IMG/VR virus record: IMGVR_UViG_3300033073_001045
Coordinates: 32,001-96,000 of that record
Reading direction: 5' to 3' (one strand)
Source: a virus
Taxonomy: Duplodnaviria > Caudoviricetes
DNA length: 64,000 nucleotides
In this document: in pieces, positions 1 to 64,000 of the stretch
Layout: every line of letters starts with the position of its first letter
Numbering within the stretch: the stretch's first letter is position 1
Made by a program: the position numbers and the translations under genes
Notes under the pieces: model-generated
What the model was told of the DNA's origin: nothing
Seen by the model: the letters and a program-made list of their open reading frames with translations, nothing else
Database searches by the model: none

Positions 1-207
1 TGCGCTTGTATCCACTGGATCAAAATCTTTAAAGCGTTCCATAAGAACCCCAACTTCTGGAACAGCCTTAAATTTGTAATAATAAGATTTTAACGAATCC
101 CAGATGTCTCTATGGGATGTAAAAATATCATCAATATTATCCGCCAATAATGTACTAATATCTTTATTTTTACATACAGCAGAGATTAGCTCTGACTCAG
201 TATTCAT
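1..207 (-). CDS. 5' part of probable DnaB-like replicative helicase (runs off window)
   Basis: ATG at 207 overlaps the stop of the upstream gene (ATGA). Open frame MNTESELISAVCKNKDISTLLADNIDDIF... resembles phage helicase N-termini; no ATPase motifs lie inside the window. Confidence 0.45.
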   Translation of the reverse strand, partial: MNTESELISAVCKNKDISTLLADNIDDIFTSHRDIWDSLKSYYYKFKAVPEVGVLMERFKDFDPVDTSA

Positions 208-524
208 TCTTCACCGCCCTCTACTAACTTTTTAGTTGCCTCTAATAAGGCTTTACGATTTTCAAAATCTTTTTCAAGCTGAGACTTTAAGTCGTCAATT
301 TTATCAAAATTGTAAAAAAAGAAATTAATGGGGTGCCCAGATTTTGATGTTTTAAAATAGTATATTAAAAGCTCCTTGGCTCTGTCAAAACCAACGCTAT
401 CAATTACATCTTGCATTGCCCATTTTTCACGAAACTTATTTAGTCTACATGGCTTATTATATTTTTCTTTATAAAGAGTTTCATATAAACTCAATAAAAT
501 ATATGGTTCTTTATTATTTGCCAC
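204..524 (-). CDS. hypothetical protein (replication cluster)
   Basis: 106-aa ORF coupled to its neighbours. Confidence 0.7.
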   Translation of the reverse strand: MANNKEPYILLSLYETLYKEKYNKPCRLNKFREKWAMQDVIDSVGFDRAKELLIYYFKTSKSGHPINFFFYNFDKIDDLKSQLEKDFENRKALLEATKKLVEGGEE

Positions 525-717
525 TCTTTAGCTCTTCTTCTACTTCACGTGTTTTTTCAACTAATTTAGATTCTACAAATCCATAAACACGTTCTGTTGC
601 AGCGTCGACTGTTTCACCCTGTCTCACATCGTCCTCAACCCCGACACCAATTTTAATACTTTCATAATTTCCAAGATTTCTTGTAAAAGAAAGATCTACC
701 TTAACTCTTGTTGTCAT
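514..717 (-). CDS. hypothetical phage protein
   Basis: 67-aa ORF (TRNLGNYES motif) with AGGAG RBS and overlapping stop/start. Confidence 0.7.
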   Translation of the reverse strand: MTTRVKVDLSFTRNLGNYESIKIGVGVEDDVRQGETVDAATERVYGFVESKLVEKTREVEEELKSGK

Positions 718-818
718 TTGTGCTCCTTCATGTGTCTAGACAAACTATCGTGACCAAAAATTCCCCAACGAAGTTCCCACTCTTTTTTACAGACTGGGCA
801 AATAATAAGCCTGCTCAT
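714..818 (-). CDS. small C2H2-like Zn-finger protein, 34 aa (not in ORF track)
   Basis: MSRLIICPVCKKEWELRWGIFGHDSLSRHMKEHK; fills the gap exactly, with coupling on both sides. Confidence 0.65.
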   Translation of the reverse strand: MSRLIICPVCKKEWELRWGIFGHDSLSRHMKEHK

Positions 819-1304
819 TTATTCCGCCTTCCATACTGGTACAAACTTTCCGTCTTCGGTCTTAGTATATAATATAAAGTTATTTTTGAGAAGGGCCTTT
901 AATTCTGTTTTGGATGGTAGCTCATTTGAGTGACCAGCTTCAAGCAGAAATTCATGCAAACCAAGAATATCTTTTTGACTAAACATATATTGTGACCATT
1001 CGGTATTGTCTGGATCGCTTATTGAGTATATTTTACTTGGTGGCGGGATCTTGCCATCTAAAATATAATTTTGAATAGTTACACGGTGCCTATTTAAAAA
1101 TAAACCTACTTGAGCCACTGTATATGCATTTTCCATATTCTTTTTTACATCAGAATAAGAATACATTACTCGCTTTCTGTCTGGGTAACACCACGCAACC
1201 ACTTCATCCTTTGATCTAGATGACCTGATTACTTTATGTATTTTTTCATTTAAGAAGAAATACCGTAAAACTTTTGATTTGCTGTTTCTTTTTGGTCTAG
1301 CCAT
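819..1304 (-). CDS. HTH DNA-binding protein (MerR/excisionase-like)
   Basis: YTVAQVGLFLNRHRVTIQNYILDGKIP helix-turn-helix pattern. Confidence 0.65.
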   Translation of the reverse strand: MARPKRNSKSKVLRYFFLNEKIHKVIRSSRSKDEVVAWCYPDRKRVMYSYSDVKKNMENAYTVAQVGLFLNRHRVTIQNYILDGKIPPPSKIYSISDPDNTEWSQYMFSQKDILGLHEFLLEAGHSNELPSKTELKALLKNNFILYTKTEDGKFVPVWKAE

Positions 1305-1435
1305 TTTCCAAAAGCACTCGTTTCTTTATTAATCATCCATCTTTTACCGCACATAATACAGAATAGTTCCATGTGTAGTTTTTGAGAAAAAACTCTATCT
1401 ACAAAAACTCTTCCTTTACATTTTCCGCACCACAT
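1250..1435 (-). CDS. small Zn-ribbon protein
   Basis: CGKC...CIMC pairs. Confidence 0.65.
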   Translation of the reverse strand: MWCGKCKGRVFVDRVFSQKLHMELFCIMCGKRWMINKETSAFGKWLDQKETANQKFYGISS

Positions 1436-2235
1436 TATAGCGTAAACAACTTCCCGTCAACGACACATGAATAGTCAGGAGCAACGTGGATCATCTGAAT
1501 ATGTGGGTAGTCGTTAACAATATGAGCGATTGCAAAACCCTTTTGCCAATCGTGATGTTGCATATACTTCATTCCATCTGACTTCTCATCACACATGTGA
1601 CCTAATTCGTATCCACGAAGTGTTTCACCTTCTCCATTGTTTCTAAGTTCGTATGTAACAAGGTGTGATGCAATTCTATGTGAGTGTCCTCTGATTAAAG
1701 AGATCTGAAGGTCTTCCATATCCTTACGTACTGAGCCAGTGGATGCAATTGAGAGTCCATGGTGTACATGGATATCTCCAAATCGGCGCTTAGGCAATTC
1801 GTTATAATAAATATATTCATACCCCAATGAATCTAGACTCCATAGGGCCTCTGGTGTAACCTCGCTGATATAGTCTGGAAGCTTTGCATCAACATAGTTA
1901 AACACTCTAATGTCGTGGTTTCCAAGTGCCGAGAATAGCTGTGCGTCTGGAAGCATTTCTCTTGTCTTTGCATAAAAATCTCTTGCGCCTTTTGCTTCAT
2001 GGCGCATCATTGGAACAATTAAATCTTTGCTATCATTCTTATGATAGTTTAAAAACTCTGCCGAACGTCCTTCTGTGTACTTGCTGTAGCAAGCCTGATC
2101 ATCAGTATCACCAAGGTAGTCAACAACATCTGGTTTAAACCACTTCATTACCTTGAACCAAAGTGCGATCATCTTGTCATCCTGATATGGAAATTGCTGG
2201 TCGGATGAAATCATCCACTTTAAATCGTTACTCAT
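1435..2235 (-). CDS. calcineurin-like metallophosphoesterase
   Basis: SDxQ, LGD, GNHD, HHG and GHSH motifs in the expected order. Confidence 0.85.
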   Translation of the reverse strand: MSNDLKWMISSDQQFPYQDDKMIALWFKVMKWFKPDVVDYLGDTDDQACYSKYTEGRSAEFLNYHKNDSKDLIVPMMRHEAKGARDFYAKTREMLPDAQLFSALGNHDIRVFNYVDAKLPDYISEVTPEALWSLDSLGYEYIYYNELPKRRFGDIHVHHGLSIASTGSVRKDMEDLQISLIRGHSHRIASHLVTYELRNNGEGETLRGYELGHMCDEKSDGMKYMQHHDWQKGFAIAHIVNDYPHIQMIHVAPDYSCVVDGKLFTL

Positions 2236-2249
2236 TATCTGCCTTTATA

Positions 2250-2277
2250 CGAAAAAAGTCACGAGTGCGTGACTTTG
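2250..2277 (-). terminator. intrinsic terminator
   Basis: Stem AAAGTCACG-cact-CGTGACTTT running into a T-tract on the minus strand, at the end of the tail operon. Confidence 0.7.
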
Positions 2278-2318
2278 ATGTTACACCGTAAGTGTAACAT
2301 ATTGAGTTATATTGTCAA
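2278..2318 (-). promoter_or_regulatory. sigma70-type promoter with overlapping palindromic operator
   Basis: TTGACA (2318-2313), 16 bp, TACACT (2296-2291); perfect 9-bp inverted repeat ATGTTACAC-N5-GTGTAACAT (2278-2300). Confidence 0.6.
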
Positions 2319-2322
2319 TAGA

Positions 2323-2760
2323 TTATGCTAGTGTTCCAGATGCAAACATTACAAAGTCCATGGTTCCTTTAGTTGCCCCAGCTCCAGATCTAACAACAAA
2401 TTTCATTGAAGTTGTTGACACTGATACTATAACTGGATGAACTCTCATTTGTGTCTCAGTGGCCGTTGCTGGACCCTCTACTTGTATCCAGCATGCTGGT
2501 TCAGAAACAAAAGGCTTTTCAAATGTCCATGTATAATAAGCAGATGGAGTATTTGCTGGATTTACGCTTTTTGTTACTTTTTTAGATAAAATTGTACTTG
2601 CTACTTTTGCAGAAGATGTATCTGTTTGGTTAGTGATTTGAATCGCAGAGGATGACTCACCCTTTGCAATGAGCTCAATATTGCTAGCAATTGTTTTCAG
2701 AAGAGCAGCTGTTACTGGATCTCCATCATTAATTGGCATCTCTTTGATTGTTATCGCCAC
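2323..2760 (-). CDS. tail-associated hypothetical protein (likely GTG start at 2760)
   Basis: GGAG RBS before GTG 2760; beta-rich C-terminus typical of fibre tip/H-lectin-like domains. Confidence 0.6.
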   Translation of the reverse strand: MAITIKEMPINDGDPVTAALLKTIASNIELIAKGESSSAIQITNQTDTSSAKVASTILSKKVTKSVNPANTPSAYYTWTFEKPFVSEPACWIQVEGPATATETQMRVHPVIVSVSTTSMKFVVRSGAGATKGTMDFVMFASGTLA

Positions 2761-2761
2761 T

Positions 2762-2911
2762 TTATTCTCCCTTTGGCTCTTCCTGAGCTTTCTGGCTATT
2801 AACCAGTTCTGTAATTTCTGCACGAAGAATTGCTACATGTGTCTCATATTGTGAGACCAATTCACCAATTCTCTGTTGAAGCGCCTGTACTACTAGTTCT
2901 GCTTTTTCCAT
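2762..2911 (-). CDS. small coiled-coil protein, 49 aa (not in ORF track)
   Basis: MEKAELVVQALQQRIGELVSQYETHVAILRAEITELV...; AAGGA RBS and upstream ATGGTATGAT promoter-like element. Confidence 0.7.
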   Translation of the reverse strand: MEKAELVVQALQQRIGELVSQYETHVAILRAEITELVNSQKAQEEPKGE

Positions 2912-2944
2912 TATATTCCTTTTCTACTTAAATGAATCATACCA

Positions 2945-5722
2945 TTAAGCTCCAATAGCGTCAAGTCTATTTTTTATTTCTTTTATGGCTAAAACTAAAT
3001 ATGCAGATAATCTGTCATAAGAGACAGACTCAATCTCTCCAGCATCATTATAATTAACTATTGTATTTAATTCTTGGATTTCCTCTACATCCTCAGCAAT
3101 TAAACCTGAAGTCAAAACTGGTATTGAATCTCCCATAAACTCTTGTTTATACTTAAATGTAGCTGGTTTTAGCTGACTAATAATGTCTAAATATCCAGTC
3201 TCATTTAAATATGATATGTTATCTTTATATCTAATACTTGATGAGCTAACACGCATATAACCAGATGAATCCTGAACAATAGTGGTACCACTATTTACCC
3301 CTAAAGTATTTGCGTATATATTTCCTGATGGTAACAATTTGGTTTTCATGGTACCAACAGTGTCATTTGCTGCACCGCTATGTCCAACCATAACAGATCC
3401 ACTTATTCTTACGTCATTCCACCTATATGTTTGTGTACCTAAATCATAATTTGCGCCACCACCCCAATATGGGTAACAGTGTGATGTCCACCCACCAATA
3501 GTAGTATTTTTAAATCCAATAGAACCAACAACTAATCCTGTTACACCATTTAGTGTTCCTTGACTATCAATATAAGCAGCTGTATCTGTTGCTGTATTGA
3601 CAGCCAGCCTTCCACTAAAAGTTCCAGATGCTCCAGTAATATTTCCTTTAAATACTGCGTTGCCGCTAGAATTTATAGAAAATAAAGTAGCTCCAGTAGA
3701 ATCATACGCTGCAATTCCTGCACTATTTAATATAACCATATTAGCGCCAGGTGTAGCTGTAGTATCAGTATTGATCTTAAATCCGCTAGATGTAATTGTT
3801 ATTCCGTTAGAATTTATTGATGTTACTTGATTTTGTGCATTTGCTATTAAATATCCACCAGCTTCAAGTTTTGTATTTAATGCAGTTTTAGTGGCATATG
3901 TAGTATCTGTTCTTTGTGTCCAAGATGCTCCAGTCCAGGTTTTTATAATGTTTCCGTTGGCTGTATCTATCCAAATATCTCCAACTCTTGTTGCTGTTGG
4001 TGTTGTATCTTGAGCAAAAGTAGAATTTTTTGTAGCCAAAGATGTTGTAGTGGCATATCCGCTTAAAGATGCAACAGTAGCGTAATTAGATAATGAAGCA
4101 GTTGTCGCATAGCCATCAATTGTTGAGCTTGAAAAAACAGCTCCAGTAGCATATAGCTTTCCATTTTTATCTACCCTAAATGGAGCATTTGCTGCTGTCT
4201 GAGAGCCAACCCAAATTCTATATGTGGCATCGCTTGCACTTAATTTAACAATTGATGCCAGTGTTCCACTTGTATCACCTACTGTAAGATTACCGTTGCT
4301 TTCAAGTTTTGTATTGCTACTATAGATAGATCCTGTTGTTTGAGCAGTTCCATCTATTGTCCATCCACCTATATAGCCCTTACGTGCATCAATCTTTCCA
4401 TCTGCTGCTTGTATTGCTACTGTTTGTACACCAGCTGAATCATGTGCAAATAGTCCGCTTGGCTGCATAACAACTCTTCCAGCAGTTAAAGACCCAGCAT
4501 ATATACTTCCAGTAGTTACTTCTAAATTACCAGTAAACGTTCCACCTGTTGCATTTATTTTGCCAGTTGTATATAAATCTGATCCGTCCCAGTATAAAAA
4601 TGATGTAGCGCTTCCAACCCTAAACTGACCAGTATTTAGCCAATAATTATGACCACGATTTGTTGTAGATTTATTTAATATGATTCCACTATAAGTTCCA
4701 TCTACCTGAGATGGGGTAGTCGTCGTTGAAGTATTTATTGACTGTGATATGCCAGTGCCGATTTTAAATAAGTCAGCAGTTTTTCCACCAATAGATAAAA
4801 TTGATCTTAGCTGTGCCCAAGCATCAGAAGGTGCAGTTGAATCAACGTATGGGCCCATAGTTTTTGTTACGGCAGTAGACCAACTGATTGCATTAAATGG
4901 ACTTACCGCTGTAACTTGATAATAATATAATGTATTTGGAAGAGCGCCAGTTACAGTAAATCTAGTTGTAGCTTTTCCGTCAACTTTGCCATATTCCCAT
5001 AAAGGATTTGTAGTGGTGGCTGGATTTTGAGTTGTCCACCTAATTGCATAGCCATTAGTATTTGAATCTGTGTTTGCTGTCCATGTTATTACTATGCCAG
5101 CATTAAATCCAGTTAAGTCTGCAGCATCCTGAACCATAGTTCCAGAAGTTGAGCCTGGTGCGGATGGCGCAGTTGTTGTGTCAACTTCTGCATTGAGTGG
5201 TGTTACTGGACCAGCAGTAGTTTCAGATATATTTGTATCAAGCCACCTATCTCTTGTTACAACCTTAACCCATCTTGGTGCAAAGTCTGGTGTATTTATA
5301 GACATACTGTTTGCTGTACCAACATAAACAATGTACTGTTCTCCAGCAAATGCACCAGTTAAGCTTTCATAAACTATTACATCTTCATGTTCACTTCCAG
5401 CCTGAAAATCAAACTTGACTCCATATGATTTAAGTCCTGGTGTCAAAACTAAATTCAATACTGGTTTTGTTAAATTAGGGATATCGAACGTGGTCTCAAT
5501 CCACGGCGATAAATCTCCCTGTACTTCTGCACCAGTAGTTTCATCTTTATAAATATAAGCAGCCTGAAATCTATATTTTTTATATTTTACTAAAGGTAAA
5601 TCAATTATTTTTGTGTAGGATGATGCACTTACAGACGATGCGGCTTTAATCGCATCTTCTGTCTTTATTTGTAAATCTGGAGGAAGTGATACTCCTCCGC
5701 CACCACCTAATGAATCCAACAT
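2945..5722 (-). CDS. tail fibre/spike with FN3 domain and C-terminal intramolecular chaperone (peptidase S74-like)
   Basis: FN3 pattern (ITW...GY.IRW...LPNTLYYYQVTAV); SSIRYKDNI...LKP..F.YK...GLIAEDV...Y..L...L..AIKE chaperone signature. Confidence 0.8.
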   Translation of the reverse strand: MLDSLGGGGGVSLPPDLQIKTEDAIKAASSVSASSYTKIIDLPLVKYKKYRFQAAYIYKDETTGAEVQGDLSPWIETTFDIPNLTKPVLNLVLTPGLKSYGVKFDFQAGSEHEDVIVYESLTGAFAGEQYIVYVGTANSMSINTPDFAPRWVKVVTRDRWLDTNISETTAGPVTPLNAEVDTTTAPSAPGSTSGTMVQDAADLTGFNAGIVITWTANTDSNTNGYAIRWTTQNPATTTNPLWEYGKVDGKATTRFTVTGALPNTLYYYQVTAVSPFNAISWSTAVTKTMGPYVDSTAPSDAWAQLRSILSIGGKTADLFKIGTGISQSINTSTTTTPSQVDGTYSGIILNKSTTNRGHNYWLNTGQFRVGSATSFLYWDGSDLYTTGKINATGGTFTGNLEVTTGSIYAGSLTAGRVVMQPSGLFAHDSAGVQTVAIQAADGKIDARKGYIGGWTIDGTAQTTGSIYSSNTKLESNGNLTVGDTSGTLASIVKLSASDATYRIWVGSQTAANAPFRVDKNGKLYATGAVFSSSTIDGYATTASLSNYATVASLSGYATTTSLATKNSTFAQDTTPTATRVGDIWIDTANGNIIKTWTGASWTQRTDTTYATKTALNTKLEAGGYLIANAQNQVTSINSNGITITSSGFKINTDTTATPGANMVILNSAGIAAYDSTGATLFSINSSGNAVFKGNITGASGTFSGRLAVNTATDTAAYIDSQGTLNGVTGLVVGSIGFKNTTIGGWTSHCYPYWGGGANYDLGTQTYRWNDVRISGSVMVGHSGAANDTVGTMKTKLLPSGNIYANTLGVNSGTTIVQDSSGYMRVSSSSIRYKDNISYLNETGYLDIISQLKPATFKYKQEFMGDSIPVLTSGLIAEDVEEIQELNTIVNYNDAGEIESVSYDRLSAYLVLAIKEIKNRLDAIGA

Positions 5723-6694
5723 TTAAAAATTAATTCCTAACCTATATTCGATATCCATTTCTTTGCCAAGCTCTTTAATTTGCGGGCTTGTTAATACTGA
5801 TCTACTTATCATTCCATAATCTGTTCTAAATGAATCTTCATCATTAATTCTTAATCCATCAAACAAAACAACTGAATCTAAACCAGTATTTGCTTTAACT
5901 CCAACTGAAATTTTTTTAATATCTTTTGTAGGTGACCCAACGTTGTACCCTGTTGTGTCATCAACATCTATGTTATTGTATGGATATCTTAGGTTTATTT
6001 TAGAAAGCCTATTTTTAATTGAATCTCCTTGAAATCTAACTTCATAGTAGTCTGTGTCAGAACTGTACATTCTAATAAACACATAGTCTAAATTCAAATC
6101 TGTTTGTCTATAGGCCAAAGTTAAACTATCATTTGCGCTATATCCAGTAAGATCTATATCTGTTGTATAGGAGTATTCCTTGATTGCGCCATTTTCAGAT
6201 GTTACGGACATCCAGTTGGTTCCTATAGGTGGAACTGGATCTGTTTCTGATTGTGCTGGAAGAGAAACCTCATCTAACCAAAATAAAGGATTTTCAAAAG
6301 TTGAAATAATTTGGCTTTGATAATCAGAGCTGCCAAAAGAAATAGATGGGAATATACCTACCTCATAAATATATCCAGCAACATCTACTGGCAAAGTTGC
6401 TTTATATACAACTGCATATGATGATACTCCAGTTGCTGCATCTGTCTGAATATCTGAACTTTCAATGGCAGCTCTTATTCTATAAAATTCAAAATCAAGT
6501 TGTGTATTATTAACGGATGCCTCTGAAGTTCCAATACCAATTGCAATATCTTTTGACTGGCCAGCGCCGACACCAGCTAAATACTGAGTAAGAAATCTTT
6601 TTCCAAATTTGGTAATTATGTTTTTATTTCTTGATATCTCTTTGCCGTCTTTATAAAATATATATGTTCCAGTCATATTTAAATTATTGTCCAT
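5723..6694 (-). CDS. minor tail/baseplate protein
   Basis: N.IT.FGKRF...IAIG.G pattern; position in tail operon. Confidence 0.6.
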   Translation of the reverse strand: MDNNLNMTGTYIFYKDGKEISRNKNIITKFGKRFLTQYLAGVGAGQSKDIAIGIGTSEASVNNTQLDFEFYRIRAAIESSDIQTDAATGVSSYAVVYKATLPVDVAGYIYEVGIFPSISFGSSDYQSQIISTFENPLFWLDEVSLPAQSETDPVPPIGTNWMSVTSENGAIKEYSYTTDIDLTGYSANDSLTLAYRQTDLNLDYVFIRMYSSDTDYYEVRFQGDSIKNRLSKINLRYPYNNIDVDDTTGYNVGSPTKDIKKISVGVKANTGLDSVVLFDGLRINDEDSFRTDYGMISRSVLTSPQIKELGKEMDIEYRLGINF

Positions 6695-7040
6695 AAACTT
6701 TAGCCCCCACTACCGATTCACCAACATGGTTTTTAACGTTAATTGTAAATCTAACAAAATCATTTCCATTGCCGTCACGAACTTTTTCCTTTTTTAATAT
6801 AGTAATATCCGATAGATATGGAGCTTCTAAACCAGTAGGTTCATTTGGATCATCTGGACTATCTGGATCATCTGGGTCATCTGGGTCAGGTGCACCAACT
6901 CCACTTGATTTTCCCGTTAAAGTGTTACCAGGAACAACATTTACCAGATCAGATTTAAGTACGTCAATTAAAGGGTCGCCCTCAATTAAATTAAATTTGG
7001 CTGACCGTACTAGTTTACCAGCTGGAGTATTTTTGCTCAT
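6684..7040 (-). CDS. hypothetical tail-region protein with PDD low-complexity linker
   Basis: 118 aa; leaderless start 6 nt after ATGGTAGAAT. Confidence 0.65.
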   Translation of the reverse strand: MSKNTPAGKLVRSAKFNLIEGDPLIDVLKSDLVNVVPGNTLTGKSSGVGAPDPDDPDDPDSPDDPNEPTGLEAPYLSDITILKKEKVRDGNGNDFVRFTINVKNHVGESVVGAKVYGQ

Positions 7041-7057
7041 ATTAACATTCTACCATT

Positions 7058-10000
7058 TCATTCAGTATAAATCGATCTAGCTTTGATGGATGTTGTGCCG
7101 TTCAAATCAGAGCTATTAGATACCTCTATAATAACATACTTGCCCACCGTTTGACCAGTGTCTTCTGACGAGTAAAAATTATTAGATGGGTATGATATTT
7201 CAACCACATCTCCTATTTTAAGAAGCGGATTAAAGAACGTCTCAATTGAAACAACTCTCTGCTGCTTTGACCATTGTTTTTTAATCCAATCATGTAAGGA
7301 TTTTGCTTCACTTTCTTTTTGAAGCCACGTTGACTCAAATGCAATGCCTTGTTTTTTATCCTCTTCAGAAGCATTTATATCTACATACTCAAATGGGTCT
7401 TTTGGAAGCACGTAATTACCAACAACTATAAATCTTTTATCGGCACCGTCTGCAAGTTCTGTGAATGCGCCTGAGTTATTCATAACAAAAACATCCATGG
7501 AAAATGAATCTAATGATTCCCCAATTACAGTAACATTTGGATTTAAAATTGTTTGAGTATACTTTGGTGTTCCAGGGGAATAGTAATATCTGGTTTGAAT
7601 TCTTCTTATTTCTCTTGCAACTGGACCAAATTCTTTAAGCCATACTGGAGAATCTGTTACATTTGCTTTACCGCTGAACACAAAATCTGAAAAATATTTT
7701 ACAATTGCTGAGTTGGCACCAAGGTATCCTTGATATAAATTATATGATTGATTTTGAGTATATTCTGAATCAGATATTGGTTTAACATAAATATAATCAT
7801 ATGATACTGGACCTTGATATGAACATAAAGCAATTTTTTTTGTTATGGTTAATGGTGTTTTGTCATGTATAGCAAATGTAGTATTATTAAACATTATTTT
7901 AAATACTAAATTTCTTTCAGTACCATTTTTTATTGTTTCGTTTACTTTTATATCTACTCTATATAGCTCTCCGCCAGATATTCCAGTTATAGCAGATTTT
8001 CCAGAATTTGTCTGAGTGTCGCTCATTTCTACAAGTTTACCAGCAACAATCTTATACATAGTTATATCTCTATAATTTTTATCCTTGGTAACATTTTGAC
8101 TAGTATTTATACATAAAAAGTATCCACTAGTATTATCTTCATTTAAGCAAAAAGCAATTCCACCCTTTGTTCTTTGTTCTGCAGTATCTTGACCAGATGC
8201 AGTTTTTAATAGAGGAAAATACATGCTAGTCCCAATTACAAAATTTTTGCTAGCAAATGATCCTTGATCATTTGTATAATTATTTACTGGCCCGTTAGTA
8301 AAGTCTTGTTCTATTGTATTTGGAGACACCATAGTTAATAAATTGTTATCTGTATATATAGTTGTTACTACACCGTCCTTATCAGTTGATTGCGCTGAAA
8401 CAGTATTAGGTGCAAATATAGTCATCATAGATCTTGGAACATCTTGCGAAAAGTTTTCTGACCACTGATTATTTTTAGCTGGTATGGTGTCTAACGTAAA
8501 CTTAGTATTGTTTAAAGAAGACGTACCAGACTTAGTATCTAAAATTCTTCCAGACCACTCAAGCTTCAATTTTTCAGTATTTACTTCATGTGCTATTGGA
8601 GCTGGTAGGACACCAAATGCATTTCTTGTTTTAATTCTATACTGAGAGTCTGGTGCAAATGTATTTGGCTTGGAAAGTCCCTCAAACTTGCTTATATCTG
8701 AATCACTTGTTATCCAAACATATTTTAATCCAGATTCATCTACTGGCATGTAGTGAAACTTAATTGCATCATATTCTATTATTTCTTGATTTATTACAAG
8801 GTATCCAGAATATGCATTTAACTTTGTTGCATACCCGTCGATAACAATTGGCTGAAGTGTGACTACGCCAAGAGGTGCAGCTCCAGTTCCATTTAAATCT
8901 GGCTCAGGTGTTGCAGATGCTGGTAATGAATTTATAAGTGCAGCTGCACCCAAAATCATTACTGGTGCATCATATAAGTCATCAGCATTTTTTCCAGCAT
9001 ATGAAGAAGATAATCTTGGAGTATATGATATTTTAACTGTTTTTACAGATGGAACATCTGAAGAATTCATTGCTATTATGTTAGATAGATTGAGTCCCTT
9101 ATTGTCGTATCTAAATTTAAAATCTGACGTTCTATTTTTAAATATATACTCTCTGGTATAAAACTGTAAAATATTGTTCTCATCAAAAGTTGCAATCATC
9201 TGAGTATCTTTACAAAGATCTTGAATGTGTTGCCAAACGGTTTTAGCATTATCCGTGTACCAATAGTATGGTCGAATACTAGATGTATCTGGATCAGCCT
9301 TATTAAAGTTATAGTTTGTAAATCCTACTGAATCAAGAAGTCTTCTAACTATAGACTGAGAGGATGATTCCTGTATAACTATATCTGGAGGGAATATTTC
9401 CTGTAATTCTTTAGCCCCATCTAATGCTTGGGCGGAAACATTTCCAAATTCATCAATACTATATTCTGATAAAAAATATATTCCTTGTTTTATATTTTCA
9501 GATCCTATTTGAAAAAATGGCCTAATAATAATATCTTTATAAAAGTTTGTTTTTGTAGTATCAAATGCATAAGTTTTGTCATAAGAGAAACAAGATTTAT
9601 CAAAAAAATTAAACGAGTAATCAGAATAGTTTGAGGTTACGTTGCCCACTGGTAATAGTCCATCAGCTTCATCTGACGCATTTTTTGTTATATTAAATGA
9701 CACTAGGTTGTCAGATATATCTTTAACATATCTTCCAGACATTTCAATTATTCCGATATAGCCGTTAGCAACTGTTACTGTATTGATCTGAAGAGATAGT
9801 TTGCTTATATTTATTGGTGACGACGGTGATATAAATTCTGTAGTAGTCCAACTTGTTCCATTATAATATAAGTTTAAAATACCATCTGATGGTATAGATA
9901 CTGTTGCATTTGATGCAATTGTTAATTCACCGCCAGATATTTGAGTAGCTTTTATAGACCATGTTGCTGGAAGTCCGTGTGATGATTCAAATTTAATGGT

Positions 10001-10468
10001 TACCTTATTAATTGCGGCTGTCTTTGCTGCTGGATAATTAACACTAATTATACAATTAGATAGTGATGTTCCAGATGCTTTTGGTGTTACCCAATATTTA
10101 TAAGCTGTTTTAATTCCAGGCAAATACATGCGTGTAGTATAAGCTTTATCTGCAGAATATGTAATTGTTTTAGATGCAGATGGGTCGCCAAGAATAAAAT
10201 ATTGAATACCAGACCCTTGTGGTCGTCTTGGATTAATTATTGATGCGATTGGAAATAACTTTGTGAATGGTTTATACGTTGATCCATCACTAGCTGTTTT
10301 TGCAACTTCTAGGTCACCTTCAGGTTTTGCATCTGTTCCATTTGGACCACGTACTGTAACACCATCAATTAAATCATTCATATTGTATTCAAGCCAACAT
10401 TTTGGCGTCATGCTAATTGATGCAGATTGATTAATAGTATCTAATGTTGTCTGTGTTACATTAATCAT
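7058..10468 (-). CDS. large minor tail protein (hub/central fibre-like)
   Basis: 1136 aa, second gene after the tape measure; C-terminal NP.L..GD.V motif of tail hub proteins. Confidence 0.7.
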   Translation of the reverse strand: MINVTQTTLDTINQSASISMTPKCWLEYNMNDLIDGVTVRGPNGTDAKPEGDLEVAKTASDGSTYKPFTKLFPIASIINPRRPQGSGIQYFILGDPSASKTITYSADKAYTTRMYLPGIKTAYKYWVTPKASGTSLSNCIISVNYPAAKTAAINKVTIKFESSHGLPATWSIKATQISGGELTIASNATVSIPSDGILNLYYNGTSWTTTEFISPSSPINISKLSLQINTVTVANGYIGIIEMSGRYVKDISDNLVSFNITKNASDEADGLLPVGNVTSNYSDYSFNFFDKSCFSYDKTYAFDTTKTNFYKDIIIRPFFQIGSENIKQGIYFLSEYSIDEFGNVSAQALDGAKELQEIFPPDIVIQESSSQSIVRRLLDSVGFTNYNFNKADPDTSSIRPYYWYTDNAKTVWQHIQDLCKDTQMIATFDENNILQFYTREYIFKNRTSDFKFRYDNKGLNLSNIIAMNSSDVPSVKTVKISYTPRLSSSYAGKNADDLYDAPVMILGAAALINSLPASATPEPDLNGTGAAPLGVVTLQPIVIDGYATKLNAYSGYLVINQEIIEYDAIKFHYMPVDESGLKYVWITSDSDISKFEGLSKPNTFAPDSQYRIKTRNAFGVLPAPIAHEVNTEKLKLEWSGRILDTKSGTSSLNNTKFTLDTIPAKNNQWSENFSQDVPRSMMTIFAPNTVSAQSTDKDGVVTTIYTDNNLLTMVSPNTIEQDFTNGPVNNYTNDQGSFASKNFVIGTSMYFPLLKTASGQDTAEQRTKGGIAFCLNEDNTSGYFLCINTSQNVTKDKNYRDITMYKIVAGKLVEMSDTQTNSGKSAITGISGGELYRVDIKVNETIKNGTERNLVFKIMFNNTTFAIHDKTPLTITKKIALCSYQGPVSYDYIYVKPISDSEYTQNQSYNLYQGYLGANSAIVKYFSDFVFSGKANVTDSPVWLKEFGPVAREIRRIQTRYYYSPGTPKYTQTILNPNVTVIGESLDSFSMDVFVMNNSGAFTELADGADKRFIVVGNYVLPKDPFEYVDINASEEDKKQGIAFESTWLQKESEAKSLHDWIKKQWSKQQRVVSIETFFNPLLKIGDVVEISYPSNNFYSSEDTGQTVGKYVIIEVSNSSDLNGTTSIKARSIYTE

Positions 10469-10926
10469 TAGATTTCTTCCAGAGATATATCAACGTTCCA
10501 AAATTCTTGTGGGTCTAGTCCACTTTCCATCTTTACATTTCTTCTAATAACATTAAATGAGGCAGACTGAAAGAAGGCTGTAAATATCTCATCTCTAGCA
10601 GAGACTCCGTTGTAAGATACTTTTACCTTAAAAGAACCCTTTCCTTTATTTAAATAAAAGGTTTTAAGATCTTGAGCTCCCATTCCACCATCTATTGTCA
10701 TAGAAGAAAATGATGGAATCATGCTCCATGAGGTGCTAATAGTTTTTTTATCAGCAATATGAATTTTTCTTAATGAGCCATTTGCCATTCTTGCTGTTTG
10801 CTCATGCCTATATATATCTGTAGAAATAGCTGACCTATTATGCTCAGACAACTTTGTCCATGTTGGTGTACTAGTTGTTGAGGTATCAATAAACAATGCT
10901 GATCCTACTGGTAGTGTTAAGCTCAT
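10468..10926 (-). CDS. distal tail (Dit-like) protein
   Basis: Immediately follows the tape measure; RMANGSLR motif. Confidence 0.6.
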   Translation of the reverse strand: MSLTLPVGSALFIDTSTTSTPTWTKLSEHNRSAISTDIYRHEQTARMANGSLRKIHIADKKTISTSWSMIPSFSSMTIDGGMGAQDLKTFYLNKGKGSFKVKVSYNGVSARDEIFTAFFQSASFNVIRRNVKMESGLDPQEFWNVDISLEEI

Positions 10927-13900
10927 GTATTAATCCTCACGTTTTTAGAAGTTCCTACCATTTTAGCATTAGTTTTTATGCTATCCTGTAGGAACTCATA
11001 GGCTGCAACCTTTGCCTTCATTACTAATTGATCTTCATTCATTCCAGGCGCAGCATGAATATGTTGTGTATATTGAATTGTTGTTCCAGAGTGTTGCTGG
11101 GCGCTTCCCATTTGAAGTGCGGCTTTATTTACATCATATCTTGGAGAGCTAAATGGTATCTTTGCTAGGTTAGGAATAATCATTCCTCCAAACGCCATTT
11201 CTGGGCCACGGTCTCCAACAATTGTAGGGATGTTTGGATCTAGCTTCATTGTTCCGTATCCAGCTTTTTCTATATTCCAAGTATTATACTGTCCCTCTCC
11301 AGTTACTCTCCACTTTTTACCATTTTTATCTAGGAACTCAAGTCCCTTTCTAATTTGACCAGTCTGAATTCCAGCAGCATTTAGGTTGCCAGTACCTACT
11401 GTTGGATTTTTTGTGCTTGGGCTTATAGCAAAAGATATAGACTTCAAAGCTTGACCGTTCTTATCTACATTAGGACCAAGGTCAACTTTTTTACCATTGA
11501 TAATTATGTCTCCGCTGCCCATTGTAATTCCCTTTGAAGAAAGTGCGCTAGTAACTGCGTCAATCGGCTTACCCATCAATTTGAGAGCCTCAGATGCAAC
11601 ATCTACACCCTTTAAATCTCCCTTAATTACACCAGCAGCCTTGCCAGTTGTAAGGAGACTTGATGCATCCCCCTTGCCAGCCTTTGAATCCTTAATATAC
11701 TGATCTACAGTTTTGCCAGCAGCTATTGCATTCAAAACAAGTGTGGTCATTGCTTTATTAAAATCTTCTATCTTCTGTTTTTGTGTAGCAATCTTTTCAC
11801 CAAGTTTACCTAGATTTTCTGAAGCTAACGCAGCATTATCTGCAAGTTTTTCATTTGCTGAGTTTATTGCATCCATCTTTGCTTGAAGAGGTTTATTAGC
11901 GGCATCTCTAGCATTTTCGATAGCAGCTCTTTGAGAGTTGTACTGCATTGTACTCTGTATGCCCTTCATATCAAGGGACAACTGCTGTGCTTCTGCGGTA
12001 TTGCCTGTGGCTACTGCTGCTTCATATGCAGCCTTTTTCTTTTCAAGTTCTCTAGCTAAATCTGATTCTTGTTTTGCAGCATCAAGAGCTTTTAATCTAG
12101 CATCAGCAAGTTTATTATTTGCATCTATTTGCTTTTGTAGAGCTCTTAGCTGATCTCTTGTGCTAATTTGCTGAGCAACAGACTGACCCCTTGCTGCCTT
12201 TTGTAAAGCCTTATATTGATTTTCTAATTTACCAAGATAAGCGTATTGTTCTTTTAAAATACCAGTTTCATTTTGTTTTGCAATAGTAGCACTTGCAACA
12301 TCAGCTACTCTAGATAATGCAGCCACTGCTTCTGATCCAAGATTTGCAAGGTTGCCAGTAAATCCTTTAGCAGCTAGATTCATTTTTTGCCATAGGCTTA
12401 CTAGTGTATCGGCTGGATTAATAACCTTTTTAAGTGCTGGATTTTGTTTGATCATTTCTTCTCTGGTGGCTTGAGTTAATTTAACCTTTGATGCCTCAAG
12501 ATTATTTAATCTTTGTAACATTTTTTCTTGTGCTTCGTACTCTGTAAGAATCTTAGTATTACCAGTCTTGTCAGCCTTTGCTGCTTTTTTACTACGATCA
12601 ATTAAATCTTGGATGCCAGTATCAATTGCTGTCAATCCTGTATTTACTTGGTTTGCGCCTTCTCTTCCACCTTCTGACGCAGCAGTCTTATATCTAGATA
12701 CAGCTCTAGCAGCAGCATCTTGCTTTGTTTCAATTCTATTAAATCCAGCATTTTGAATTGTATAGCTAGATGCAGTTAAAGCTTTATTAGAAACTTTAAA
12801 CATTGCCCAGATTTTCTTTGTTGCTTCTTCTGCTGAAAGACCAGCAGCCATTAGTTGAACCTTTAAATCTTCTGCAAGTTTTTTAGTATTCTTTTCTCCC
12901 TTTGTTTGATTAATTAATTTAATTTGATCACTGTATGTTTCTTTAACTTCTTTTCTAAGCTTCTTATATTCTTCAATTGTCATTTTAATTGGGGTGCCAG
13001 CATTTTGCATGCTTTCGTATAGCAGTTGATTTTTTTCTCTTAAAGCTTGAATATTTGCAGCAGTCTCTGCTAGTTTACTGCTATAGTCTGTATACTTAAG
13101 CCCAGCTTTCTTTGCTGCCTCTGATGTAAGTCCATACTGTAGCATTCCAATTCTTAAATGCTCATTATGATCTTTCCATCTTTTATTTGCAATAATCAGT
13201 GCTGTGGCACCTATTCCAACTGCAAGATTTAAACGTGTAAGCGCCTTAAGTCCAAATCCAGCAAGTCTAGCAAATTTGCTTGTACTTCCAGATAGAGATT
13301 CAAGTTTACTTCCATACGATGTTAAGTTTCTTAAATCTTTACCATTAACAGAAACCCCTTCAACTGCTTTTGTTGCTCCTATTGGTGCAGTCCATTTACC
13401 CTTAGAGGTAATAGGTGCCTTAGATCCGCCACCGCCCATTGAACCCATTCCAAGCATAGAGCCAAGCATTGCTCCAATCATCTCACCGCCAGGGATACCG
13501 CTCATCTTTCCAAGTGTTTGACCGCCAAACATTCCAAGCATTTGCATCATCATTAGCTTAATCATTCCTCCAGCATTATATCCATTTGGAATAATGCCAC
13601 CAGAATTTCTTGGCACAAATATTTCTGGTCCATTTTCGCCAACAATATATGGTTTATTTCCAGATACTGGTCCGCCCATCTCTCTACCCTCAAGCTTAAA
13701 AATTAATTGTTTTAATGAATCTGTTAATGGGGTTTCTTTCTTTGACTCCCAATTGACATACTTCTTTTTAAGTATGTCTCTATCTATGTCAGATAGCCTT
13801 CTACGAGCCTCTGGAGCCGATAAGAGAGACGATGCGGCAGACCTTATAACAGAGTCTAGAACGCTTGGTTCTAAGGCCTTTATTAGGCTTCCAGCGGCGT

Positions 13901-16900
13901 TCTTAGTATATCCATATGGCATCTCTTTAGCTAATTCTGCTGCAAATTTATCATACAAGAAATTTTGAGCCCTCTTTGTTAAACCACTCTTGCCAAATAA
14001 TTTTTCGCCCATTCCAATTGTTAATGAGTTTACGCCCCATGGAGCTGACTGATACATGCCTGGCTTTGGCTCTCCAGTTGGTCCAAATCCAGCACCAATT
14101 CTAAACATTGCTCTACCTTTTGTTACATTTCCAATTAAACCACCAATTGCAAATCCATTTGCTGCTGTTTTAAATGCAGCATCTGATAAGCTAACAGAAT
14201 GACCTGATTGTCTACGCTTAAGTTCATCTGCAGCTAACAATTTTGCAATTGCTGCTGGAGTCATAGGCTTGGCTTCTGAAACCTTTACAGATGAATGAAT
14301 ACCGTGAAGTTCTCTCCAATTTACAGATCTTGCATCAGATAATCTTTTTATCATTGCGTTATAAATTACTTTTTCTTCTGCATTTAAATCAAAAGAAGAA
14401 ATTGTTTGTTTTAATTTTGGAAGTGCTTTGTCTATTTCTTTTATCATTCTGTCATGATATTGATCTGCAGTCATACTCTTTGGTACATCGACTGTTGCCT
14501 CGGCAAAGAATTTTTTAGCACCACCCTTTACACCAAGCAAATTAATAACAGCCTGATCTTTCATTGAAGGCATAGTTGCAGAGTAATCTCTTAATCCAGA
14601 AGCAGCGCTAAATACACCAGCTGGTCCAACATCGGCCAAAATATCTCCAGAAAGATTTCCTTTGGCTAAATCTTTATCTCCACGCAATGCAGAGGCAACT
14701 AACTGTTTAAAATATTGATCTGTTGTAAATTTTCCATCTTGCTTTGCAAAGGCTTCATCATATTTAGATTCAAGAGCAAGTAGTCTTCTTTTACCCATTG
14801 GGTCTGTTGGGTCATTTATTACAACAACTTTTTGTTTTGGAGATTTTAGTCCGTGGACATCACGAGCAATTTGTGTTGCTCTTAGTTCTGCTAGAGCAGC
14901 CTTTTCATCAAGAACTGGCTTTACAAATACTTTATCTCCACCCTTTGAATATATACCACCAATTCCTGGAACTGGGAAGCTTCTCCCAGATGTAGGCTCA
15001 AGCAAATCATCATATTGAGTTACTGGCTTATGTGCAAATCTTGATTCTGCAACAGCAGCACTTGCTTTCTCCATTGCAATTTTCATAGCTCTTTGCTGTT
15101 CAACTTGTTTAATTGCTCTAGGCATTCCTAAAAATAGTCTGCCTACTCCACCACCGCCAAATAATTTTTGTGCAAATATTTGTCCACCACTATTTGCTGC
15201 ACGTTCAAGGTGTGCAAATCCAAGAGCTCTAGATGCTGCTCCCCTTCTCATAAGTTTAAATAAACTTGGGAGTGAAATTATTCCTTTACTTCTATCTAAA
15301 ATTGCTTGAGGTACAGTTGTTCCAAATCTTTTTAGCCAAGCATTATCTTGTAGCTTAATAGCTTTATCTGTCATTAGTACTTCGTCTGGGAAGTAAGAGA
15401 AAGATCTTTGTCCCTTAATCATTAATGCTCTTCTTACATCATTAGCGGCTAGATTTAAATCGGCTTCTCCCCAAAATGCTTGTCCAAAGTTACCAGCAGC
15501 CTTATAACCCCATTTTGCATCTGGGCTTGTATGTGTACTGTGTAAGTTTGTAGCTGATACCTTGCCGTATTTATCAATTACCCAATTACCATTCTTTGAT
15601 TCAAATCCTAAATCTTTAAATAGCCTATCTACAAAATCTTTACCGCCAAATTTATCTGGATTATTTCTTATATGATCAAGCATTTCTGCAGTAGGTCTAG
15701 CATCACTTGCACCTATTCTTGCAGCCGCATTGGTATTAAGTTGTCTACGCTTTAATGGCTCTAGTCCAGCATTTGCATCTTTTACAATTTTAACTGCTTT
15801 TACAAATTGCTTTTCTCTTATCTTTCTCCAAGCATTTTTATCTATAGTACCATTTTCAGTCATTGCGCCTTTAGGTTTAGGCAGCATAGCCTCTTCATAA
15901 TTTTGTGTAGCTATTCTAACAGCATCATCAATTGCAATTCCTTTATTATTTAATACTGTTGCATCATGCATTATACTTCTATGCTGTAGTTCTTTTTGCC
16001 ATCCACCATTTTGCATTGCATTTTGATATCTTTCTTGTAAACGAAGAATTTTTTTCCATGTTGTCCAATCTGGATTTCCACCAGACTCCAAACCAAATCC
16101 AGTTTTTCCAGGACCTCCATTTAGCGCATACATCAATGGCATATTTTTTTGTGCAATGTCTGCAGGAACAACTGCTTCTCCTGGAGTCAATACGACAGGT
16201 ACGTTTCCTCCAGAATTTCTATATACTGGTCTTCCACCAAGTAAATCTTGAATTATTGGCATGTTTGCCTGTGTACCAGCTTTATTTATTACAAACGATC
16301 CAGCCTCTGCTGTTGTATGATACGTGTCAGTATTTCCAGTTCCTGGAACAATTCCACCCTTTGCAAGCTTAGGCTTTGTTGTTTGAATATTATATCCAGC
16401 TCCAGAAGTTCTAACGCCACCAAGCGCTCTTGCAATTCTATCTGCTATTTCTTTTGTTGTTCCCTTATGAAACATTTCTTTCATGTTTGACTTGCCAGTA
16501 ACTGGATCAACAACTGGCTGTGATGTTAATGGTACTGTAGTTAAATTTGCAACTCTTCCCATAGATGCGGCAGTCATGCTTGCTGTCTCTGCAAGCATCG
16601 CTTCTACTGTTGCGTTGAGCTGAATTATTTTTGCTCTTGCCTGATCTACTGTTATTTTATTTGCTTGAACTTCAGCAACTATAGCCTGAACTTCTCTTGC
16701 AGCCAAATCTGTTATTTCAGAGAACTGAGGAAGTAGGGCCTGATATGCATCTGTTAAACTAGAAGTCACTGTTCCAGTTGCCATTACTTCTGTCTTAAGG
16801 GCTTTTATTTCTGCTTCTGACTGCATGGCAATTGCAGCTGTCATCGCATGCCACTTAGCAGCCTCCTGGGCAACAATTCCAGTAGATGTGCCATTAATCG

Positions 16901-19070
16901 ATGTGACTCCAGGAATTTTTGGCATATCGTCGCTCATATATGCCTGTGGATTTTTACCAATTCTAATATTTACTGGCTTTGAACCTGGAACTGTTCCAAA
17001 AATTGTTCCCATCTGTGCAATTCCAGAAGGAATTAAATGCGACATGTCTCTTGAGTGTGGTTTACCTACAAGTGGATTATCTTTATCTACAACTCTTCCA
17101 CCAGCGCTACCTGCTGCAAGCACTGTTCCAGCAACCGTTGATATCGCAGGTTGAACTGCAACCTTTGCTGAATTTGCTTTTGTTTCTAAATCTGCTAAAG
17201 ATTGTGTAAGAGTATTTACAGCATTTGATAATACTATTGTTGCTTCTGAGTCAGAATAAAATGTTGTTGCAAGTCCTTTAGCGGCAGCATCTGCAGCAAT
17301 AATCTCTGGAGTTAATAACTTAAATCCTTGTCCGCCCTTAGCTATTTGGCGAAGATGAAATATTCCTTTGATTACATATCCAATAAAGTTGCCCATAACA
17401 CCAGTAAGCATGATGAGTGGACCTGCAATTGCTGTGAGTCCGCCAAGTGCATTTAAAAATGTTTTAACTGGACCAGGAAGATTTTCAAAAAACTTAATAA
17501 TTCCATCAACAACCTTTAATACTTTTGTGCTTACTTTTAAGAACTGTTCGCCAGCTTGAGCAAGATCAGCTTGAACTGTAGCCCAGGCTCTCTTAAATTG
17601 ACCAGATGCTGACTCTGTCATCATCTTTAATTCTCGTTCTGATATGCTAGCTAAATCAGATACACTAGCTTTCATTAAGTCCATAACCTGCAATGTTTGA
17701 GATCCAGATTTACCAAGGTTTTCAAAAAGTGCAGACATTCTTGCATATTGAAACTTTCCAAATAGCTGTTCAATTGCTCTTGACTTCTGCAATGGGTTTA
17801 GTTGATCCAACGCAGATTGTAAATCAAGAATTGTTTGTGTTAAATTTCCAGCATTTGACGAAACAATTTGTTCAAGGTTAATTCCAAATCCAGTAAACAT
17901 TTCTTTAGCAACTTTTGTTGGATTGATGAGTGAAGCCATTGCTGACTTAATAGCATTTGCACCTTCTGAGGCATTTACTCCACCTTCTTTCATTGCTGTA
18001 AGATAAAGGGCTAAGTCTTTTACATCCCCACCAAGAGACTTAACAACTGGACCAGCTTTTGGAATTGCTTCAACTAAATCTGCAAGGCTTGTTGATGTTT
18101 GGTTTTCAACTGCGTTAAGGAAGTCAATAGACTCTGTTAGCTGATCTGTATTTTGTTTAAATGCATTTTGAATAGCAAGTGTTGCCTTCATTGCATCTTG
18201 TCGCTCTACTTCTCCAAGCACTGCAAGTCTAGATGTTTGTCTTGTTGCTTCTAGCAGCGCATTGCCTTGCTGACCAGTTGCTGCGAGGTCAGCAGCAAGA
18301 GCGATAGTATCTTTATAAGCAACACCATATGAACTTGCTATCTCTTTTGCTGTAGCAGAAACATCTTTTCTTACTTTTGCAAGATCTTGTGAGGATACTG
18401 CAGCGAGACCTCCATAAACTTTTGTTAATCTTACAAGTTCTTGATCTGCTTCTCTAAATGCTTTTTGTGCTGCAGCTCCAAATGCAACAAGAGGAACTGT
18501 TAGACCAACTGTTAATTGTCGACCAGCCCACTGTGTATTTTTACCCCAGTTAATTAATTGATTTGATCCATCAAGCATTACCTTGTTCATAATCGCAGCT
18601 TCTTGTCTTGCGATTGCCATCTTGTTTTTTACTTCGTCAAGGCCCTTTGCAACCATAATATTGTATTGCATTATTCCCTGTGCATTTTTACCAACAGGTT
18701 GTACTATGGCTTGCTGTAGCATGACCTGCTGTTTAGCAAGATCTCTAATTAATGTGCTTGTTTTTTTAGTGTGGCCGTTCCAAGCGTTATAATATTCGTT
18801 TAGCTTAAGACGGCCACGATCTAAATTTTTACCAAACTTTTCTACATCTGATGATAGAGAAACAAAGTGTGAAGAAAATTGCCCAGTAGATCTCATTGTT
18901 TCCGCAAATGATTTATTCATTACGGCAATTTGATTTGCTAGCTTAGAGTTTGTTCCAGCTGTTGTTTCTTGCAGTTTTATGAGTTGGGCAGTAGTTGCAG
19001 CTAGCTGTGTTCGTAAACTGCTAAAATCTGCATTGGCGGTAATGTTGGTCGTGATCAAATTATCTGCCAT
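10923..19070 (-). CDS. tape measure protein with internal cargo domains
   Basis: 2715 aa, Ala-rich helical; TP901-type TMP core (LTVGLTVPL...NAVENQTSTSL.DL); GG...GE.GPE motifs; follows the tail chaperones. Confidence 0.92.
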   Translation of the reverse strand: MADNLITTNITANADFSSLRTQLAATTAQLIKLQETTAGTNSKLANQIAVMNKSFAETMRSTGQFSSHFVSLSSDVEKFGKNLDRGRLKLNEYYNAWNGHTKKTSTLIRDLAKQQVMLQQAIVQPVGKNAQGIMQYNIMVAKGLDEVKNKMAIARQEAAIMNKVMLDGSNQLINWGKNTQWAGRQLTVGLTVPLVAFGAAAQKAFREADQELVRLTKVYGGLAAVSSQDLAKVRKDVSATAKEIASSYGVAYKDTIALAADLAATGQQGNALLEATRQTSRLAVLGEVERQDAMKATLAIQNAFKQNTDQLTESIDFLNAVENQTSTSLADLVEAIPKAGPVVKSLGGDVKDLALYLTAMKEGGVNASEGANAIKSAMASLINPTKVAKEMFTGFGINLEQIVSSNAGNLTQTILDLQSALDQLNPLQKSRAIEQLFGKFQYARMSALFENLGKSGSQTLQVMDLMKASVSDLASISERELKMMTESASGQFKRAWATVQADLAQAGEQFLKVSTKVLKVVDGIIKFFENLPGPVKTFLNALGGLTAIAGPLIMLTGVMGNFIGYVIKGIFHLRQIAKGGQGFKLLTPEIIAADAAAKGLATTFYSDSEATIVLSNAVNTLTQSLADLETKANSAKVAVQPAISTVAGTVLAAGSAGGRVVDKDNPLVGKPHSRDMSHLIPSGIAQMGTIFGTVPGSKPVNIRIGKNPQAYMSDDMPKIPGVTSINGTSTGIVAQEAAKWHAMTAAIAMQSEAEIKALKTEVMATGTVTSSLTDAYQALLPQFSEITDLAAREVQAIVAEVQANKITVDQARAKIIQLNATVEAMLAETASMTAASMGRVANLTTVPLTSQPVVDPVTGKSNMKEMFHKGTTKEIADRIARALGGVRTSGAGYNIQTTKPKLAKGGIVPGTGNTDTYHTTAEAGSFVINKAGTQANMPIIQDLLGGRPVYRNSGGNVPVVLTPGEAVVPADIAQKNMPLMYALNGGPGKTGFGLESGGNPDWTTWKKILRLQERYQNAMQNGGWQKELQHRSIMHDATVLNNKGIAIDDAVRIATQNYEEAMLPKPKGAMTENGTIDKNAWRKIREKQFVKAVKIVKDANAGLEPLKRRQLNTNAAARIGASDARPTAEMLDHIRNNPDKFGGKDFVDRLFKDLGFESKNGNWVIDKYGKVSATNLHSTHTSPDAKWGYKAAGNFGQAFWGEADLNLAANDVRRALMIKGQRSFSYFPDEVLMTDKAIKLQDNAWLKRFGTTVPQAILDRSKGIISLPSLFKLMRRGAASRALGFAHLERAANSGGQIFAQKLFGGGGVGRLFLGMPRAIKQVEQQRAMKIAMEKASAAVAESRFAHKPVTQYDDLLEPTSGRSFPVPGIGGIYSKGGDKVFVKPVLDEKAALAELRATQIARDVHGLKSPKQKVVVINDPTDPMGKRRLLALESKYDEAFAKQDGKFTTDQYFKQLVASALRGDKDLAKGNLSGDILADVGPAGVFSAASGLRDYSATMPSMKDQAVINLLGVKGGAKKFFAEATVDVPKSMTADQYHDRMIKEIDKALPKLKQTISSFDLNAEEKVIYNAMIKRLSDARSVNWRELHGIHSSVKVSEAKPMTPAAIAKLLAADELKRRQSGHSVSLSDAAFKTAANGFAIGGLIGNVTKGRAMFRIGAGFGPTGEPKPGMYQSAPWGVNSLTIGMGEKLFGKSGLTKRAQNFLYDKFAAELAKEMPYGYTKNAAGSLIKALEPSVLDSVIRSAASSLLSAPEARRRLSDIDRDILKKKYVNWESKKETPLTDSLKQLIFKLEGREMGGPVSGNKPYIVGENGPEIFVPRNSGGIIPNGYNAGGMIKLMMMQMLGMFGGQTLGKMSGIPGGEMIGAMLGSMLGMGSMGGGGSKAPITSKGKWTAPIGATKAVEGVSVNGKDLRNLTSYGSKLESLSGSTSKFARLAGFGLKALTRLNLAVGIGATALIIANKRWKDHNEHLRIGMLQYGLTSEAAKKAGLKYTDYSSKLAETAANIQALREKNQLLYESMQNAGTPIKMTIEEYKKLRKEVKETYSDQIKLINQTKGEKNTKKLAEDLKVQLMAAGLSAEEATKKIWAMFKVSNKALTASSYTIQNAGFNRIETKQDAAARAVSRYKTAASEGGREGANQVNTGLTAIDTGIQDLIDRSKKAAKADKTGNTKILTEYEAQEKMLQRLNNLEASKVKLTQATREEMIKQNPALKKVINPADTLVSLWQKMNLAAKGFTGNLANLGSEAVAALSRVADVASATIAKQNETGILKEQYAYLGKLENQYKALQKAARGQSVAQQISTRDQLRALQKQIDANNKLADARLKALDAAKQESDLARELEKKKAAYEAAVATGNTAEAQQLSLDMKGIQSTMQYNSQRAAIENARDAANKPLQAKMDAINSANEKLADNAALASENLGKLGEKIATQKQKIEDFNKAMTTLVLNAIAAGKTVDQYIKDSKAGKGDASSLLTTGKAAGVIKGDLKGVDVASEALKLMGKPIDAVTSALSSKGITMGSGDIIINGKKVDLGPNVDKNGQALKSISFAISPSTKNPTVGTGNLNAAGIQTGQIRKGLEFLDKNGKKWRVTGEGQYNTWNIEKAGYGTMKLDPNIPTIVGDRGPEMAFGGMIIPNLAKIPFSSPRYDVNKAALQMGSAQQHSGTTIQYTQHIHAAPGMNEDQLVMKAKVAAYEFLQDSIKTNAKMVGTSKNVRINT

Positions 19071-19079
19071 GTATATATG

Positions 19080-19741
19080 TTACTCCCTGCGGTATCCTAA
19101 TCCTGCTCCGATACCAAATCCAGCTTCCGCTGCAAACTCTCCTTGAAGTGATGCAACATCATCTGCTGATGCCGTTATTCCAAGGGCCCTTCTTCTTATA
19201 TCTTCAAATGAAGACTTAGCCTCATCTGTATTATCTTCATTTAAATCAATGCCTTGTATTGATGCCAGGAATTTTCTTTTCTCTGATTCAGTTTTTTGCA
19301 TTGATTTAATTGTCTGGATAAGCTCTGGCATTGAAAGATTTTCTTCTATTTCTTCGTAATTTTTCCAATTACCTAAAAGAAAAACTTCTCCTTCTAAAGC
19401 GGCTAGATCTAGTTCTGTCCAGCCAGTACTGCTGCCGCTAGAAGGTTTGGGTCGTCCATCTTAATTCCACCGCATACTTCAAGAATACGATTAATTGTTG
19501 GGACATCTAATGTGTCTTCAAATGCATCTTTATCTGCTACAAGATCTGGTAGCTGTTTACGTAAAGCAATTCCACATGCTTCAATAAGGATTGTTAGTGT
19601 TTCGTCTTCTGTTTTTACTTCTTGCGTCTTTTCAATTACCTTCATAAAATCACGAAGCTCTTTAATTGTTAAAGGCTTGAGTTTTACGACTGAACCATTT
19701 TGTAGTTGAATTTCTTCAACATCATATACTGTAGTTGCCAA
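19080..19741 (-). CDS. tail assembly chaperone, frameshifted long form (G-T type)
   Basis: The -1 frame from C CCA AAC reads PSSGSSTGWTELDLAALEGEVFLLGNWKNYEEIEENLS directly into the 83-aa ORF 19080..19331. Confidence 0.8.
19409..19741 (-). CDS. tail assembly chaperone, short form
   Basis: 110 aa between major tail and tape measure; LKPLTIKELR motif. Confidence 0.85.
   Translation of the reverse strand: MATTVYDVEEIQLQNGSVVKLKPLTIKELRDFMKVIEKTQEVKTEDETLTILIEACGIALRKQLPDLVADKDAFEDTLDVPTINRILEVCGGIKMDDPNLLAAAVLAGQN
19445..19451 (-). other. -1 ribosomal frameshift slippery heptamer CCCAAAC
   Basis: X XXY YYZ in the correct frame (gaC CCA AAC) near the chaperone 3' end; the -1 frame is open. Confidence 0.8.
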
Positions 19742-19796
19742 TTTATCCTCCTAGGATTTTGTCTTAATTATTGTATCATATACAAAATACAAGGGC

Positions 19797-19826
19797 AATA
19801 GAAAGCCCCCTAATTTCTTAGGGGGC
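19797..19826 (-). terminator. intrinsic terminator after major tail gene
   Basis: GCCCCCTAA-gaaa-TTAGGGGGC followed by TTTCTATT. Confidence 0.8.
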
Positions 19827-19849
19827 ATCTATTAATTAAATTATTTTAA

Positions 19850-20536
19850 TTAGACTGTCAAAACACGGTCTACGATGAAACCGTATTCCTGACCAGCGTT
19901 TGCTGAGTCACCTGATGGAAGCAAACGGAATGTAACTGGGAATGTTGATGCTGCGTTACGAGCCAAAGAGAACTGTGACTGCTGTACAGAAAGAACACGA
20001 CGTGCATAATATACACGCTCAGTTGCTGTTGCCTCTGATGTTGGTGCCTGACCTACTGCAATAAGCTGACGCTCTGTTGGAGCCTCACCAAGTGCACCAC
20101 CAGCAAGACCGAGTTTGTCTGTTGCTGTTAGTCCTGTTCCTGATGATGCCAATGTTGTTGAGCGCTGACCAAATACAGCTAGAACGTTCTCAAGAGTACC
20201 TTCTGCCATTTCTGTTGCGATCATAACTTCCATTGACTCCTTGAAGAGCTTTGCTGTATCAAGAAGCTGATCTACTGTTACTGAACCGTATGATGGGTTG
20301 TATGTAACCTGAAGACCGTTATTTGTGTAACCTACGTTACGATATCCAAATGTACCAGCTGTCTGGTCGATATCATTAAGTGTTTTGGTAAAAGAGATAC
20401 CAGACTCATAAGCGTAATCGCCCTGACCTGGTTCTGCATTTTGCACATAGTCTGAATCGGTTACGTCAATGTTTGAAATAAACAATGGTGACGCACCAAC
20501 AAGAATATTTTTAGCATTACCTACGTTTTGTGCCAT
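19850..20536 (-). CDS. major tail (tube) protein
   Basis: 228 aa; VGYTNNGL.V.Y.P...V.VDQ pattern; biased codon use; own terminator. Confidence 0.85.
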   Translation of the reverse strand: MAQNVGNAKNILVGASPLFISNIDVTDSDYVQNAEPGQGDYAYESGISFTKTLNDIDQTAGTFGYRNVGYTNNGLQVTYNPSYGSVTVDQLLDTAKLFKESMEVMIATEMAEGTLENVLAVFGQRSTTLASSGTGLTATDKLGLAGGALGEAPTERQLIAVGQAPTSEATATERVYYARRVLSVQQSQFSLARNAASTFPVTFRLLPSGDSANAGQEYGFIVDRVLTV

Positions 20537-20654
20537 GTTGTAAAACCTCCTGTTAAATAAATAAATATATATATATTGATTTTTTCAAATCAAAAGCTGG
20601 CTAGGCCCTTTTCCTCTATGTCTAATTTTAGAGCACAATACTCTAAAAAGCAAC

Positions 20655-21164
20655 TTAGGCGAAGCGTCCTAGTCGATCAGTAATTCTTGAATATTTTACC
20701 TCAATCATTACATCTGTTGATAGGAACCCCTGGAGCTCTTGGGAGGGCTCTGTTGGGGTAGTTTCGATAACCATAGTATTATGGAATATGATTTTATTTG
20801 TATTTCTTGATAAGTTTAAGTCTCTTGCCGAATCGTCCATTCTTCTAAATACGTCTAGCATAAGGTTTCTAATGGCATTAATTTCTGAGACATCTGTTGA
20901 ATATATTGTAAATAAAAGCTTCTCGCAGCATATTAGCCAGTTGTCCTCATATGTCATTCCTACCTTATCGTAGACGATATGAGTCTTCCCGCTCAAAAAT
21001 TGATTAAGCTCTGGTGATTGCTGGACTGGAATAATTGGAATTATCTCGTTCCCAGTATTTTCAATATAATAATCTGAAGACTTAACTAGTTTATTAAGTA
21101 CTAGCTCTTCCCAGAGGTGCCTTCTTATTTCATACATAGCGTCTATGTTATAGTCGATTGTCAT
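20655..21164 (-). CDS. tail terminator-like protein
   Basis: Size and position just before the major tail gene. Confidence 0.55.
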   Translation of the reverse strand: MTIDYNIDAMYEIRRHLWEELVLNKLVKSSDYYIENTGNEIIPIIPVQQSPELNQFLSGKTHIVYDKVGMTYEDNWLICCEKLLFTIYSTDVSEINAIRNLMLDVFRRMDDSARDLNLSRNTNKIIFHNTMVIETTPTEPSQELQGFLSTDVMIEVKYSRITDRLGRFA

Positions 21165-21952
21165 AGTGCTCCTCCAAATGATGTTGTTAATGCTGCCTCT
21201 GCTTGAAGCCTTACTGCATTTGCAGAGAATGAATATTTAACTTTCTTTATATCTGATGGCAACTTCATAGCCTTTACCATCTTTGAATTAAATATAGACT
21301 GAAAGCCAGAATTTTTAATTGCAGAGCTTACAAGCGGTCCAGAAAAATATTGACTATATGCCAATACAAATTGGTTTCTGGATGCTGTTCCGCCTGGTCT
21401 TTTTACCATGACAGAAGATCCTTTTGGCATGAATACTGGGATACCATCTATTTCAAATACAAGTCTTTCTGCAGACTTTGGTCTAATTACAATAGGCATT
21501 CCTTCTTCCATAACTGAAGCCTTATTGGCAAAAATATATTTCTTTCTTTGCTTTTTATTTTTTGATGGCACGGATGTCTTTGATAGCTTGTACTCAAAAT
21601 CTAATTTAAATGAAAGTCCTGGACCGTCTAGCTGTCTTAACTTAAAAAGTCTTGCTTTTTGATCACCAGTTTTATTCCACTCATAAACATGATGAAGAGA
21701 CTTTGGCTTTATTCTTGCCTTTGAGTCTACATACTCACCGAACTCCTTATCTATCTGAGTAAATATTGTTTTCTTAAATAGTCTTTGAAATGCAGCATTT
21801 GCTTCTAGCTTAGCAAGGACATTTGATTGGTAATATAGGAATGCAGATATCTGTGCAACACTACTATCTTTTATTACTCCAGAAGACTTTGCTCCGACCA
21901 TCAGTCTTTCAAGACCGCTGGCAGCTTGAAGGAGAGCTACGTTAGATTCCAA
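21161..21952 (-). CDS. neck/tail completion-like virion protein
   Basis: Basic 263-aa ORF in the head-tail joining cluster (LHHVYEW motif). Confidence 0.5.
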   Translation of the reverse strand: MESNVALLQAASGLERLMVGAKSSGVIKDSSVAQISAFLYYQSNVLAKLEANAAFQRLFKKTIFTQIDKEFGEYVDSKARIKPKSLHHVYEWNKTGDQKARLFKLRQLDGPGLSFKLDFEYKLSKTSVPSKNKKQRKKYIFANKASVMEEGMPIVIRPKSAERLVFEIDGIPVFMPKGSSVMVKRPGGTASRNQFVLAYSQYFSGPLVSSAIKNSGFQSIFNSKMVKAMKLPSDIKKVKYSFSANAVRLQAEAALTTSFGGAL

Positions 21953-22370
21953 TTTGCTGATTCTCCGACCTAAAGGCTATAGAGTTATAAGCCAATATAT
22001 TTCCGAATGGATCTGTAATAGGTGTAGAGCTAGCTATCTCAAAAACAGTTGGTGTCTGTGTAGGCCAATTTAATTCTTTCCAAATAACATTGCCAGAAGA
22101 ATCTCTAATGTTAGTGACCTTTTCTCTGTATGTTATTTGCTCAGATGTCCTAATTTCAATTACTTGCTCATTTGAATACTTTGAACCCATGCTTTGTTTA
22201 TCTCCAGATCGTGCAGTAGATGACTTTGAGATAGTTCCTGTGGCTGTGCATGGCATAGTTTTTGAATACGACCACTGTTTCTTTATGGCCCCAGTAAGCT
22301 CGTCTTGCTCATCCTCTTGAACATATATGTCAAGATCCATGGTCATTAATGAATCTACTAGGCCGTTCAT
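21942..22370 (-). CDS. head closure/stopper protein
   Basis: 142 aa, beta-rich, follows the adaptor. Confidence 0.6.
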   Translation of the reverse strand: MNGLVDSLMTMDLDIYVQEDEQDELTGAIKKQWSYSKTMPCTATGTISKSSTARSGDKQSMGSKYSNEQVIEIRTSEQITYREKVTNIRDSSGNVIWKELNWPTQTPTVFEIASSTPITDPFGNILAYNSIAFRSENQQIGI

Positions 22371-22371
22371 A

Positions 22372-23358
22372 TTATATAACTACCATTGAATTTATGACAT
22401 AAGGGTAAAGTAACTGATCGGCGTAAGCATTTCCAGTTCCTTTATATGCATCTGATGCATATTCAAACTGCCAATCAAATGTCTTAATTGTCTTAAGATA
22501 TTTGTTTGTCCAAATTCTATCTTTAGAGAAATAGTCTCCTATTAATTGAATAGCGGCTTGTTCTACATTGTCTGGGACTTCAGCCCAACCAAACTTACCC
22601 TGAACTCTGTATTTAACATCTTTAATAAAAGCTCCATTATATGAGTCATTAATTGATGGTGGTACCATTCCATTTGCTGTATATACGCTATTGTCTAGCG
22701 AGTTAGCTCTATCTACTCTTAATCCAAATCCAGTCTCAGAAACAATAGGTGCAAACATCCAATTATTTATACTATTAATATTGTCTATCAGTAGAATATC
22801 ATTTGCGTACAATTCATGTATTCTGTCTATTTTAAATGGCAGTGGCAGTATATCTGATCCAGACCCAATAACTGTTTCTGTACCATCGTATAAATAAAAG
22901 CGTTGCCCAGTGTAATTCTCAATTACTTTTCTGGCAAACTTTTCAGCCATTATTAATTCATGATAGCTCTTATACATTGGGTCTGATTGATCTGTGCCAA
23001 GACCAAGGTCTTGAACGACTTCAGCTAAAGAAGCATATGGTGTCACTACATCTACAAATGTTTCATGAAGAATTTCGTTAGAATCTACAGAGTATTTCCA
23101 AATTAGCTTTAAATTTTTGTTTCTACTTGTTAAAGCATATGGTATATTGATTTGGTATGAACCATAATCAACCTCTGATTTGTATGCTACTAAATCTTCT
23201 TCAACTGGCACTAGTGGACTAATTGATGGGACGATTGCTGGGTCCTGTGTTATATCATAAATATCAACCAGAACATCGCTATCGGCATCGACTATTGTCC
23301 CGCCCCAAAATATTTTTGTTGATGCTGGGGCGCTACTATTTTTATATACTTCTGCCAT
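22372..23358 (-). CDS. head-to-tail adaptor
   Basis: A...IENYTGQRF and G.FGWAEVPDNVEQAA.L motifs typical of gp6/gp15-like adaptors. Confidence 0.75.
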   Translation of the reverse strand: MAEVYKNSSAPASTKIFWGGTIVDADSDVLVDIYDITQDPAIVPSISPLVPVEEDLVAYKSEVDYGSYQINIPYALTSRNKNLKLIWKYSVDSNEILHETFVDVVTPYASLAEVVQDLGLGTDQSDPMYKSYHELIMAEKFARKVIENYTGQRFYLYDGTETVIGSGSDILPLPFKIDRIHELYANDILLIDNINSINNWMFAPIVSETGFGLRVDRANSLDNSVYTANGMVPPSINDSYNGAFIKDVKYRVQGKFGWAEVPDNVEQAAIQLIGDYFSKDRIWTNKYLKTIKTFDWQFEYASDAYKGTGNAYADQLLYPYVINSMVVI

Positions 23359-23373
23359 TTATAATGTTAACGC

Positions 23374-23769
23374 TTAGTGATAGAAGTCTTGAACTTCCTT
23401 TGGTGTCGCTAAACGAAAACCCTCCTCTTTATCAAAGATTTTCTGAGCATCTTCTTCTGACATTGCTACAAACGGGTGATCCTTTGTAAATGTATGTTTT
23501 AGGATATCGTATCTAGCATTTGCTCTTGTCATTCTTACGAGTACTGAGTCTTTAAGATCAACAGACTTTGGATCAAACTTTGGAAGTATTTCAATTTCTT
23601 CTGTATTGTCTTCTATATCCTGCATTGTCTTTTGATATACAGACCATGTTACGCCTTCTTCTGAAAGAGCGGCAATAATGTCTTTCTTACTTTTTAGACC
23701 TTCTGTATCAACAGCAAATTCTGTTGCAATAGCTCTTAGTTCTGCTACCTTTAATGTGTCAAACGACAT
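23374..23769 (-). CDS. hypothetical protein with N-terminal HeH/Rho-N-like motif
   Basis: LKVAELRAIA...GLKSKKDII.AL. Confidence 0.6.
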   Translation of the reverse strand: MSFDTLKVAELRAIATEFAVDTEGLKSKKDIIAALSEEGVTWSVYQKTMQDIEDNTEEIEILPKFDPKSVDLKDSVLVRMTRANARYDILKHTFTKDHPFVAMSEEDAQKIFDKEEGFRLATPKEVQDFYH

Positions 23770-23820
23770 ATTATTTTCTCCTTTTTCTAGGTTCTTTAAT
23801 TATAGCATTGTTAAATTTAA

Positions 23821-23849
23821 ATGAAAAGCCCCCAAAATTAATTGGGGGC
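23821..23849 (-). terminator. intrinsic terminator after major capsid gene
   Basis: GCCCCCAA-ttaatt-TTGGGGGC followed by TTTTCAT. Confidence 0.8.
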
Positions 23850-23875
23850 CTTTCGGTAGTTTAATTCTTAATTAA

Positions 23876-24925
23876 TTAAGAAGCAACCTTAACGTTCTTT
23901 ACGACTACCCAAGCATCTGCTTGCTCGATTTGAACACCAACACGAGTATACATTGTGTACTCGATTGAGTCCTTGCGAGGCCAGAAGAAGCGGTAAACAG
24001 TTACGTCACGCTTGATACCAATAACTACGTTATTTGGGAATGTCAAGTGAACATCACCGTGTGAGCCTGTTGCGCCATCGTAATCACCTGTTTGTGTCTC
24101 AGGAAGAAGTGGAACTTCAACGATTGGAATACCGAATGCATATGGAGCAACGTATCCTGCTGGTCCACCAAGAACTGGAACGTCGCCACGAATGATACCT
24201 GAAGCGATATCCTGTGGTGTTACGTTCTGAATGTTCTGTGAGTTTGAGTACAAGTAGTCTTGGATAAGATTTGATCCAGACAAGAAGCGAAGGTCTGTAC
24301 GACGCTGCTTGTACTTACGAGGCAAAGCCTTGAGAGCAGAGTTGAATACTGCACGATTTAGGCCCTGACCTTCTGCGTCAACAACGTGACCATAAGTCTT
24401 TGCCTTCTTTACAGCGCCATCAAATGACTTGTAAAGTGCGTCTCCTGTAAGAGAAGAGTCACCATTAAGAATAACATCTTCGATGTCATTTCCTGCTTGT
24501 GTTGCCATCATACGTGCAATATGATCTTCAAGATCTGCACCTTCGATGTTATCTTCTAGAGATTCAGTTGAAAGCTCCCAGTCCATGCGAAGCTTCTTTG
24601 TTGTGAGAGAGATCTTAGAGAATGTTACTCCGCTGTTAGTTGCGGTATTCTCGCCTTCTGATGCAAGCTTTACAAGCTTCTCACCAATAGACATACGATC
24701 AATTTCAGTTGTATCAGCTTTCATACGGACCGTACGTGCAACCTTACCAATTACGGTAGCGTCGAACATATAATCTAGAAATCTAGCTGATTGTTCTGGG
24801 TTAAGGAGACCACCATTTCCATTTTCGGAAGCTGTGTGTACTCCTGCACCACCAGTTGAAGAGCCAAAGCCAGTTGATACTGTTGTACCTGCTGCTGCGG
24901 CCTTTTCTAATAGTTCATTACTCAT
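23876..24925 (-). CDS. major capsid protein (HK97 fold)
   Basis: 349 aa; GGLLNPEQ..RF, ESLEDNIEG and LNGD motifs; strong codon bias; follows the protease. Confidence 0.9.
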   Translation of the reverse strand: MSNELLEKAAAAGTTVSTGFGSSTGGAGVHTASENGNGGLLNPEQSARFLDYMFDATVIGKVARTVRMKADTTEIDRMSIGEKLVKLASEGENTATNSGVTFSKISLTTKKLRMDWELSTESLEDNIEGADLEDHIARMMATQAGNDIEDVILNGDSSLTGDALYKSFDGAVKKAKTYGHVVDAEGQGLNRAVFNSALKALPRKYKQRRTDLRFLSGSNLIQDYLYSNSQNIQNVTPQDIASGIIRGDVPVLGGPAGYVAPYAFGIPIVEVPLLPETQTGDYDGATGSHGDVHLTFPNNVVIGIKRDVTVYRFFWPRKDSIEYTMYTRVGVQIEQADAWVVVKNVKVAS

Positions 24926-24942
24926 TTTTTTTTCACCTACCC

Positions 24943-26352
24943 TTAGTTTGAAAAGATTTCATTTACGGAACCGAGGAAAGAACCGTTCCATTTTGATTTT
25001 GATTGTCTTGCTATTCCTTCTGATCGGCCAAGATCTGAGGACTTCTTAATTGCTGTATCGCCTTCTACGGCATCTACACGCTTTTGAACACTATCAATAG
25101 TGCCCTTTATTTCTGACACAGCTGCACTAAGTGCGCTATGCTTTTCTGCCAACTCTGTAATTTGGCCATTGATGCTCTTGCTGAATGACTCTACAGTTTC
25201 TTTTATTTCTGAAACCTGTGCAGCATTAGCTTCTGTAGCCTTTACTAGAGTCTCCGAGAAAAATCCCTTAAGGTCGCCCAACATTTTTGCAAAATCAGGT
25301 TCATCAACCGTGACTTCTTTTGTTTCGGCTGCTTTTTCAACGGAGTCGGCAGGAGTTGTTTCGACTGATGCTGGTGCATCTTCTGAAACTACATCAGACT
25401 TTTCAATAGCTACTTCTGCTTCAGATACAACATCTTCTGCTTCTGTAACGACTGAATCTTCAGCAACTTCAACAGCTGCTTCAACGACTGATTCTGGTAC
25501 AGCTGTTTCAACTGGAGCTTCGACTATTGCCTCTGCTTCTTTGTTAACATTAAGCTTTTCCATCTCATTACCTCCTTCTGCGTTTGCCTGTTTTGCAATT
25601 GTTTGTGTTTCAGGCAACGTCAATCTTGACTTCTTAAATGAATCAAGAATTTTATCTATTTCTTTTGATTTAGATGCGTCTGAACTTTCTACCCATCCAA
25701 TTAATGTAGCTGGTTTACCAGATACTGGTGACTCAAATGTTTTTTCTGTCGACATAAAAACAGAATCACTTTCTTCGCAATAAAAAATATTTTCTGTAAC
25801 AACTTCTGTAGCCATTCCCTTGTATACAACTTGTCCGTTCATCTTTTCAATAGAAAAAATATTACATAGCTGGTTTGCTGGTGAGTCTACAATTGATAGC
25901 TCTATGAGTTCATAATTTTTAATAAATCTTACTTGCTCGCCTGTAGATTTATTAATTTCGTTGTCTGCTTCTAAAATCTTTCCGCCTATTGAAAATCCTG
26001 ATAGCGTTCCATCGAGAACTTTTTCCCATGTATCTTGTGCGCCTTTTGAAATATATGATGTAACATAAACTCCATTATAAAACTCTTTTGTTTTTTGATC
26101 ATAATAAGTTTCTGGTCTAAAAGAAACTACCTTGCCAACTGCAAGTGGCTGATGCATCTCACGAAGATTTCCTCTAAACGATTCAAACGCCTTCATGCTT
26201 GCTTCTGCTGTAACAACATCGCCAGTTTGATCTACGTTGTCTAGTGTCGCAAAACCAGATACAGTTCTCTGTTCACGATTTACTTTCGTGAATGGTACTG
26301 ATAGGTGTACGTTGTCGCCATTACTGGACCACAGGGCCTTTTCAATGTTCAT
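24943..26352 (-). CDS. prohead protease fused to acidic scaffold
   Basis: VSGFAT..NVD..GD, REMH, GFSIGG and ELSIVDSPAN motifs; Glu/Ala-rich coiled C-terminus. Confidence 0.9.
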   Translation of the reverse strand: MNIEKALWSSNGDNVHLSVPFTKVNREQRTVSGFATLDNVDQTGDVVTAEASMKAFESFRGNLREMHQPLAVGKVVSFRPETYYDQKTKEFYNGVYVTSYISKGAQDTWEKVLDGTLSGFSIGGKILEADNEINKSTGEQVRFIKNYELIELSIVDSPANQLCNIFSIEKMNGQVVYKGMATEVVTENIFYCEESDSVFMSTEKTFESPVSGKPATLIGWVESSDASKSKEIDKILDSFKKSRLTLPETQTIAKQANAEGGNEMEKLNVNKEAEAIVEAPVETAVPESVVEAAVEVAEDSVVTEAEDVVSEAEVAIEKSDVVSEDAPASVETTPADSVEKAAETKEVTVDEPDFAKMLGDLKGFFSETLVKATEANAAQVSEIKETVESFSKSINGQITELAEKHSALSAAVSEIKGTIDSVQKRVDAVEGDTAIKKSSDLGRSEGIARQSKSKWNGSFLGSVNEIFSN

Positions 26353-26405
26353 ATGGTTAATTTTATATTGTTATTTACTATAACGCAAATAGCAGTTGAT
26401 TAAAC

Positions 26406-27992
26406 TTATTTGACTTTTGGACCATCGCCTTTTGCATTTCGGCCTTCCCCATTTTTATCTGGGGCATTTTTAGCACGTTCCTGGTCTCTTGATCTATTCC
26501 CAGTAGACTTGGCATTTTGATCTGCTGCCTGCTGAGGCTTTAATTCTACTACTTCGTCTCCCCCATCAATAGGAACCATATTTTTTCTAATTCGAACTTC
26601 GTTTGGAGTTATGACCTGCATTCTCAAGTAAATTTCATCAATTTGGCTTTGAGTAATTTCATCAGTAAGGCTGAGTTCATTGAATTTTAATTCAACAACA
26701 TCTGTCTTTTCTGCAATTAAATAATTAAGCTTTTTCTCAAGTCTATCCTGAGCTGGACGACAAACTTGCTCTTTAAATGTTTTATCAGCATCACGAGCAA
26801 CTGCTAGATTTACACCCTCTGGCGTTCCAATTTTATTAATTGGGACACGGTGGGCCAAAAGGATTTCATCTCTATTTGTTTTACGATAAATATTAAATGA
26901 TGACTCCTGCTCTCCTGCCTCAATTGGCTCCATCTTAAATTCAGTCTTTGAGTCTGGTGTGTCTGCTGGAAGAGGAATATATAGAGATCTGTGATTCTTT
27001 CCTTTAAGTCCAACCTGGAAAAATTCTAGAAGCTTTCTTTCTGATTCTGGTGAAAGTTTTGCTCCCTTAACTGTAATAATATATCTTGGTACCGCTTTAT
27101 TTTCAAAGTAGTCAAGGTTATATCTTCCAGCAAATTCATTACCAGCTAGCGCTTGCTGAGCAGCAATAATATCTGGAACACCATAGTAGTTATTCATTGG
27201 TGTATATTTCTTCAAATGAATAATCTCATTTGGTCGATCTTCTTGTCCAGCAATTGGGCTTGGCGTTTCCATATCGCCAAAGTTTCTAAAGAAAACAGCC
27301 TTGCCGTAAAGAAGTTGTATGAAACCATCACGCAATCTTCTTACACGCATTGTCTTGGCTGGTATATGACCAATGTAGCCGATATCTCCAGCAACTGTAC
27401 GACCAATCTCAATGTAACCATTACCAGTCGCCTCAAGGTCTGTATAGGCCTTTATGAGGGTCTCTGTAAAAGACTCTTCTTCGTTGCAATCATCTAGCCA
27501 TAAATCAAGCTGTGTTTTAATTCTATTAATCTTTGCACGTGCTCTATCTAATTGTTTTTGATCAGTAATAGCATCCATTGCATCTTTTGTTTTTGGAGTT
27601 TCTGTAAATGTATATCCAAGACCAACAATATTTGAAACTTTTGCATTAATTGCAGCATAATTATATGTTGATATTTCATAAATCTTTGAAAGATATTCAA
27701 GGTTATAAGTTGGCTCGACAAGATCAAATAACGCATATCCGCTGATAGCTTGCTGCATTAGATTTTGCTGTGTGCCTACTCCAGAGGTACCAACAAAAGA
27801 TTTTGAAAAATCTCTATTTACCTTGCGTCTAAATGTTGATCCAAGCCCACTTAATTTTTTAATTTCTTCTAGGCCAATATTAAATGGATCTTCATGCTCT
27901 GCTTCTTTTTTAAAAGAAAACCAATCTGCAGAATTAGATATATCTATTGTATTTGAGTCTTCTGACTCATCTTCTATAAATTCAGCTCTCAT
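26406..27992 (-). CDS. portal protein
   Basis: GNGYIEI.R, EIIH.K, YYGVP, YFEN.A.P and ITPNEVR motifs. Confidence 0.92.
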   Translation of the reverse strand: MRAEFIEDESEDSNTIDISNSADWFSFKKEAEHEDPFNIGLEEIKKLSGLGSTFRRKVNRDFSKSFVGTSGVGTQQNLMQQAISGYALFDLVEPTYNLEYLSKIYEISTYNYAAINAKVSNIVGLGYTFTETPKTKDAMDAITDQKQLDRARAKINRIKTQLDLWLDDCNEEESFTETLIKAYTDLEATGNGYIEIGRTVAGDIGYIGHIPAKTMRVRRLRDGFIQLLYGKAVFFRNFGDMETPSPIAGQEDRPNEIIHLKKYTPMNNYYGVPDIIAAQQALAGNEFAGRYNLDYFENKAVPRYIITVKGAKLSPESERKLLEFFQVGLKGKNHRSLYIPLPADTPDSKTEFKMEPIEAGEQESSFNIYRKTNRDEILLAHRVPINKIGTPEGVNLAVARDADKTFKEQVCRPAQDRLEKKLNYLIAEKTDVVELKFNELSLTDEITQSQIDEIYLRMQVITPNEVRIRKNMVPIDGGDEVVELKPQQAADQNAKSTGNRSRDQERAKNAPDKNGEGRNAKGDGPKVK

Positions 27993-28327
27993 TGAACTTT
28001 TCCATTTCTTAAAATTGAATCTTTATAGACGCCAATATCTAACGGATCTGGTGTAAGACCCCACTTAAGCCTTTCATTTTGATGTTCAAACTCTTCATCA
28101 TCAATTTTGCGTCTTCCTGCTAAAAACTTAGGTTGTCCTACATCTATTCCATACGAACGGACTTCTCTTGCAAGTGCGTCAATTCTAGAACGATTGCCTT
28201 TCTTTGAAGTTATCGATAAGAAATTTCCATCGTCATCACCAATCCATCTTCCATCTGGCATTTCCCAGACATATATTCCAAGGGTTGTTTCCTCGATGAT
28301 CTGACTTTTCTGATTCAATATGTTCAT
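27989..28327 (-). CDS. hypothetical protein upstream of portal
   Basis: 112 aa, coupled to the portal; own extended -10 promoter. Confidence 0.75.
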   Translation of the reverse strand: MNILNQKSQIIEETTLGIYVWEMPDGRWIGDDDGNFLSITSKKGNRSRIDALAREVRSYGIDVGQPKFLAGRRKIDDEEFEHQNERLKWGLTPDPLDIGVYKDSILRNGKVQ

Positions 28328-28392
28328 ATAGTACTAATTCTACCATTCTTTAATATCAAAGTCCAGATTTTGTCTTAGACATTTACAATATT

Positions 28393-30204
28393 TTATATAT
28401 TTGTCCCAATAGGGTCCCTAGTTATAAGAAAAAACGGCAAATTGTCTGTTCCTGTGTTTTTTTCTACTAAAGTAATCCCTGTATCTTCTACTGATATCAT
28501 GCCCAGCCCTATATATTTGGAATAATGATTATTCACCATATCTGATGTAAGCTGATGGTCGTATATTGCCAGGTTATTGTACATTGTTCCAGTACCCCAT
28601 GACAAGCCGTCTTGACTTTCATTAATACGCATATCTGTACTTGCAGACTCATTCAAAATAATAACTACGTGGTGCTGGATCCCTTCGGCAAAAAACTCAT
28701 TTATATTTGTAGCGTCGGACACGTTTACATTATTAACATAAATGGCGTCTATTCCAGTTTTAAGTATTAGCCCAGACGAGTCCCAAGACAATGACTCATT
28801 ATTAGTCGAAAGTAGCACACATGGTCCAGAACCTGGTGTAAAAAACATTTCTACAGACATTATATTCATTTCAGAATTTATGCTAAATCCATGACCATCA
28901 TACATCCTTAATCCATTATTACTGTTGTAGGATAGCACACGAGAATTACTTTTTGGTAGACAATATTCATAATCGGAGTATATTTTATCGTTAGAGTTAT
29001 CTCCATAAAATGACTTATCAATAAAAAATAAAAATTCAATTGATCTTAGCACTGGCAAATATTTTGATGTGTCTTCTGAATTCATTCTTACTTTAATATA
29101 CATTACATCTTCAAACTGTTGATCATTTTTATTAAAAAATGGTATGGATTTTCCATTTGTACATGTAGTCCAATTTATATTATCTAAACTTACCTGAACA
29201 GATATTCCATCTGTATCACCATCCCAGTATACTTGTGAGGATGAAAGCCCAAGATAGTTTGGAATAACAACGTAGTCTGTAAAAATAAATTCTTTTGTTT
29301 GTTGATCTGTTGTTTTTTCAAAGTACAAGTACTGTTGATCTGTTGATAATTTAACGCTATCATTAGAAACATCAGACCATTTTTTTGAAATAGGATATGA
29401 ATAAGAAAATGTATGTCTCATTCTATCTATATTCATACTAAATAAATGTCCTCCATCTGGATACACTATTTGTGATGCGTCAACCGATTTTGTGCCAGCA
29501 ATGTAGTGTTTTGCTATTTGTGCTTGCGTCAGTTCTAATTTATAAAAAGCTATGCCATCTATCATAAATCTAATATCAGATTGACCAGACTTGAACGATA
29601 TACTGTTATTAGTAAATTTATAACTATTTAAAGAAAGTGAATTTTGAAGATTAGAGTTTATATATAATGAAATTTTATTTGTTGTAAATACACCAACTAC
29701 ATGAATTGCTTCTCTGAGAGAAAATGTGCTATGAATTTCATGCGATCCTACTGAAAATATAATATTACCATTTTCATAAAATATTCCTATATTATTTGAT
29801 GGGTCACCAAGAAGTGTTATTCTTGATTCAGAATGTTCTGTTATTAAAAACCATCCTTCAATACTAAATGTATTGTCTGAATAATCCTTTGAACATATGC
29901 TATTTACTGGATAATATATTAAAGTATCTGGTAAAACTTCTGTACCACGTTCCCCGCCATGATGTATAGGCATTATCTTTTTTAACGATGCATCAGTAGA
30001 AAATCCATCGTTAAAATTACCAGAAAAATCATATACTGGAAGCCCACTAATTGCAGAATATGACACTCCGTTGTCTTTAAGATCTTGGTATGTTGCATAT
30101 TTTACTGTTAGTCCACTGTATGTTCCAACATCTCCAGAAGAAACTTCATCTAATTCATAAAAAGCAATAGGTTTATCTTTAAGGACAGTATATTTGTATG
30201 ACAT
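28393..30204 (-). CDS. LamG/concanavalin-like virion protein
   Basis: FSIEGWF...HVVGVF...LYIN...IDGIAFY...LT..QI..HY; second similar domain at the C-terminus. Confidence 0.75.
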   Translation of the reverse strand: MSYKYTVLKDKPIAFYELDEVSSGDVGTYSGLTVKYATYQDLKDNGVSYSAISGLPVYDFSGNFNDGFSTDASLKKIMPIHHGGERGTEVLPDTLIYYPVNSICSKDYSDNTFSIEGWFLITEHSESRITLLGDPSNNIGIFYENGNIIFSVGSHEIHSTFSLREAIHVVGVFTTNKISLYINSNLQNSLSLNSYKFTNNSISFKSGQSDIRFMIDGIAFYKLELTQAQIAKHYIAGTKSVDASQIVYPDGGHLFSMNIDRMRHTFSYSYPISKKWSDVSNDSVKLSTDQQYLYFEKTTDQQTKEFIFTDYVVIPNYLGLSSSQVYWDGDTDGISVQVSLDNINWTTCTNGKSIPFFNKNDQQFEDVMYIKVRMNSEDTSKYLPVLRSIEFLFFIDKSFYGDNSNDKIYSDYEYCLPKSNSRVLSYNSNNGLRMYDGHGFSINSEMNIMSVEMFFTPGSGPCVLLSTNNESLSWDSSGLILKTGIDAIYVNNVNVSDATNINEFFAEGIQHHVVIILNESASTDMRINESQDGLSWGTGTMYNNLAIYDHQLTSDMVNNHYSKYIGLGMISVEDTGITLVEKNTGTDNLPFFLITRDPIGTNI

Positions 30205-30207
30205 GTC

Positions 30208-31269
30208 CTAGGCCTCTTCTAGTGCTTTAACTCTCGCTGTAAGCTCTTGTACTGCTTTAATTAATGGAGCTATAAACTCTTCATATCTTAGTGCTTGTTC
30301 TGAATTAATGTCTTCCTTATCGAGTAGAACCCATCCAGCAAAATCAACGCCAGCCTCATCAATAGCAGTTTTTACTTCTTGTGCAATTAATCCCCAGTGT
30401 GTTCTAGTTCCAGGAATAGACTGTCCATCTTCAGTAACTGAACCTTCAATAAATTTATAACTAACTGGACGAAGATCATTAATAAAATTAAGTCCTAAAG
30501 ATGAATCCTCTATGTTTGTTTTTAATCTTAAATCCGATGTATTTATTGTTCCAGTATTTGAATAGATTGTTTTCCAAAATCTATTTCCTATAACATTTAC
30601 CGTAGCATCTGGTGGCTGTCCAAGTGATATTAAATTATTAAATTGCGGGTACCAGTTTGCCGATACACCGTATGCATAGTTACCTGAGCCATCTGGAATT
30701 TTTAAGCTAATTAAATCTGTAATAGGATTAATACTTGCGTTTGCTCCAGCTGTGCCAGCTACGCCCTGTGGTCCCTGTGGTCCCTGTGGCCCTGTTGGTA
30801 TAATAAAATCTAAAAGCACATTACTAGAAGTTCCAGAATTTACTACTGAAGCATTTGATCCAGCTGCGCCAGTAGTAGTCGAATTAACTACTATTGTTGC
30901 TGCAGCATCACCTTTTGGTCCTTGAGGCCCAACTGGACCAACTGGACCAGTATCACCAGTGTCACCTTTTGGTCCCTGTGGTCCCTGTGGTCCATCGCCA
31001 CCAATTACGCCATCTACTCCCCTAGGTATTTCAAAATTTAATATTGCGGAAGAAGATGTTCCAGTATTTGTAACCTTGGCTTGTTCTGATGATGCAACCG
31101 AAGTAACCGTTCCGATACTTATTTCTGCAGCCACTCCTGGTTCACCTTGCGGACCAGGGTGTGCATCTAAATATGCATCAACATCTGCTGCTAAGTATCC
31201 AAGGTCTCTTGGAACATCTGGGGTGTCTGAATATTGCGGGTATCTGAACCCTTTCCCTGTTGTACTCAT
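30208..31269 (-). CDS. collagen-repeat fibre protein with S74-like chaperone domain
   Basis: GPQGPQGPKGDTG runs; TSDLRLKTNI...LRPVSYKF...GLIAQEV...LRYEEFIAPLIKAVQEL. Confidence 0.85.
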   Translation of the reverse strand: MSTTGKGFRYPQYSDTPDVPRDLGYLAADVDAYLDAHPGPQGEPGVAAEISIGTVTSVASSEQAKVTNTGTSSSAILNFEIPRGVDGVIGGDGPQGPQGPKGDTGDTGPVGPVGPQGPKGDAAATIVVNSTTTGAAGSNASVVNSGTSSNVLLDFIIPTGPQGPQGPQGVAGTAGANASINPITDLISLKIPDGSGNYAYGVSANWYPQFNNLISLGQPPDATVNVIGNRFWKTIYSNTGTINTSDLRLKTNIEDSSLGLNFINDLRPVSYKFIEGSVTEDGQSIPGTRTHWGLIAQEVKTAIDEAGVDFAGWVLLDKEDINSEQALRYEEFIAPLIKAVQELTARVKALEEA

Positions 31270-31301
31270 TTTTAAATTATACCACCTTGATCTTTATCAT
31301 A

Positions 31302-31982
31302 CTAGTGTCCTCCAACATGAAGAACCTGTCCAGTCAGACTGGATGAACGTTTATCCATGAGAAGTTCAACTAAATTTGCCACATCGTCTAAATCAAAAAG
31401 CCTTTGAATTATCTGACTTGATATTGCAGTTTGATCTCCATTTATAAGGTGTTTACGGGTAAGCCCAGTTATTATTGGACCTGGAGCTATACAGTTAGCC
31501 CTTATATTTGTATGCGAAAGTTGTTTTGCAAAACCCTTAGTAAAAGATTCTACTCCAGCCTTTGAAGCAGAATACATAGTTGCTTCATTGGCCATATGAG
31601 CGGCAAGACTAGATATATTTATTATTGCAGTGTGTTCTTCTGGATCCATGTTTGAAAGGAATGCCTGACATGAATTAAATACCCCATTTAGATTTGTATT
31701 AATGACATCATAAGCTTTATCTTCAAAAAAGAATCCAGCTGGTGTTGGCTCATATATGCCAGCACAATTTATTAATACGTTAACCTTTTTGCCAGCATCT
31801 AATATCTTTTTTGATATTTTGTACATCTGCTTTAAGTCACGAACATCAGCTATTTCTGTATCAAAATCTGGCTCATATTGAGGTTTATATAAAGATATTC
31901 CAAGAACATCATGGCCAGCAGAATGAAGTCTTTGCGCTATGTGCTGTCCCATGCCTGAACCAGATCCAGTTATAACTATCAT
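31302..31982 (-). CDS. short-chain dehydrogenase/reductase (FabG-like)
   Basis: TGxxxGMG, NCAG, NISS, YSASK and N.IAPG motifs. Confidence 0.92.
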   Translation of the reverse strand: MIVITGSGSGMGQHIAQRLHSAGHDVLGISLYKPQYEPDFDTEIADVRDLKQMYKISKKILDAGKKVNVLINCAGIYEPTPAGFFFEDKAYDVINTNLNGVFNSCQAFLSNMDPEEHTAIINISSLAAHMANEATMYSASKAGVESFTKGFAKQLSHTNIRANCIAPGPIITGLTRKHLINGDQTAISSQIIQRLFDLDDVANLVELLMDKRSSSLTGQVLHVGGH

Positions 31983-32632
31983 TCTGAACCGTCCGAATAG
32001 TATGGATTCTTTCTGTTATGGTACCAATTTGGAAGTGCGTATCTTACACCACTCGTTACCGCATCAACTTCATGAACATAAACATAATTTGATGGGAAGA
32101 ACAATATGGTTCCAGCCTCTGGCTTTAAATCAAGTCCTGCATGTGGAAATCTAAGATTACCGCCTTCATAATCGTCATTTAAATATAGTAATGCTGATAG
32201 AACTCTGCTACTTATACCGTGATCAGAGTGTGCTGGCAAAAATCCGCTTTGCTTGTATTTAAGGACATGCATTGTTTTTTCTCTAGACTTAATATTTTTT
32301 TCCGCATATGGATACAAAGAAAAATAATGTTTTAGTCCAATTTCTAATGCACCAAATAGCTCAGAAGATATGAAGTGCTGTTCTTTGTAAAATCTATCAG
32401 AAGCTGGAATATCTTCTGGCTTTGGCAAAAATTTTTGCCAACAAAAAACAGTTTTTTCTGGGCCACCATGATCGTAATCCCATGCCTTCCATTCTTGAAC
32501 AAATGCAGACGAATAATCTTGCGACTCTTGTCTTTTTATTTCAAGCTCTTCTATCTTGTCAATAATAAGCTGTGGATCATTTATAATACCATTGTATTGA
32601 ACTACTCCTAAAGCGAGTTGCTTAAACTCCAT
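31979..32632 (-). CDS. 2OG-Fe(II) oxygenase, prolyl-4-hydroxylase-like
   Basis: HSD...LYLNDDYEGG...FFPS...HEV..V.SG.R. Confidence 0.9.
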   Translation of the reverse strand: MEFKQLALGVVQYNGIINDPQLIIDKIEELEIKRQESQDYSSAFVQEWKAWDYDHGGPEKTVFCWQKFLPKPEDIPASDRFYKEQHFISSELFGALEIGLKHYFSLYPYAEKNIKSREKTMHVLKYKQSGFLPAHSDHGISSRVLSALLYLNDDYEGGNLRFPHAGLDLKPEAGTILFFPSNYVYVHEVDAVTSGVRYALPNWYHNRKNPYYSDGSE

Positions 32633-33175
32633 TTAGCACTCCTTAAAATCTGGATCGATAAATTCTTCTTGCGTTGATTGCATGAAGAGGGCTGTGTATC
32701 TATTTCCACTTTCAATTTTTGAAACACCATGTAAATATTCATAGTCATTTCCTGGGAAAAATATTGCTGAATATTTTTTAGGGCTGTGAACAAAATCTTT
32801 TTTAGGGAAATATATGTCGCCACCAGTATACTCATCATTTAAATATATGACAGAGCTATACTCAATAAAAGGTTCTTTCTCTATTGCATCTATATGTGGA
32901 TTTCCGCTCATTCCTGCAGACCATCCAGACCCAAACGACTTAGTCACAATAACATCTTTCTCGGTTTGAAAGAATTCTTTTTGTACTGCATTAGATATCT
33001 TTGCATACTTTCTTAAAATATCCATGACCCTTTTATTATAAGGGAATGCCGTTCCCCCGTTTCTATCTGCATAATAATCTGGGTACGGGTTTATTTCTGA
33101 TGGCCTAATAATTTCAGAGATAAGAATCTCTGCATCTTCTGGAGATATAAAATCTTCAATAATTTTTATCTTCAT
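32633..33175 (-). CDS. 2OG-Fe(II) oxygenase, prolyl-4-hydroxylase-like
   Basis: HID...IYLNDEYTGG...FFPG...HGV..I.SG.R; likely start ATG 33175. Confidence 0.9.
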   Translation of the reverse strand: MKIKIIEDFISPEDAEILISEIIRPSEINPYPDYYADRNGGTAFPYNKRVMDILRKYAKISNAVQKEFFQTEKDVIVTKSFGSGWSAGMSGNPHIDAIEKEPFIEYSSVIYLNDEYTGGDIYFPKKDFVHSPKKYSAIFFPGNDYEYLHGVSKIESGNRYTALFMQSTQEEFIDPDFKEC

Positions 33176-33822
33176 CCTAGTGGTACCCAACTTTGCTCAT
33201 AGTATCCTCCGCTTGAAATAAATCTAAGAGGTGTTACGTCGTAAGCAATGGTTATTCTATCCTCTTCAAATGGCCAGAGACCAATACTATGAGGATGTCC
33301 AGTTTCAGACAATATTGCTCTATTGTTTTTATTTACATTTTCAAATGGTTTATCATTATGAATCTTATAGTAGGTAGAGCTTGGCTCAGCATTGACACAA
33401 TAGTATCCATGGAAGTATGGAATGCCCTTTCCTTCTGAATGATCATGATAAGAATCACTATTCTCTAAATCAACATGATTTTTATTTCCTTCTGAGTTAA
33501 ACCATCCATGCAACATGAATTGCTCTTTTTCAAAATCAAGGCCATAATATTCGCATGCCTCAATTGTCATTTTACGCAAAGCCTTATATAGTGCATAAAT
33601 GTCTTCATTATAGAACTGAAAGATGTTGTAGAAGTTATCGATTCGCTGAGGGTTGTAACTGTTAAAGTAGTCTTTTGGTGCATTTAGCAATACATCTTTA
33701 CCTACACCTGGAACTTGTCCGTTCTTTAGCTCTTCCTTTTTGTTAAGCAAATATTCTTTAAGACCGATAAGATCATTATCTAGATATGCTTCAAAAAATT
33801 TATGAGGCTTATTATTTTCCAT
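33172..33822 (-). CDS. 2OG-Fe(II) oxygenase-like (cupin) protein
   Basis: GWFN...HDH...HGYYCV...HPH...RITIAYD. Confidence 0.7.
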   Translation of the reverse strand: MENNKPHKFFEAYLDNDLIGLKEYLLNKKEELKNGQVPGVGKDVLLNAPKDYFNSYNPQRIDNFYNIFQFYNEDIYALYKALRKMTIEACEYYGLDFEKEQFMLHGWFNSEGNKNHVDLENSDSYHDHSEGKGIPYFHGYYCVNAEPSSTYYKIHNDKPFENVNKNNRAILSETGHPHSIGLWPFEEDRITIAYDVTPLRFISSGGYYEQSWVPLG

Positions 33823-34652
33823 TAGTTTATTATCCTTGTTCTATTTAAATATCTTTCTCCGCCAATTTTGTCGGTTTCAGATTTATCTATTACATATGCT
33901 ATATCATCATTATTAAATGGAAGCTGTTTAATATCTATACCAAACAGCCCACGAACATTTTTATCATTCTCTTTAACAAAATCATTATATTTATGAGTTA
34001 AAGAAAATGGAACATATCCATGACGCTCAAGAGGGATTGTGTTATTTGTAAAAAGTTCTGTTGGTGCACAGAGGAGGTTGTAATGCTTATGATTTATATC
34101 TATAGACATCTGTTCCTCTTCTCCATAATACTTTAAATGAGTTGGATACCCCAGCCACTTTATATCAGAGCTTAAACAAAATATAAAATCCCTGTCAATC
34201 ATTTTAACTGGACTATAATCTTCTGATTTAGACTTTATAGCCTCAACCATAAATAAATTTTTGTTTTTGTATTCTAGTTTATGGTTACCAGATATTATAG
34301 TTTGATTATTGTATCTGACAGATTCCATTTTTTCTATAAGCTTTATGTCCCAGTCTTTAGACATATAGACGCCATCTCCACACTGCATAAAGTAATCACA
34401 CACTAGTATCCTTGACCCATCAAACTTATGAGCTATTGGACTTTTTATTGAATCCCACTTTGTGTGCTTATATATTATCTTTACATGGCTTGCATCTATA
34501 TTAAATAAACGAGATCTTTCTACATTATTTTGATCTATAACATAAAGGGAAAGTTTATTTTTTCCACTAGACTTATTGACAATATCAGACAGCATAGCAA
34601 TCAGATCTTTATTTTGAAAACTATACACAAATATGCCAATACTTTTATTCAT
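33822..34652 (-). CDS. GT-A glycosyltransferase resembling GT60/Gnt1 (divergent)
   Basis: IFVYSFQN, DYFMQ.....KDWD.KLI and YYGEE..MSI match the GT60 pattern; the DSH motif position reads GDG. Confidence 0.55.
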   Translation of the reverse strand: MNKSIGIFVYSFQNKDLIAMLSDIVNKSSGKNKLSLYVIDQNNVERSRLFNIDASHVKIIYKHTKWDSIKSPIAHKFDGSRILVCDYFMQCGDGVYMSKDWDIKLIEKMESVRYNNQTIISGNHKLEYKNKNLFMVEAIKSKSEDYSPVKMIDRDFIFCLSSDIKWLGYPTHLKYYGEEEQMSIDINHKHYNLLCAPTELFTNNTIPLERHGYVPFSLTHKYNDFVKENDKNVRGLFGIDIKQLPFNNDDIAYVIDKSETDKIGGERYLNRTRIIN

Positions 34653-35302
34653 TATAGAAGTGGTATCCAGTGCTGCTGCGGTGCGTTAGCCTCAATTAAG
34701 CTTTTTAGTGGCATTATGTCATATGCAATTGTTACTCTAGGACCTTCCCAGTCCCAATCTCCCATTGCATGCGGGTGGCCCATTTCAGAAACAATCATTC
34801 TATTGTTTTTATTATGGTTTTCAACCTGCTTATCAAATACTTGATAGTATGTAATGGAAGGCTCTGCATTTACAGAATAGTAACCGTGAAAATAGGGGGC
34901 ATAAGGGCCACCGTGATCATGCCAATCAAGCTTGCCAGAATGATTGTAATTAATATTAAACCAGCCCTGTACCATATACTTTTGTTCTTCAAAATTGACT
35001 TCATAATATTCACATGCTTCCTTAATCATGTCTGATAGAGATTTATATAGTTTATATATTCCATCATGATAAAACTGAAATACATTATACTCACGCCATT
35101 TTATTGTAGATACACTTGATGACGATAGCCAAGCGTCTTTTTGATTTACTGGAGTGATTCCTTTAAGGGTAAGATTTTCCATATTAGAATATTGAGTCTG
35201 TAAAAATGTTGCAAGATCACCTAAATCGTTATCTAGATACCTTTCAAAAAATTTATGATCTTTGCCGCTTGGTTTATTCAGCATCATCGGATTGTAATCC
35301 AT
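34652..35302 (-). CDS. 2OG-Fe(II) oxygenase-like protein, paralog of 33172..33822
   Basis: Shared HKFFE.YLDNDL, YN.FQFY, GWFN, HDH, FHGYY.VNAEPS and GHPH motifs; start ATG 35302 after AGGAG. Confidence 0.75.
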   Translation of the reverse strand: MDYNPMMLNKPSGKDHKFFERYLDNDLGDLATFLQTQYSNMENLTLKGITPVNQKDAWLSSSSVSTIKWREYNVFQFYHDGIYKLYKSLSDMIKEACEYYEVNFEEQKYMVQGWFNINYNHSGKLDWHDHGGPYAPYFHGYYSVNAEPSITYYQVFDKQVENHNKNNRMIVSEMGHPHAMGDWDWEGPRVTIAYDIMPLKSLIEANAPQQHWIPLL

Positions 35303-36059
35303 CAGATACTCCTTTTCTATAATTTTTCCTTTGCCATATATAATTTTTATAATATGCAAATATTGATATTCTTCTTCGCTCTTCTTTTATTTTATTTTCT
35401 TCTATACTATGTTCTGAGTAATCAATTTCTAGGTCCCAATCATCTCTTTTAATTGGTATTATTTGAAATATTGGCGTTCCTTTAGGTATCGTACCTATAA
35501 AATTTCTTTTTAAGAAAAAAGCAGTAAATACTGGAGTGTGCCATTTATCCGTATCAATTATCCCAGATAAGGTCGTGAATGGCAAGTCATGCCTATTCAT
35601 TGGATGGGTTACAAGAATTGAGTATCCAGGTGGGGTCTCACAGTACCAATTTACTTTCCATCCAAAATGAAGTGGATGATGTCCCGTTGGTACTGCTACG
35701 TCAATCATATTTCTTTTGTCTATAATCATGGCTTCACCATCCCACGTTAGAGTAGGAAAGCCACTTTCATCTAAATCAACATGAACATCGTAATCAAGCT
35801 TATACATATAGCCAGCAGTTAGTGTGTCGAAAAATGGCATACATAGCTTTGTACCAGCTGCGCTACCATCTGTTCCTCTATCATTTATTGGATGGAGCTT
35901 TGATATATTATTTGATTTTTGAAAACGAGAAAGTTTTCTATACCAATCTGGCAAGAACCTAATAGATGGCTCTGGTTCTGATAAATAATTATTATGCTCT
36001 GGATCAAAGTTGGTACCAAAGGTAGCGGGTGTAAACTTAATGATTAAATTATCACTCAT
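35274..36059 (-). CDS. conserved phage protein (DUF6065-like, possibly dUTPase-like fold)
   Basis: PEP...LPDWY, K.CMPFFD...AGY, TPPGYS, G.IDTD and IPKGTP..Q.IP.KR motifs. Confidence 0.6.
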   Translation of the reverse strand: MSDNLIIKFTPATFGTNFDPEHNNYLSEPEPSIRFLPDWYRKLSRFQKSNNISKLHPINDRGTDGSAAGTKLCMPFFDTLTAGYMYKLDYDVHVDLDESGFPTLTWDGEAMIIDKRNMIDVAVPTGHHPLHFGWKVNWYCETPPGYSILVTHPMNRHDLPFTTLSGIIDTDKWHTPVFTAFFLKRNFIGTIPKGTPIFQIIPIKRDDWDLEIDYSEHSIEENKIKEERRRISIFAYYKNYIWQRKNYRKGVSDGLQSDDAE

Positions 36060-36762
36060 TACATAGCCCATCTATTATTTCTTTTGAGGCGGTCACTTCC
36101 ATTTCGTACATATATGACCCCCTTTCTATCACTCCAACAGTTTCGGTCTGCATATGTCTTTTTGATTTAGTAAAATAAAAATCAATAAATTCTGGTTCCT
36201 TTATTCTATCATTTTCGTTAGACTTTGTAAATGACCCAGATCTTTCTATAATAAATAAAGAAGGATCCTGTATTGTAGATTTAATTTTAAATTTTACATT
36301 TTCGTCTATAACCCATGGGGTATATATTTTAAAACATCTATCTGAGATTATATTATCGTTATTAATATCATATTCATTTGGTGACGGATAAAACTGCCTC
36401 TGCCAAACTTTATCTACAGAATAGAATATTTCATTTATAGGTTGTGACTTAAATATTCCTAAGTGACCAAGTGGTGGATCTGCTATTTGAACTAAGATGT
36501 CTGCATAATTATAATACTCTAATATAGCCTCTGTGTCGGAAATTCTTTTTACCGAAGGCTTGATAGAAAAAAATGATGCATAAAGATTTACTGGTTTTAA
36601 TATACTTGATGAATATTGACTACTGTACTTTACTTGATGCCAGTCTGCCCATTTTGGAAACATATTTGAATACGCCATAATCTCTGCAAATGTCATTGTA
36701 CCCATCTTAGACCATGACTCAGACTCATATGGTGTCTTTAATATATTCTTCTTAGTTTTCAT
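36052..36762 (-). CDS. hypothetical protein in tailoring block
   Basis: 236-aa coupled ORF; FKIYTPW...GVIERGS weakly echoes its neighbours. Confidence 0.65.
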   Translation of the reverse strand: MKTKKNILKTPYESESWSKMGTMTFAEIMAYSNMFPKWADWHQVKYSSQYSSSILKPVNLYASFFSIKPSVKRISDTEAILEYYNYADILVQIADPPLGHLGIFKSQPINEIFYSVDKVWQRQFYPSPNEYDINNDNIISDRCFKIYTPWVIDENVKFKIKSTIQDPSLFIIERSGSFTKSNENDRIKEPEFIDFYFTKSKRHMQTETVGVIERGSYMYEMEVTASKEIIDGLCNE

Positions 36763-37475
36763 TTAAATGTTTTCTTAAACCACTTTTTTGTTCTATATCC
36801 ATTTTGAAAAACAGATCTTACTGAAAGTTGACTTGCTCTATTTTGAAGATCAGAATCTCTATCTTTATTTATTTCACTTTCCCAGTCGTCACGTTTAAAA
36901 GGTATTACTTGAACAATTGGTGTGCCTTGTTTTATGACACCCTTAAAGCCCTTCTCAACAAAAAATGATAGGTATCCGTCAGAAGGATATGTATCTGTAT
37001 CTATTAGTCCAGGAATAGCTTTTATAGGACTATAGTCTGCATGCATTGGTGATATAAAAAGAGAACTATACCCATCCTCTGTTTTTGCAAGCCACATTGG
37101 GTGGATTCTTAATACGTCATTATGAAAATATGGAGGTATAGGGTATTCAGATATTTGTTCTTTTAAATGATGTGCTAATAAAAATTTTTGAAATTCCATG
37201 ACGTCATTTGCAACTTCAAATTTAACCCTATCTCCAGTTGCATCTATATTCATATCCATTGGACAAAGTAAATAATAACCAGCGGCCATGGAGTCAAATA
37301 CCGCTTGACACTTTTTTACAGTAAGCAGCATGTTGCCATTATAAACATTATTATCATTATTTAAATAGCTTTCTTGTTTTTTCCACCATTCTGGAATATG
37401 CTTTTGAATTGGTATAGGCTTTGGAAATACCTCTGCTAAAAATCTATACTTGGGAATAAACTCTATTTTACTCAT
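36759..37475 (-). CDS. paralog of 35274..36059
   Basis: IPEWWK, TVKKCQAVFD..AAGY, GYSSLF..P, GLIDTD and IKQGTPIVQVIPFKR motifs. Confidence 0.65.
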   Translation of the reverse strand: MSKIEFIPKYRFLAEVFPKPIPIQKHIPEWWKKQESYLNNDNNVYNGNMLLTVKKCQAVFDSMAAGYYLLCPMDMNIDATGDRVKFEVANDVMEFQKFLLAHHLKEQISEYPIPPYFHNDVLRIHPMWLAKTEDGYSSLFISPMHADYSPIKAIPGLIDTDTYPSDGYLSFFVEKGFKGVIKQGTPIVQVIPFKRDDWESEINKDRDSDLQNRASQLSVRSVFQNGYRTKKWFKKTFK

Positions 37476-38041
37476 ATAACTGGAATCCATTTCTGATAAT
37501 ATTGTCTATGTAAATACTCTAATGGAGATACATTTATATATACTGCCTCAAAATCATTACTTATATTATTAAACATTGCTTTTTGAGATGAGTGAAGTAT
37601 CATCAACAATCCAGGCTCTAACAATACTTCTTCTCCATTTATAAATACTGTGTCTTTGTCAGAAGAAATTACATATAGCCCCCAAAATGTTGTTCTAAAG
37701 CTTGGTGACATATCTAGTTCTACCTGAAGTGGCAGTGCCTTTTTGTCGAGAATTCGGGCATATAGATAGGGAAAACTTCTGTCAAAATTTATATCAAATT
37801 CTTTAAATGTCTCTTTTATTGAAAAACAAACCTCTTTATATATAGAATATATTTCTTTGCTATACATACCAAAAAAATTAAATGTTTTATGATCTACAAG
37901 TGATACACGCTTGGCTTTTTTTGCAACATTTTTACCAAATCCATTACTAATATCCACAACGTGTTCAAACATGGAATCTACCATTTCGTTGTAATTATGC
38001 TTTAAAAAAGCATTATCAATTACACTAATTTTTCTTATCAT
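37472..38041 (-). CDS. degenerate cupin/oxygenase-like protein
   Basis: FNFF...IY..YK, FWGLY, EPG.L..L, N.SPL..L and QKWIPVI echo the 33172/34652 paralogs, but the metal-binding His residues are absent. Confidence 0.5.
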   Translation of the reverse strand: MIRKISVIDNAFLKHNYNEMVDSMFEHVVDISNGFGKNVAKKAKRVSLVDHKTFNFFGMYSKEIYSIYKEVCFSIKETFKEFDINFDRSFPYLYARILDKKALPLQVELDMSPSFRTTFWGLYVISSDKDTVFINGEEVLLEPGLLMILHSSQKAMFNNISNDFEAVYINVSPLEYLHRQYYQKWIPVI

Positions 38042-38660
38042 CTGGCTCCCAAATGCTAATTGAATGCCATGCTGCTGGCATTATAGGGTCTTTATATGGG
38101 GCATGCTCTGACTCCAAAAGAACTTGTGGCTTTACCCCACCCATTATTTTATCTAATTCTTCAGATTTTGACAAGTCTATTCTTTTCATAAATGATATAA
38201 GTTTAGTCATTTTCATTTGTAGATCAAAACCAGCTTGTGTATGGGCCCCACCCTGCCTTACCAAAACATTGTAATAAAACATAAACATTGAGTAGCCTAA
38301 TATAGCTAAAGAAGAATTTATTCTTTTTCTTCTTTTATCTGGTACAGTATAAAATCTATCACCAAATGCAATATGGCAGTCTTTCTTTTTATCATATTGT
38401 GCAAATATTATTGAAGCCCAGGAGTCTGGATACTCATTATTAATGAAGTTAGAAAATACTGCCGTTCCAGGTTTATGGTTTGGTGTAGAATAAACACACT
38501 CTATTGCTCTTGAACCATATCTATCATTAAGTATTGTCCATTGAATCCAAGAGCCAGAAAGGTAATCTGGGTACTTTCTAAAAGTTGGGAATATATGTCC
38601 CTTGTACCAGATTACCCTTCTAAACCCATACGCCAATATCTGCTTGATATTGTTTAGCAT
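38025..38660 (-). CDS. hypothetical protein (possibly GNAT-like)
   Basis: 211 aa; FYTVPDKRRKRI and HTQAG weakly resemble GNAT motifs. Confidence 0.55.
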   Translation of the reverse strand: MLNNIKQILAYGFRRVIWYKGHIFPTFRKYPDYLSGSWIQWTILNDRYGSRAIECVYSTPNHKPGTAVFSNFINNEYPDSWASIIFAQYDKKKDCHIAFGDRFYTVPDKRRKRINSSLAILGYSMFMFYYNVLVRQGGAHTQAGFDLQMKMTKLISFMKRIDLSKSEELDKIMGGVKPQVLLESEHAPYKDPIMPAAWHSISIWEPDDKKN

Positions 38661-38663
38661 TAA

Positions 38664-40022
38664 TTATGCTGGAGGATTGTTAGGATCAACAGGATTTTCC
38701 TGCTGAGATAGCTTCCATTGCTGATATAGAGTTTCAAGTGAAGCTGCTAGTGTTTGTGCAGAGTCAGTGATAACTCCATCTGCATTAAGGTCTAATGGCT
38801 GAGAGTCATGTACCAATGCATTATCTGTAAAGAATACGTCGTAAGGTTCTGTGTTAATTGTAATAACTAGTTCCTTGCCTTCTGAAACTCTAAGTTCTAC
38901 TATTGGCTGCCAATCTGCAAATGTAGGTGAATATACTTGATCTGATTCAAGTACTTCTGTAACATTAACAAACTTTGCAATTCCATCTCTTTTTATTAGA
39001 ATATAGTGAGATACTGAGTATTTATTTCCATTAATAACAATAACCTTATCAACAATATGAGCAGCAAGTGCTGTAATTGTTGTCTCATACTGTGTATTTA
39101 TTACTGGATTTTCTGATGACCACCCAGCAAAATATTCTGCTAGTGGAGTTCCGCTAGATAAATCTAGGCCATCAATATTAGCTGAATAAAGAACATCACC
39201 GACAGAAAGGTTATGTGCTAAAACTAATCCTTCTGGAACCTTTGAGCTAATAAGTGTATCTGCACCAATTGATTTAACTGGTGTGAATCCAAATGGAGTA
39301 AATCCGAATGGTGTAAATCCGAATGGCGTAAAACCAAACGGTGTAAATCCGAATGGCGTAAAGCCAAACGGTGTGAATCCAAACGGTGTAAATCCAAATG
39401 GAGCAAAACCAAATGGAACAAAGCTGAATGCTGTTGTTACGTTTACAGACGAAGCTGAAGTACCAGAATTACCATTAGCATTTGTTGCATAAACATTATA
39501 TGTTTGTTGTGTGCCCATTTCCTGTCCAACGCTTATAGATGTAGCTGATGTATCTCCAGCTTTACCATCTGAAGCAGTCCAGTGATAATTTGTAATTGCT
39601 TTTCCACCGCTTGCTGGGGCTGACCATGAAACAGAGTCTGTTCCAGCTGAGGGAGAAGATGCACTTGGTGCATTTGGTGTTGCAGGAACGGTTGTCGCTG
39701 TAACAGCACCTGATGCACTTGAAGCAACTGAGTTACCAGATGCATTTGAAGCAACTACTGTAAATGTATAACTTGTATCTGAAAGCAAACCAGTTACTGT
39801 AAGTGGTGATGAAGATCCAGTTGCTGTGAATCCGCCTGGTGACGATGTTACTGTATAAGATGTAGCAGCTGGTGAGTTAGCTGGCAAGCTAAATGATACA
39901 GTTACTGCACCATTATTATATGGTCTTCCAGTTCCAACATCTGATACAGATGTAATTGATGGTTGTTTTGGCTCAAGAAAATCATTTGCTCCTTGGCTCA
40001 TTCTACCTGCTTGTTTTGACAT
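38664..40022 (-). CDS. FN3-domain protein with (PFGFT)n repeats and C-terminal Hint domain
   Basis: Two FN3 domains (VTGLLSDTSYTFTVVASN; VSWSAP..GG..ITNY); 9 PFGF[TA] repeats; Hint blocks. Confidence 0.85.
   Translation of the reverse strand: MSKQAGRMSQGANDFLEPKQPSITSVSDVGTGRPYNNGAVTVSFSLPANSPAATSYTVTSSPGGFTATGSSSPLTVTGLLSDTSYTFTVVASNASGNSVASSASGAVTATTVPATPNAPSASSPSAGTDSVSWSAPASGGKAITNYHWTASDGKAGDTSATSISVGQEMGTQQTYNVYATNANGNSGTSASSVNVTTAFSFVPFGFAPFGFTPFGFTPFGFTPFGFTPFGFTPFGFTPFGFTPFGFTPVKSIGADTLISSKVPEGLVLAHNLSVGDVLYSANIDGLDLSSGTPLAEYFAGWSSENPVINTQYETTITALAAHIVDKVIVINGNKYSVSHYILIKRDGIAKFVNVTEVLESDQVYSPTFADWQPIVELRVSEGKELVITINTEPYDVFFTDNALVHDSQPLDLNADGVITDSAQTLAASLETLYQQWKLSQQENPVDPNNPPA
38805..39272 (-). 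other. Hint (intein-like) domain, 156 aa
   Basis: Block A SIGADTLI...G.V.A.NL.VGD.L.S; block B SVSH; blocks F/G VITINTEPYDVFFTDNALVHD followed by Ser. Confidence 0.8.
39282..39416 (-). repeat. 15-bp tandem coding repeat, 9 units (8 PFGFT + 1 PFGFA)
   Basis: Units such as tgtgaatccaaatgg and cgtaaaaccaaacgg vary almost only at synonymous sites. Confidence 0.95.
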
Positions 40023-40046
40023 ATTGTAGTCTCCCTTTAATTTCTA

Positions 40047-41900
40047 TTAAGCTGATAGGTCTCCAAAGACCAACCATCCGCTTGCTGTTTTCATTGCTGT
40101 TGCAACTGAGTTTGTAGTTCTTAATTTTAGACCTGGGGTTCCAACTACACTGTTAGTTGAAGCAAACTGTGCACCTGTACCTGACTCTTGATAAAAGTCA
40201 ATTGATTGACCTGTTGAATATCCTGTAGCAGGCAAAGTAATTGTTACTGCTCCAGTAAGTGGAACAAACTTATCTTGTTCTCCTGATGCAAGTGTTGCAG
40301 AGGATGAGATTGCTGTTGCAAAAGCGGTTATAGATGGAACTCCAGCTTTTACCTGTGTGCCATCTGAGAAAACAATACCAGATGATGGTGTAACTGTTGT
40401 TGCCTCAAATGCTCCAACCTTTAGAGCATCCATTGAGCCCTGTGCAAAATTAACTGTTGTTGTTGGTTCATCTGTTACACCCTTAAAAAGCTTCCACTTT
40501 CCATCAGATGTATCTTTAACTAAACCTTGGTGTGCATATGTTCCATCATTATATGATGCTACAAAGCCTAGGTCTACTGAGTTTGAATTGTTTCCTTCAC
40601 CTAAATAAATTACTGGATCAGCTGTTGTAAAGTTTGTTGTATTTACTGTTGTAGTTGTTCCAGATACTGTTAGGTTTCCAGATATTGTTAAATTACCAGA
40701 TAGTGTTTGAGATGCAGCATCTGTTTTTACTAATTTAGTTGTATCTGCAATTCCGTGTACATTTGTTGTATCTGCTTCGTGAGCTGATAGCGCAGTAGAT
40801 GCTGCAGATGTTGCTGCTGTCTGAGCATCTGATGCTTTACCATCTGCATAAGTTTTTGTTGCTAGTGCTGAAGTATCTGCAATTCCATGAACATTTGTTG
40901 TATCTGCTTCGTGAGTAGAAACTGCATTGTCAGCATAAGATTTTGTAGCAAGTGCAGATGTATCGGCAATTCCATGTACTGAGGTTGTATCCGCAGCATG
41001 TACTCCAAGTGCATCAGAGGCTGCAGTGATTGCTGCTGCTTCTGCATTATCTGCAGCTGTATCAGCATAAGACTTTGTAGCAAGAAGTGATGTATCTGCG
41101 ATACCATGTACTGAAGTTGTTGTTGCATTGTGTGTAGAGACTGCTCCAGTTGCAAAAGACTGAGCTGTAGTACCTACAGTATCTGCATAATTTTCAGCTG
41201 CTGTTATTGCTTCTGACTTTTTAGTATCTGCATAAGCTGCAGAAGATGTTCCTAAAGATGTAATTAGATTTTCTGCTATTCCATGCTTTGTGTCTGTGTA
41301 ATTCTTAGCTGCGTTTAGAGAGTCAGCAACATCTGCATCTGTTGCAAGAACTGATGTGTCTGCAATTCCGTGTACATTTAATGACTTATCTGTATGTATT
41401 GTTAGTGCAGCAAGATCTTGTGTTTGCAAATATTCTGCATACTCTCTGCTTGCAACCACTGTTAAATCAATTTCTGATGTTGGGACTTTACCTTGTGCGT
41501 TTAGTGATGCAACGCCATTAGCAGCTCCACGATCATCCTGTGGGATATATGTAGCATCTGCTGTATTTTGTATTGCAGTTTCTCTTGCGTCTACATAAGA
41601 CTTAAGTGCAATTACATTTGAGTCTACTGTAATTTCAATTGTATTTGTGCCGTCATTGTATGACTTTGTGAGTCCAGCTCCCAATGAAAGGGCATTATTA
41701 ATAGCATCCTGTGAGATTTCGCCGATAGCAACATCTGAGTTGTTAGCGTATGAAAGAGCAGTCCAGGTGCTTGTTCCGTTACCAAACTTAAATAGATTTG
41801 TGTCTGTTTCAACACCCATTTCACCAGCTGCTAGAACTGGATTTGTTGTGGACCACTGTGAAGCAGTTCCTCGTCTTACTTGAATTCTTACTGTTGCCAT
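40047..41900 (-). CDS. fibre protein with Mtd/hyaluronidase-type N-terminus and His repeats
   Basis: RIQVRRGTASQW...NPVLAAGE.G.ETDT..FK.G.G; five H-x7-HGIADT repeats. Confidence 0.8.
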   Translation of the reverse strand: MATVRIQVRRGTASQWSTTNPVLAAGEMGVETDTNLFKFGNGTSTWTALSYANNSDVAIGEISQDAINNALSLGAGLTKSYNDGTNTIEITVDSNVIALKSYVDARETAIQNTADATYIPQDDRGAANGVASLNAQGKVPTSEIDLTVVASREYAEYLQTQDLAALTIHTDKSLNVHGIADTSVLATDADVADSLNAAKNYTDTKHGIAENLITSLGTSSAAYADTKKSEAITAAENYADTVGTTAQSFATGAVSTHNATTTSVHGIADTSLLATKSYADTAADNAEAAAITAASDALGVHAADTTSVHGIADTSALATKSYADNAVSTHEADTTNVHGIADTSALATKTYADGKASDAQTAATSAASTALSAHEADTTNVHGIADTTKLVKTDAASQTLSGNLTISGNLTVSGTTTTVNTTNFTTADPVIYLGEGNNSNSVDLGFVASYNDGTYAHQGLVKDTSDGKWKLFKGVTDEPTTTVNFAQGSMDALKVGAFEATTVTPSSGIVFSDGTQVKAGVPSITAFATAISSSATLASGEQDKFVPLTGAVTITLPATGYSTGQSIDFYQESGTGAQFASTNSVVGTPGLKLRTTNSVATAMKTASGWLVFGDLSA

Positions 41901-41942
41901 TTTATCTCCTAGTTTTTAATTATAGCATTTATTAACTTTTAA

Positions 41943-42281
41943 TTAGGCTATTTCGCCTGAATCAAAAATCATTGATGCTTCTTCTGTTGATGGTGTGCCC
42001 CCATCTGCGAATTTTGTGGCAGTGGTAACAACACCATTTGCCTGAACTGTATAAACTGGTTGACCATCATAATCAATAGCCAGCCCAATATCCATAAAAG
42101 ATATACCGCTTACATCTGGAATCTGTGAAACAAGAGCTATTGGCTCCCATGTTCCATTGATGTATATCTCTAATTGATTTGAGGAAGAATTAAATGCTAC
42201 AGGAGTTGACCCTAGCGTTATCTGGTTGCCCTCTACTACAAGGCCATTTTTTACTCTAAAATTTTTATCTGTTGTTGCCAT
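41943..42281 (-). CDS. small virion-associated protein
   Basis: MATTDKNFRVKNGLVVEG N-terminus shared with the next ORF. Confidence 0.7.
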   Translation of the reverse strand: MATTDKNFRVKNGLVVEGNQITLGSTPVAFNSSSNQLEIYINGTWEPIALVSQIPDVSGISFMDIGLAIDYDGQPVYTVQANGVVTTATKFADGGTPSTEEASMIFDSGEIA

Positions 42282-42349
42282 TTAAGTTCACATATCCCCT
42301 AATTGTTTTGGTGGGGTTTTGAAAGGACCCCAAACCTTTTATTTAATTA

Positions 42350-43597
42350 TTAGTCACCATATGACATAAGTGTTCCAGAAACAATTATCTCTGTTCCATC
42401 ATTATGTGTAGGTGATACCTTAAGTTCAATATTATTGCCGTTCATTCCAGCTGTAATATCTCCCAAAATTCCATTGGTGGTTACAATTCCATATTCTGAA
42501 ATTGCAATATTATTTGAGTTGTCTCTTGTTAAAAGAATCTCAGATACCTGTGAGTTGGCTCCGTTTCTCATTCTAACTAAGAACTTAGCAGATGCACCCT
42601 TGTTGTGATTCCATGAACATGCCACAACTTCGCTACCTGTATTAGCGTAAGCATATGATGCAATTTGATCTGTCATCCAGCCAATTGAAACTTCTGTGAA
42701 TTGTGTGTCTCCAGAAGTTAGGCTATTTACAGCATTATCAGTATATGTAGCTGCTGCTGTCTGTGCCGCATTAGCCTTATTAGTTGCATCTGTTGACGCT
42801 GTAGCTTCTGCTGCTGTCTGTGCAGCTGATGCGTATCCCTGTGCTGCTGTATCAAGATCTGAAATTTCTTGGTTTACATAAGTTGTATCTGCTTTAGTTG
42901 CAACTAAATTAGCAACATCTGTTGCATAATTTGGGTTATCTGCAATTGCTGCAGCCAATTCATTAAGTGTATCAAGAAGTGCTGGTGCTCCAGAAACAAG
43001 CGCTGCGACTTCCTGGTCTGTGTATGCATTAGCATCTGAAATTGCTTCTGATTTAGCAGTTGCAATTGCTGAATTACGTGCTGAGACTTCATTTGTAATT
43101 GCTGTTGAAATTGCTGAGTTACGATCTGAAACTTCATCTGAAATTGCAGATGAAATTGCATTATTTCTATTTGTAACTTCTGTTGATATTAAACCATCTG
43201 CATAATTTTCTGCATTTGACTGTGCATTATTTGCTTTAGTTGTTGCATCAGAAGCTGCAGTACTTACTGCATTGCTTGCTGCAGAATCAGCATAAGTTTG
43301 TGCACTTGCAAGTGCTGCATTTGCTTTATTTGTAGCATCTGTTGCTGCTGCAGATTGAGCAGCTGAAGCAGATCCATATGAGTCAAAAGTATTTGCATTG
43401 ACTGTGAGGTTTCCAGCACCATCTACGTTAAATACATTTGTATCAACAGATTTAACAAGAGTTGCTCCACCAACAAGGTTGAGAATATAGTTATCTCCGC
43501 CTGTTTCTGTAAGTATATTTTGGCCATTGATGGTACCTGTTGTACCTTCTACAATAAGACCTGATTTGATTCTAAAGTTTTTTACTACCGTTGCCAT
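42350..43597 (-). CDS. coiled-coil fibre/decoration protein
   Basis: MATVVKNFRIKSGL; DAT.KAN.A repeats; APALLDTLNELAAA motif. Confidence 0.75.
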   Translation of the reverse strand: MATVVKNFRIKSGLIVEGTTGTINGQNILTETGGDNYILNLVGGATLVKSVDTNVFNVDGAGNLTVNANTFDSYGSASAAQSAAATDATNKANAALASAQTYADSAASNAVSTAASDATTKANNAQSNAENYADGLISTEVTNRNNAISSAISDEVSDRNSAISTAITNEVSARNSAIATAKSEAISDANAYTDQEVAALVSGAPALLDTLNELAAAIADNPNYATDVANLVATKADTTYVNQEISDLDTAAQGYASAAQTAAEATASTDATNKANAAQTAAATYTDNAVNSLTSGDTQFTEVSIGWMTDQIASYAYANTGSEVVACSWNHNKGASAKFLVRMRNGANSQVSEILLTRDNSNNIAISEYGIVTTNGILGDITAGMNGNNIELKVSPTHNDGTEIIVSGTLMSYGD

Positions 43598-43622
43598 ATT
43601 TATGACTCCTCTTGCTACCTAT

Positions 43623-44174
43623 TTATATTTTTACAGCTGTTCTGATAAACCTTGCAGATATATCAGTACTTACTGGTGCCACTACAAGACTAATTATACC
43701 TGAATTTTCTTCAAATGTATAACTAAATAAACTGTTATTGGTATTTGAAACAATATCTGATTCTGAAACGTGTACATTCATACCATCTTGAACTGCAGAT
43801 AATGTACATGTGTAAAATTCTGCACCTCTTGTTATCTGAAGTCTATACTGTACACTTCTCCATACATCTATTGCAAAAGAGTCAATAGATGTTGGATTTT
43901 CTATACCATTAACAGTAAGATCGTTATTGCCATCCAGGCCAAGCAACTCTGAAATATTATCAGTATTATTTGATAAACCATCTACTAGTGTTGCTAGCTC
44001 ATTAACCTTATATGTTATTGTTGAGCTATCTGATGAATTTGTTACTCCAATAACATTTTCTATTGCCTCTATAGCATCATTTACATTCTGGTGCTGCTGG
44101 GCATGACCAGATAATGAGTCAGTTGCTTCAGGGTTTGAAAGGTTATCTTTTTCTACAGGAAATGTTGTTGTCAT
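43623..44174 (-). CDS. virion-associated protein
   Basis: HAQQH.N.NDAIEAIE motif; C-terminal domain similar to that of 42350..43597. Confidence 0.7.
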   Translation of the reverse strand: MTTTFPVEKDNLSNPEATDSLSGHAQQHQNVNDAIEAIENVIGVTNSSDSSTITYKVNELATLVDGLSNNTDNISELLGLDGNNDLTVNGIENPTSIDSFAIDVWRSVQYRLQITRGAEFYTCTLSAVQDGMNVHVSESDIVSNTNNSLFSYTFEENSGIISLVVAPVSTDISARFIRTAVKI

Positions 44175-44221
44175 TTTCCCTCCTTGTGGTGCATCTTATA
44201 TATGTAATTATACACTACATT

Positions 44222-47056
44222 TTATTGCTGCTGTGATGATTTCCATTCTTGGTACAGTTGCTCTAATGATGTTGCCAGGCTTTGACTGCTTGAGCTTATT
44301 GCTCCTGGTGTTTGTGCATTAAACTCATGTGAGTCGTGAACAATAGCATTGTCTGTAAAAAATACATCGTACGGCTCTGTATTAATTGATATAACCAAAT
44401 CCTTTGATTGTTGATGCCTGAATTCAAGAATTGGCTGCCAGGCATCGTACAAAGGAGAATAAATGCTATCTGTTTCAAGTACGTCATATACTTTTACAAA
44501 CTTAACTTCATCATTTCTCTTTACTAAAATATAGTGAGAAAGTGAATATTTATTTCCATTTATAATTATAACCTCATCAACTATTCTTGCAGATAACGAC
44601 ACAATAGTTGTTTCATAGTTTGTATCTATGACAGGATTTTCTGCCGACCATGATCCTAAATATGAAGAAAGCGATTGTCCAGATGTTAGGTCTAGGCCTT
44701 CTATATTTGCTGAGTATAATACGTCTCCAACAGAAAGGTTATGTGCTAAAACTAATCCTTCTGGAACTTTAGATGCAACTAATGTATCTGCACCAATTGA
44801 TTTAACTGGAGTAAATCCAAATGGTGTGAATCCAAATGGTGTAAAACCAAATGGTGTAAAACCAAATGGTGTAAAACCAAATGGTGTAAAACCAAATGGT
44901 GTAAAACCAAATGGCGGAATATAACAAGCATTTGGTATTCCAAGCAAAGAAATAATTTCTGCGCTAGATAGATTTGGATTAGATGTGGTGCCAGTTATCA
45001 TACTGTAACCAGTTCCAGTATTAGGGTAGGCACCTTGACCACCATTTGCAGTATATGCTCCATAATAGTTACCACTAGGTCCATGACACATTACGTATAT
45101 ATTATATCCTGGAGCCTGATACTGATATCTATTAATACTAATTCCAGTTGGGAAACTTATATATCTTGTGTCATATGCAGTTCCAGCAATTGGTGACTGT
45201 GAAACAATTTGTCCAGCTAACCCAGGATCTGATGTTCCAGTATTTTGATTTGTAGAAAGTGTCCAATCGCCATATGTTCCATCAGCGGTTGTTGAGCCTA
45301 CATAATTTGGCACGTACTTATAAACAACTGCTGGCTCTTGATAAATATATGAGCTAACACTAACTGTAACTGGTAGATCTGCTTGCTGCACTGAATATGT
45401 TCCAGCTGAAGGTGTTTGACTAGCAATCTTGCCAACTAATGAATTGTTTGATGTTCCAGTTCCAGCTGCATAGTAAATAACATAGTTAGTTCCATTATAT
45501 GCGCTTTGAGATCCAACAAAATTTGGAATAGTTACTGAAACTGGAGGATTTACTGTAGCAGTAGCATATCCAGATGATGCTACTGGATTTGATGTTCCAG
45601 CAGAGTTTGTTGCAGTAGCAAAAGCACGATATCTTATTCCATTTTCAACATCGCTAGCATCAACAGTATATGATTGCGGTGACGTACCATTTCTTAGTTC
45701 AACACCATCTGAAATTGATTGTGGTACTGAACCAGCTTTAGCAATAATCTTTACATTATATGATGTAGGGTTATTCTCCCAACCACTTGTTGATGCCGTA
45801 ATTGTGTCTCCAGCATATACTTCTCCAGTTGGAGACAAGAATGCTGTTCCGTTTGCTGGTATTTTATATGCAGATGTAAATACACCAGAATTTGAATCCC
45901 AATAATATTCTTGTGTTGGATTTTCAAGTGTGATGGTTGACGGTGTTCCTTGGAATCCACTTGAGGTTCCATATATTCTTACTTTCCATGGACCAGACTC
46001 AACTCCTGCTTGATAGCAAGTTATATAGCTTGATGTGGAATTTATTCCTGTCATTGATACTGGACCAAAATCTGATCCGTCTGGCCATAATGAATATATC
46101 TCATATCTTGTTGGAGTTATATTATTTAGTGACCATTCAATTTTACCCGCATATTGATCATATAGTCCAGTTGCAGTTATTGTTGCAGTTACAGATGGCT
46201 TATTTGGAAGAAGATCAAGGATATCTTTGCTTGATCCAGTTCCAGTAAATGTAAAGTTTTGATTTGCTGTAGCCCAACGCCACCACTCTAATGCTTGACT
46301 TGTATTATTAAATGGTTGAACAGATATGCCAAGGGTTGTCTTGCCAAATAAAAATGTAGGGTCTGGCGATCCAAAATCTTTGTCATAAAGATTATTTGTT
46401 TTTCCATTTATTGTTATTGTTTCCGCTGGTATTCCTGGACCCTGATATGTTACATAATATCCATCAGCACCTTCTGAAACATCCCAGAAAAATCTTATCT
46501 TTCCATTTAAATATCCGCTTCCATCTTGTTGAACAAAAGCTGTTGAATTTGCTATTCTTTGTGGTGGGAGTGGAGAGCTATCAATAGATGCGTGTACTGG
46601 TTCACTATCTGTTCCTCCAGTAACTGCAATAACTGTACATTTAATAAAATATCCAACCTCATCTTTTGTTAATATATAACTACTAGATGTTGCACCAGAA
46701 ATATCTAGCCATGTTGTTATTGTTTTATATCTTGTTGGTACATATGAGCTTCCGTTTTCTTGAAACTCCTCAACTCTTGAATTATATCCCTTTGACCATT
46801 GATATTTATATGAGTCTGGCTCAATTGCCCACGTTCCATTACTTACTGATACTGTTTGTCCAGCTCCATATCCAAATGATCCAGCAGACCAAGTAAATTC
46901 TGGAGCAGTAATATTTGATTGTCCTGAGTAAAAGTCAACCCATGCTGAGCCATTCCACATTAAAGCTTTTTTAGCAGACTTCCATGAGCCACCGTCAAAA
47001 ATGTTTAATTTTTTAGGACTATTCCAGCTTGAACCATCAAATATTTTAAATGACAT
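44222..47056 (-). CDS. multi-domain Ig/FN3/PASTA-like protein with (PFGFT)7 and C-terminal Hint domain
   Basis: IFDG.SW repeats; Ig-like GTW...SYKYQW; two PASTA-like units; same C-terminal module as 38664..40022. Confidence 0.85.
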   Translation of the reverse strand: MSFKIFDGSSWNSPKKLNIFDGGSWKSAKKALMWNGSAWVDFYSGQSNITAPEFTWSAGSFGYGAGQTVSVSNGTWAIEPDSYKYQWSKGYNSRVEEFQENGSSYVPTRYKTITTWLDISGATSSSYILTKDEVGYFIKCTVIAVTGGTDSEPVHASIDSSPLPPQRIANSTAFVQQDGSGYLNGKIRFFWDVSEGADGYYVTYQGPGIPAETITINGKTNNLYDKDFGSPDPTFLFGKTTLGISVQPFNNTSQALEWWRWATANQNFTFTGTGSSKDILDLLPNKPSVTATITATGLYDQYAGKIEWSLNNITPTRYEIYSLWPDGSDFGPVSMTGINSTSSYITCYQAGVESGPWKVRIYGTSSGFQGTPSTITLENPTQEYYWDSNSGVFTSAYKIPANGTAFLSPTGEVYAGDTITASTSGWENNPTSYNVKIIAKAGSVPQSISDGVELRNGTSPQSYTVDASDVENGIRYRAFATATNSAGTSNPVASSGYATATVNPPVSVTIPNFVGSQSAYNGTNYVIYYAAGTGTSNNSLVGKIASQTPSAGTYSVQQADLPVTVSVSSYIYQEPAVVYKYVPNYVGSTTADGTYGDWTLSTNQNTGTSDPGLAGQIVSQSPIAGTAYDTRYISFPTGISINRYQYQAPGYNIYVMCHGPSGNYYGAYTANGGQGAYPNTGTGYSMITGTTSNPNLSSAEIISLLGIPNACYIPPFGFTPFGFTPFGFTPFGFTPFGFTPFGFTPFGFTPVKSIGADTLVASKVPEGLVLAHNLSVGDVLYSANIEGLDLTSGQSLSSYLGSWSAENPVIDTNYETTIVSLSARIVDEVIIINGNKYSLSHYILVKRNDEVKFVKVYDVLETDSIYSPLYDAWQPILEFRHQQSKDLVISINTEPYDVFFTDNAIVHDSHEFNAQTPGAISSSSQSLATSLEQLYQEWKSSQQQ
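44333..44800 (-). other. Hint (intein-like) domain, 156 aa, second copy
   Basis: SIGADTLV...SLSH...VISINTEPYDVFFTDNAIVHD followed by Ser. Confidence 0.8.
44810..44914 (-). repeat. 15-bp tandem coding repeat, 7 units (PFGFT)
   Basis: Five consecutive identical tgtaaaaccaaatgg units plus two variants. Confidence 0.95.
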
Positions 47057-47064
47057 TGTATCTC

Positions 47065-48876
47065 CTAGTACTGAATATAAATATCTCCGACGGATACACC
47101 TGTAGGAGGAGTAGCGCTTGTACCGTAAGATATGGTGTTGCCAGTTATTGCTGTATTAGAATTTGAATATCCGCTAGAAATTGTTGCGGTGCCACCCAAA
47201 GAAACTTGTGTTCCATTTATGGTTATATAGCTATTCTCTAAATATGAATTTGAAATGCTAGAAACCAGTCTAACAGATCCGTTTGCTGTTTCTAATATTC
47301 CAGAACCAAGATCTGGTAAAGCAATAGTTCCAGTAAATACAGGATTATTTTTTGTAGCATATGTATTTTCTGCATCTGAAATAGATAAATAAGTTGCAAC
47401 TGCATTATCTACACTTAGGAAAGTTTCTGCAAGTGTTGCCTCTTTAAGATATGTAATATCTGCTTCTGATTTAGTTAAATATGAAGCTGTAGCATCTGTT
47501 AAAGACAGATATGTTGTTGCAGCATCAGACTCCTTTAAATATCCTACAATTTCAGCTCCAGTAGGTATAGTTACAACTCCAGTAAATATAGGATCATGTT
47601 TTGGAGCCTTTAATGCTACATTAGAAATAGTTTCATATGTTGTGGCTGCCAAAGATGAGTCTAGCTTTAATCCAATTGCTGTATTAATTGCAGACAAACC
47701 ATCTTGATTATTTGAAAGAGCTGTAGCTAGTTCTGCAAGAGTATTTAGTGTTCCAGGTGCTGATGCAACAAGAGCTGCAACTGCATCATCTGCATATTGT
47801 TTAGTAGCAATATTTGTTGGTATAACTGAATCTGCAAGTTTACCGCTTGAATCCAATCCAGCAAAACCATTTATTGCATTTCTGTCTGCTTCTAAAACAT
47901 AATCAGACAATGTGTTATTTAAATTAGATGTTAGTTCTGTTCTTAAATCATCAACTGCTCCAAGGGCAACTTGAAGTACTTGCCCTCTTGCTGAATTTGT
48001 TGCGGCAACCGCTCTAGCATTTGTAAAATAGAGATTTGTTCCTTCTGGAAGATCTGTAGTAGTATGAATACCTATATTTATATTTGCAACAGCTGAAGCT
48101 ATATCAGACGCAACCGCTGTTCTTGCTCTTGTGTCTGTAAAATACAGCCTTGATCCTTCTGATATATTTGAAGTTGTTAGGCCTCCAACCGCTGCTGTAA
48201 TTGCAGAGGATCTGGCATTTGCTTCTGATTGAATTGCAGCATTTCTTAGAATAACTTCGTTTGAAATGGCTGATTCAATTGCGGCAGTAAGAGCTGTAGA
48301 TATATCAAGATCTTTATCTGTTGCGTCTGTTGCTGCCGCTAAAATAGCTTCTGATTTAGCTGCATTTGCTTTTGCTGATGCATCTGTAGCTGCAGCAGAT
48401 ATTGCTTCTGCTTTTGCATTATTTGCCTTTGTAGTAGCATCTGTAGCTGCAGCAGATATTGCTTCTGCTTTTGCAATAGAAATATTTTCTTCTGCATTTG
48501 CTTCAGCTAACGAAAAGGCATTTGTAATGTTATCTGCTACTGCTGCTTCTGCTCTAGCATCTGTAAAATAAAGATTTGAGCCTTCTCTAATTCCTGTAGT
48601 TGAAACTGCATTTAAAGCTGCAGCAAAATCTGCAGAAATTGATATTTCATCTGGCAACTGAGACACATCAATTTTACCAACAGAATTTAGTGTAGCAATT
48701 CCATTTGCCTCTCCAGGCTTTAGTGCATACGAAGTAATATCGTTCCAATGTAGACCATTACCAATTTTAAACTTTAGAGTATCTGTTTCTATACCAATTT
48801 CTCCATTAAGCAAAATTGGATTATTTAGAGTCCAGTTTATTGCCAGGTCTCTTCTAAATTGTATTCTTATTGACAT
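47065..48876 (-). CDS. fibre protein with Mtd-type N-terminus and EG.NLYFT repeats
   Basis: RIQFRRD..NW...NPIL..GEIG.ETDT.KFK.G.G; three EG..LYFT..RA repeats; APGTLNTLAELA. Confidence 0.8.
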   Translation of the reverse strand: MSIRIQFRRDLAINWTLNNPILLNGEIGIETDTLKFKIGNGLHWNDITSYALKPGEANGIATLNSVGKIDVSQLPDEISISADFAAALNAVSTTGIREGSNLYFTDARAEAAVADNITNAFSLAEANAEENISIAKAEAISAAATDATTKANNAKAEAISAAATDASAKANAAKSEAILAAATDATDKDLDISTALTAAIESAISNEVILRNAAIQSEANARSSAITAAVGGLTTSNISEGSRLYFTDTRARTAVASDIASAVANINIGIHTTTDLPEGTNLYFTNARAVAATNSARGQVLQVALGAVDDLRTELTSNLNNTLSDYVLEADRNAINGFAGLDSSGKLADSVIPTNIATKQYADDAVAALVASAPGTLNTLAELATALSNNQDGLSAINTAIGLKLDSSLAATTYETISNVALKAPKHDPIFTGVVTIPTGAEIVGYLKESDAATTYLSLTDATASYLTKSEADITYLKEATLAETFLSVDNAVATYLSISDAENTYATKNNPVFTGTIALPDLGSGILETANGSVRLVSSISNSYLENSYITINGTQVSLGGTATISSGYSNSNTAITGNTISYGTSATPPTGVSVGDIYIQY

Positions 48877-49340
48877 TAGTTTGATCCTCCGAGGTCTAAT
48901 ACCTCACCATCTGATTCTGTTATAGAACTACCGCCATCTATAATTGTGTCATTTGTATCTGGTTCGAATATAGAGTTATACTCTCCTCCATCAAATGCAG
49001 TTAGCTCTTGCCATGCTCCATCATTGTTAGACAACGGCGTTCCTCCTTCTACCCCAATAATTTGTGGGTAATTAATTTGTGGTCCAGACTCTACGTTAAT
49101 AGAGTCAAAGGTTATTTTATTCTGTATATCAATTGTATGTACATCGCCATCATAATTATGTGTGTGCATGTAAAATGGTGTTGGATCATCGCTTGGAGGA
49201 GTTAGCTCTACCCAAACTGTTCCATTATATATTCTAAGATTTTTAGTTACAATATTAAAATATACATCGCCTTCTATAGCTACTGACGGGTCCTCGTAAG
49301 AAGTTAATAGATTAAGCGCCACCATCATTTGTCTTGACAT
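48876..49340 (-). CDS. acidic virion-associated protein
   Basis: GDVYFN..T..LRIY.GT.W; repeated DGG motifs. Confidence 0.7.
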   Translation of the reverse strand: MSRQMMVALNLLTSYEDPSVAIEGDVYFNIVTKNLRIYNGTVWVELTPPSDDPTPFYMHTHNYDGDVHTIDIQNKITFDSINVESGPQINYPQIIGVEGGTPLSNNDGAWQELTAFDGGEYNSIFEPDTNDTIIDGGSSITESDGEVLDLGGSN

Positions 49341-49342
49341 AA

Positions 49343-50293
49343 TTATCCTAACACAACTACTTTAAATTCTCCAGCTGAAGGTGCAACTGCAAAATCAATA
49401 GTTACTGTATCTGCATTTGTATGTTTTACATCTGCTTCAACTTGTGCATATGGTGTTGATGCCTGATATATCTGCACAATTACATCTGTTGTATTTAAAT
49501 TATGTGTTACAGTATATGAGGTTGAAGATGTAGCTAAGGTCTGTGCAAATTTTCTTGCAATTGAATGGTAGTTAGCACCATCATTGGTAATTTGCCATTC
49601 TGTAGCAGACTCTTTCCATAATAAAGATACATCTGCTTCATCGCCACGCTCAACGACAATTCCAGCATCTGTAATTGGTGTTCCTTCAAAATTTGTATTA
49701 AGTTTTATTGTATTATCTACAAGATTAACTTCAGTTCTATTAATAGCATTTACTGTTCCATTTACATTTAGATTTCCATCTACTTGTAAATTGCCGCCAA
49801 TTGTAACATCGCTAGTTGTAGAAATAGTCTCAGTATTTAATGCTTCTGTATTTACTGTTCCAGTAGAAATACTTGTAGCAATAGTTACATCTGCTGGCAA
49901 ACTAATTGTTGGTGTTGATCCTTCTGATCCAGATCCACTTACTGTGATCTGATTTGTAGTTCCATTTATTCCAGATACATAATTGCCAGATGTATGTGTT
50001 CCAAGTTGAACGATTGGCATAGCATGCTGGTGATCAGCTCTAGCTACCGAACTAGATGTACCCTCTGATGCGCTATCTCCAGGTGTTATTGTTGTTGGAA
50101 CAATGCCTGTTCCAAAATCACCAGAAGCTCTAAGCCATTGTGTTCCATTAAAGAAGTATAAAAAGTGATCTGATGAATCAAAGTAAATTTGACCAGATAC
50201 TGGGTTTGAAGGCGCTGCGCCTAAATTCTGAATTCTTGCATTGAGTAGTTCATTTTTATTTAAATCAATGCTAACTAAATATTTTTTTGCCAT
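49343..50293 (-). CDS. fibre/decoration protein
   Basis: [29 protein letters not shown] and THNL.T motifs. Confidence 0.75.
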
Positions 50294-50307
50294 TTGCTAT
50301 CTCCCTT

Positions 50308-50754
50308 TTAAGACAGGTAAACTGTCCCTGAAAATGGCTGAGCCATTGTCAATGTTATTTTGTTTAAAGAGCTGTACTCTATACCAGTTTCTAAAATATC
50401 TCCTGCACTTGATTTTACTGTAGCGTTTGGACTAAATCCTAAGCCGTGATTTATTTCAACAGAATATATCCCATCAACTGGCCCTACCAATTGATTGAGT
50501 TCCCAAGATGCTTGAAAGTGTTCTGGTGCATTATTTAAAAATATTACTGTTGCATCTGCCCAGGAACTATCTGATCTTTTTGGACCGTAGAACTCAGTTG
50601 TTTCGGTATTATAATAAAAATCGCCAAGCAAACCTAAATTATTTGCTGGCGCTGCAGAACCATTTAAAATAGTTTTTCCTCTTGGTCCTTGTGGGCCAGG
50701 AGTAGAAACTATAACCTGATTTTTTGTTTCTTTAACAATTACTTTTTCGGACAT
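50308..50754 (-). CDS. virion-associated protein with short collagen motif
   Basis: PGPQGPRG; I.HGLGF.P. Confidence 0.7.
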   Translation of the reverse strand: MSEKVIVKETKNQVIVSTPGPQGPRGKTILNGSAAPANNLGLLGDFYYNTETTEFYGPKRSDSSWADATVIFLNNAPEHFQASWELNQLVGPVDGIYSVEINHGLGFSPNATVKSSAGDILETGIEYSSLNKITLTMAQPFSGTVYLS

Positions 50755-51104
50755 TATATGGTTACCGATCTGCTGAGAGTTATAAAACCTTCAAGGAGTT
50801 TTATTTTATTCCCATTAGAATCGATGACCATAATGTCGTAAGACGACTTTGGATAGAACAGTTTATTTGTTTGAGTTGGTGTCATTTTAACGTTAAGTGT
50901 GCCAGTTGGCCCATCTATTGTTATTCCTCCAGATGGAGATGTTAAAGTGAATGCTAGTTTAGATCCACCTTTTGTATCTCTAACCTGTAACTTTGCCGAT
51001 GCACCAGTAAGATCAATAGCTGTTACTTCATCTTCTTGTGTATATTGCACTTGAAAATCGAAGGTAGCATTTTGATCTACTTCAAAGTTTTTCTGTACTG
51101 CCAT
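50754..51104 (-). CDS. BppU/LtfC-like adaptor protein
   Basis: VDQNATF...IDLTGASAKLQVR...YDI...LLEG. Confidence 0.7.
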   Translation of the reverse strand: MAVQKNFEVDQNATFDFQVQYTQEDEVTAIDLTGASAKLQVRDTKGGSKLAFTLTSPSGGITIDGPTGTLNVKMTPTQTNKLFYPKSSYDIMVIDSNGNKIKLLEGFITLSRSVTI

Positions 51105-51122
51105 TTGCCATAGTCTCCTAAA

Positions 51123-51164
51123 TAGGAATACTCCTGTACCAATTTTAGCACAGGAGTATTTCTA
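51123..51164 (-). promoter_or_regulatory. 15-bp inverted repeat (terminator-like) enclosing an extended -10 element
   Basis: TAGGAATACTCCTGT / ACAGGAGTATTTCTA (14/15 match); GTGCTAAAAT on the minus strand at 51151-51142. Confidence 0.55.
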
Positions 51165-51173
51165 ATTGACTAT

Positions 51174-51416
51174 TTATTTAGATTCTGATGTGAATCCAAA
51201 TTCTTTATTACTTGGACTTAGAGCCTTAAGAATAACTGGAGCTACCGCAGCAATTCCACCCATAAGGAGGTCCTTTGGATTTGTGTTTCCAGTCATGTAA
51301 AGTGCAATTGCAGCTGATAGGAATGCTCTAGCATATGTTCCTAGTGCTGCTAGGATTTGCTCTGTCATCGTTACCTTTCCGTCTTTGTTTAAATCCGCTT
51401 TATCGAATTTAGCCAT
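51174..51416 (-). CDS. holin-like membrane protein with EF-hand-like N-terminus
   Basis: GGAG RBS before ATG 51416; DLNKDGKVT loop; two hydrophobic helices; final FG motif. Confidence 0.6.
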   Translation of the reverse strand: MAKFDKADLNKDGKVTMTEQILAALGTYARAFLSAAIALYMTGNTNPKDLLMGGIAAVAPVILKALSPSNKEFGFTSESK

Positions 51417-51483
51417 TTTATCATCTCCATTTTGGGCGTCATGCCCAGAATTTTGGGGTAAACCCAATACCATAATTCTATCA

Positions 51484-53418
51484 CTATGCAGAAATATCTA
51501 CAAGTTCACAATTCCCATCTGAACTACAAGCAAGCGTTGCATTTGTTGAAGTACCGTCTTCTGTCTCATAAAAAGATAAGTCTTCCCATCTAATATTTTT
51601 TGGCATTTTTGCAAGAAGTTCCTGATACTCTTCTTTTGATACTTCCTGGTATGGAGCCTGCTTATAAGAGTGATCTGAATGCGGAAGAAATGAAATTCCA
51701 GATACTTCGTCAAAGTGCTTATATACCCAAGCACCAACTTCCATCCATTCGTCTTCTTTTACTGAAACAGTAATTGATGGCTTGTGCTCGCACCATGCAC
51801 GTTGATAGACAAGCCAAATATTTAAATGCTCTAGTGCTGTCAAATCATTTCTAACTACAGCACCTTCTGGGGCTTTTACTGGAAATGAAAAAACATATGT
51901 ATCATTTGGCTTCATGACATCATCTTCAACTGGGATACCAACCTCTTTAAAAAATGTTGAGATTGGGTCGCCTTTTGAACCACGAACTGTACGAATATAA
52001 TATTGCGAATGCCATGGATGCATTCCTGAAGATACCCCGACCAATTGGGATACTGTACCAGAAGGCTTTACGCATGTAATAGCTGCAGACACAGGAATCC
52101 CAATTTTCCCAGCCTCTTCTGTATTAATTTCTCTTGCACGTTCACGCATTGACATTAGGAATGCTTCAAGAGCAACAATATCTTCCTTGCCAGACATAAA
52201 CTTATGTCCAAACTGTCCAGTCAAAGAAACTCCAAGAAGTCTTTCTTCTTCTGTATTGTCTTTCCATATCTTTCGAAGATATTTAAAATCAGTTAGGGTT
52301 GACTGCCACGTTCCAAGAATTGTAGCAAGCTCAACTTTGCGTTTAATGTCTTCTTTTGTATCCTTTTCACGTAGTACGACTTCTGAAAGATTACAAAACT
52401 GATAGGGACGTAGAATAATTTCTGAGCACGGATTAGTTCCGTAATGGATTTCAGGGTCTCTGAGACCATATTTAGCCGCTTGTTTCTGCGCTGCTGCGAC
52501 ATTATAGATTCCACGTTCGCCAGACTTTGAGTCATAAAGAGATTTCCATTCTGCAATAAATTGTTCCATCTCTGGTTTGCGAGAATACGCAACAGAGTTA
52601 TTAGACAAAGCTCTCTGTGGGTTATTCTCCCACCAATTACCAGATTTTGCTTGCGCCATTTCAATATCATTAATGTTAGATAGAGAAATCATAGCTGATC
52701 TACGTACACCACCAACAACAACTACCTCACCAATTTTGCACATAATATCATGAGCCTCAATTGGCTTTAACTGACGACCTGCTGCATTTTTAAATTTTGC
52801 AATAGTGAAATCAAAAAGGTTTATAAGTGGTTGTGGTCCAGATGATCGACCACCCATTGTTTTAAGTCTTGCTCCAGCTGGACGAACTTTAGAAACATCA
52901 ACTGCTGGGATGTGACCAGTCCATAAAAGTGCTAAAAGTTCACGATATGCTTTAGCCCAACCTTGTTTTGAGTCTTCAACAACAATTACTGTATCAGATT
53001 TTTCTAATGATTCAGGAACGGCAGGAAGCTTATTAACGTACTTATACTCAACAGAGAAACCAACACCTGTTCCGCACATCAAGATATACATAGTTTCATC
53101 AAATGATCTTGGTGAGTCAACTGGAACAAATGAACAGTTATATCCAGCAACATTATCTCTTTCTAATGCTGCTCCAGATGTCATTACAGAGCGCATAGAA
53201 GGCATTACATTTCTATCAAATACAAATTTTTTTAACTCATCAACTAATTTTTGATCTGGTGAGTAATCATAATTATTTTTTAAATGCTTTGTCATAAAGT
53301 CAAAGTATCTATCTACAGTTTCACCCCATGTTTCTCTTCTTCCTTCTGAATCTACCCACTTTGCATAACGTGATAGAGCAATAAAGTTTTCATAAGGGTT
53401 TTCTATAGTTTTTGACAT
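51484..53418 (-). CDS. nrdJ: class II (adenosylcobalamin-dependent) ribonucleotide reductase
   Basis: NCSF, GGVRRSA, TNPCSEI, CNLSEV and TCVKPSGT motifs; C-terminal Cys pair; no adjacent beta-subunit gene. Confidence 0.88.
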   Translation of the reverse strand: MSKTIENPYENFIALSRYAKWVDSEGRRETWGETVDRYFDFMTKHLKNNYDYSPDQKLVDELKKFVFDRNVMPSMRSVMTSGAALERDNVAGYNCSFVPVDSPRSFDETMYILMCGTGVGFSVEYKYVNKLPAVPESLEKSDTVIVVEDSKQGWAKAYRELLALLWTGHIPAVDVSKVRPAGARLKTMGGRSSGPQPLINLFDFTIAKFKNAAGRQLKPIEAHDIMCKIGEVVVVGGVRRSAMISLSNINDIEMAQAKSGNWWENNPQRALSNNSVAYSRKPEMEQFIAEWKSLYDSKSGERGIYNVAAAQKQAAKYGLRDPEIHYGTNPCSEIILRPYQFCNLSEVVLREKDTKEDIKRKVELATILGTWQSTLTDFKYLRKIWKDNTEEERLLGVSLTGQFGHKFMSGKEDIVALEAFLMSMRERAREINTEEAGKIGIPVSAAITCVKPSGTVSQLVGVSSGMHPWHSQYYIRTVRGSKGDPISTFFKEVGIPVEDDVMKPNDTYVFSFPVKAPEGAVVRNDLTALEHLNIWLVYQRAWCEHKPSITVSVKEDEWMEVGAWVYKHFDEVSGISFLPHSDHSYKQAPYQEVSKEEYQELLAKMPKNIRWEDLSFYETEDGTSTNATLACSSDGNCELVDISA

Positions 53419-53554
53419 TTATCCGACCTTTTCTCCGCCTTGCGGTTTATTTTAATGTAAGATTCCAATTCTACCAAAACAAACTTCTTTAAGGAAGAAG
53501 TTACAAAAAGTTTTTTACTTTCTTAATAATTTTTATTAGTCAACTATTTTAGTC

Positions 53555-53582
53555 TTGACATCGAAAATAGAAATAGTATACT
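53555..53582 (+). promoter_or_regulatory. sigma70-type promoter firing into a G-tract/AT-rich non-coding region
   Basis: TTGACA-16-TATACT. Confidence 0.55.
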
Positions 53583-53677
53583 TTTTGTAGGGGGGTCGGG
53601 GGGTCAGTAAATCAATAAATTAATAATATATTATATATAAGTATTACTTTATATACTGTTTATTCTAGTCAACTGAC

Positions 53678-53707
53678 TTGACAGTAACTTAATTTCAATG
53701 CTATTAT
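53678..53707 (+). promoter_or_regulatory. sigma70-type promoter of the transglycosylase operon
   Basis: TTGACA-18-TATTAT with extended TG; AAAGGAGG RBS downstream. Confidence 0.65.
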
Positions 53708-53734
53708 TATAGTTCGTTATCTCTAAAGGAGGAA

Positions 53735-54286
53735 ATGCCAATGGAGAATATAAAACAAAAGCTTAGTGATTTTGTTCATAGTACGACTGCAATTGTAATG
53801 ATAACATTATTTTTGTTCTCGAACAATACCTTGACAACAGCACATGCTTTAACAGTAAAACCAAAGACAGAAGTACAACTTAAGAAAGAAACCTTAGACA
53901 AGTACAGCAACACTGTTTATAAGCCTTCTGACCAACTTTCAGGGGAAGAATTAAAAGATCTTCTCTGGGCTGTTGGATTTGAAGGAAAAGCCCTTAAAAC
54001 GGCTTGGGCCATTGCTATGAGGGAGTCCAATGGACGACCAAAAGCTTACAATGGTAACAGAGCAACTGGAGACAGTTCTTATGGAATTTTTCAGATCAAT
54101 ATGTTGGGTAACCTCGGCGTAGATCGTAAAGAAAAATTTGACCTGACGTCAAATGCACTATTATTTGACCCAGTAAAAAACGCAGAGATAACGTATTACA
54201 TGACGAACGGCGGCCAAGATTGGTCATCATGGAAAGGGTTAACACCCAGAGCTCAGGAATTTTATTTAAAGTTCCCACAAAGTTGA
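53735..54286 (+). CDS. secreted lysozyme-fold lytic transglycosylase (SLT-like)
   Basis: N-terminal hydrophobic signal; AIAMRESNG catalytic Glu; YGIFQIN; L.DP..NA; W..W. Confidence 0.85.
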   Translation: MPMENIKQKLSDFVHSTTAIVMITLFLFSNNTLTTAHALTVKPKTEVQLKKETLDKYSNTVYKPSDQLSGEELKDLLWAVGFEGKALKTAWAIAMRESNGRPKAYNGNRATGDSSYGIFQINMLGNLGVDRKEKFDLTSNALLFDPVKNAEITYYMTNGGQDWSSWKGLTPRAQEFYLKFPQS

Positions 54287-54298
54287 TCGGAGAGGGTT

Positions 54299-54523
54299 AT
54301 GCAAAAGATACAATACGTATCTAAGTACATAGCTCTTGCAGAGGAAGGCCTTGTTCCTAGGATATTATGCCCAATGGATCAGGGCCTTCTTCTATGCAAC
54401 CAGGATATAGATGATAGTATATACTTATATTGTCTTTCTTGTAATTATAAAAAAACAATTGGTGTGTCTATGTATCAATCAATTATGGAGGCTGTGAGGA
54501 AAAATAGTGAGCATTTACATTAA
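54299..54523 (+). CDS. Zn-ribbon protein
   Basis: CPMD...CLSC. Confidence 0.7.
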   Translation: MQKIQYVSKYIALAEEGLVPRILCPMDQGLLLCNQDIDDSIYLYCLSCNYKKTIGVSMYQSIMEAVRKNSEHLH

Positions 54524-55499
54524 TGATATTAAATTCCCAGATAATCACTTATTTGATGTGATAGTTGATCCAATATTTTTAAATTTATCTTCAGAGGGGT
54601 CTTCAAATAATAAACCTTTGCATACAAAAATGTTAGTTCAATGGATACAGCATGGAATGACAATTGTTGTTGATGGTAATAATTTAATGGTTAAAAAAAT
54701 ATCAATTGATCCTGCCTCAAATAAAACACCATTTTATTTTATGCACATATATAAAAATTCTGGACTTTCTTTAAAAGAAGAGCTAATGAAATATTTTATA
54801 GGTGAGCAGGTATATATTAATTTTATTGGCCATGTTAATGATGATGAACTTCTTACATCAAAGTTAATATCAGGACATTTTGCTTCATATCCAACTGATC
54901 TATATCAAAAATATGATAAAAAGTTGCATACAGTTTCTATATTTAGAGATCCAGTAGATAGAACAATAAGCCACTTTCTGTATGAAAATAATTTAAGAAC
55001 AATGGAAGCCAGACAAAATAAAAATATGCCAACCGTAGAGGATATGGATATATTTTTATCTGATCATAATAATTTTAGTATTATAAAAGATCTACAGTCT
55101 AAGAACCTTACATCTACAATGGATACAGAGCTATCTAACAAGGTTGCCCAATCATTATTTACTGGAGAGTCAGACATACATCATTCAATTATGGAGCTTG
55201 GGTCTACATCAAGATTTATTTCTAGCTCAACAGACGAATCTAATTGGCGTAATCACTTGCAAAAACTATCTTTATATGGAACCACTAATAATAGAGATAA
55301 ATTTTTAAATGATCTTGTTGGCCTTCTTAATTATGAAAAATATGAGGCTGATGGAATTAGAAATATTGTAGTAAATAGAAATCCATATTCTACAGAACAA
55401 TTCAAGAAGTTGTTGCCTAAAAGAATGATAGAATATATTAAAGATTTTAATCAGAACGATATGGCGCTTTATGAACACCTTTTGTCTAAAGGATTATGA
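54507..55499 (+). CDS. sulfotransferase-family protein
   Basis: FMHIYKNSGLS (5'-PSB-like), GHF, FRDPVDRTISHF.Y (3'-PB) and terminal N..D..LY. Confidence 0.8.
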   Translation: MSIYINDIKFPDNHLFDVIVDPIFLNLSSEGSSNNKPLHTKMLVQWIQHGMTIVVDGNNLMVKKISIDPASNKTPFYFMHIYKNSGLSLKEELMKYFIGEQVYINFIGHVNDDELLTSKLISGHFASYPTDLYQKYDKKLHTVSIFRDPVDRTISHFLYENNLRTMEARQNKNMPTVEDMDIFLSDHNNFSIIKDLQSKNLTSTMDTELSNKVAQSLFTGESDIHHSIMELGSTSRFISSSTDESNWRNHLQKLSLYGTTNNRDKFLNDLVGLLNYEKYEADGIRNIVVNRNPYSTEQFKKLLPKRMIEYIKDFNQNDMALYEHLLSKGL

Positions 55500-55600
55500 T
55501 GCCTGAGTACGAGTCAAAACCAATACCAGTTACCGATGCAATGGGTAGAGAAATATTTTGGGAGGATATAGGGAGACCAGATGAACGAACAAACAAGTAA
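55496..55600 (+). CDS. small hypothetical protein, 34 aa
   Basis: MMPEYESKPIPVTDAMGREIFWEDIGRP...; ATGA coupling. Confidence 0.5.
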   Translation: MMPEYESKPIPVTDAMGREIFWEDIGRPDERTNK

Positions 55601-55772
55601 TTTAGAAGAGAACCTACCAATGGTTAATTACATAATGCTTCATAGAATTTATGACGTGTTAACTATTATGGCAAATGCGGTAGATCCAGATAAAACATCT
55701 AAGATGATTGATCTTCATGAGCAAGGATTCCTTCTTGGCCCAGCACCTTCATTTACACCAAGCGAGGAATAA
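55581..55772 (+). CDS. hypothetical protein
   Basis: 63 aa; GGAG RBS. Confidence 0.7.
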   Translation: MNEQTSNLEENLPMVNYIMLHRIYDVLTIMANAVDPDKTSKMIDLHEQGFLLGPAPSFTPSEE

Positions 55773-57160
55773 TGGTAGCACCATTTTTTTATAAAAAAAG
55801 AAAGCATCCCTTTGTTCCAAGACCAATAACAAAGAAATATTTTTATAAAAGCGGACTAGATTTAAAGGTTTCAAATTTTATAGACCCAAAAGAAATGCTT
55901 TTTAAGTCTTGGAAAAATAAGGCAGATATGTTTTTAGAAATATCTAAAAAGCATGGACCATTTTCTTCGTTTTTTATTGCAAATGAATTAACTTTTACAA
56001 TTTTTGATCCTGCTGATGTATATGAAGTTCTTATTGGTAAACAAAATCAATTTATAAAAGGTAATGCCTGGAATAGAATTAGAAAATTTGCTGGCGATGG
56101 TCTTGTAACAGCAGAAGAACCTAACCACATGAAAAATAGAAGGTATATACAGCCACATTTTAATCATAAAAAAATTGTAGATGACTATTCAAAGGTAATG
56201 ATTAAAAAAGTTACAGAAAGACAAAATCTATATCTAGATTCAAATAAAAAAATGGATCTTCACAACGAGATGGTTTCTTTAGTATTTGATATAGTTATAG
56301 AATCTTTATTTGGCATAACAGAAAAGGTTGATTCAATCCCTGTTAAAAAGAATATGGAAATAGCAATGGATTCTGTTGAGAGAACTATTGCTCCTGGTTT
56401 AGATAGATACGATTTTACATCACTTCCTATATTTAAAAAGTTTAGAACTGCATCTTTAGACCTACATGATTTTGCAATAAATTTAATAGCAAAAAGAAAG
56501 TCTGATAAGTCTGAACATGATGACTTACTTTCTCTTTTAATTGACTCATATATGACAGATGATCAAATATCTGATGAAGTCATAACAATAATTTTAGCTG
56601 GATTCGAGACAACAGCAAATACGTTATCTTGGATTTTTTCTTATTTAAATGAGAATAAAGACATATACGATGAGTTAATTGAAGAATCTATAAAGATATC
56701 AAAGTCTAATAATTTTATTGAAGATATAAATTCATCTGAATTGCTTGATGGAATAATAAAGGAAACTCTTAGGCTAAAGCCATCTCTTTGGATTCTACCA
56801 AGAATGGCAGCAAATGATATATCAGTAGGAGATAAATTTATTCCAAAGGGTGCAAATGTAATTTTATCACCATACGTAACACATAGAAATGAAAGTGTAT
56901 ATATAGATCCCGAAAAATTTATACCTTCTAGATGGAACAATTCTTTTGAAAAGACATTGCCTAGGGGAGCCTATGTACCATTTAGCGCTGGTCCAAGAAA
57001 ATGTATAGGCGATCAATTTGCCTTGCTTGAAATGAAAATAATATTATGTTTATTTTCTGCAAAGTTTAAGATAAAAGTTCATGGAAAATTCCCAGAGGCG
57101 GCAGCAAGAGGAACTCTTAGACTTGCACATAGGGTTAAAATGAGTATTGAAAATGTATAG
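55772..57160 (+). CDS. cytochrome P450
   Basis: I-helix AGFETT, K-helix ETLR, PEKF.P.RW and heme motif FSAGPRKCIG. Confidence 0.95.
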   Translation: MVAPFFYKKRKHPFVPRPITKKYFYKSGLDLKVSNFIDPKEMLFKSWKNKADMFLEISKKHGPFSSFFIANELTFTIFDPADVYEVLIGKQNQFIKGNAWNRIRKFAGDGLVTAEEPNHMKNRRYIQPHFNHKKIVDDYSKVMIKKVTERQNLYLDSNKKMDLHNEMVSLVFDIVIESLFGITEKVDSIPVKKNMEIAMDSVERTIAPGLDRYDFTSLPIFKKFRTASLDLHDFAINLIAKRKSDKSEHDDLLSLLIDSYMTDDQISDEVITIILAGFETTANTLSWIFSYLNENKDIYDELIEESIKISKSNNFIEDINSSELLDGIIKETLRLKPSLWILPRMAANDISVGDKFIPKGANVILSPYVTHRNESVYIDPEKFIPSRWNNSFEKTLPRGAYVPFSAGPRKCIGDQFALLEMKIILCLFSAKFKIKVHGKFPEAAARGTLRLAHRVKMSIENV

Positions 57161-57725
57161 GATAGAACCTTCAATAGATAATTTAGAACTTTCTCATGGG
57201 CTTATTACAGAAGAAATATTGGAATACACAAGCAGTCAGCTCGATTATTTTTTAAGTTTAGTATGTAATCAGCAATTAGGTGTCAAAAACAATATTGAAT
57301 TTATTATAGAGCATGGTGACGATGTGCTTCCATATATAGTTTGTATTATATGTAAAGATAATAGTTTTTCTGTTACAATGGAAGAAAGCAAATCAATAAT
57401 ATCATTAAATCCTGGAGACCTACTAATATTTCCATCAGAAATGTCACACGGAATATCTAATCCAGATAATGCTGTAATAAAAAAGCTATTTTATAGGCAA
57501 AAGATTGATAACAGCATAGGTGACAAAAACTTTATAATTACATCAACGCTTATTGATAAATATGAAATAGTAATAAGTGCGAACTCAGAAGAAGAGGCGT
57601 TGGAAAAAGCAAAGGCCACTCCGATATCTAGTTGGAACCACCTTGATTTATATCCAGACGTCGAAGACAGAAAAATAATAAGATACGCAAAATGGAATAA
57701 TTTTTCAGCAAAAGCTATTGACTAA
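57147..57725 (+). CDS. oxygenase/cupin-like protein with extra C-terminal domain
   Basis: HGD...PGDLLIFPS...HGI; then YEIVISANSEEEALEKA module. Confidence 0.55.
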   Translation: MKMYRIEPSIDNLELSHGLITEEILEYTSSQLDYFLSLVCNQQLGVKNNIEFIIEHGDDVLPYIVCIICKDNSFSVTMEESKSIISLNPGDLLIFPSEMSHGISNPDNAVIKKLFYRQKIDNSIGDKNFIITSTLIDKYEIVISANSEEEALEKAKATPISSWNHLDLYPDVEDRKIIRYAKWNNFSAKAID

Positions 57726-57746
57726 TAACATAGCCTGCTTTATAAT
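57718..57746 (+). promoter_or_regulatory. near-consensus sigma70 promoter
   Basis: TTGACT-17-TATAAT. Confidence 0.75.
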
Positions 57747-57751
57747 TATTT

Positions 57752-57821
57752 ATTGAGAGTCGAGTCTACTCCTCTTATTAATGCCTACTATGGATCCGCC
57801 TCCTGGTAGGCATTAATTTTT
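57752..57821 (+). ncRNA. candidate ~70-nt small RNA
   Basis: Bounded by the promoter and a 14-bp hairpin plus T5; no ORF; the loop reads TGGATCCGCCTCC. Confidence 0.5.
57777..57821 (+). terminator. intrinsic terminator hairpin
   Basis: ATTAATGCCTACTA / TGGTAGGCATTAAT, then TTTT. Confidence 0.75.
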
Positions 57822-58527
57822 ATATGCTAATACACTTTTCAAGAGCGAGTTGATATTTTGCATTAACAATATCAAGACTAATTGCATCTGATAGTTCTGT
57901 AAATTTATTTTTTACAAGATCATAATTTTCTGTTCTATTTACTGGATTTACTACTATGTGGTTTACAGCAAAAGATGTATGTATATCAGCATAATCATCT
58001 GCCTCATCATACGCATTATCATCCCAATCTTCGTACCCAGCTTTTGCTAGAATGTCCTTAACTACAAGTTTTCTTTTTATAGGATCGGTAGTGTCTTCAA
58101 ATCTATATGATAGATGAGAATCATCTGTTCCACTTATAATTGCGTCAAGATATCTTTCAGTTTTCTTTAATACCAGTCCAGCCATTCTAATAAAATAAAG
58201 ATCGTTTGTAAGAAGTTGCGTACCAAGAACATTTTCGTTAAGCGGTGTTGTTCCTTCAGCTACAGCTTTTTCAGCATACTTTTGTGCATTTGTTAATGTC
58301 AGTACTAAATCTGATACAGCTATGTCATAAGGATTTCTTACAACTGCAACCTGTATTTGATTTTCATGAGATGTCTTCCATAGGTTTATTTTTGAGCTAT
58401 TAGTAGACTCTAGGTCAATTTTTTCAAAATATAGGCTTCCCTTAGTAGGCAACATATTTCTAATAAGCGTAGACATGTATGTACTAGATGTGCGGCGCTG
58501 AGAATTAAACAGGATCTTTTTAATCAT
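57820..58527 (-). CDS. sulfotransferase-like P-loop protein
   Basis: QRRTSSTY (PRSGTT-like), VVRNPYD.A.S and YRFED; leaderless start. Confidence 0.6.
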   Translation of the reverse strand: MIKKILFNSQRRTSSTYMSTLIRNMLPTKGSLYFEKIDLESTNSSKINLWKTSHENQIQVAVVRNPYDIAVSDLVLTLTNAQKYAEKAVAEGTTPLNENVLGTQLLTNDLYFIRMAGLVLKKTERYLDAIISGTDDSHLSYRFEDTTDPIKRKLVVKDILAKAGYEDWDDNAYDEADDYADIHTSFAVNHIVVNPVNRTENYDLVKNKFTELSDAISLDIVNAKYQLALEKCISI

Positions 58528-58598
58528 ATATAGAATTATAGCATCTTGATCATTTAAGTGCAGTGCGAAAAGTGAAAAGTGCGGCGGGAGAAGAAGAG

Positions 58599-58778
58599 AT
58601 GTATAATTATCTTATGAGTCCTAGATATTTTGCCAAATTTAGTCAGCATCCTAGAGCTGAGGATCAATGGTATCATTTTACCCCAAAGGGCTATATAGAC
58701 AATTCTCCAGAATTTAAGCTACATGTATTAAAACTTAGGCTTTTTATGCTCATAAAGCGTTTCTTTAGAATCAAGTAA
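58599..58778 (+). CDS. possible small hypothetical protein
   Basis: MYNYLMSPRYFAKF... after a purine-rich RBS; overlaps the 3' end of a convergent gene. Confidence 0.35.
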   Translation: MYNYLMSPRYFAKFSQHPRAEDQWYHFTPKGYIDNSPEFKLHVLKLRLFMLIKRFFRIK

Positions 58779-59462
58779 TTCCTCGCCATTCCAGATATTT
58801 ATATCCTTACAGACATAGTCCGAACGTTCCTCAATTATATAAAATTGATCTTTAATTTGCTCTCGTTCATCTTTCCAGATAAACCAGCAAAATAACATAT
58901 CTAAATGAGTGCCTTTTGGCATATATCCATCTCGCCAATGTATTTGCTGACTTCCAGACATAACTATAGCTTCATTATCAGTCAACTGAAATTTTTCATA
59001 TTCTACTACTATGGGCCAATCAACATCATGTTTTAATTGAAGATCAATTACAACTGATTGTGGCCTATATGTGCCTTCATGACTTTTCACTCCACGCTCA
59101 TCAGCAATTCTTTTTTGTCTTGGAGATCCTTTTCTTGGATAATCAGCGTGTGGTACAAGTTTAGACTTTAGGCCATAATCGGTTGAGTACTTTGCAAATG
59201 CTGCTTCATGAAATTCTAATCCAGGTAAATATTTTTCAACGGCGGCAGAGACTTGAGATATTACTATATCAGGCATAGATATATGCCATGCTCTACATCC
59301 CCAAGGTTTTAATCTGAAATGAGATTTATATTTATCTATATGTGCATATAGTTCGTCTATAGCTTCTTTGGTGAGAACTTCTTTAATTGTGAATACTTTA
59401 AAATCTTCACCAGGTATTGGTTTTCCCGCTTTTAATTTAAGATATCCTTCTGGAGCACTCAT
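58728..59462 (-). CDS. 2OG-Fe(II) oxygenase-like protein
   Basis: KY......L.PHAD...DLQL....DWPI.VE...G....HWR. Confidence 0.7.
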   Translation of the reverse strand: MSAPEGYLKLKAGKPIPGEDFKVFTIKEVLTKEAIDELYAHIDKYKSHFRLKPWGCRAWHISMPDIVISQVSAAVEKYLPGLEFHEAAFAKYSTDYGLKSKLVPHADYPRKGSPRQKRIADERGVKSHEGTYRPQSVVIDLQLKHDVDWPIVVEYEKFQLTDNEAIVMSGSQQIHWRDGYMPKGTHLDMLFCWFIWKDEREQIKDQFYIIEERSDYVCKDINIWNGEELLDSKETLYEHKKPKF

Positions 59463-59725
59463 ATATTGGCTTGAATTTCGTATTTTTTATTTTCAGTCAA
59501 CTGGAATAATATGTTCATTAATTTAGCACAATCGTCATGTCTCCACCACATATCGCAATATCCGTCAGATACATTTAAGCACTTGGATAGCTGATCATCA
59601 AGATACTCATTTACATAGCCTAGACAGCTTCTAGCGACCTTTTGGTAGTCAGTTGGATAGTTACTGTATGCCGACGTAGATTTCATCTCAGAAACCATCT
59701 GAGCAATTATTTTAGCTCTTACCAT
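59459..59725 (-). CDS. hypothetical Cys-containing protein
   Basis: 88 aa, coupled to the next gene. Confidence 0.65.
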   Translation of the reverse strand: MVRAKIIAQMVSEMKSTSAYSNYPTDYQKVARSCLGYVNEYLDDQLSKCLNVSDGYCDMWWRHDDCAKLMNILFQLTENKKYEIQANI

Positions 59726-59740
59726 TGTGTGCCTAACTTT

Positions 59741-59854
59741 TTAAGATATAAGACCCATTTGTAAATGGTCTTTACAGACAGCAACCATTGCATAGTCTAT
59801 AGCGTCAGTATATAGCGCTTCTTTATCGCAATAATAACATTTTTCTTTTTCCAT
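59741..59854 (-). CDS. small Zn-finger protein, 37 aa
   Basis: MEKEKCYYCDKEA...VCKDH; ATGGTATAAT 9 nt upstream. Confidence 0.6.
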   Translation of the reverse strand: MEKEKCYYCDKEALYTDAIDYAMVAVCKDHLQMGLIS

Positions 59855-59875
59855 AGTTAAATAATTATACCATTG

Positions 59876-59950
59876 TAGGGATATTGGGATTTGAACCCAA
59901 AGTCGATTGTATATAAGACAATTGCTTTAACCAGATTAAGCTATATCCCC
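59876..59950 (-). tRNA. tRNA-Ile, anticodon UAU
   Basis: GGGGATA acceptor stem, D arm GCTT..AAGC, anticodon arm ATTGT-CTTATAT-ACAAT, T arm TTGGG-TTCAAAT-CCCAA; CCA not encoded. Confidence 0.9.
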
Positions 59951-59956
59951 TTGGGA

Positions 59957-60070
59957 TTAGCGTATTCGATCTGTTATTTTTTTAATGCATTCTACGCAAA
60001 AATTTTCTAAGGTCCCCCTCGAATTTAATCTTTCTACGTATTTAGGATTATCACAAAAATTGCATTTCAT
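59957..60070 (-). CDS. small Zn-finger protein, 37 aa
   Basis: MKCNFC...FCVEC. Confidence 0.55.
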   Translation of the reverse strand: MKCNFCDNPKYVERLNSRGTLENFCVECIKKITDRIR

Positions 60071-60147
60071 AGTGTGATCAATACAAGGACATACCACGCA
60101 ACTAAAATAATACCTAGAGTTGTTAAAAACTGCCGTCCTTTATCCAT
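60067..60147 (-). CDS. 26-aa membrane peptide, leaderless
   Basis: MDKGRQFLTTLGIILVAWYVLVLITL; TATACT 6 nt upstream; ATGA coupling to the next ORF. Confidence 0.45.
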   Translation of the reverse strand: MDKGRQFLTTLGIILVAWYVLVLITL

Positions 60148-60282
60148 ACAGTAAGTATACTATATATTCTAGTCAACTACAATATCAGATTTTACAAAAA
60201 TGTTAATATTTTTTTTTCTTGTATGATACATACATTTAGCAATGTCCGATTTGTCCGATAGTCCGCACATATTAGGGCTATT

Positions 60283-60298
60283 TGTGATGTATCTCACA
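60283..60298. promoter_or_regulatory. CRP/GlxR-type box (others at 60534, 61037, 61191, 62533, 62550, 63606)
   Basis: TGTGA-N6-TCACA; four perfect copies and three with one mismatch. Confidence 0.75.
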
Positions 60299-60346
60299 AA
60301 GTATTTTTTCAATATGTCCCTAATGTCCGTTTTGCGAGTTGATATT

Positions 60347-60368
60347 TGTCAGACCCCTCTGATAGTCT
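60347..60368 (+). promoter_or_regulatory. PafBC/RecA-NDp-type promoter P1
   Basis: TGTCAG-N10-TAGTCT. Confidence 0.7.
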
Positions 60369-60401
60369 TAAGACATAAGGTTAAAGAAAGGAGATAAGCA
60401 A

Positions 60402-60560
60402 ATGCTTACTCAAACTACACTAGACAAGATAGTCTATGAATATCAACACGGTGGTGTTAAGTCTAACCACCCTGAATTAACTACCCGTGAGCGTAAGGCT
60501 CTTCTGAAGTATCTCTTCAGCCTACCTGCTCATTGTGATACATGTCACACACACGCATAA
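60402..60560 (+). CDS. small early protein, 52 aa
   Basis: AAAGGAG RBS; MLTQTTLDKIVYEYQHGG... Confidence 0.7.
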   Translation: MLTQTTLDKIVYEYQHGGVKSNHPELTTRERKALLKYLFSLPAHCDTCHTHA

Positions 60561-60577
60561 GCGTGTCGTGTTGATAA

Positions 60578-60599
60578 TGTCCCCTCTATACGCTACAAT
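60578..60599 (+). promoter_or_regulatory. degenerate PafBC-type promoter P2
   Basis: TGTCCC-N10-TACAAT. Confidence 0.5.
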
Positions 60600-60635
60600 T
60601 TCAGACATAAAGAACTAACGAAAGAAGAACAATAA

Positions 60636-60788
60636 ATGACAATCACTTACTCAATATGGGATGGCTCTCAACTACTAGGTGTAGATTTCAAGGCTTCCTC
60701 CCCTGATGAAATGAACACTTTTGTAAAAGAACTACAAAAGGTTTCTAAAAATGTTGTAGCACATATGCGAAAGGTAGAACAGAACTAA
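60636..60788 (+). CDS. small early protein, 50 aa
   Basis: MTITYSIWDGSQLLG... Confidence 0.65.
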   Translation: MTITYSIWDGSQLLGVDFKASSPDEMNTFVKELQKVSKNVVAHMRKVEQN

Positions 60789-60928
60789 TGATGACTAAAT
60801 GGGATACAATTCAATCAGACCTAGACCCAGTAACACCTAAGTATTGGGGAGATGAACACGAATTTGATAAGTCAATAGATGATGATGACGATATTGAATT
60901 CTCACTAGATAATTGGGAGGAGATGTAA
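60788..60928 (+). CDS. small acidic protein, 46 aa
   Basis: MMTKWDTIQSD...DDDDDIEF; TAATG coupling. Confidence 0.6.
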   Translation: MMTKWDTIQSDLDPVTPKYWGDEHEFDKSIDDDDDIEFSLDNWEEM

Positions 60929-61056
60929 TGACTACTAATCGCCTACTAACTACCGCCGTTCAATTAGGCATAGGTATCCCTGCGCTATATATGGCGAGGA
61001 TCGTATTCCGTGATTTCGTAGCGGAGATGCGTGAAATGTGGCACGAATCACAATAA
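60928..61056 (+). CDS. small protein, 42 aa
   Basis: MTTNRLLTTAVQLGIGIPAL...; GGAGG RBS, TAATG coupling. Confidence 0.6.
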   Translation: MTTNRLLTTAVQLGIGIPALYMARIVFRDFVAEMREMWHESQ

Positions 61057-61255
61057 AATAACGGCGTGTCGGCTTGACAAAATCAAGCTGGCCCGCAAAG
61101 GCACGGGGTCGGGCGTGTCGTTATGAAAGAGTTATAAAAACCCTGAAAATTTACGGCGTGTCGATTTGACAGACAATTCGGACATTTTTATGTGATGAGT
61201 ATCACACGACTTGAGCGTCTCAAAGTTTGGAATTACTGGCTAGTAATGTGAAAAA

Positions 61256-61277
61256 TGTCAGTGGCTTAGGCTATAAT
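61256..61277 (+). promoter_or_regulatory. PafBC/RecA-NDp-type promoter P3
   Basis: TGTCAGTG-N8-TATAAT. Confidence 0.8.
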
Positions 61278-61311
61278 TGCAGACATAACAACGAAAGAAA
61301 GAAGGTCTTAA

Positions 61312-61428
61312 ATGAACCTAGAAGAATTCAAGGCTCACGTTATCGCACAACGTGAAGCAAGCAAGGCGGAAGCGTTGTCAGTGCTATCTGCTACAATTAC
61401 CAAAACAACAAAGAAAGGCGACAACTAA
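61312..61428 (+). CDS. small protein, 38 aa
   Basis: MNLEEFKAHVIAQREASKAEALSVLSATI... Confidence 0.6.
   Translation: MNLEEFKAHVIAQREASKAEALSVLSATITKTTKKGDN
61376..61397 (+). promoter_or_regulatory. PafBC/RecA-NDp-type promoter P4 (intragenic)
   Basis: tTGTCAGTG-N8-TACAAT. Confidence 0.75.
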
Positions 61429-61628
61429 TGTCAGCAAATGTCTATAATGTAGAAAGTCTCCTAGTGGGAAAAATGTATTACTCTAATTCAGTAAAAGGCG
61501 AGATTATCTCAGCCGAAAAAAATAGTGATGTATGGTATGCGGATTGCGATACCTACAAGGTGCAGGTTCGCCCTACCAATTCTATCAAAGATACTTACCG
61601 CTATGTAGCAGTAAAGGTTGGTGAGTAA
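61428..61628 (+). CDS. hypothetical protein
   Basis: 66 aa; GAAAGG RBS. Confidence 0.7.
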   Translation: MSANVYNVESLLVGKMYYSNSVKGEIISAEKNSDVWYADCDTYKVQVRPTNSIKDTYRYVAVKVGE

Positions 61629-61772
61629 ATGGGATTTATTGAATTCGCTAGAATAAATGAAGATGGAGTTTCTTGGGTAGATTTATCCGAAGCGACACCT
61701 GATGAATTATTCAACATTGAATTAGGCTTACTAAATGAGGGAGCCCTATTCAATACACCTGAAGCCAAATAA
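61629..61772 (+). CDS. small acidic protein, 47 aa
   Basis: MGFIEFARINEDGVSWVDL... Confidence 0.6.
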   Translation: MGFIEFARINEDGVSWVDLSEATPDELFNIELGLLNEGALFNTPEAK

Positions 61773-61787
61773 GAAAGGAAAACTAAA

Positions 61788-61922
61788 ATGGTAAAAGATG
61801 TAAAAGAAATAATTGCCGTTTCTTGTGATGAGTGTGGCGGTGCAGGTTTCCTATTTTGGGGAGATGAAAATAACTATGATGTAGAAGCGTGTGATTGCGC
61901 TCTTGATGATTGGAACATTTAA
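61788..61922 (+). CDS. small Zn-finger protein, 44 aa
   Basis: CDECGGAG...CDC; GAAAGG RBS. Confidence 0.65.
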   Translation: MVKDVKEIIAVSCDECGGAGFLFWGDENNYDVEACDCALDDWNI

Positions 61923-62131
61923 TGTATAAAATAACTTTATCTTATGACGGCAACGCTCCGCATTGGCAAAAAGACTATGACAACGAATTTGAGGCTTGGA
62001 AAGATTTCTTTGCTTTCGTTGATTGGGGTTTCGCTAACGAATACTCAACTGTAAATCTTTATAATTCAGAATTGAAATGCTTTACCCGTCATTTCTATCG
62101 TGAGGGAAGAAAGGTCGTAACTGTAAAATGA
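61922..62131 (+). CDS. hypothetical protein
   Basis: Start ATG 61922 (TAATG coupling); F.DWGFANEYSTVNL. Confidence 0.7.
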   Translation: MYKITLSYDGNAPHWQKDYDNEFEAWKDFFAFVDWGFANEYSTVNLYNSELKCFTRHFYREGRKVVTVK

Positions 62132-62316
62132 TGACACGCAAAGATTATATTTCTACTGCAGAAATTCTAAAGTATGTGAGCAACAAAACTCACCCAGCCG
62201 TATTTTCTAAAATGGTAAATGATTTTGCAGAGATGTTTGCAAAAGATAATCCTCGTTTTGATGTAACAAAGTTTCACGAAGCAAGCGGATATAAAGTAAA
62301 AACTTTTACAAATTAA
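62128..62316 (+). CDS. hypothetical phage protein
   Basis: MTRKDY...F..DNPRFD..KF..A. Confidence 0.7.
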   Translation: MMTRKDYISTAEILKYVSNKTHPAVFSKMVNDFAEMFAKDNPRFDVTKFHEASGYKVKTFTN

Positions 62317-62334
62317 AAAGAAAAGGAACAGAAA

Positions 62335-62490
62335 ATGACAAAAGAAAAAGTAAAACGTGTTCAAGAATTGCGCCGATCAAATGCAGCAACACCAATTCCA
62401 TCTAAGAAAAAATATAAACGTAAAGTAAAACACAAAAAAGAAAAATATTTAAAAACTTATTGCGAATTGGTAGCTCCATTTTTTGAATAG
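62335..62490 (+). CDS. small very basic protein, 51 aa
   Basis: ELRRSNAATPIPSKKKYKRKVKH; AAAGG RBS. Confidence 0.6.
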   Translation: MTKEKVKRVQELRRSNAATPIPSKKKYKRKVKHKKEKYLKTYCELVAPFFE

Positions 62491-62591
62491 TTGAATTTTC
62501 AACTATTCGCCCGCAAAAGCGTGGGGGCTATATGTGATTTAAGACACAATGTGATTTTCCCCACAAAATTTACGGCGTGTCGTTTTGTAAA

Positions 62592-62613
62592 TGTCAGTCT
62601 ATTCTGTTATAAT
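62592..62613 (+). promoter_or_regulatory. PafBC/RecA-NDp-type promoter P5
   Basis: TGTCAG-N10-TATAAT. Confidence 0.75.
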
Positions 62614-62642
62614 TCTATCACCAACCAACGAAAGGCCAATTC

Positions 62643-63362
62643 ATGAAACTAAAAAGGTCTAATGATAGAAAGGTGGCTAACCTTGTCACTAAAAATGGAA
62701 AGCAGGCAGCAATTGCTAACACGTTCGGATTGCCCGCAGGAAAAAACTATTCATGTCCTGGCGCAACGTCTATCTGTGAGACTGTTTGCTACGCTGGCAA
62801 ATTGGAAAAGTTATTCCCAGGAGTAAAAACTAATCTTCTGCATAACTGGGATCTTCTTAAAGACGCAGATAGCAAAACGATGATTTCTCTTCTTGATGAA
62901 ATGATTAAAGAATTCAAGGCTGATTGTCTTAAGAAAGACGCCCCTATGTTATTCCGTATTCACTGGGACGGAGATTTTTTTAGCGACGCTTATGCATATG
63001 CATGGAAAAACGTTATCTCTAGTCATGAAGATGTTCAATTCTGGGTATATACACGTGTAAAGTCTGCAGCGCTTATTCTTAAGGATGTATCTAATCTTTC
63101 ACTGTACTATTCAACGGATGATGAGAATAAAGAAATTGCATTCGATTTAAAAACTAATTCTAAGGTCCGCCTTGCTTACCTAGGCAAGACATTCGCCTCA
63201 ACCGAAGACACAATGAAAGAATTAACTGGAAAGCCTGGCGCTAAGTGCCCTGAAAATAATAAAAGCATTCCATTAATTTCTGGCAATGGGTCCGCCTGTG
63301 TTTCATGTGGCTTGTGTGTCTACGGTAAAGCAGACATTCGATTTTCTGCGAGTAAAAAATGA
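62643..63362 (+). CDS. Gp88-like Cys-rich protein (radical-SAM-like Fe-S)
   Basis: FGLPAG...SCPGATSICETVCYA, RIHWDGDF, FWVYTR, and terminal CP...C.SC.LC. Confidence 0.75.
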   Translation: MKLKRSNDRKVANLVTKNGKQAAIANTFGLPAGKNYSCPGATSICETVCYAGKLEKLFPGVKTNLLHNWDLLKDADSKTMISLLDEMIKEFKADCLKKDAPMLFRIHWDGDFFSDAYAYAWKNVISSHEDVQFWVYTRVKSAALILKDVSNLSLYYSTDDENKEIAFDLKTNSKVRLAYLGKTFASTEDTMKELTGKPGAKCPENNKSIPLISGNGSACVSCGLCVYGKADIRFSASKK

Positions 63363-63514
63363 GCTCAACCGATTTTTTAGGAGCTGTGATTGGAATCATT
63401 CTTATTTTATTTTTATGCTCTCCGATTGTACTAGCTATATATATGTGGACCAATGCAAAAATAGATATCGATAAAGACGGCAAGGATGATCTTCCTAATC
63501 GTTGGGATGGGTAA
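63359..63514 (+). CDS. small membrane protein with DxDxDG loop, 51 aa
   Basis: Hydrophobic helix then DIDKDGKDD; ATGA coupling. Confidence 0.6.
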   Translation: MSSTDFLGAVIGIILILFLCSPIVLAIYMWTNAKIDIDKDGKDDLPNRWDG

Positions 63515-63562
63515 CGGCGTGTCGTGTTGACAATTGTCAGCACGGCCCGTATATGTAGGGGG

Positions 63563-63594
63563 TTTTCCACAGGCTTACGGATAATTGTGGATAA
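63563..63594. promoter_or_regulatory. DnaA-box pair
   Basis: TTTTCCACA (63563-71, 1 mismatch) and TGTGGATAA (63586-94, perfect reverse TTATCCACA). Confidence 0.55.
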
Positions 63595-63654
63595 CCCTGG
63601 ATTTTTGTGATGATTATCACAAAAGCTGCGACACGCCGATAATGGATTAGGAAA

Positions 63655-63676
63655 TGTCGGTGGCTTAGGCTATAAT
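63655..63676 (+). promoter_or_regulatory. PafBC/RecA-NDp-type promoter P6
   Basis: TGTCGG-N10-TATAAT, exact consensus; spacer identical to P3. Confidence 0.8.
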
Positions 63677-63705
63677 ACTATTATTCAACCAACGAAAGGT
63701 AAAAA

Positions 63706-64000
63706 ATGCTAAAAGAAAAAATCACAGTAGGCGAAGCCATAACACTTATTCATGATTCACTTATGACCTTTGAAGATGGTCTGCCAAGTGCAGATATTTC
63801 TGCAATTATTTATGCAATTAACAATGATATTCAGATTCGTGATTACTTGCTAGGACTTCCTGATACTTTCCCTATGGATACTTGCAAGGCATTCTTATCT
63901 TATATCTCTGATTCAGTAGATGGTGCAGAACGCTACTCAGTAGATACTATTGCTTCTGCATATTTCTTTGAAACTGGCGATATTGAAATGGCAGTAATGC
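63706..64000 (+). CDS. hypothetical protein (partial; possibly DUF4192-like)
   Basis: GAAAGG RBS; open to the window end; DIQIRDYLLG. Confidence 0.6.
   Translation, partial: MLKEKITVGEAITLIHDSLMTFEDGLPSADISAIIYAINNDIQIRDYLLGLPDTFPMDTCKAFLSYISDSVDGAERYSVDTIASAYFFETGDIEMAVM

Follow-up and report, generated by a model that had tools for sequence, protein, structure and literature searches.

Repeat-Hint proteins and a U38/X37-core enzyme cassette: a probable maturation module of freshwater phages

Two proteins with different N-termini end in the same repeat-Hint element in the window, the 64,000-nucleotide stretch of viral DNA analysed here, and one of them is followed by a dense block of enzyme genes. 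The question is whether these proteins and the enzymes work together. On balance, the best explanation as a whole appears to be that repeat-Hint proteins are the substrates of a maturation module with a cassette built around two genes, U38 and X37. Freshwater phages, probably actinobacterial, probably carry this locus as a conserved maturation module.

The C-terminal module common to protein A (P0001) and protein B (P0002) consists of a PFGF[T/A] repeat, PVK, a 157-aa domain and a helical tail (Table 1). P0001 has 9 PFGF[T/A] units at aa 203–247, followed by PVK and Ser251, and P0002 has 7 PFGFT units at aa 715–749, followed by PVK and Ser753. The post-repeat modules of the two proteins are 67% identical. 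Their N-termini differ: fn3 was matched in P0001 (34.3 bits), whereas P0002 starts with Trp/Lys-rich strands followed by Ig/FN3/PASTA-like units, for which the search gave no more than a sub-threshold PASTA match. An earlier sequence-only reading had described exactly this arrangement of one module behind unrelated N-termini. The repeat units of P0001 vary mostly in synonymous codons, so the conserved thing is the peptide. The repeat-Hint genes and the cassette sit in the virion module and adjoin Mtd_N fibres, and an Mtd_N fibre directly upstream of the repeat-Hint gene is also frequent among relatives. The proposal that the element is phage-encoded is supported.

Table 1. Features of the repeat-Hint locus and its flanking genes in the window.
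Feature	Position	Strand	Remarks
Collagen-like fibre with Peptidase_S74 chaperone domain	30208..31269	-	rival hydroxylase substrate
FabG-like short-chain dehydrogenase/reductase (SDR)	31302..31982	-	
P4H-like 2OG-Fe(II) oxygenase	31979..32632	-	2OG-FeII_Oxy_3, 59.3 bits; H135-x-D137, H187, R197
P4H-like 2OG-Fe(II) oxygenase	32633..33190	-	H99-x-D101, H154, R164 conserved
X-family paralog of 34652	33172..33822	-	46% identity to 34652
GT-A-like glycosyltransferase candidate	33822..34652	-	PF11397/GT2-like leads, weak, sub-threshold; GDG replaces DxD
X-family protein, 2OG-FeII_Oxy_5-like	34652..35359	-	conserved His/Asp: H147, D148, H149, H158, H197
DUF6065-like / phrog_7084, paralog 2	35274..36071	-	sub-threshold or lead level
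U36, conserved in the window's wider clade	36052..36762	-	
DUF6065-like / phrog_7084, paralog 1	36759..37490	-	sub-threshold or lead level
X37, degenerate oxygenase-like	37472..38041	-	His-less homolog of X family; conserved His residues absent
U38, divergent GNAT-superfamily acyltransferase-like	38025..38660	-	starts 3 nt after stop of protein A; sub-threshold or lead level
Repeat-Hint protein A (P0001, 452 aa)	38664..40022	-	two FN3-like domains, repeat, PVK|S, Hint, ~45-aa helical tail
Tail after His-Asp, protein A	38667..38801	-	begins at Ser(+1); helical by prediction
BIL-type Hint domain, protein A	38802..39272	-	Ser1 (aa 251), S-x-x-H, EPYD (block F), VHD|S end
15-nt tandem array coding (PFGFT)n, protein A	39279..39422	-	Tandem Repeats Finder: 39279-39416, 9.2 copies, 80% DNA matches
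Mtd_N-type fibre protein	40047..41900	-	directly upstream of protein A
Repeat-Hint protein B (P0002, 944 aa)	44222..47056	-	repeat, PVK|S753, Hint domain and tail as in A
15-nt tandem array, protein B	44807-44914	-	Tandem Repeats Finder: 7.2 copies, 95% DNA matches
Second Mtd_N-type fibre protein	47065..48876	-	directly upstream of protein B

Searches of Pfam, PHROGs and, with single sequences, the PDB returned nothing for the Hint domain of the window's proteins. A profile built from 50 family sequences matched the C. thermocellum BIL domain (PDB 2lwy) at E 3.4e-9, with inteins next, and 12 of the 50 members matched Pfam Intein_splicing. The AF2 model of the domain had a pLDDT of 90.8, and its best Foldseek matches were BIL2 (6y75), a DnaB mini-intein and 2lwy. 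Across the family, there is little or no variation at Ser1, S-x-x-H89, E142-P-Y-D145 and H155-D156-S157. As judged from the profile and the model, the module common to P0001 and P0002 is a bacterial-intein-like (BIL) Hint fold with the predicted catalytic positions present. The earlier Hint call was therefore correct, at the profile and structure level only. In about 127 representative metagenomic protein clusters the Hint domain lies at the extreme C-terminus, mostly with 1–8 residues beyond it. Nearly all of these clusters carry an aromatic/Pro/Gly low-complexity repeat directly before the Hint domain, behind FN3/PASTA N-termini that vary.

The eleven genes downstream of protein A, named here by their first coordinate, are packed as tightly as had been read from the sequence, at gaps of +3 to −20 nt with one larger listed overlap of 86 nt (35274–35359). 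This overlap would be ~29 nt if gene 34652 begins at ~35302, and the Atlas record suggests that its true start is probably near 35302. Four 2OG oxygenases and a degenerate one had been proposed. The two P4H-like enzymes (31979 and 32633) are intact, of 2OG-FeII_Oxy_3 type with HxD...H...R retained, the paralogs 34652 and 33172 resemble the viral 2OG-FeII_Oxy_5 type with moderate support, at sub-threshold or lead level, and 37472 is a degenerate, His-less relative of these two. The two DUF6065-like paralogs (36759 and 35274) were recovered at sub-threshold or lead level and the SDR (31302) was retained, while the supposed GT60-like glycosyltransferase (33822) became a weakly supported GT-A/PF11397-like candidate. 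One of the two genes called unknown (38025) may encode a divergent GNAT protein, and the other (36052) gained no assignment.

The gene contexts of relatives identify the constant part of this block. At more than 100 viral loci, U38 follows a Lys|Ser-type Hint gene and an X37-type gene lies within a few genes, while the upstream neighbours, N-termini and repeats change. The co-occurrence of repeat-Hint and enzyme genes, whose absence would have spoken against the sequence-only reading, is found well beyond the window. In 36 further loci, the Hint gene is followed by U38 and then, within 1–3 genes, by X37. U38 is adjacent to the Hint gene in 49/62 contexts with Lys(-1). The remaining 13 are HintB-type, and a second Hint gene with U38 is found 4–5 genes on where the downstream DNA suffices. 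U38 is absent from all six non-Lys contexts, and no cassette accompanies the negative control P0111, which has a Cys1 Hint domain but lacks a repeat of this kind. When scanned in reverse from X37, a Hint gene was found upstream in 36/36 loci with enough upstream DNA. By comparison, gene -1 was homologous in only 46% of the context pairs, gene -2 in 13% and the Hint proteins' own N-termini in 34%. The same enzyme families also lie directly behind the Hint genes of distant members, whose proteins are 27–41% identical to those of the window. These results show that the cassette core is U38 and X37, coupled both ways to Lys|Ser-type Hint genes.

The P4H-like enzymes, the GT and the SDR, which had been placed at the centre of the system, are not the invariant partners; these are U38 (38025–38660) and X37 (37472–38041). 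Intact P4H-like oxygenases, DUF6065-like proteins, predicted active X-type oxygenase-like proteins, a GT-A-like protein and an SDR are frequent but variable accessories. Several Pro-rich repeats (L088, L092–94, L107/L109) have no P4H-like gene next to them, GT and SDR genes are restricted to some clades, and repeat composition does not correspond cleanly to enzyme content across loci. Related enzyme sets without Hint proteins occur in cyanophage S-RIM44 and haloarchaeal viruses. All loci with the module come from uncultured aquatic phages, which have some wider synteny in common (RNR, Mtd_N fibre, collagen-like gene). Because of this partly common synteny, the contexts are not fully independent, and the covariation of Lys(-1) with U38 could be a lineage effect.

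From these data we infer a mechanism, including the target of the cassette enzymes, the hydroxylation and the cleavage or splicing step. The substrates would be virion-type adhesin or fibre-accessory proteins with variable FN3, Ig or PASTA domains at the front, followed by the aromatic/Pro/Gly low-complexity repeat, an invariant Lys and the C-terminal BIL-type Hint domain. Late in infection, the cassette proteins would bind the constant part of the substrate, which is the Hint domain with its Lys junction. The adjacent repeat would then be modified, likely by Pro hydroxylation through the P4H-like enzymes, by acyl transfer through U38 to an amine, for instance that of Lys(-1), and, in the window's clade, by addition of a sugar. 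Ser1 of the Hint domain would turn the Lys-Ser bond into an ester, and the Hint domain would be removed in one of two ways: cleavage would leave the modified repeat at the new C-terminus, and splicing would join the repeat to the conserved Ser(+1) tail. By these steps the Hint domain would serve folding, recognition or assembly as a handle that removes itself. Our literature search found no description of a module of repeat-Hint proteins and an enzyme cassette; such a module may provide the substrate of viral prolyl hydroxylases.

It is conceivable, though rather doubtful, that the Hint domain helps fibre-type proteins to assemble or fold and then removes itself, which would make it functionally analogous to the Peptidase_S74 intramolecular chaperone or collagen C-propeptides. 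The enzymes would then act elsewhere, on host molecules or on virion proteins such as the collagen-like fibre, and their adjacency would merely reflect a shared late-operon layout. Consistently, in a cultured jumbo phage of Erwinia a 'virion structural protein' with collagen repeats ends in a Cys1 Hint domain (VHN|T) and no such cassette is present, and the window's own collagen fibre carries an S74 domain in the same position. Collagen, the classical P4H substrate, is encoded in collagen-like form a few genes from the cassette in many loci, and the role of P4H in phages has been termed cryptic (PMC9301287). In several loci (L053, L082-86, L101), however, the surroundings of the cassette contain no gene of collagen size. 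U38 and X37 stay directly after the Hint gene though upstream genes and N-terminal domains change, the reverse scan from X37 always recovered a Hint gene, and the presence of U38 follows Lys(-1) of the Hint junction, which all argue against this reading.

Less likely still is true splicing, in which the Hint domain would join the Lys-ended repeat to a short Ser-initiated tail, so that no new C-terminus arises and the cassette controls or exploits the timing, for example as conditional maturation that depends on oxygen or 2OG. Lys|Ser-type members always have Ser(+1) after His-Asp, and their tails are of two kinds, a short conserved S-x-x-[IV] and a longer helix. Because His-Asp ends always keep Ser(+1) and a short conserved tail, splicing with a short extein deserves as much weight as simple cleavage. 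The Foldseek matches are splicing-competent mini-inteins and BIL domains, and Asp-ended inteins are reported to splice. Against this, the tail is only 3–4 residues in most members, including most distant relatives, versus ~45 aa in the window's clade, and it ranges from 0 to 14 across the wider family; in non-Lys members the last two residues are Tyr-Asp, Tyr-Asn or His-Asn, and the +1 residue varies.

The identical tandem units maintained at the peptide level and the neighbours of tailoring-enzyme types (oxygenases, GNAT, SDR, GT) would also fit a RiPP-like pathway, in which each of the PFGFT units would be one of several core peptides, to be tailored and set free in small modified form. This is very unlikely, as the units are not separated by protease, leader or cleavage sites, the repeats differ wildly among relatives (FFPP, PPYDN, NPGF, GAFGAF, poly-Pro), and the carriers are large FN3/PASTA proteins in the virion module beside fibres. 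Inteins are common in phage genes and multi-copy cyanophage 2OG oxygenases have been interpreted as genes for DNA repair or genes linked to 2OG (PMC3037559, PMC2984593), but a selfish BIL or mini-intein-like insertion without phage role, beside unrelated auxiliary metabolic genes, is the least probable account, given the lack of a homing endonuclease, the constant position at the C-terminal end right after the repeat in ~127 clusters with differing host-protein domains, and the strict two-way coupling to U38 and X37.

Several known systems resemble parts of the proposed substrate-cassette module. Chlorella virus PBCV-1 pairs a prolyl 4-hydroxylase with Pro-rich repeats of its own as substrates (Eriksson et al. 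1999, cited in PMC9301287), so that a virus-encoded 2OG-FeII_Oxy_3-type enzyme likewise stands alongside virus-encoded proline-rich repeat proteins. PBCV-1, however, is a eukaryotic giant virus, and its system is not known to include a Hint domain, a GNAT/degenerate-oxygenase core or operon coupling. The P4H-like oxygenase beside a PF11397-like GT-A candidate in the window's clade recalls the hydroxyproline glycosylation of Skp1 (PhyA and Gnt1, PF11397/GT60), but the phage GT signal is sub-threshold without DxD, the substrate is unrelated and most cassettes lack the GT. T4-like cyanophages have multi-copy 2OG-Fe(II) oxygenase blocks (for example S-RIM44 gp160-gp163) with DUF6065-like and Oxy_5-like homologs downstream of tail-fibre genes, where Trp halogenases take the place of the repeat-Hint protein, U38 and X37.

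On the Hint side, in nucleoporin Nup98 a domain that cleaves itself by means of a Ser comes right after Phe-Gly repeats; this is an analogy only, as Nup98 is eukaryotic, has a different fold and lacks an enzyme cassette. Peptidase_S74 of phage fibres and endosialidases is likewise C-terminal and self-removing with a Ser nucleophile (30208–31269 in the window), but is unrelated to the phage Hint in fold and family, and a search for S74 in P0001 and P0002 gave no match. Tetrahymena BUBL BIL2 (PDB 6y75) and the Hedgehog autoprocessing domain (PDB 1at0, 6tyy) have the Hint fold in common with the phage domain. Their Hint (thio)ester passes the upstream polypeptide to a Lys amine or cholesterol. 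The phage proteins have neither the ubiquitin-like domain of BUBL nor the sterol-recognition region of Hedgehog, and both of these systems lack the GNAT-like partner of the phage cassette. The BIL domains include 2lwy, the best match by sequence profile and fold. They are also small endonuclease-free Hint domains in variable surface-type proteins, with an N-terminal nucleophile, a His in block B and another as the penultimate residue of the C-terminal end. In contrast, the Hint domain described here has Ser1 and a terminal Asp instead of Cys and Asn, lies at the extreme C-terminus always after an aromatic/Pro/Gly low-complexity repeat, and is encoded by phages, where it is tied to an enzyme cassette of its own.

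Two proteins of the window, repeat-Hint proteins A and B (P0001 and P0002), end in the same module on unrelated N-termini, as the sequence-only reading had described, and share 67% identity downstream of the repeat. The repeat units of P0001 are encoded by differing synonymous codons, which indicates that selection acts on the peptide. The eleven tightly packed genes claimed downstream of P0001 were also found, with a spacing of +3 to -20 nt. The sole larger listed overlap among them is 86 nt (35274–35359) and hinges on a TTG start at 35359. This start is probably wrong, because the Atlas protein of the gene begins at residue 20, which places the start near 35302 and reduces the overlap to about 29 nt.

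Coordinates and assignments of the repeat-Hint genes, the cassette genes and their neighbours
Feature	Position	Strand	Description
Collagen-like fibre	30208-31269	minus	Peptidase_S74 domain
31302	starts at 31302		FabG-like SDR
31979	starts at 31979		P4H-type 2OG-Fe(II) oxygenase (PF13640, 2OG-FeII_Oxy_3), 59.3 bits (cut-off 27)
32633	starts at 32633		Paralog of 31979, 2OG-FeII_Oxy_3 type; phrog_61 at 1e-13; H99/D101/H154/R164 conserved
33172	starts at 33172		Paralog of 34652 (46% identity); conserved His and Asp
33822	33822-34652		GT-A-like; GDG in place of DxD
34652	34652-35359	minus	Paralog of 33172; conserved His and Asp
35274	35274-36071		DUF6065-like; phrog_7084 at 9.2e-38
36052	starts at 36052		Hypothetical protein
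36759	starts at 36759		DUF6065-like; phrog_7084 at 1.5e-44
X37	37472-38041		Homolog of 34652/33172
U38	38025-38660		GNAT-like motif P-x-x-R-R-x-G, conserved, blurred in the window's clade
P0001	38664-40022	minus	452 aa; nine PFGF[T/A] units, PVK, Ser251
P0001 repeat array	39279-39416		Repeat-encoding DNA
Mtd_N fibre	40047-41900	minus	Five copies of T-S-V-H-G-I-A-D-T-S-x-L-A-T-K-x-Y-A-D near 40846-41008; 87-nt period (TRF)
Fibre-like gene	42350-43597		Contains the following repeat
45-nt tandem repeat	43034-43159	minus	2.3-2.8 copies
P0002	44222-47056	minus	944 aa; seven PFGFT units, PVK, Ser753
P0002 repeat array	44807-44914		Repeat-encoding DNA
Second Mtd_N fibre	47065-48876		Fibre protein

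Single-sequence searches with the P0001/P0002 module (Pfam, PHROGs and phmmer against PDB) did not detect a Hint domain, and AlphaFold2 on a single sequence of the module gave an unusable model (pLDDT 35). An exhaustive phmmer search with the module recovered 127 representative clusters. When a profile of 50 family sequences was compared with PDB, the best match was the BIL domain of Clostridium thermocellum (2lwy, E 3.4e-9), followed by inteins (several with E below 1e-4) and the Tetrahymena BIL2 domain. Individually, 12 of the 50 members matched Pfam Intein_splicing. The alignment-based AlphaFold2 model of the Hint domain reached a pLDDT of 90.8 and a pTM of 0.85, and its Foldseek neighbours were BIL and mini-intein structures (target-normalised TM 0.71–0.79 to 6y75 and 2lwy, probability 1.00). 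The catalytic positions show little or no variation: S1, S86-x-x-H89 of block B, E142-P-Y-D145 with the Asp of block F, and the penultimate H155. The domain ends in His-Asp followed by Ser, and residue 1 is Cys in distant members. Profile, predicted fold and catalytic positions bear out the Hint domain first recognised by eye in the shared module; by profile and model, the module is a member of the Hint superfamily, with BIL domains as its nearest relatives.

Other identities were considered for the module. A canonical intein was rejected because the domain is always C-terminal, has a tail of mostly 1–8 aa and variable N-terminal partners, and lacks an endonuclease. A Hedgehog-type protein was rejected because there is no sterol-recognition region and just 3–45 aa of tail beyond the Hint core. 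A Peptidase_S74 chaperone was rejected because neither P0001 nor P0002 has a PF13884 match; the collagen-like fibre near P0001 matches PF13884 at 58.5 bits.

In most family members the Hint domain terminates 1–8 residues ahead of the stop codon, and in nearly all of them the preceding 40–60 residues form a low-complexity repeat, for example of the PFGFT, FFPP, PPYDN/YGNYGN, NPGF, APPADPP, poly-Pro, GAFGAF or GFYHGF type. The N-terminal parts are variable, with PASTA in 13 of 50 members, FN3 and others. In the main subfamily, a Lys, here Lys(-1), directly precedes Ser1 of the Hint domain, and the protein ends in His-Asp-Ser with a short S-x-x-[IV] tail. The window's clade carries a helix of about 45 aa in place of this tail. 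In gp112 (L004:4963-6405), a 'virion structural protein' of the cultured Erwinia jumbo phage pEa_SNUABM_16, collagen G-X-Y repeats are combined with a C-terminal Cys1 Hint domain (SG/CIVFG ... VHN/T, slashes marking the domain ends). In the locus L037, an additional Cys1-type repeat-Hint protein (SFTPNL/CFVVGT ... VHN/I) is encoded upstream of a Ser-type Hint gene, so both chemistries coexist in one genome.

The genes downstream of the Hint gene form an enzyme cassette. By their motifs, 31979 and 32633 are P4H-type 2OG oxygenases with an intact HxD...H...R, and H135/D137/H187/R197 of 31979 are conserved in 22 orthologs. The PF13640 family includes non-prolyl hydroxylases too. Four 2OG-Fe(II) oxygenases and a degenerate one had been counted by the sequence-only reading; the two P4H-like enzymes and the degenerate 37472 product stand, and 34652 and 33172 show a moderate resemblance to 2OG-FeII_Oxy_5. 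This pair aligns with an annotated cyanophage 2OG oxygenase (hhalign probability 84, E 7.6e-6), and its family resembles viral 2OG-FeII_Oxy_5 (PF13759) clusters with an Atlas feature score of 0.96; Pfam gave no PF13759 match for 34652, 33172 or 37472. X37, the 37472 product, is homologous to the same family (probability 99) and has lost every conserved His.

The DUF6065-like proteins 36759 and 35274 score 21.8 and 24.7 bits with DUF6065 (PF19541), below the cut-off of 26.6. DUF6065 matches are recorded for their relatives, and both haloarchaeal tailed viruses and cyanophage S-RIM44 encode such relatives. Downstream of a giant tail-fibre gene, S-RIM44 (L045, 98740-117366) has a Hint-less counterpart of the window's enzyme block, made up of two Trp halogenases, a DUF6065-like protein and several 2OG oxygenases. 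PF11397, the family of GT60-type GlcNAc transferases, was matched below threshold by 6 of 12 orthologs of 33822 (best 1.6e-4), the window's own protein scored 11.3 bits, under the cut-off of 21, and the Atlas leads were viral GT2/PF11397 clusters (0.97). U38, encoded directly downstream of P0001 and formerly listed as unknown, now has a GNAT-like motif, judged against motif A of that family (R/Q-x-x-G-x-G/A). Among its orthologs, 4 of 25 match Acetyltransf_1 (best 1.9e-4) and 2 match Acetyltransf_7, all below threshold, and seven homolog clusters are called GNAT in the JGI annotation. U38 itself had neither a PDB nor a PHROG match. PDB profile searches with the X-family, DUF6065-like, GT and U38 alignments gave no matches. 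In the PHROG scans, U38 orthologs fell in no family and one of 24 X37 orthologs had a single marginal match (phrog_19058, E 0.0067, sub-threshold), which indicates that this core is absent from the isolated phages of the PHROG library.

The whole region is collinear in forty close viral loci, which says little by itself. Nine distant members (P0014, P0029, P0055, P0095, P0023, P0036, P0039, P0068 and P0046), with 27–41% identity to the window's proteins, have other repeat types and partly other neighbours, yet the same enzyme families lie directly downstream in 9/9. P0111, a Cys1 Hint protein that lacks a repeat of this kind, has no cassette enzymes downstream. Locus searches seeded with P0023, P0046 and P0111 recovered nothing useful. 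A degenerate-pattern scan added 36 loci, all ordered Hint, U38, X37 within 1–3 genes. In the reverse scan from X37 (44 loci), a repeat-Hint gene and U38 lay upstream in 36/36 of those with enough upstream DNA. The predicted association of repeat-Hint genes with the enzyme cluster is therefore recurrent in both directions across viral loci.

Among 15 contexts with Hint identity under 60%, homology was seen for gene -1 in 46% of pairs, for gene -2 in 13% and for the N-termini of the Hint proteins in 34%; the corresponding figure of nearly 100% for gene +1 is circular, because the contexts were chosen for having U38. The minimal cassette consists of U38 and X37 (L088, L092-94). P4H-like genes are usual in cassettes, not universal, and their presence is not cleanly predicted by the Pro content of the repeat. 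Many distant cassettes (L046/L050-type loci) have a conserved protein of about 181 aa between the P4H-like gene and X37, which matched no window gene or family. Homologs of the fibre-like gene 42350-43597 come after the cassette in distant relatives.

The window covers bases 32001-96000 of its source virus record, which is 104 kb and judged 94% complete (IMG/VR). The minus strand carries nearly all genes between 2945 and 53418, including portal, protease, major capsid-like, tail and ribonucleotide reductase genes. A WhiB-family gene in the same genome, outside the window (G000:C1:6285-6458; 46.7 bits, above cut-off), points to an actinobacterial host. At least eight studies contributed metagenomes with near-identical DNA, from freshwater, estuary, lake and wastewater sites. 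Megablast of the region gave no match in isolated phages, and with tblastn P0001 matched only Erwinia jumbo phages, weakly and through a Hint of the Cys type. A promoter and terminator scan of the region gave a signal no better than shuffled sequence. Contigs from four sequencing runs, compared with the region, were uninformative overall, uncovered stretches carrying no meaning; short contigs from two metatranscriptome runs fall on the P0001 gene, which is not a demonstration of transcription.

Beyond the established architecture, fold, catalytic positions and genomic coupling, we think that the cassette matures the repeat-Hint proteins. U38 and X37 would recognise the constant parts, the Hint domain and the Lys junction. 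The repeat would be modified by the variable oxygenases, and in the window's clade also by the GT-like protein. Self-removal of the Hint domain would follow, either through cleavage or through splicing to the tail that begins with Ser(+1), the residue after the terminal Asp. U38 is adjacent in 49 of 62 Lys(-1) contexts and missing from 6/6 non-Lys contexts. The remaining 13 Lys(-1) contexts are of the HintB type, in which a gene of about 183 aa other than U38 comes next; where downstream DNA suffices, another Hint gene, with U38 after it, lies 4–5 genes further on. This covariation suggests that the GNAT-like U38 acts on or beside Lys(-1); shared lineage may account for it equally well. As a rival reading, the cassette enzymes may instead target the collagen-like fibre or something else. 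Another rival is that the Hint domain truly splices. Canonical inteins end in Asn and have Ser/Thr/Cys at +1; here the terminal residue is Asp, and Ser(+1) is conserved in the Lys-Ser subfamily.

We give a small minority weight to a reading in which the Hint domain and the GNAT-fold U38 form a protein ligase. Ser1 would turn the carbonyl of the invariant Lys(-1) into an ester, and U38 would use the resulting protein ester instead of acyl-CoA to transfer the entire adhesin, modified repeat tail included, to an amine. Candidate acceptors would be a Lys on a fibre or capsid protein, or an amine of the cell wall that the PASTA domains bring within reach, and the His-less X37 could serve as recognition subunit. 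Phages would then, if this holds, possess an enzyme-assisted system for covalent attachment of the Hedgehog/BUBL kind, which would be categorically new. A selfish-element reading of the Hint domain is much less likely, as is the RiPP-like pathway with a multi-core precursor raised by the sequence-only reading: leader or follower, release-site cores and dedicated protease are all absent and the carrier is a virion-type protein of 452–944 aa.

Literature searches turned up no description of repeat-Hint phage proteins or their cassette, in line with the earlier impression that no such system had been described, and found DUF6065 in no paper. We know of no earlier case of a Hint protein with dedicated, co-inherited enzyme partners. 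phiCbK, CBB and a jumbo-phage review were rejected as precedents because their Hint-related content is ordinary inteins. P4H-like viral genes are abundant in aquatic viromes, where their phage role was termed 'cryptic' (PMC9301287), and the multi-copy cyanophage 2OG oxygenases remain without substrates (PMC3037559). The module supplies concrete candidate substrates for both, which can be checked by co-expression. Judged from sequence, the family appears to be a new, widespread Hint/BIL autoprocessing subfamily whose chemistry is unusual (Ser1, terminal Asp) and whose architecture is fixed as repeat, Lys and C-terminal Hint domain. Should an acceptor take over the ester, virions would be assembled or decorated covalently by a new route, and the module might also yield a compact tool for protein ligation. 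Among known systems, BUBL and Hedgehog provide the analogy for an ester handed over by a Hint domain, and Nup98 is an analogy to the repeat-Hint proteins themselves. The P4H-like enzymes beside repeat proteins resemble the PBCV-1 P4H and its Pro-rich viral substrates, and the P4H-like and GT-like genes together resemble the PhyA/Gnt1 pair acting on Skp1.

Follow-up and report, generated by a model that had tools for sequence, protein, structure and literature searches.

What would a domain of the kind found in inteins and Hedgehog proteins do at the very end of two phage fibre or decoration proteins? The question is raised by a 64,000-nucleotide stretch of Caudoviricetes DNA (positions 32,001 to 96,000 of IMG/VR record IMGVR_UViG_3300033073_001045), referred to here as the window. 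A preliminary description, made from the sequence alone, had noted a Hint-like segment in two genes and had envisaged two outcomes, a Hedgehog-like transfer or a splicing event joining a downstream helix to the preceding repeat. The relevant features are as follows.

38664..40022, minus strand: gene 1 (open reading frame, 452 aa), encoding an FN3 pair, PFGFT repeats, a Hint domain and a helical tail
39279..39431, minus strand: low-complexity aromatic repeat of gene 1, about nine PFGFT-type units (aa 198-248), then P-V-K before the predicted cleavage site
38805..39272, minus strand: Hint domain copy 1 (aa 251-406, 156 aa), placed by the AF2 model and structure alignment
38667..38804, minus strand: tail copy 1 (aa 407-452, 46 aa), comprising Ser+1, a 17-aa linker, an amphipathic helix and a polar/Pro end
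38700-38753, minus strand: helix of tail copy 1 (aa 424-441)
44222..47056, minus strand: gene 2 (944 aa), encoding Trp-rich repeats and an Ig/PASTA-like N-terminal part, then the repeat-Hint-tail module
44807..44914, minus strand: PFGFT repeats of copy 2, seven units (aa 715-750)
44333..44800, minus strand: Hint domain copy 2 (aa 753-908), with Ser753, S-L-S-H and H907-D908
44225..44332, minus strand: tail copy 2 (aa 909-944), its helix at nt 44228-44281
30208-31269: fibre gene with collagen and Peptidase_S74 parts, in the same tail module

The N-terminal part of gene 1 consists of two FN3-like domains (Pfam fn3, E 2.7e-8) and has more than 1000 homologues; the PASTA match in gene 2 is weak. 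The N-terminal parts of the two proteins are unrelated. Copy 1 and copy 2 are 72.6% identical over 230 aa, with 68% identity between the Hint domains in the multiple alignment. Identity at the DNA level is only about 75%, indicating that the two copies were not recently duplicated. Other Phe/Tyr/Pro/Gly-rich repeats occupy the place of the PFGFT units in relatives of these proteins.

Used as a query, the window Hint domain gave no Hint match in Pfam, NCBIfam or a PDB sequence search, and PHROGs returned only a weak "virion structural protein" family. Prediction of the structure needed an alignment: AlphaFold run from the single sequence was useless (pLDDT 35), while the AF2 model of Hint plus tail built on a 105-sequence alignment reached a pLDDT of 92.6 and a pTM of 0.87. 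Foldseek and VIA-align matched 71 chains to this model at a Z of at least 8, and all of the best 50 of these 71 are Hint structures. The top match was BIL2 of the Tetrahymena BUBL1 locus (6y75; Z 17.4, rmsd 1.8 A over 133 residues, 19% identity), others being the DnaB mini-intein (Z 16.9), the Clostridium thermocellum BIL domain CthBIL (2lwy; Z 16.5, rmsd 1.7 A over 129 residues) and Hedgehog (1at0; Z 16.3). Model residues 3..158 align with intein residues 1 to the last, so that Ser251 superposes on residue 1 of the RecA, RadA, DnaE and PI-PfuI inteins and Asp406 on the terminal Asn. A profile of the family also matched 2lwy over its full length (E 1e-8). Together with 127 representative relatives, 73 of them at E<=1e-10, the 2lwy match and the Z of 17.4 place Hint homology far beyond chance. 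The modelled structure confirmed that both genes end in a true Hint fold, as the preliminary description had predicted; the comparison with Hog domains that it proposed supports the fold, but Hedgehog ranks no better than the inteins. Pfam recognizes the 105 aligned members sparingly (Intein_splicing in 21, PT-HINT in 7, Hint, PF01079, in 2 and Hint_2 in 2). Databases attach at most automatic "Hint domain" labels to the family, and a literature search of incomplete coverage yielded no paper describing Hint domains at the C-termini of phage fibre proteins. Two other identities were ruled out, that of a type B BIL (Pfam Hint_2) by the presence of a clear block G (L-V-H-D), and that of Peptidase_S74 by the fold, which is Hint, and by the lack of a Pfam S74 match in the window Hint proteins.

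Position 1 of copy 1 is Ser251, whose codon (nt 39270-39272) forms the upper limit of the segment first described. Block B is S-V-S-H (aa 336-339, with S336 and H339 as catalytic positions), block F contributes D395 and block G H405-D406, the domain ending in V-H-D406 directly before S407. Copy 2 ends likewise in V-H-D908 before S909 and a 36-aa tail. The alignments showed that both domains keep every putative class-1 catalytic position and lack an endonuclease, for which 156 aa leave no space. The earlier reading of Ser1, block B S-x-S-H, His-Asp followed by Ser, and a missing endonuclease was thus correct for both copies. Across the family, position 1 is Ser in 53 sequences and Cys in 18 (one or the other in 71/75), block B has S/T in 100/102 and His in 93/102, block F has Asp in 92/105, and the terminal residue is Asp in 66 and Asn in 33 (99/104 together). 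There are two clades, one with Ser1 and mostly Asp-ending, the other Cys1/Asn. The possibility that this pairing reflects repeated co-evolution was rejected: a tree of 96 Hint domains shows one Ser/Cys change and two between Asp and Asn, and a single old split provides no evidence for a mechanistic link. Ser1/Asp characterizes one large clade of a phage-specific Hint family.

Members of this family lie at the very C-terminal end of fibre or decoration proteins, where they follow aromatic/Pro/Gly repeats, and are found at fibre ends in very distant phages, among them jumbo phages of Erwinia, Dickeya and Yersinia; a search with a 12-sequence alignment identified a relative on 233 viral contigs. 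Cultured relatives include Erwinia phage vB_EamM_Y3 and Dickeya phage AD1, whose collagen-like protein carries the Cys1/His-Asn form. The domain is followed by a median of about 5 residues, 1-8 in most of the family, and most members have neither a helix nor a nucleophile at +1. Ser+1 is present in 27/34 His-Asp members, and in the short-tailed Ser1/Asp relatives the tail is constant in length and reads S-x-[S/A]-[I/V]-stop. In the Cys1/Asn and Tyr/Phe-Asp clades the +1 residue is K, L, I, V, G or R, often as the single residue after the domain. The downstream helix, described initially as conserved, is indeed so in both copies and in about 100 relatives; its conservation, however, is confined to the PFGFT/PASTA clade. 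Within the 104 tail-bearing sequences, helix residues L181, Y185 and W188 (domain-construct numbering) are invariant, His-Asp-Ser is conserved at about 100% and Ser+1 at 99%. The AF2 confidence values (pLDDT 87-90 across linker and helix) and a beta-bridge assigned by DSSP in the linker suggest that the helical tail is docked on the Hint core, and the invariant L, Y, W face points to more than a packing role for the helix.

Natural variants of the FN3 protein bear directly on the fate of the module. The Hint domain is present in 83/94 orthologues and absent in 11, and the orthologues without it stop 3-8 aa after the repeats and carry no helix. The four Hint-less alleles inspected are whole genes, in the same place after an Mtd_N fibre gene, and may be of one lineage. 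Whereas the flanks of an intein are contiguous in intein-less alleles, the Hint-less orthologues simply end. A search with the 45-aa tail alone, of low sensitivity since shared 5-residue words were needed, found no protein whose repeat runs straight into the helix with the Hint domain missing, the sole candidate being a truncated Hint-bearing fragment. Given that Hint-less alleles have no helix, that no Hint-less carrier of the helix was found and that most family members are helix-free, the helix appears to be part of the leaving Hint module; it looks like a lineage-specific appendage lying outside the mature protein. As most members do without it, the basic reaction should be independent of the helix.

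These data are best accommodated if the Hint domain and helix cut themselves off the finished fibre or decoration protein, a reading to which we assign a probability of about 0.55. It is plainer than either of the two outcomes first envisaged, and is favoured over them from the Hint-less alleles and helix-free relatives. After folding, Ser251 (Ser753 in copy 2) would attack the Lys250-Ser251 peptide bond (copy 1 numbering) in an N-to-O acyl shift assisted by the block B Ser/His and the block F Asp. The resulting ester would be resolved, most likely by water, with the conserved terminal Asp perhaps serving as general base or cyclising. The Hint domain would then depart together with its docked tail, leaving an FN3 (or Ig/PASTA) protein that ends just after the PFGFT repeats, the same product as the Hint-less alleles encode. 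The module would in effect be a single-use, self-removing cap. It would be analogous in purpose to the self-cleaving Peptidase_S74 chaperone of another fibre gene of the same phage; the likeness, a C-terminal self-cutting module on a phage fibre, would be one of logic only, fold and chemistry being unrelated (S74 uses a Ser-Lys dyad). To our knowledge, the S74 chaperone is the only C-terminal module known to cleave itself from phage fibres. Intein/Hedgehog ester chemistry would be a second, unrelated route to the same end and one that appears to be widespread, this clade alone being represented on 233 viral contigs.

The type A BIL domains, represented by CthBIL and by Pfam PT-HINT and reportedly the subject of work by Amitai (2003) and Dassa (2004), are a close known parallel. 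Like these, the phage domain has a Hint fold with blocks A, B, F and G and no endonuclease, and sits in variable, non-conserved surface proteins rather than conserved enzymes; the +1 residue is not a nucleophile in most of the phage family, and cleavage is expected to dominate (PMC4031507). The differences are that the window clade has Ser1 instead of Cys1, His-Asp instead of His-Asn and a conserved Ser+1 (the Cys1 sister clade has His-Asn), that the domain lies at the very end of the protein with no toxin or other domain to release, and that it is phage-borne, behind an aromatic repeat and, here, with an extra helix predicted to be docked. Oxyesters are hydrolysed poorly without help, which is a point against self-removal. 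Type A BILs yield mainly cleavage products, and Asp is able to replace Asn in step 3, Asp-ending inteins using the same mechanism with Asp cyclisation (PMC4031507).

The conserved His-Asp-Ser and the fixed-length S-x-[S/A]-[I/V] tail are not obviously needed for pure N-terminal cleavage and as such speak against self-removal. Both would fit a reaction at the C-terminal junction.

Such a reaction is the essence of the foremost alternative, class-1-type protein splicing with Asp standing in for Asn, a reading that we consider unlikely. The Lys250 ester would be passed to Ser407, Asp406 would cyclise and the Hint domain would be excised, leaving the tail, which measures 46 or 36 aa in the two window proteins and four residues in the majority of Ser1/Asp relatives, peptide-bonded to the repeat. 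Every class-1 position is in place, from Ser1, block B S..H and the block F Asp to the penultimate His, terminal Asp and Ser+1, the last at 99% among the 104 close relatives and in 27/34 His-Asp members, and the C-extein of short-tailed relatives is fixed in length. The class 1 mini-inteins, Ser-only and Asp-ending ones among them (Ssp DnaB, Mtu RecA, gp41-1 and Aes123 PolB1), share the fold (Z 15-17) and the full catalytic set, +1 nucleophile included, His405-Asp406 corresponding to the rare Asp variant of the terminal Asn; Asp-ending inteins with Asp cyclisation have been reported (PMC4031507). Intramolecular transfer would moreover be a natural exit for a sluggish oxyester. Unlike class 1 inteins, however, the phage domain does not interrupt a conserved protein at a conserved site, the C-extein measures 1-8 residues in most relatives, and alleles without the domain stop after the repeats, with neither joined flanks nor a helix. 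The failure to find a repeat-to-helix protein, low as the sensitivity of that search was, and the confident placement of the tail on the Hint core by AF2 also argue against splicing. Lastly, with K, L, I, V, G or R at +1, often as the only residue after the domain, in the Cys1/Asn and Tyr/Phe-Asp clades, splicing cannot be the common function of the family.

The Lys250 ester might instead be attacked by a specific nucleophile other than water (candidates are lipids, glycans, cell-wall amines and lysines of other virion proteins), in a transfer of the Hedgehog or BUBL type in which the helical tail would recruit the nucleophile and the fibre would become covalently anchored or modified. This seems doubtful, more so than splicing. 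The Hedgehog autoprocessing domain is likewise a C-terminal Hint (Z 16.3 to 1at0) for which splicing is not needed, and the departure of the phage Hint together with a short, conserved amphipathic helix would parallel that of the Hedgehog Hint with its sterol-recognition region; the invariant L, Y, W face is consistent with such a role. The phage domain differs in having Ser1 rather than Cys1, in keeping the intein-type block G (His-Asp) and in showing no demonstrable sequence link to the sterol-recognition region, and the Pfam Hint model (PF01079) matches 2/105 members, the window domain not among them. The helix, moreover, is absent from most Ser1/Asp members and from the whole Cys1 clade. 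The best structural match, at Z 17.4, is to BIL2 of the BUBL locus (6y75/6tmm), and a paper by the depositors of that structure is said to describe the domain as mediating conjugation of a ubiquitin-like domain. BIL2, however, has Cys1 and Asn and a eukaryotic, polyubiquitin-like context, and no special relationship to it is shown because its Z, like that of Hedgehog, is tied with those of inteins. Gene content provides a further hint: in most related loci the Hint gene is followed by a 211-aa gene and a cluster of 2OG-oxygenase-type genes, and the four Hint-less loci lack the 211-aa gene and most of the cluster, two paralogue families of which are kept. This linkage is confounded by the shared ancestry of the phages. 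The 211-aa gene directly downstream of gene 1, at 38025-38660, had no Pfam, PHROG or PDB match, and a weak acetyltransferase lead in the protein atlas is below trust level. Finally, Hint-less alleles persist in otherwise syntenic phages, from which it follows that covalent coupling is not essential. A more specific version, still less probable, would make Hint plus helix the phage counterpart of the Hedgehog autoprocessing/transferase unit, a nucleophile recruited by the helix resolving the Lys250 Ser-ester with the terminal Asp as general base, so that the FN3/PASTA fibre is tethered covalently.

It is improbable that the module is a benign passenger, an intein-like hitch-hiker without an endonuclease that spread by recombination in repeat DNA, brings the phage no benefit and keeps its catalytic residues only because an uncut Hint would harm the host protein. 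Orthologous FN3 proteins do carry very different Hint flavours or none, the same module is attached to unrelated N-terminal parts, and Hint-less alleles appear functional. A homing endonuclease is absent, however, and the module occurs in 83/94 orthologues, twice in this genome and at fibre ends across very distant phages, with its extra helix conserved. This proposal concerns why the module persists and is compatible with the cleavage mechanism. Very improbable, finally, is a Hint fold that stays on the fibre as a non-catalytic receptor-binding or structural head, for although the distal C-terminal position is the usual site of receptor-binding heads, conservation peaks at precisely the catalytic columns, surface regions vary and Hint-less alleles exist.

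This clade offers a natural all-Ser, Asp-ending Hint and, for direct comparison of the chemistry, a Cys/Asn sister clade attached to the same host protein, the Hint-less alleles being natural controls. The appended conserved helix provides a clean test of whether an adduct-recognition region is used by non-Hedgehog Hints, and the small cysteine-free Hint domains are of practical interest for protein engineering.

Two genes of the window, which covers bases 32001-96000 of a 104-kb IMG/VR phage record, end in the module under study:

38664-40022 (-), ORF 1, 452 aa, carrying the Hint domain in its 3' portion
Ser251 (nt 39270-39272) to Asp406 (-), Hint domain copy 1, 156 aa
44222-47056 (-), ORF 2, 944 aa, N-terminal part unrelated to ORF 1 and the same repeat-domain-tail module at its end

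ORF 1 comprises two FN3-like domains, about nine PFGFT-type repeats, the sequence Pro-Val-Lys, the 156-aa domain and a tail, as the residues following the domain are called here. The modules of the two ORFs are 72.6% identical in protein and about 75% in DNA. The preliminary description had placed Ser at position 1, an S-x-S-H motif in block B and V-H-D followed by Ser at the end of the domain, with tails of 46 and 36 aa; all of these are present as described. Its claim that an endonuclease is lacking is likewise upheld, since a domain of 156 aa has no space for one. An 18-residue amphipathic helix lies within the final 46 residues of ORF 1.

Direct searches of Pfam, NCBIfam and PDB sequences found no match for the domain, and AlphaFold gave no usable model from the single sequence. 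An exhaustive HMMER search collected 127 representative relatives, the more distant ones having the classical Hint signature (Cys1, T-x-x-H-P and an H-N ending). Among 105 aligned members, 21 match Pfam Intein_splicing and 7 PT-HINT, and the alignment profile matches the bacterial intein-like domain 2lwy of C. thermocellum over its full length (E 1e-8). When fed the family alignment, AlphaFold produced a model (pLDDT 92.6, pTM 0.87) for which Foldseek returned Hint proteins only. In VIA-align the BIL2 domain 6y75 scored Z 17.4 (rmsd 1.8 Å, 133 residues), the Ssp DnaB mini-intein 16.9, 2lwy 16.5 and Hedgehog 1at0 16.3, values that count as tied. Since residues 1 to last of several inteins pair with model residues 3 to 158, Ser251 is the counterpart of Cys1 and Asp406 that of the terminal Asn. 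The domain belongs to the Hint superfamily; the fold proposed from the sequence is borne out by the model and its structural matches.

In the family alignment, position 1 is Ser in 53 and Cys in 18 of 75 sequences, block B has S/T in 100/102 and His in 93/102, and block F has Asp in 92/105. His (61), Phe (19) or Tyr (18) precedes the final residue, which is Asp (66) or Asn (33). Ser1 pairs with Asp in 45 members and Cys1 with Asn in 17, the combination of Ser1 and Asn occurring in only 4. In a tree of 96 domains, Ser/Cys switches once and Asp/Asn twice; the pairing is a single old split of the family and not a repeated co-evolution of the two positions.

Family members nearly always carry the domain at the very end of the protein; the median number of residues beyond it is about 5. 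Before it stand low-complexity Phe/Tyr/Pro/Gly repeats of many kinds. The N-terminal parts of these proteins match tail-fibre PHROGs and contain FN3, PASTA, Ig-like or collagen domains. Relatives of this clade occur on 233 IMG/VR contigs. Those closest to the window's protein are all annotated as hypothetical, with only FN3 or PASTA recognised; UniProt labels some uncultured-phage relatives "Hint domain containing protein", and in one GenBank record the copy is entered as a tail protein which "contains intein domain". A literature search found no paper on this Hint family. The Cys1/His-Asn form occurs in a collagen-like virion protein of cultured Erwinia, Dickeya and Yersinia jumbo phages. One example is gp112 of Erwinia phage pEa_SNUABM_16 (locus L001, 1963-3405), a collagen-like "virion structural protein" whose terminal Hint is canonical: it has Cys1, T-H-E-H-P and a V-H-N end, after which come Thr and nine further residues. 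Proteins of this type offer a ready cultured system for probing Hint processing.

Conservation of the tail was assessed in 104 distinct sequences of at least 50% identity. His-Asp-Ser is practically invariant, as are the Leu, Tyr and Trp on a single face of the helix, which is therefore under selection. The conserved downstream helix reported earlier thus stands, within a narrower range: it is found only in the PFGFT/PASTA clade and in a sister group whose helical tail is longer. In three sister-group proteins (P0018, P0025, P0294) a tail of about 95 residues, apparently mostly helical from its sequence, follows H-D-S; it also has the L..LY motif, so the helical appendage can grow. In other Ser1/Asp members four residues follow the domain, in the fixed pattern S-x-[S/A]-[I/V], and H-N-K-stop is a frequent ending in the Cys1 clade. 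The AlphaFold model, with pLDDT 87-90 for linker and helix and a beta-bridge within the linker, suggests that the tail is docked onto the Hint core.

Other fibre genes of the window are:

30208-31269 (-), collagen-repeat protein, 353 aa, ending in a Peptidase_S74 self-cleaving chaperone domain
40047-41900 (-), fibre-like protein with an Mtd_N (major tropism determinant N-terminal) domain
47065-48876 (-), fibre-like protein with an Mtd_N domain

The first Mtd_N protein (40047-41900) also has a repeated T-S-V-H-G-I-A-D-T-S motif. Because the Peptidase_S74 protein accompanies the Hint genes, two unrelated self-cutting C-terminal modules occur in one tail region.

More than 1000 homologues were found with the FN3 part of ORF 1. 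Orthologue analysis of 94 newly retrieved ones revealed a Hint of some flavour in 83 and none in 11, which end 3-8 residues past the repeats. Four Hint-less alleles, whole genes of the FN3-repeat protein in related loci, were checked:

L080, 6001-7050
L081, 6001-7122
L082, 6001-6807
L083, 6001-7092

All four are complete, lie within their contigs and follow an Mtd_N fibre gene as in the window; their products finish 3-8 residues beyond the Phe-Gly repeats. One such protein, aligned to that of ORF 1, is 48-53% identical to it and has the same N-terminus. The helix is absent from all four, and a tail-only search, of low sensitivity, found no Hint-less protein with it.

The conserved catalytic set argues strongly that processing would begin with an N-to-O acyl shift at Lys250|Ser251. 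We favour a second step in which Hint and tail would be released together, leaving a protein that ends just past the repeats: Hint-less alleles encode that same product, the helix is always accompanied by a Hint, most family members have neither a +1 nucleophile nor a meaningful C-extein, and type A BILs yield predominantly cleavage products (PMC4031507). A self-removing C-terminal end already has a precedent in this tail module, in the collagen-Peptidase_S74 fibre gene. Against simple release, Asp406-Ser407 is strictly conserved and the short tail of the relatives is fixed, features compatible with chemistry at the C-terminal junction, and with protein splicing. Asp-ending inteins are reported to splice (PMC4031507), and an oxyester is resolved most easily by an intramolecular route; splicing nevertheless appears unlikely. 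Hedgehog-like transfer, which the Hint-plus-helix layout and invariant helix face would fit, is more doubtful still, as most relatives have no helix and the existence of Hint-less alleles shows that coupling is dispensable.

Type A BIL domains and class-1 mini-inteins are the closest known families. Ser1 and His-Asp set the phage domain apart from the former; inteins differ in that their intein-less alleles have contiguous flanks, whereas the Hint-less alleles do not. New here are the clade-wide Ser/Asp/Ser chemistry, the conserved helix, the aromatic repeat linker and the natural Hint-less alleles.

Eleven tightly packed genes (31302-38660, -) come after the 452-aa Hint gene:

38025-38660 (-), 211-aa gene, function unassigned
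37472-38041, 34652-35359 and 33172-33822 (-), three paralogues of a family of about 190-235 aa
36759-37490 and 35274-36071 (-), two DUF6065 paralogues
36052-36762 and 33822-34652 (-), two further unassigned genes
32633-33190 and 31979-32632 (-), two 2OG-FeII_Oxy_3 paralogues
31302-31982 (-), short-chain dehydrogenase

The 211-aa ORF has a homologue (22-46% identity) directly behind the Hint gene in most of 76 related loci, and paralogue families including 2OG-Fe(II) oxygenases and DUF6065, conserved down to 22-30% identity, lie farther downstream. The 211-aa gene is missing from all four Hint-less loci checked, a joint absence that is only a lead because all these phages share ancestry and the four loci may represent a single lineage. 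The Pro-rich repeats before the Hint could be oxygenase substrates.

Two further genes lie elsewhere in the window:

10923-19070 (-), 2715-aa ORF, downstream of the head genes
24943-26352 (-), capsid maturation protease, 43-50% identical to that of Streptomyces phages of about 127 kb (Wakanda, BillNye)

The capsid protease and the PASTA domains of the fibres hint at an actinobacterial or other Gram-positive host, despite the window's GC content of about 36%.

Follow-up and report, generated by a model that had tools for sequence, protein, structure and literature searches.

A conserved, uncatalogued family of predicted phage small RNAs with an invariant hairpin loop

A promoter-to-terminator unit between convergent genes

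Between two convergent genes of an environmental phage lies a short unit (57718-57821) in which a promoter-like site is followed by a terminator hairpin. The locus raises the question of whether it is only the end of the operon upstream or a gene in its own right and, if it specifies an RNA, what the hairpin loop of that RNA would recognise. Coordinates refer to the window, i.e. the whole stretch of 64,000 nucleotides that was analysed, which belongs to an IMG/VR virus record of 104 kb and 36% G+C.

The phage genome encodes a WhiB protein, and its head protease has Streptomyces phage proteins as nearest relatives, with only 43-50% identity to Streptomyces and Vibrio phage proteins. The DNA runs in which the region occurs are metagenomes of lake, aquatic, estuary and wastewater origin. 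From the WhiB protein, the Streptomyces-phage-like head protease and these habitats we infer a phage of low-G+C freshwater Actinobacteria. Searches of isolated phages with the region, with both flanking ORFs and with a typical family member yielded no close DNA or protein relative.

Upstream of the unit, a + strand operon behind two strong promoters (53555 and 53678) is composed of the genes for an SLT-type lysozyme, a 330-aa ORF, a cytochrome P450 (Pfam E = 1.3e-71) and a 192-aa ORF, and ends at the TAA stop codon of the latter (57723-57725). On the other side a convergent 235-aa ORF on the - strand ends at 57820-57822, so that hairpin and T-run lie 52 nt past the stop of the last gene of the P450 operon and abut the stop of the convergent gene. 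The convergent ORF is itself leaderless-looking (TGCTATAAT, 7 nt, ATG). Further along, at 59875-59950 on the - strand, there is a tRNA-Ile gene with anticodon UAU (ARAGORN; Rfam 71 bits), which would read AUA in this A+T-rich phage.

The promoter-like site, TTGACT-17-TATAAT at 57718-57746, matches 11 of 12 consensus positions with a spacer of 17 nt. Sites with at least 11 of 12 matches to the sigma-70 consensus number 15 in the genome, compared to 5.5 +/- 2.3 in shuffles, and three of them are perfect. The three perfect promoters (TTGACA-17-TATAAT) lie outside the window, at G000 4190-4218, 8768-8796 and 18128-18156 (- strand).

Folding of a 76-nt stretch of the unit gives two hairpins with an energy of -27.1 kcal/mol (z = -5.25), which none of 200 shuffles equalled. 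The second hairpin, a G+C-rich stem-loop at 57778-57816 directly followed by a U-run, has the form of an intrinsic terminator; it was missed by a simple terminator scan, whose loop limit of 3-8 nt does not accommodate the bulged stem. The predicted parts of the unit are listed in Table 1.

Table 1. Features of the unit, in window coordinates.
Feature	Position	Strand	Remarks
-35 hexamer TTGACT	57718-57723	+	overlaps the stop codon of the 192-aa ORF (57723-57725)
-10 hexamer TATAAT	57741-57746	+	sigma-70-type consensus match
Predicted small RNA, ~69 nt	57753-57821	+	start predicted from the -10 spacing, end predicted from the T-run
5' hairpin P1	57754-57777	+	outer helix, two-base 5' bulge, inner GAG/CUC helix
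Terminal hairpin P3 (intrinsic terminator stem)	57778-57816	+	fold and covariation
Family loop word GGAUCCGCCUCC	57792-57803	+	GGA (57792-57794) pairs with UCC (57801-57803)
Hexaloop UCCGCC	57795-57800	+	closed by the invariant A-U pair (57794/57801)
Terminator T-run TTTTT	57817-57821	+	overlaps the stop codon (57820-57822) of the convergent 235-aa ORF

All ORFs between 57726 and 57819 are shorter than 30 aa. Two tiny frames can be read, one from a TTG at 57754 (18 aa) and one from an ATG at 57781 (11 aa); neither is conserved, the TTG start being TCG or TAG in many relatives, and a tiny-peptide reading was therefore rejected. Amongst the relatives, the three small frames possible across the unit translate its conserved core in three different phases, from which we conclude that the unit is non-coding. 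The first-pass annotation had reported a near-perfect promoter, followed by a terminator with no ORF between the two, and this description holds in each of its parts: the promoter with its 11 of 12 matches is kept in relatives, the hairpin at 57778-57816 is followed by TTTTT at 57817-57821, and the only frames between them are tiny and not conserved.

Close strains, represented by two DNA runs, carry SNPs at 57729 and 57738 in the promoter spacer and at 57827 just past the U-run, and zero differences in the predicted RNA body (57752-57821). Differences become dense again from 57859 on, within the convergent ORF. As to RNA, no run with the region was listed; two runs labelled RNA-Seq are probably DNA, are available as contigs and do not cover 57738-57938.

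Relatives of the unit and their gene contexts

Single-protein locus searches of IMG/VR with the flanking ORFs gave nothing, and the exact 23-mer of the loop had no match. The neighbouring ribonucleotide reductase (RNR) gene, used as query, retrieved 80 related IMG/VR contigs. The 192-aa ORF is also present in two of these (L013 and L053), and alignment of this ORF adds two further contigs (L084 and L086); each of the four has a homologous unit after the ORF. The -35 hexamer (TTGACT/A), the 17-nt spacing and the -10 hexamer (TATA(A/C)T) of these four units are alike while their spacer sequences differ, and their stems differ yet still pair, with the core ATCCGCCT unchanged.

The genes preceding the unit in the window form a P450 island (54507-57725) composed of the 330-aa ORF, a 63-aa ORF, the P450 and the 192-aa ORF, which was seen only in the window and in the four contigs named above. 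In the other relatives, which do not carry this island, the small-RNA gene is found nearer to RNR, which makes the island an insertion ahead of a pre-existing small-RNA gene.

A gapped pattern of promoter plus core matched more than 119 IMG/VR stretches. After removal of tRNA genes and ORFs, 51 distinct sequences were left, all of one architecture; the matches that were true tRNA genes are unrelated to the family. In this architecture a promoter is followed, about 7 nt on, by a 5' hairpin of the form GG-UYGAG ... CUCCC and then by a terminal G+C-rich hairpin and a U-run; the longer forms have an additional middle hairpin. The terminal hairpin carries the loop word YGGAUCCGCCUCYR across the 51 sequences.

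From 24 two-hairpin members we built a covariance model (R1), whose E-values are rough because of a short calibration. In the 104-kb genome of the phage R1 finds a single copy, at 57752-57826 (56.1 bits, E = 2.6e-12). Amongst the 80 RNR-linked contigs one copy is present in 62, that is in all those with enough flank, and these 62 copies lie upstream of and divergent from RNR, 1.3-4.6 kb from the RNR start. In each of the 18 contigs without a match, the sequence on that side is shorter than 3.1 kb. With one copy per genome or contig, in synteny with RNR, the unit is a core feature of this phage group.

In metagenome contigs, several of which are 113-116 kb long, R1 confirmed 34 of 66 pattern matches. 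In the GTDB species genomes there were 31 pattern matches, of which one is a true member and the rest are chance matches. This member (L206 1023-1100, 66 bits) is located on a 19.6-kb contig (JBBALJ010000057.1) of a MAG annotated as 'Bacteroidia bacterium'; this is most likely phage sequence that was binned with the MAG, and the taxonomy of the MAG is not to be taken as that of the host. No family of Rfam 15 matched, either in the window between 55000 and 60000 at E up to 10 or in six related loci at E up to 1. The units thus form a conserved, uncatalogued family of predicted phage small RNAs.

Promoter, 5' hairpin and terminal hairpin are kept together in more than 100 contigs, while the genes upstream and downstream vary. 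A promoter of at least 10 of 12 matches is found within 120 nt upstream of the loop in 76% of the RNR-linked elements, compared to 4.9% of stretches drawn at random from these contigs. That promoter and both hairpins are conserved together in differing gene contexts bears out the earlier suggestion of an independent small-RNA gene, as a prediction. A T-run of at least four follows 44 of 67 distinct family hairpins, and one of at least three follows 59 of the 67; the members in L053 and L086 are devoid of a U-run and retain hairpin and loop.

The varying contexts bear on the possibility of a cis-acting leader, attenuator or antitermination element, whose hairpins would regulate read-through or, like the HK022 put RNA, alter the RNA polymerase. 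The position of the unit directly 3' of a strong promoter, as for put and nut sites, would suit such an element, as would the same-strand genes following it in many relatives and the two members without a U-run. However, the gene that follows runs toward the unit in the window (235-aa ORF) and in several relatives, and elsewhere reverse-strand tRNA genes follow, so that there is nothing for a cis element to read into. The same-strand downstream genes are served by a TGnTATAAT promoter of their own, 6-7 nt ahead of the ATG, hence are leaderless, and most members end in a proper U-run. We consider a cis-acting role quite unlikely. With lambda nut boxB and HK022 put the unit has in common a sequence-specific hairpin loop just downstream of a strong early phage promoter. 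It differs in closing with a U-run terminator of its own and in what comes next, often a convergent gene or genes served by separate promoters, and no N-like protein was identified.

As to the genes found downstream, many relatives (e.g. L111 9215-9300, L003 3700-3790 on the - strand, L010 and L020) carry after the small-RNA gene a leaderless small ORF of the form TGnTATAAT-6-ATG, whose product begins M(A/P/S)RDHFAK..M.SP.F. It is followed by a gene for a protein of about 280 aa starting MFYDREDCIK or MYFYDRPDCIK. In the window this gene pair is absent downstream of the unit.

Covarying stems and an invariant loop

An alignment of the 67 distinct terminal hairpins of the family (A4) was used to follow pairing in P3. 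Its cells pair in 97.4% of cases, compared to 75% in shuffles, and 11 of 12 pairs show change on both sides, which none of 500 shuffles attains. Sliding of the partner strand brings pairing down to 30-52% (about 50% for a slide of one column). In the 24-sequence alignment of P1, 91% of the cells pair, and the outer pairs vary on both sides (CG/UA/UG/AU and AU/UA/GC). The sequence motif GG-UYGAG/CUCCC of P1 is conserved as well, and the P1 loops are A/U-rich (UUAUG, UUUUG or UUCG). Folds of four single relatives, run independently, showed the same hexaloop and the same P1 shape. With compensatory base-pair changes and no conserved reading frame, the unit has the properties of a structured non-coding RNA.

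The closing A-U pair and the hexaloop UCCGCC (A4 columns 12-19) are invariant in all 67 hairpins. Since the family was gathered by a pattern and a model containing the loop word, this invariance is partly by construction, and members with a changed loop could be missed outside the syntenic set; this is mitigated by the 62 syntenic RNR-linked copies, every one of which carries UCCGCC. The pairs beneath the loop are variable. The one directly beneath the closing A-U is G-C in 56 and A-U in 11 of the 67 hairpins, with no mismatch, and the second is G.U in 46, G-C in 16, U-A in three and A-U in two. Covariation in related phages had been named beforehand as a check on the small RNA, with an unconserved loop on a conserved stem as the outcome that would speak against it; what is found is a conserved loop on a stem with compensatory changes.

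These data also bear on a further reading of the locus, in which nothing but an intrinsic terminator, partly bidirectional, stands between the convergent genes and the promoter match is due to chance. Its place fits, with hairpin and T-run just past the operon stop and against the convergent stop, and the covarying stem would be a trivial matter, as terminator stems covary for trivial reasons. Terminator loops, however, are not normally conserved, and here the loop is invariant over the 67 variants; the 17-nt-spaced promoter and the 5' hairpin travel along in different gene contexts, and members without a U-run retain the hairpin. A bare terminator is for these reasons highly improbable. The caveat attached to the first description, that the hairpin may simply terminate the P450 operon, is set aside on the same evidence, since promoter, 5' hairpin and invariant loop are found together in varied contexts.

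Two further identities were considered for the hairpin and rejected. Likeness to a tRNA T-loop, an attP site or a tRNA-Arg anticodon arm is limited to a minority variant (UCGAAUCCGCC), whereas the majority reads GGAUCC. A CsrA-type decoy with GGA in the loop is out, as members with GAA, UAA or AGA in place of GGA have compensating changes on the partner side.

Likeness to the 16S rRNA 3' tail and possible targets of the loop

The first-pass annotation had proposed that the loop mimics the 3' tail of 16S rRNA (GGAUCACCUCC) and thereby either blocks GGAGG sites globally or decoys a factor binding the anti-Shine-Dalgarno (anti-SD) sequence, to the advantage of leaderless phage mRNAs. The loop region at 57791-57804 does read TGGATCCGCCTCCT as then given, one substitution and one insertion off the 16S tail, the window copy being GGAUC-CG-CCUCC and the rRNA GGAUC-A-CCUCC. 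The accompanying caveat that GGA and TCC may pair was right: in the fold of the window copy GGA-UCC pairs shrink the loop to the six bases UCCGCC.

Across the family the word GGAUCCGCCUCY is in the majority (54 of 67 variants), and with the top of the stem open all its Y-variants could still form wobble pairs with GGAGG. The words of the loop region are GGAUCCGCCUCU in 38 hairpins, GGAUCCGCCUCC in 16 (including the window), GAAUCCGCCUUU in eight, UAAUCCGCCUUA in three and AGAUCCGCCUCU in two. CCUCC itself is present in only 16 of the 67 variants; in the rest it is CCUCU, CCUUU or CCUUA, with the partner strand altered to match in each case. In the alignment U58 pairs with A51, C59 with G50 and Y60 with G49, i.e. 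the flanks of the hexaloop covary. The last two letters of CCUCC and the GG of GGAUC therefore change together as stem pairs, U-A and A-U included, which indicates selection on pairing and not on identity to 16S rRNA. CCUCC is thus not a conserved and exposed element of the family, and the CCGCC which is invariant and exposed has a central mismatch to GGAGG. Genome-wide, matches to GGATCACCTCC within two edits number 33, compared to 24.7 +/- 5.4 in shuffles, so that this degree of likeness to the 16S tail occurs at chance level.

Leaderless mRNAs are widely used in Actinobacteria, the likely host phylum, and about 13 phage ORFs are of a leaderless type, with a TATAAT-like -10 box ending 5-8 nt before the start codon. 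Examples of the latter are found in the window at 58528-58550 (- strand), 31270-31290 and 7041-7060, and also in the left arm of G000. An SD-like motif, in contrast, precedes about 61 of the 132 phage ORFs, structural genes amongst them. With about half of its genes SD-led, a general block of SD sites would harm the phage itself, and a stoichiometric block of all SD sites by one small RNA appears implausible.

We regard mimicry of the anti-SD sequence as very unlikely and do not retain it as a functional feature, CCUCC being a minority form whose last two letters are covarying stem pairs. The likeness is probably incidental and mostly a by-product of the stem pairs, lost in three quarters of the family variants, and it should not be propagated as a finding. 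An equally small chance is given to a variant of the idea in which GGAUC-CG-CCUCY acts as a 16S-tail look-alike when the top three stem pairs breathe, titrating SD sequences or a factor of the anti-SD tail. Were it true, it would shift translation toward leaderless early and middle phage mRNAs in an actinobacterial host rich in such messages.

The explanation we favour, on balance and with somewhat better than even confidence, is a free-standing small-RNA gene whose RNA of about 69 nt would be made by the host RNA polymerase and would recognise, by analogy with the 6C RNA, a GGCGGA-type target RNA through its hexaloop. The polymerase would start early at the near-consensus sigma-70-type promoter (57718-57746), transcribe the 5' hairpin (GG-UYGAG...CUCCC) as part of an RNA covering about 57753-57821, and stop at the G+C-rich terminal hairpin and U-run, a hairpin which would also end the upstream SLT-P450 operon. 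UCCGCC, displayed on the terminal hairpin, would be the working part and recognition surface, and most likely would contact a GGCGGA-type sequence of a host or phage RNA by a short G-C-rich loop interaction. UCCGCC is conserved and single-stranded in 67 of 67 variants, as expected for the seed of a base-pairing small RNA. Judged from sequence, recognition mediated by the loop is the best-supported mechanism.

Base pairing is favoured because of a precedent in Actinobacteria. The 6C RNA has six conserved C in cytosine runs of its hairpin loops, and these C-rich loops bind G-rich regions of ribosome-binding sites without a chaperone (PMC6486639). The phage RNA would resemble it as a short, hairpin-built, chaperone-independent small RNA of the actinobacterial world, the likely host phylum being the same (a WhiB protein is encoded by the phage), and in a C-rich loop as the proposed contact surface for a G-rich sequence, which for the phage RNA is by analogy. 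In distinction to 6C, the phage RNA has one C-rich loop only (UCCGCC, with four C), its 5' loop being A/U-rich; the Rfam 6C model has no match in the phage unit; and 6C is chromosomal while the phage element is phage-borne, its one GTDB match lying on a phage-like MAG contig. The RsaE/RoxS-type small RNAs of Firmicutes have UCCC or CCCC motifs matching GGGA or GGGG and pair with Shine-Dalgarno regions. They are alike in concept, with a C-rich single-stranded motif on a small promoter-to-terminator RNA, but the phage word CCGCC mismatches the canonical GGAGG, and there is neither sequence nor structural homology.

Searches of the phage for a target of the loop were negative. In the phage group GGCGGA is not enriched at SD positions, where 3.5% of its occurrences are found, compared to 26-38% for GGAGGA and AGGAGG. 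Duplex energies of the loop against the start regions of all 132 phage ORFs were no better than those of shuffled loops (best -18.0, compared to -18.2 +/- 2.0). The target, if it is an RNA, is thus probably a host RNA. GGCGGA recurs at two places, the RNR leader (see below) and the ribosome-binding site of a 66-70-aa early gene, which is ...GAAAGGCGGAC... in eight relatives; the latter was rejected as this phage has GGCGAC there.

For pairing, six bases make a short seed, and a loop that stays the same while its stem varies would be equally expected of a protein-binding site. The loop A-UCCGCC-U could be read by an RNA-binding protein of phage or host, with the RNA serving as operator, decoy or cofactor. 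Hairpins of the boxB and operator type, whose loops are recognised by sequence, show just this combination of fixed loop and free stem; the conserved sequence of the 5' hairpin (GG-UYGAG/CUCCC) and the empty target searches in the phage agree with such a role. No candidate binding protein is linked to the unit or varies with it, however, the neighbouring genes differing amongst relatives, and C-rich loops of actinobacterial small RNAs are documented to base-pair (PMC6486639). On this evidence a protein-binding hairpin is possible but rather unlikely, and pairing of the loop with a target RNA is the reading we prefer.

Nearly all known regulatory RNAs of phages are from phages of enterobacteria, and to our knowledge, and as far as literature searches showed, none is described for phages of the abundant low-G+C freshwater Actinobacteria. 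The predicted gene is present wherever the syntenic region can be inspected, in a phage group of many lake, estuary and wastewater metagenomes, which points to a core function, probably in early host takeover. A predicted RNA of 69 nt with one loop to mutate offers a cheap and concrete experimental handle.

The leader of the RNR gene was also considered as a target, as it has AGGCGGA in most relatives. It was rejected since AGGCGGA there forms the 3' arm of a covarying hairpin that belongs to the leader itself, and since the word changes without a change in the small-RNA loop. In the window the hairpin (CCGC-AAG-GCGG, followed by AGAAAAGG) lies at 53419-53460 on the - strand, ahead of the RNR gene at 51484-53418. 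Its 3' arm is complementary to the loop of the small RNA in most, not all, relatives. Across the 80 related contigs the hairpin covaries (UCCG/CGGA, CUGCC/GGCAG, ACGAC/GUCGU) and looks like a conserved 5' stem-loop beside the ribosome-binding site.

Follow-up and report, generated by a model that had tools for sequence, protein, structure and literature searches.

The window, the whole 64,000-nucleotide stretch analysed here, belongs to a 104-kb phage genome and ends inside an arm of small genes. The arm carries repeated copies of a composite pattern, TGTCRG-N10-TAnnnT, together with other short elements. Features of the locus, with promoters as predicted, are:

60283-60298: TGTGA-N6-TCACA palindrome of CRP/GlxR-type consensus; further copies at 60534, 61191, 63606 and, in whole-genome numbering, 97746, all within the arm
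60347-60368, plus strand: −26-box promoter, TGTCAG-N10-TAGTCT with a TGn extended −10; the first of the arm, preceding ORF 60402-60560
60571-60599, plus strand: canonical promoter, TTGATA-N17-TACAAT, with TGTCCC in the spacer; precedes ORF 60636-60788
61063-61071, plus strand: GGCGTGTCG box, one of six copies, all within the arm; others at 61112, 61155, 62574 and 63516 (plus) and 63629-63637 (minus)
61256-61277, plus strand: −26-box promoter, TGTCAGTGGC-N6-TATAAT, whose box equals the published recA-type consensus; precedes ORF 61312-61428
61376-61397, plus strand: −26-box promoter within a 38-aa ORF, identical in several relatives; precedes ORF 61428-61628
61429-61450, plus strand: sixth exact pattern match, overlapping the ATG of ORF 61428-61628
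62592-62613, plus strand: −26-box promoter preceding the GP88-family gene
62643-63362, plus strand: GP88-family protein (PF17338, 185 bits), a gene typical of actinophages
63655-63676, plus strand: −26-box promoter, TGTCGGTGGC-N6-TATAAT, preceding the DUF4192-like gene
63706 to past the window end: DUF4192-like gene

Every TGTGA-N6-TCACA copy starts 44-65 nt ahead of a box, which is TGTCAG throughout except that for the copy at 60534 it is the TGTCCC copy. Three of the six GGCGTGTCG boxes stand 2 nt ahead of a TTGACA, and AGACATAA follows the −10 immediately at 60371, 60603 and 61281 only. Canonical TTGACA-N16-18-TAnnnT promoters are present elsewhere in the phage genome.

The original prediction listed five exact sites (60347, 61256, 61376, 62592 and 63655) and a degenerate sixth at 60578. 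All five were confirmed, all on the plus strand; the TGTCCC at 60578 is better read as part of the ordinary promoter at 60571-60599. The window holds six exact matches against 1.2 ± 1.0 expected, a number reached by none of 100 shuffles, and the additional match at 61429 is probably a coding coincidence and no promoter. The set is larger than first noted. The full genome has 16 forward copies, none in reverse and none of a reversed-pattern control, and 15 of the 16 fall within one arm of about 10 kb (genome positions 92347-102084) that extends beyond the window end. As predicted, the sites precede ribosome-binding sites and ORFs, with a Shine-Dalgarno sequence and ATG 13-21 nt downstream.

In a position weight matrix of 109 sites, an A-rich stretch and TGTCAG are followed by W-S-S-C, strongly preferred at −22 to −19, and then by a TGn extended −10 and TAtAAT. 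The claim that a canonical −35 is mostly absent holds: positions −38 to −32 carry at most 0.12 bits over the 109 sites, the exception being 60571-60599. G occupies −14 in 87 of the 109 sites and T occupies −15 in 70. When TGnTAnnnT was used as the sole anchor across eight related arms, TGTCAG lay exactly at −28 to −23 in 70 of 219 forward sites, whereas it occurred at none on the reverse strand and at none in the remaining 92 kb; all six one-mismatch variants of the anchored box keep GTC. Conversely, TAnnnT follows exactly 10 nt downstream of 117 of the 155 forward TGTCRG copies in these arms, and other spacings are rare. We conclude from these sequence regularities that we are dealing with genuine promoters that form a special class, in which a −26 box (TGTCAG, −28 to −23) replaces the −35 ahead of a sigma-A type −10 that is usually of the TGn extended kind.

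The phage is an uncultured freshwater actinophage, abundant in lakes. Its genome has 36% GC, is of lake origin and includes a WhiB gene (46.7 bits). The portal is 55-58% identical to those of cultured Streptomyces Stanwilliamsviridae, with which the phage has about 40 genes in common, comprising the structural and replication core. By portal, common genes and WhiB it is classified here as a Stanwilliamsviridae-like actinophage. It is not a mycobacteriophage. Megablast found no match to the region among cultured phages. IMG/VR contains at least 598 portal relatives, and near-identical DNA occurs in sequencing runs of aquatic, lake, estuary and wastewater metagenomes from eight studies, among which there was no single-cell host link. 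The phage is apparently lytic. In the Streptomyces relatives, a homologue of the DUF932 gene is located twice in each record, about 1-2.5 kb away from the genome end, consistent with a terminal repeat. By their size and their resemblance to terminal-repeat arms in relatives, the arm genes may be the first to be expressed.

The proposed scan of related phages gave a divided answer. All seven complete relatives carry 11-19 same-strand copies each, and the motif extends to distant lineages with 38-50% GC and portals just 47-56% identical, persisting where the arm genes of the lineages show no detectable homology. The cultured Streptomyces Stanwilliamsviridae Muntaha, Yaboi, BillNye and Riptide, however, have background counts only. 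The same holds for actinophages that share the DUF932 gene, namely Arthrobacter phages Abba and TaeYoung and Mycobacterium phages Quesadilla, Bane1 and StAugustine. Since cultured Stanwilliamsviridae infect Streptomyces, a user of RecA-NDp promoters, and yet are without the motif, PafBC use is no family trait. Small Microbacterium siphophages of other genera (Quhwahvirus, Appavirus) have one to three forward sites each, with none in reverse and none of the control, and some of these sites immediately precede genes for exonuclease, ERF and SSB.

The special promoter class resembles that of PafBC, the activator of RecA-NDp promoters. Its consensus is tGTCgg(N10)tA(N3)T, with a −26 element at −28 to −23, an invariant GTC and no −35, and PafBC is activated by ssDNA and acts via sigma adaptation (PMC8635444); the original account of the consensus, the −26 element and the ssDNA switch is correct by this source. 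The phage sites agree with PafBC promoters in sequence, 10-nt spacing and missing −35. In Mycobacterium, Streptomyces and other Actinobacteria (PMC8635444, PMC6789036, PMC11804915), PafBC promoters likewise have TGTC(A/G)G at −28 to −23, a conserved GTC and TAnnnT 10 nt further on, and the phage shares their extended form TGTCAGTGGC-N6-TAnnnT without change. A longer consensus of the Streptomyces rimosus recA promoter, TTGTCAGTGGC-N6-TAGggT, is quoted in PMC2375139; the sites at 61256 and 63655, which differ from each other by one base over 22 nt, match its box. The phage version differs in having A rather than G at −24, the strong W-S-S-C, which is absent from the published M. smegmatis consensus, and the TGn extended −10. 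It also differs in deployment. Judged by sequence, about 14 promoters of recA-like build appear to serve a 10-kb block made up of small orphan genes and the GP88, DUF932 and DUF4192 genes, with no repair genes.

Similar promoters occur in bacterial genomes. Of 401 genomes sampled from the Microbacterium class, 105 contain TGTCAGTGGC-N6-TAnnnT, while counts for the controls are close to zero. About 14 actinobacterial genomes of 1.3-1.5 Mb have TGTCAGTGGCnCCTGnTACCTT in common; in the five streamlined genomes examined it lies 150-190 nt upstream of recA and is followed by a LexA-type box. Some phage sites are identical to this recA promoter type at 17-19 of 22 positions, and the motif upstream of recA is also matched in M. 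betulae and one 9.2-Mb genome. All five streamlined genomes tested encode an adjacent pair of WYL genes. The one pair examined aligns to PafB (E 4e-39) and PafC (E 9e-22) of 7P5X/9FND/6SJ9, and R-M-F-E-R, which contains the two DNA-reading arginines, is conserved in it. A second phage subtype, TGTCAGACCCC, is also present in candidate host genomes, beside a DnaQ-like exonuclease gene. The streamlined genomes showed no enrichment of the general pattern over control, and only individual conserved sites are informative there. Their examined recA stretches have 49-52% GC versus 36% in the phage, and these actinobacteria of 1.3-1.5 Mb are possible hosts, as candidates only.

Other routes to the host were less productive. 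Portal matches in species genomes led only to bins labelled Bacteroidia, Cytophagaceae, cyanobacterium and Dongiaceae, which are probably mis-binned phage contigs, and a Bacteroidota host is disfavoured because of the strong Shine-Dalgarno leaders and WhiB. The phylum of genome G021 was set aside as well, its tiny genomes being without WhiB. The best 120 matches of the phage WhiB are all phage copies and therefore give no host signal; nor does the phage RecA, since its identity to actinobacterial RecA is 36-37% for small as well as large representatives.

We consider host PafBC the most likely reader of the phage sites, with moderate confidence given the match in sequence and architecture. This WYL-domain activator would bind ssDNA and let the housekeeping RNA polymerase use the −26-box promoters of the phage, so that some 30 small arm genes would be transcribed once PafBC of the infected cell is active. 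The ssDNA could arise as the incoming DNA is processed or while the phage replicates or recombines, or it could stem from earlier damage to the host. PafBC would thus bind at the sites in a presumed actinobacterial host lineage, and transcription would be PafBC-dependent and early. Contigs of RNA-labelled runs cover about half of the arm bins, but they are short, derive from relatives, may reflect DNA carry-over and have no visible starts. A TGn extended −10 is able to function with no upstream element, and promoters of this kind, the majority here, might be active independently of PafBC.

We regard it as unlikely that TGTCAG is read by a phage protein, injected or made first from ordinary promoters, that would recruit or remodel the RNA polymerase of the host in the manner of T4 MotA/AsiA; any resemblance to PafBC promoters would then be convergent or incidental. 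The canonical promoters elsewhere in the genome could express such a factor first, and the motif is missing in relatives whose hosts have PafBC. However, the box and its flanks are nearly identical to host recA promoters, and similar sites occur in Microbacterium phages of other genera. Nor did a search of the phage reveal a plausible reader: it yielded no WYL protein of its own, as the original prediction had proposed to check, no sigma gene or sigma-region-4 match over cut-off, and no MotA-like gene or MotA_activ match, and the 14 arm and neighbouring-operon proteins scanned contain no transcription-factor domain. The only HTH found, in a 48-aa protein, was rejected as the reader, as the Streptomyces phages that lack the motif have it too. 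Five proteins (o4360, o4728, o20717, o24924 and o17099) are confined to motif-bearing lineages and absent from the Streptomyces relatives, which could favour a phage factor, as could the four-Cys zinc ribbon of o4360. Yet this co-occurring set amounts to a BPH/HslV-type protease (o4728, rejected as the reader on that ground), a MazG enzyme, a pyrimidine-dimer glycosylase, the zinc ribbon, which is predicted to be membrane-anchored, and one 113-aa protein of no known kind. The arm further encodes dozens of small, unannotated proteins without assigned function, any of which could bind DNA.

It is less probable still that the promoters are self-sufficient extended −10 promoters and TGTCAG is no activator site, being instead the operator of a host or phage repressor that silences the arm, or a signal of another kind. 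Actinobacteria commonly have extended −10 promoters that lack a −35, the frequent G at −14 and T at −15 fit this type, and the TGTGA-N6-TCACA, GGCGTGTCG and AGACATAA elements hint at additional layers of control. The spacing between box and −10 is nevertheless fixed at exactly 10 nt in most copies, which favours a factor docking on RNA polymerase because a repressor needs no such constancy. The box is moreover asymmetric, unlike typical repressor operators, about one fifth of the sites lack G at −14 and still keep it, and host recA has the same architecture with PafBC as its known activator. It is very improbable that the repeats play no part in transcription and are left over from cassette duplication or represent recombination hot spots. 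Some sites are identical over 22 nt or, like 61256 and 63655, nearly so, and early regions of phages typically have mosaic arms, but the box and −10 are fixed across 109 distinct sites whose flanks are almost information-free, strand and position ahead of ribosome-binding sites are strictly biased, and the motif is kept in lineages without detectable arm-gene homology.

Reading by host PafBC would set the arm apart from known systems. T4 middle promoters, with a MotA box at −30 and a sigma-70 −10, are similarly hybrid: a normal −10 is combined with a factor-specific box nearer to it in place of the −35, and a class of genes is timed thereby. T4 supplies its own activator and co-activator, whereas the presumed reader here is an ssDNA-gated host protein. 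Host-takeover modules in long terminal repeats are known from Bacillus phage SPO1 and the T5 pre-early region. Like the phage arm, whose terminal position is presumed, these modules are dense with small genes, nearly every one with its own strong promoter, but they use ordinary housekeeping-sigma promoters. Prophage induction coupled to SOS through LexA/RecA and the WYL defence regulators CapW, BrxR and DriD likewise tie genes to a DNA-damage or ssDNA signal. In these cases repression is relieved or the regulator binds palindromic sites upstream, whereas an apparently lytic phage would here use the promoter architecture of a host activator directly.

Coupling of phages to SOS via LexA/RecA and the reprogramming of sigma factors by phages' own proteins are known already. 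In line with the original prediction of novelty, the searchable open literature yielded no description of a lytic-looking phage that adopts the promoter architecture of a host WYL activator wholesale. If the explanation is true, the PafBC pathway is an infection sensor exploited by phages, and it would account for the timing of a gene class in phages that have neither a sigma factor nor an activator. Phage growth would then be predicted to rely on PafBC as a host factor; pafBC is tied to mycobacteriophage resistance in a 2025 paper, as cited in PMC12848934. The cultured Microbacterium phages with sites offer a testable system. With about even confidence, we propose that this lake phage group, large and common worldwide, has ceded its host-takeover genes to ssDNA-sensing PafBC, such that the alarm raised by the cell over foreign or damaged DNA starts the phage programme in a host-activator version of T4 sigma appropriation, and that cultured Microbacterium phages use the same device on a smaller scale for recombination genes. 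Because the phage group is abundant in lakes, the mechanism would matter for how dominant actinobacteria of fresh waters turn over.

Exact TGTCRG-N10-TAnnnT matches number six in the window, where 1.2 would be expected, and none of the shuffles had as many. Five are the plus-strand sites of the original prediction (60347, 61256, 61376, 62592 and 63655), all of which are present as described, and the sixth (61429, plus strand) overlaps a start codon. A supposed degenerate copy at 60578 turned out to be located within an ordinary TTGATA-N17-TACAAT promoter. The whole 104,003-bp record (G000, 94% complete), of which the window covers bases 32001-96000, contains 16 forward and no reverse matches, and none for a reversed-pattern control. 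Since 15 of the 16 are confined to G000 92347-102084, a block of small genes referred to here as the arm, the array extends beyond the window. Fourteen of these 15 occupy promoter positions, each a short way ahead of a gene, and a script located a Shine-Dalgarno sequence (often CAACGAAAGG) and an ATG 13-21 nt past the -10 in 12 of the 14. Sites 61256 and 63655 both read TGTC(A/G)GTGGC-N6-TATAAT. As had been noticed, AGACATAA (at 60371, 60603 and 61281) immediately follows the -10 of three promoters, which are the first three and no others. Repeats of a related type, ATGTCC(G/C), are clustered between 60242 and 60329.

All seven close complete relatives carry 11-19 motif copies on a single strand in one ~12-kb arm (controls 0-3). 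Distant lineages with GC contents of 38-50% and portals 47-56% identical also bear the motif, with 26 copies within 9 kb in one genome (G013) and 5-11 in four others (G014-G017). The proposed scan of related phages was thus positive for close relatives and distant lineages, but the Streptomyces relatives lack the motif. Base preferences outside the search pattern were read from 109 distinct sites in eight arms. These are A-rich at -31 to -29, have A at -24 (99/109) and S at -21 and -20 (104/109), prefer W at -22, C at -19 and A at -9 and -8, and carry an extended -10, formed by T at -15 together with G at -14 (87/109). As had been noted for most of the window sites, there is no -35: information at -38 to -32 is at most 0.12 bits across the 109 sites. 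Spacing is fixed: TAnnnT lies exactly 10 nt downstream of 117 of the 155 forward TGTCRG hexamers, and the reverse strand has 13 TGTCRG altogether. For a non-circular test, TGnTAnnnT alone served as the anchor and the hexamer was read at -28 to -23. TGTCAG occupied this position in 70 of 219 forward sites, with every other hexamer at four or fewer, and was found there neither on the reverse strand nor across the remaining 92 kb. Outside the arm, the genome uses canonical TTGACA-N16-18-TAnnnT promoters; the two classes are spatially apart, which implies separate regulation. We regard it as certain that the motif marks a functional class of promoters, whose factor-specific box keeps a fixed register to the -10.

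Two other elements are specific to the arm (plain coordinates are those of the window):

60283, 60534, 61191, 63606 and G000 97746: TGTGA-N6-TCACA palindrome (CRP/GlxR-type consensus), five copies
61063, 61112, 61155, 62574, 63516 (plus) and 63629-63637 (minus): GGCGTGTCG box, six copies

The palindromes, absent from the other 92 kb, each start 44-65 nt before a TGTCAG box (for 60534, before the TGTCCC copy). Three of the six GGCGTGTCG boxes lie 2 nt ahead of a TTGACA, two with weak -10 candidates only (TATGTG, TATATG) and the third without any. GC-rich hairpin-like stretches occur near these boxes.

The phage, a siphovirus, has a tape measure protein of 2715 aa, and its GC content of ~36% throughout rules out a mycobacteriophage. 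It has ~40 genes in common with the Stanwilliamsviridae Streptomyces phages (127-131 kb), whose portals share 55-58% identity with its own. At least 598 portal relatives are present in IMG/VR. The arm genes include GP88, DUF4192 and DUF932, whose relatives are overwhelmingly in actinophages. The phage also encodes WhiB, a primase, a helicase, a Cas4-like nuclease and the following:

G000 23891-24889, minus: RecA, 36-37% identical to RecA of all actinobacteria tested
G000 25500-28784, minus: DnaE-type Pol III alpha
window 55772-57160, plus: full-length cytochrome P450 (PF00067, 242 bits)
window 59875-59950, minus: tRNA-Ile (anticodon TAT), in the divergent region just upstream of the arm

The P450 gene and a gene for an SLT lysozyme-like protein belong to one plus-strand operon, which is transcribed from canonical TTGACA promoters. 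Near-identical DNA occurs in metagenomes from eight studies (aquatic, lake, estuary, wastewater). In papers on lake viromes, phages with whiB are taken to be actinophages whose hosts are Nanopelagicales, acIV or Luna-type.

The PafBC consensus was correctly stated: it is tGTCgg(N10)tA(N3)T in vivo without a -35, and its 5' portion spans -28 to -23 (PMC8635444). Its GTC triplet, strictly conserved across actinobacteria, is read by PafB R46 and R50, with PafBC wedged between DNA and sigma region 4 (PMC8635444). PafBC levels are constant and its action requires ssDNA. A longer recA-type consensus from S. rimosus, TTGTCAGTGGC-N6-TAGggT, is quoted in PMC2375139. For example, the phage site at G000 96187 (TGTCGGTGCCACCTGCTATACT) matches an actinobacterial recA promoter (G342, TGTCAGTGGCACCTGTTACCTT) at 17 of 22 bases, and a site found in the phage's relatives (TGTCAGTGCCACCTGTTATACT) matches that promoter at 19 of 22.

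Among actinobacteria, Microbacterium betulae, reached via cellular WhiB homologues, has 26 motif matches versus five for the control. In its class, TGTCAGTGGC-N6-TAnnnT occurs in 105 of 401 sampled genomes, with controls near zero; the tally takes in one match from an unpublished genome (G325), on which no claim depends. A match lies 155-210 nt upstream of recA in M. betulae and one 9.2-Mb genome. About 14 streamlined, single-contig genomes (1.3-1.5 Mb) have one site in common, TGTCAGTGGCnCCTGnTACCTT, which in five of them (recA loci L268-L272) lies 150-190 nt upstream of recA with a LexA-type TCGAAC-N4-GTTCG box directly downstream. Because a PafBC-type box, a TGn extended -10 and this LexA-type box are found together at the recA promoter, both damage pathways seem to meet on it. 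Each of the five streamlined genomes tested has two adjacent WYL genes. For one genome the products were compared with known structures: the first aligns over its full length with PafB of M. smegmatis as seen in RNAP-PafBC complexes (E 4e-39), retaining R-M-F-E-R, and the second matches PafC. The second phage subtype, TGTCAGACCCCCC, is used in another streamlined lineage, next to a gene for a DnaQ-like exonuclease. The pafB-pafC pair itself has a conserved PafBC-type site next to it in two streamlined genomes (G461:C1:657108, G223:C1:720973), which may serve autoregulation or control of a neighbouring gene. Full-length WhiB genes (94-96 bits) also appeared in two MAGs (L262 on G021:C4, and G032:C9) of a phylum otherwise comprising 0.5-2-Mb genomes without WhiB; one adjoins an unannotated 851-aa ORF (contig GC 49%). 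These are probably mis-binned actinobacterial contigs.

Host PafBC is the most economical candidate for a reader of the phage sites, and probably does read them. A phage-encoded protein could read the box instead, and the orphan phage proteins could include such a reader, yet this seems unlikely. The suggested check for a WYL protein of the phage's own found no such domain, and there is no MotA. The sole sigma-region-4 match, which is sub-threshold, is a 48-aa HTH that also occurs in motif-less Streptomyces phages, and no DNA-binding domain was found in 14 scanned proteins of the arm and neighbouring operon. Five proteins are restricted to motif-bearing lineages, and none resembles a promoter reader:

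G000 4728-5285 (L212:4728-5285), minus, outside the window: BPH/HslV-type proteasome-beta homologue, 185 aa
G000 17099-17572, minus: DenV-like pyrimidine-dimer glycosylase
MazG enzyme
4-Cys zinc ribbon, predicted membrane-anchored
113-aa protein without known function

The BPH/HslV-type protein, present in all motif-bearing lineages and missing from the Streptomyces relatives, has invariant T2, D18 and K36 and best PDB matches 5OVS and 5OVU, and its family comprises over 5000 clusters at 50% identity.

The assignment to host PafBC falls short of certain because the Streptomyces relatives lack the motif though their hosts have the system, because the extended -10 may confer autonomous activity, and because the PafBC-bearing streamlined genomes are candidate hosts only. 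Expression timing likewise limits it, being inferred from gene size and the position of DUF932 in relatives, where a homologue lies ~1-2.5 kb from the genome end, at two places per record. RNA-labelled runs record presence alone.

Literature searches on PafBC and phage, RecA-NDp and 'sigma adaptation' returned no such phage promoters, in line with the original remark that no description was known. A 2025 paper, as cited in PMC12848934, ties pafBC to mycobacteriophage resistance. Among cultured Microbacterium phages, the Quhwahvirus members Gina, NoodlelyBoi, Hermeonysus and Cranjis, together with phage Warren, carry one to three forward sites each, with none in reverse or in controls. One site is kept in all four Quhwahvirus genomes, and further sites come shortly before the genes for exonuclease, ERF and SSB. 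These phages provide a cultivable lead for this promoter class.
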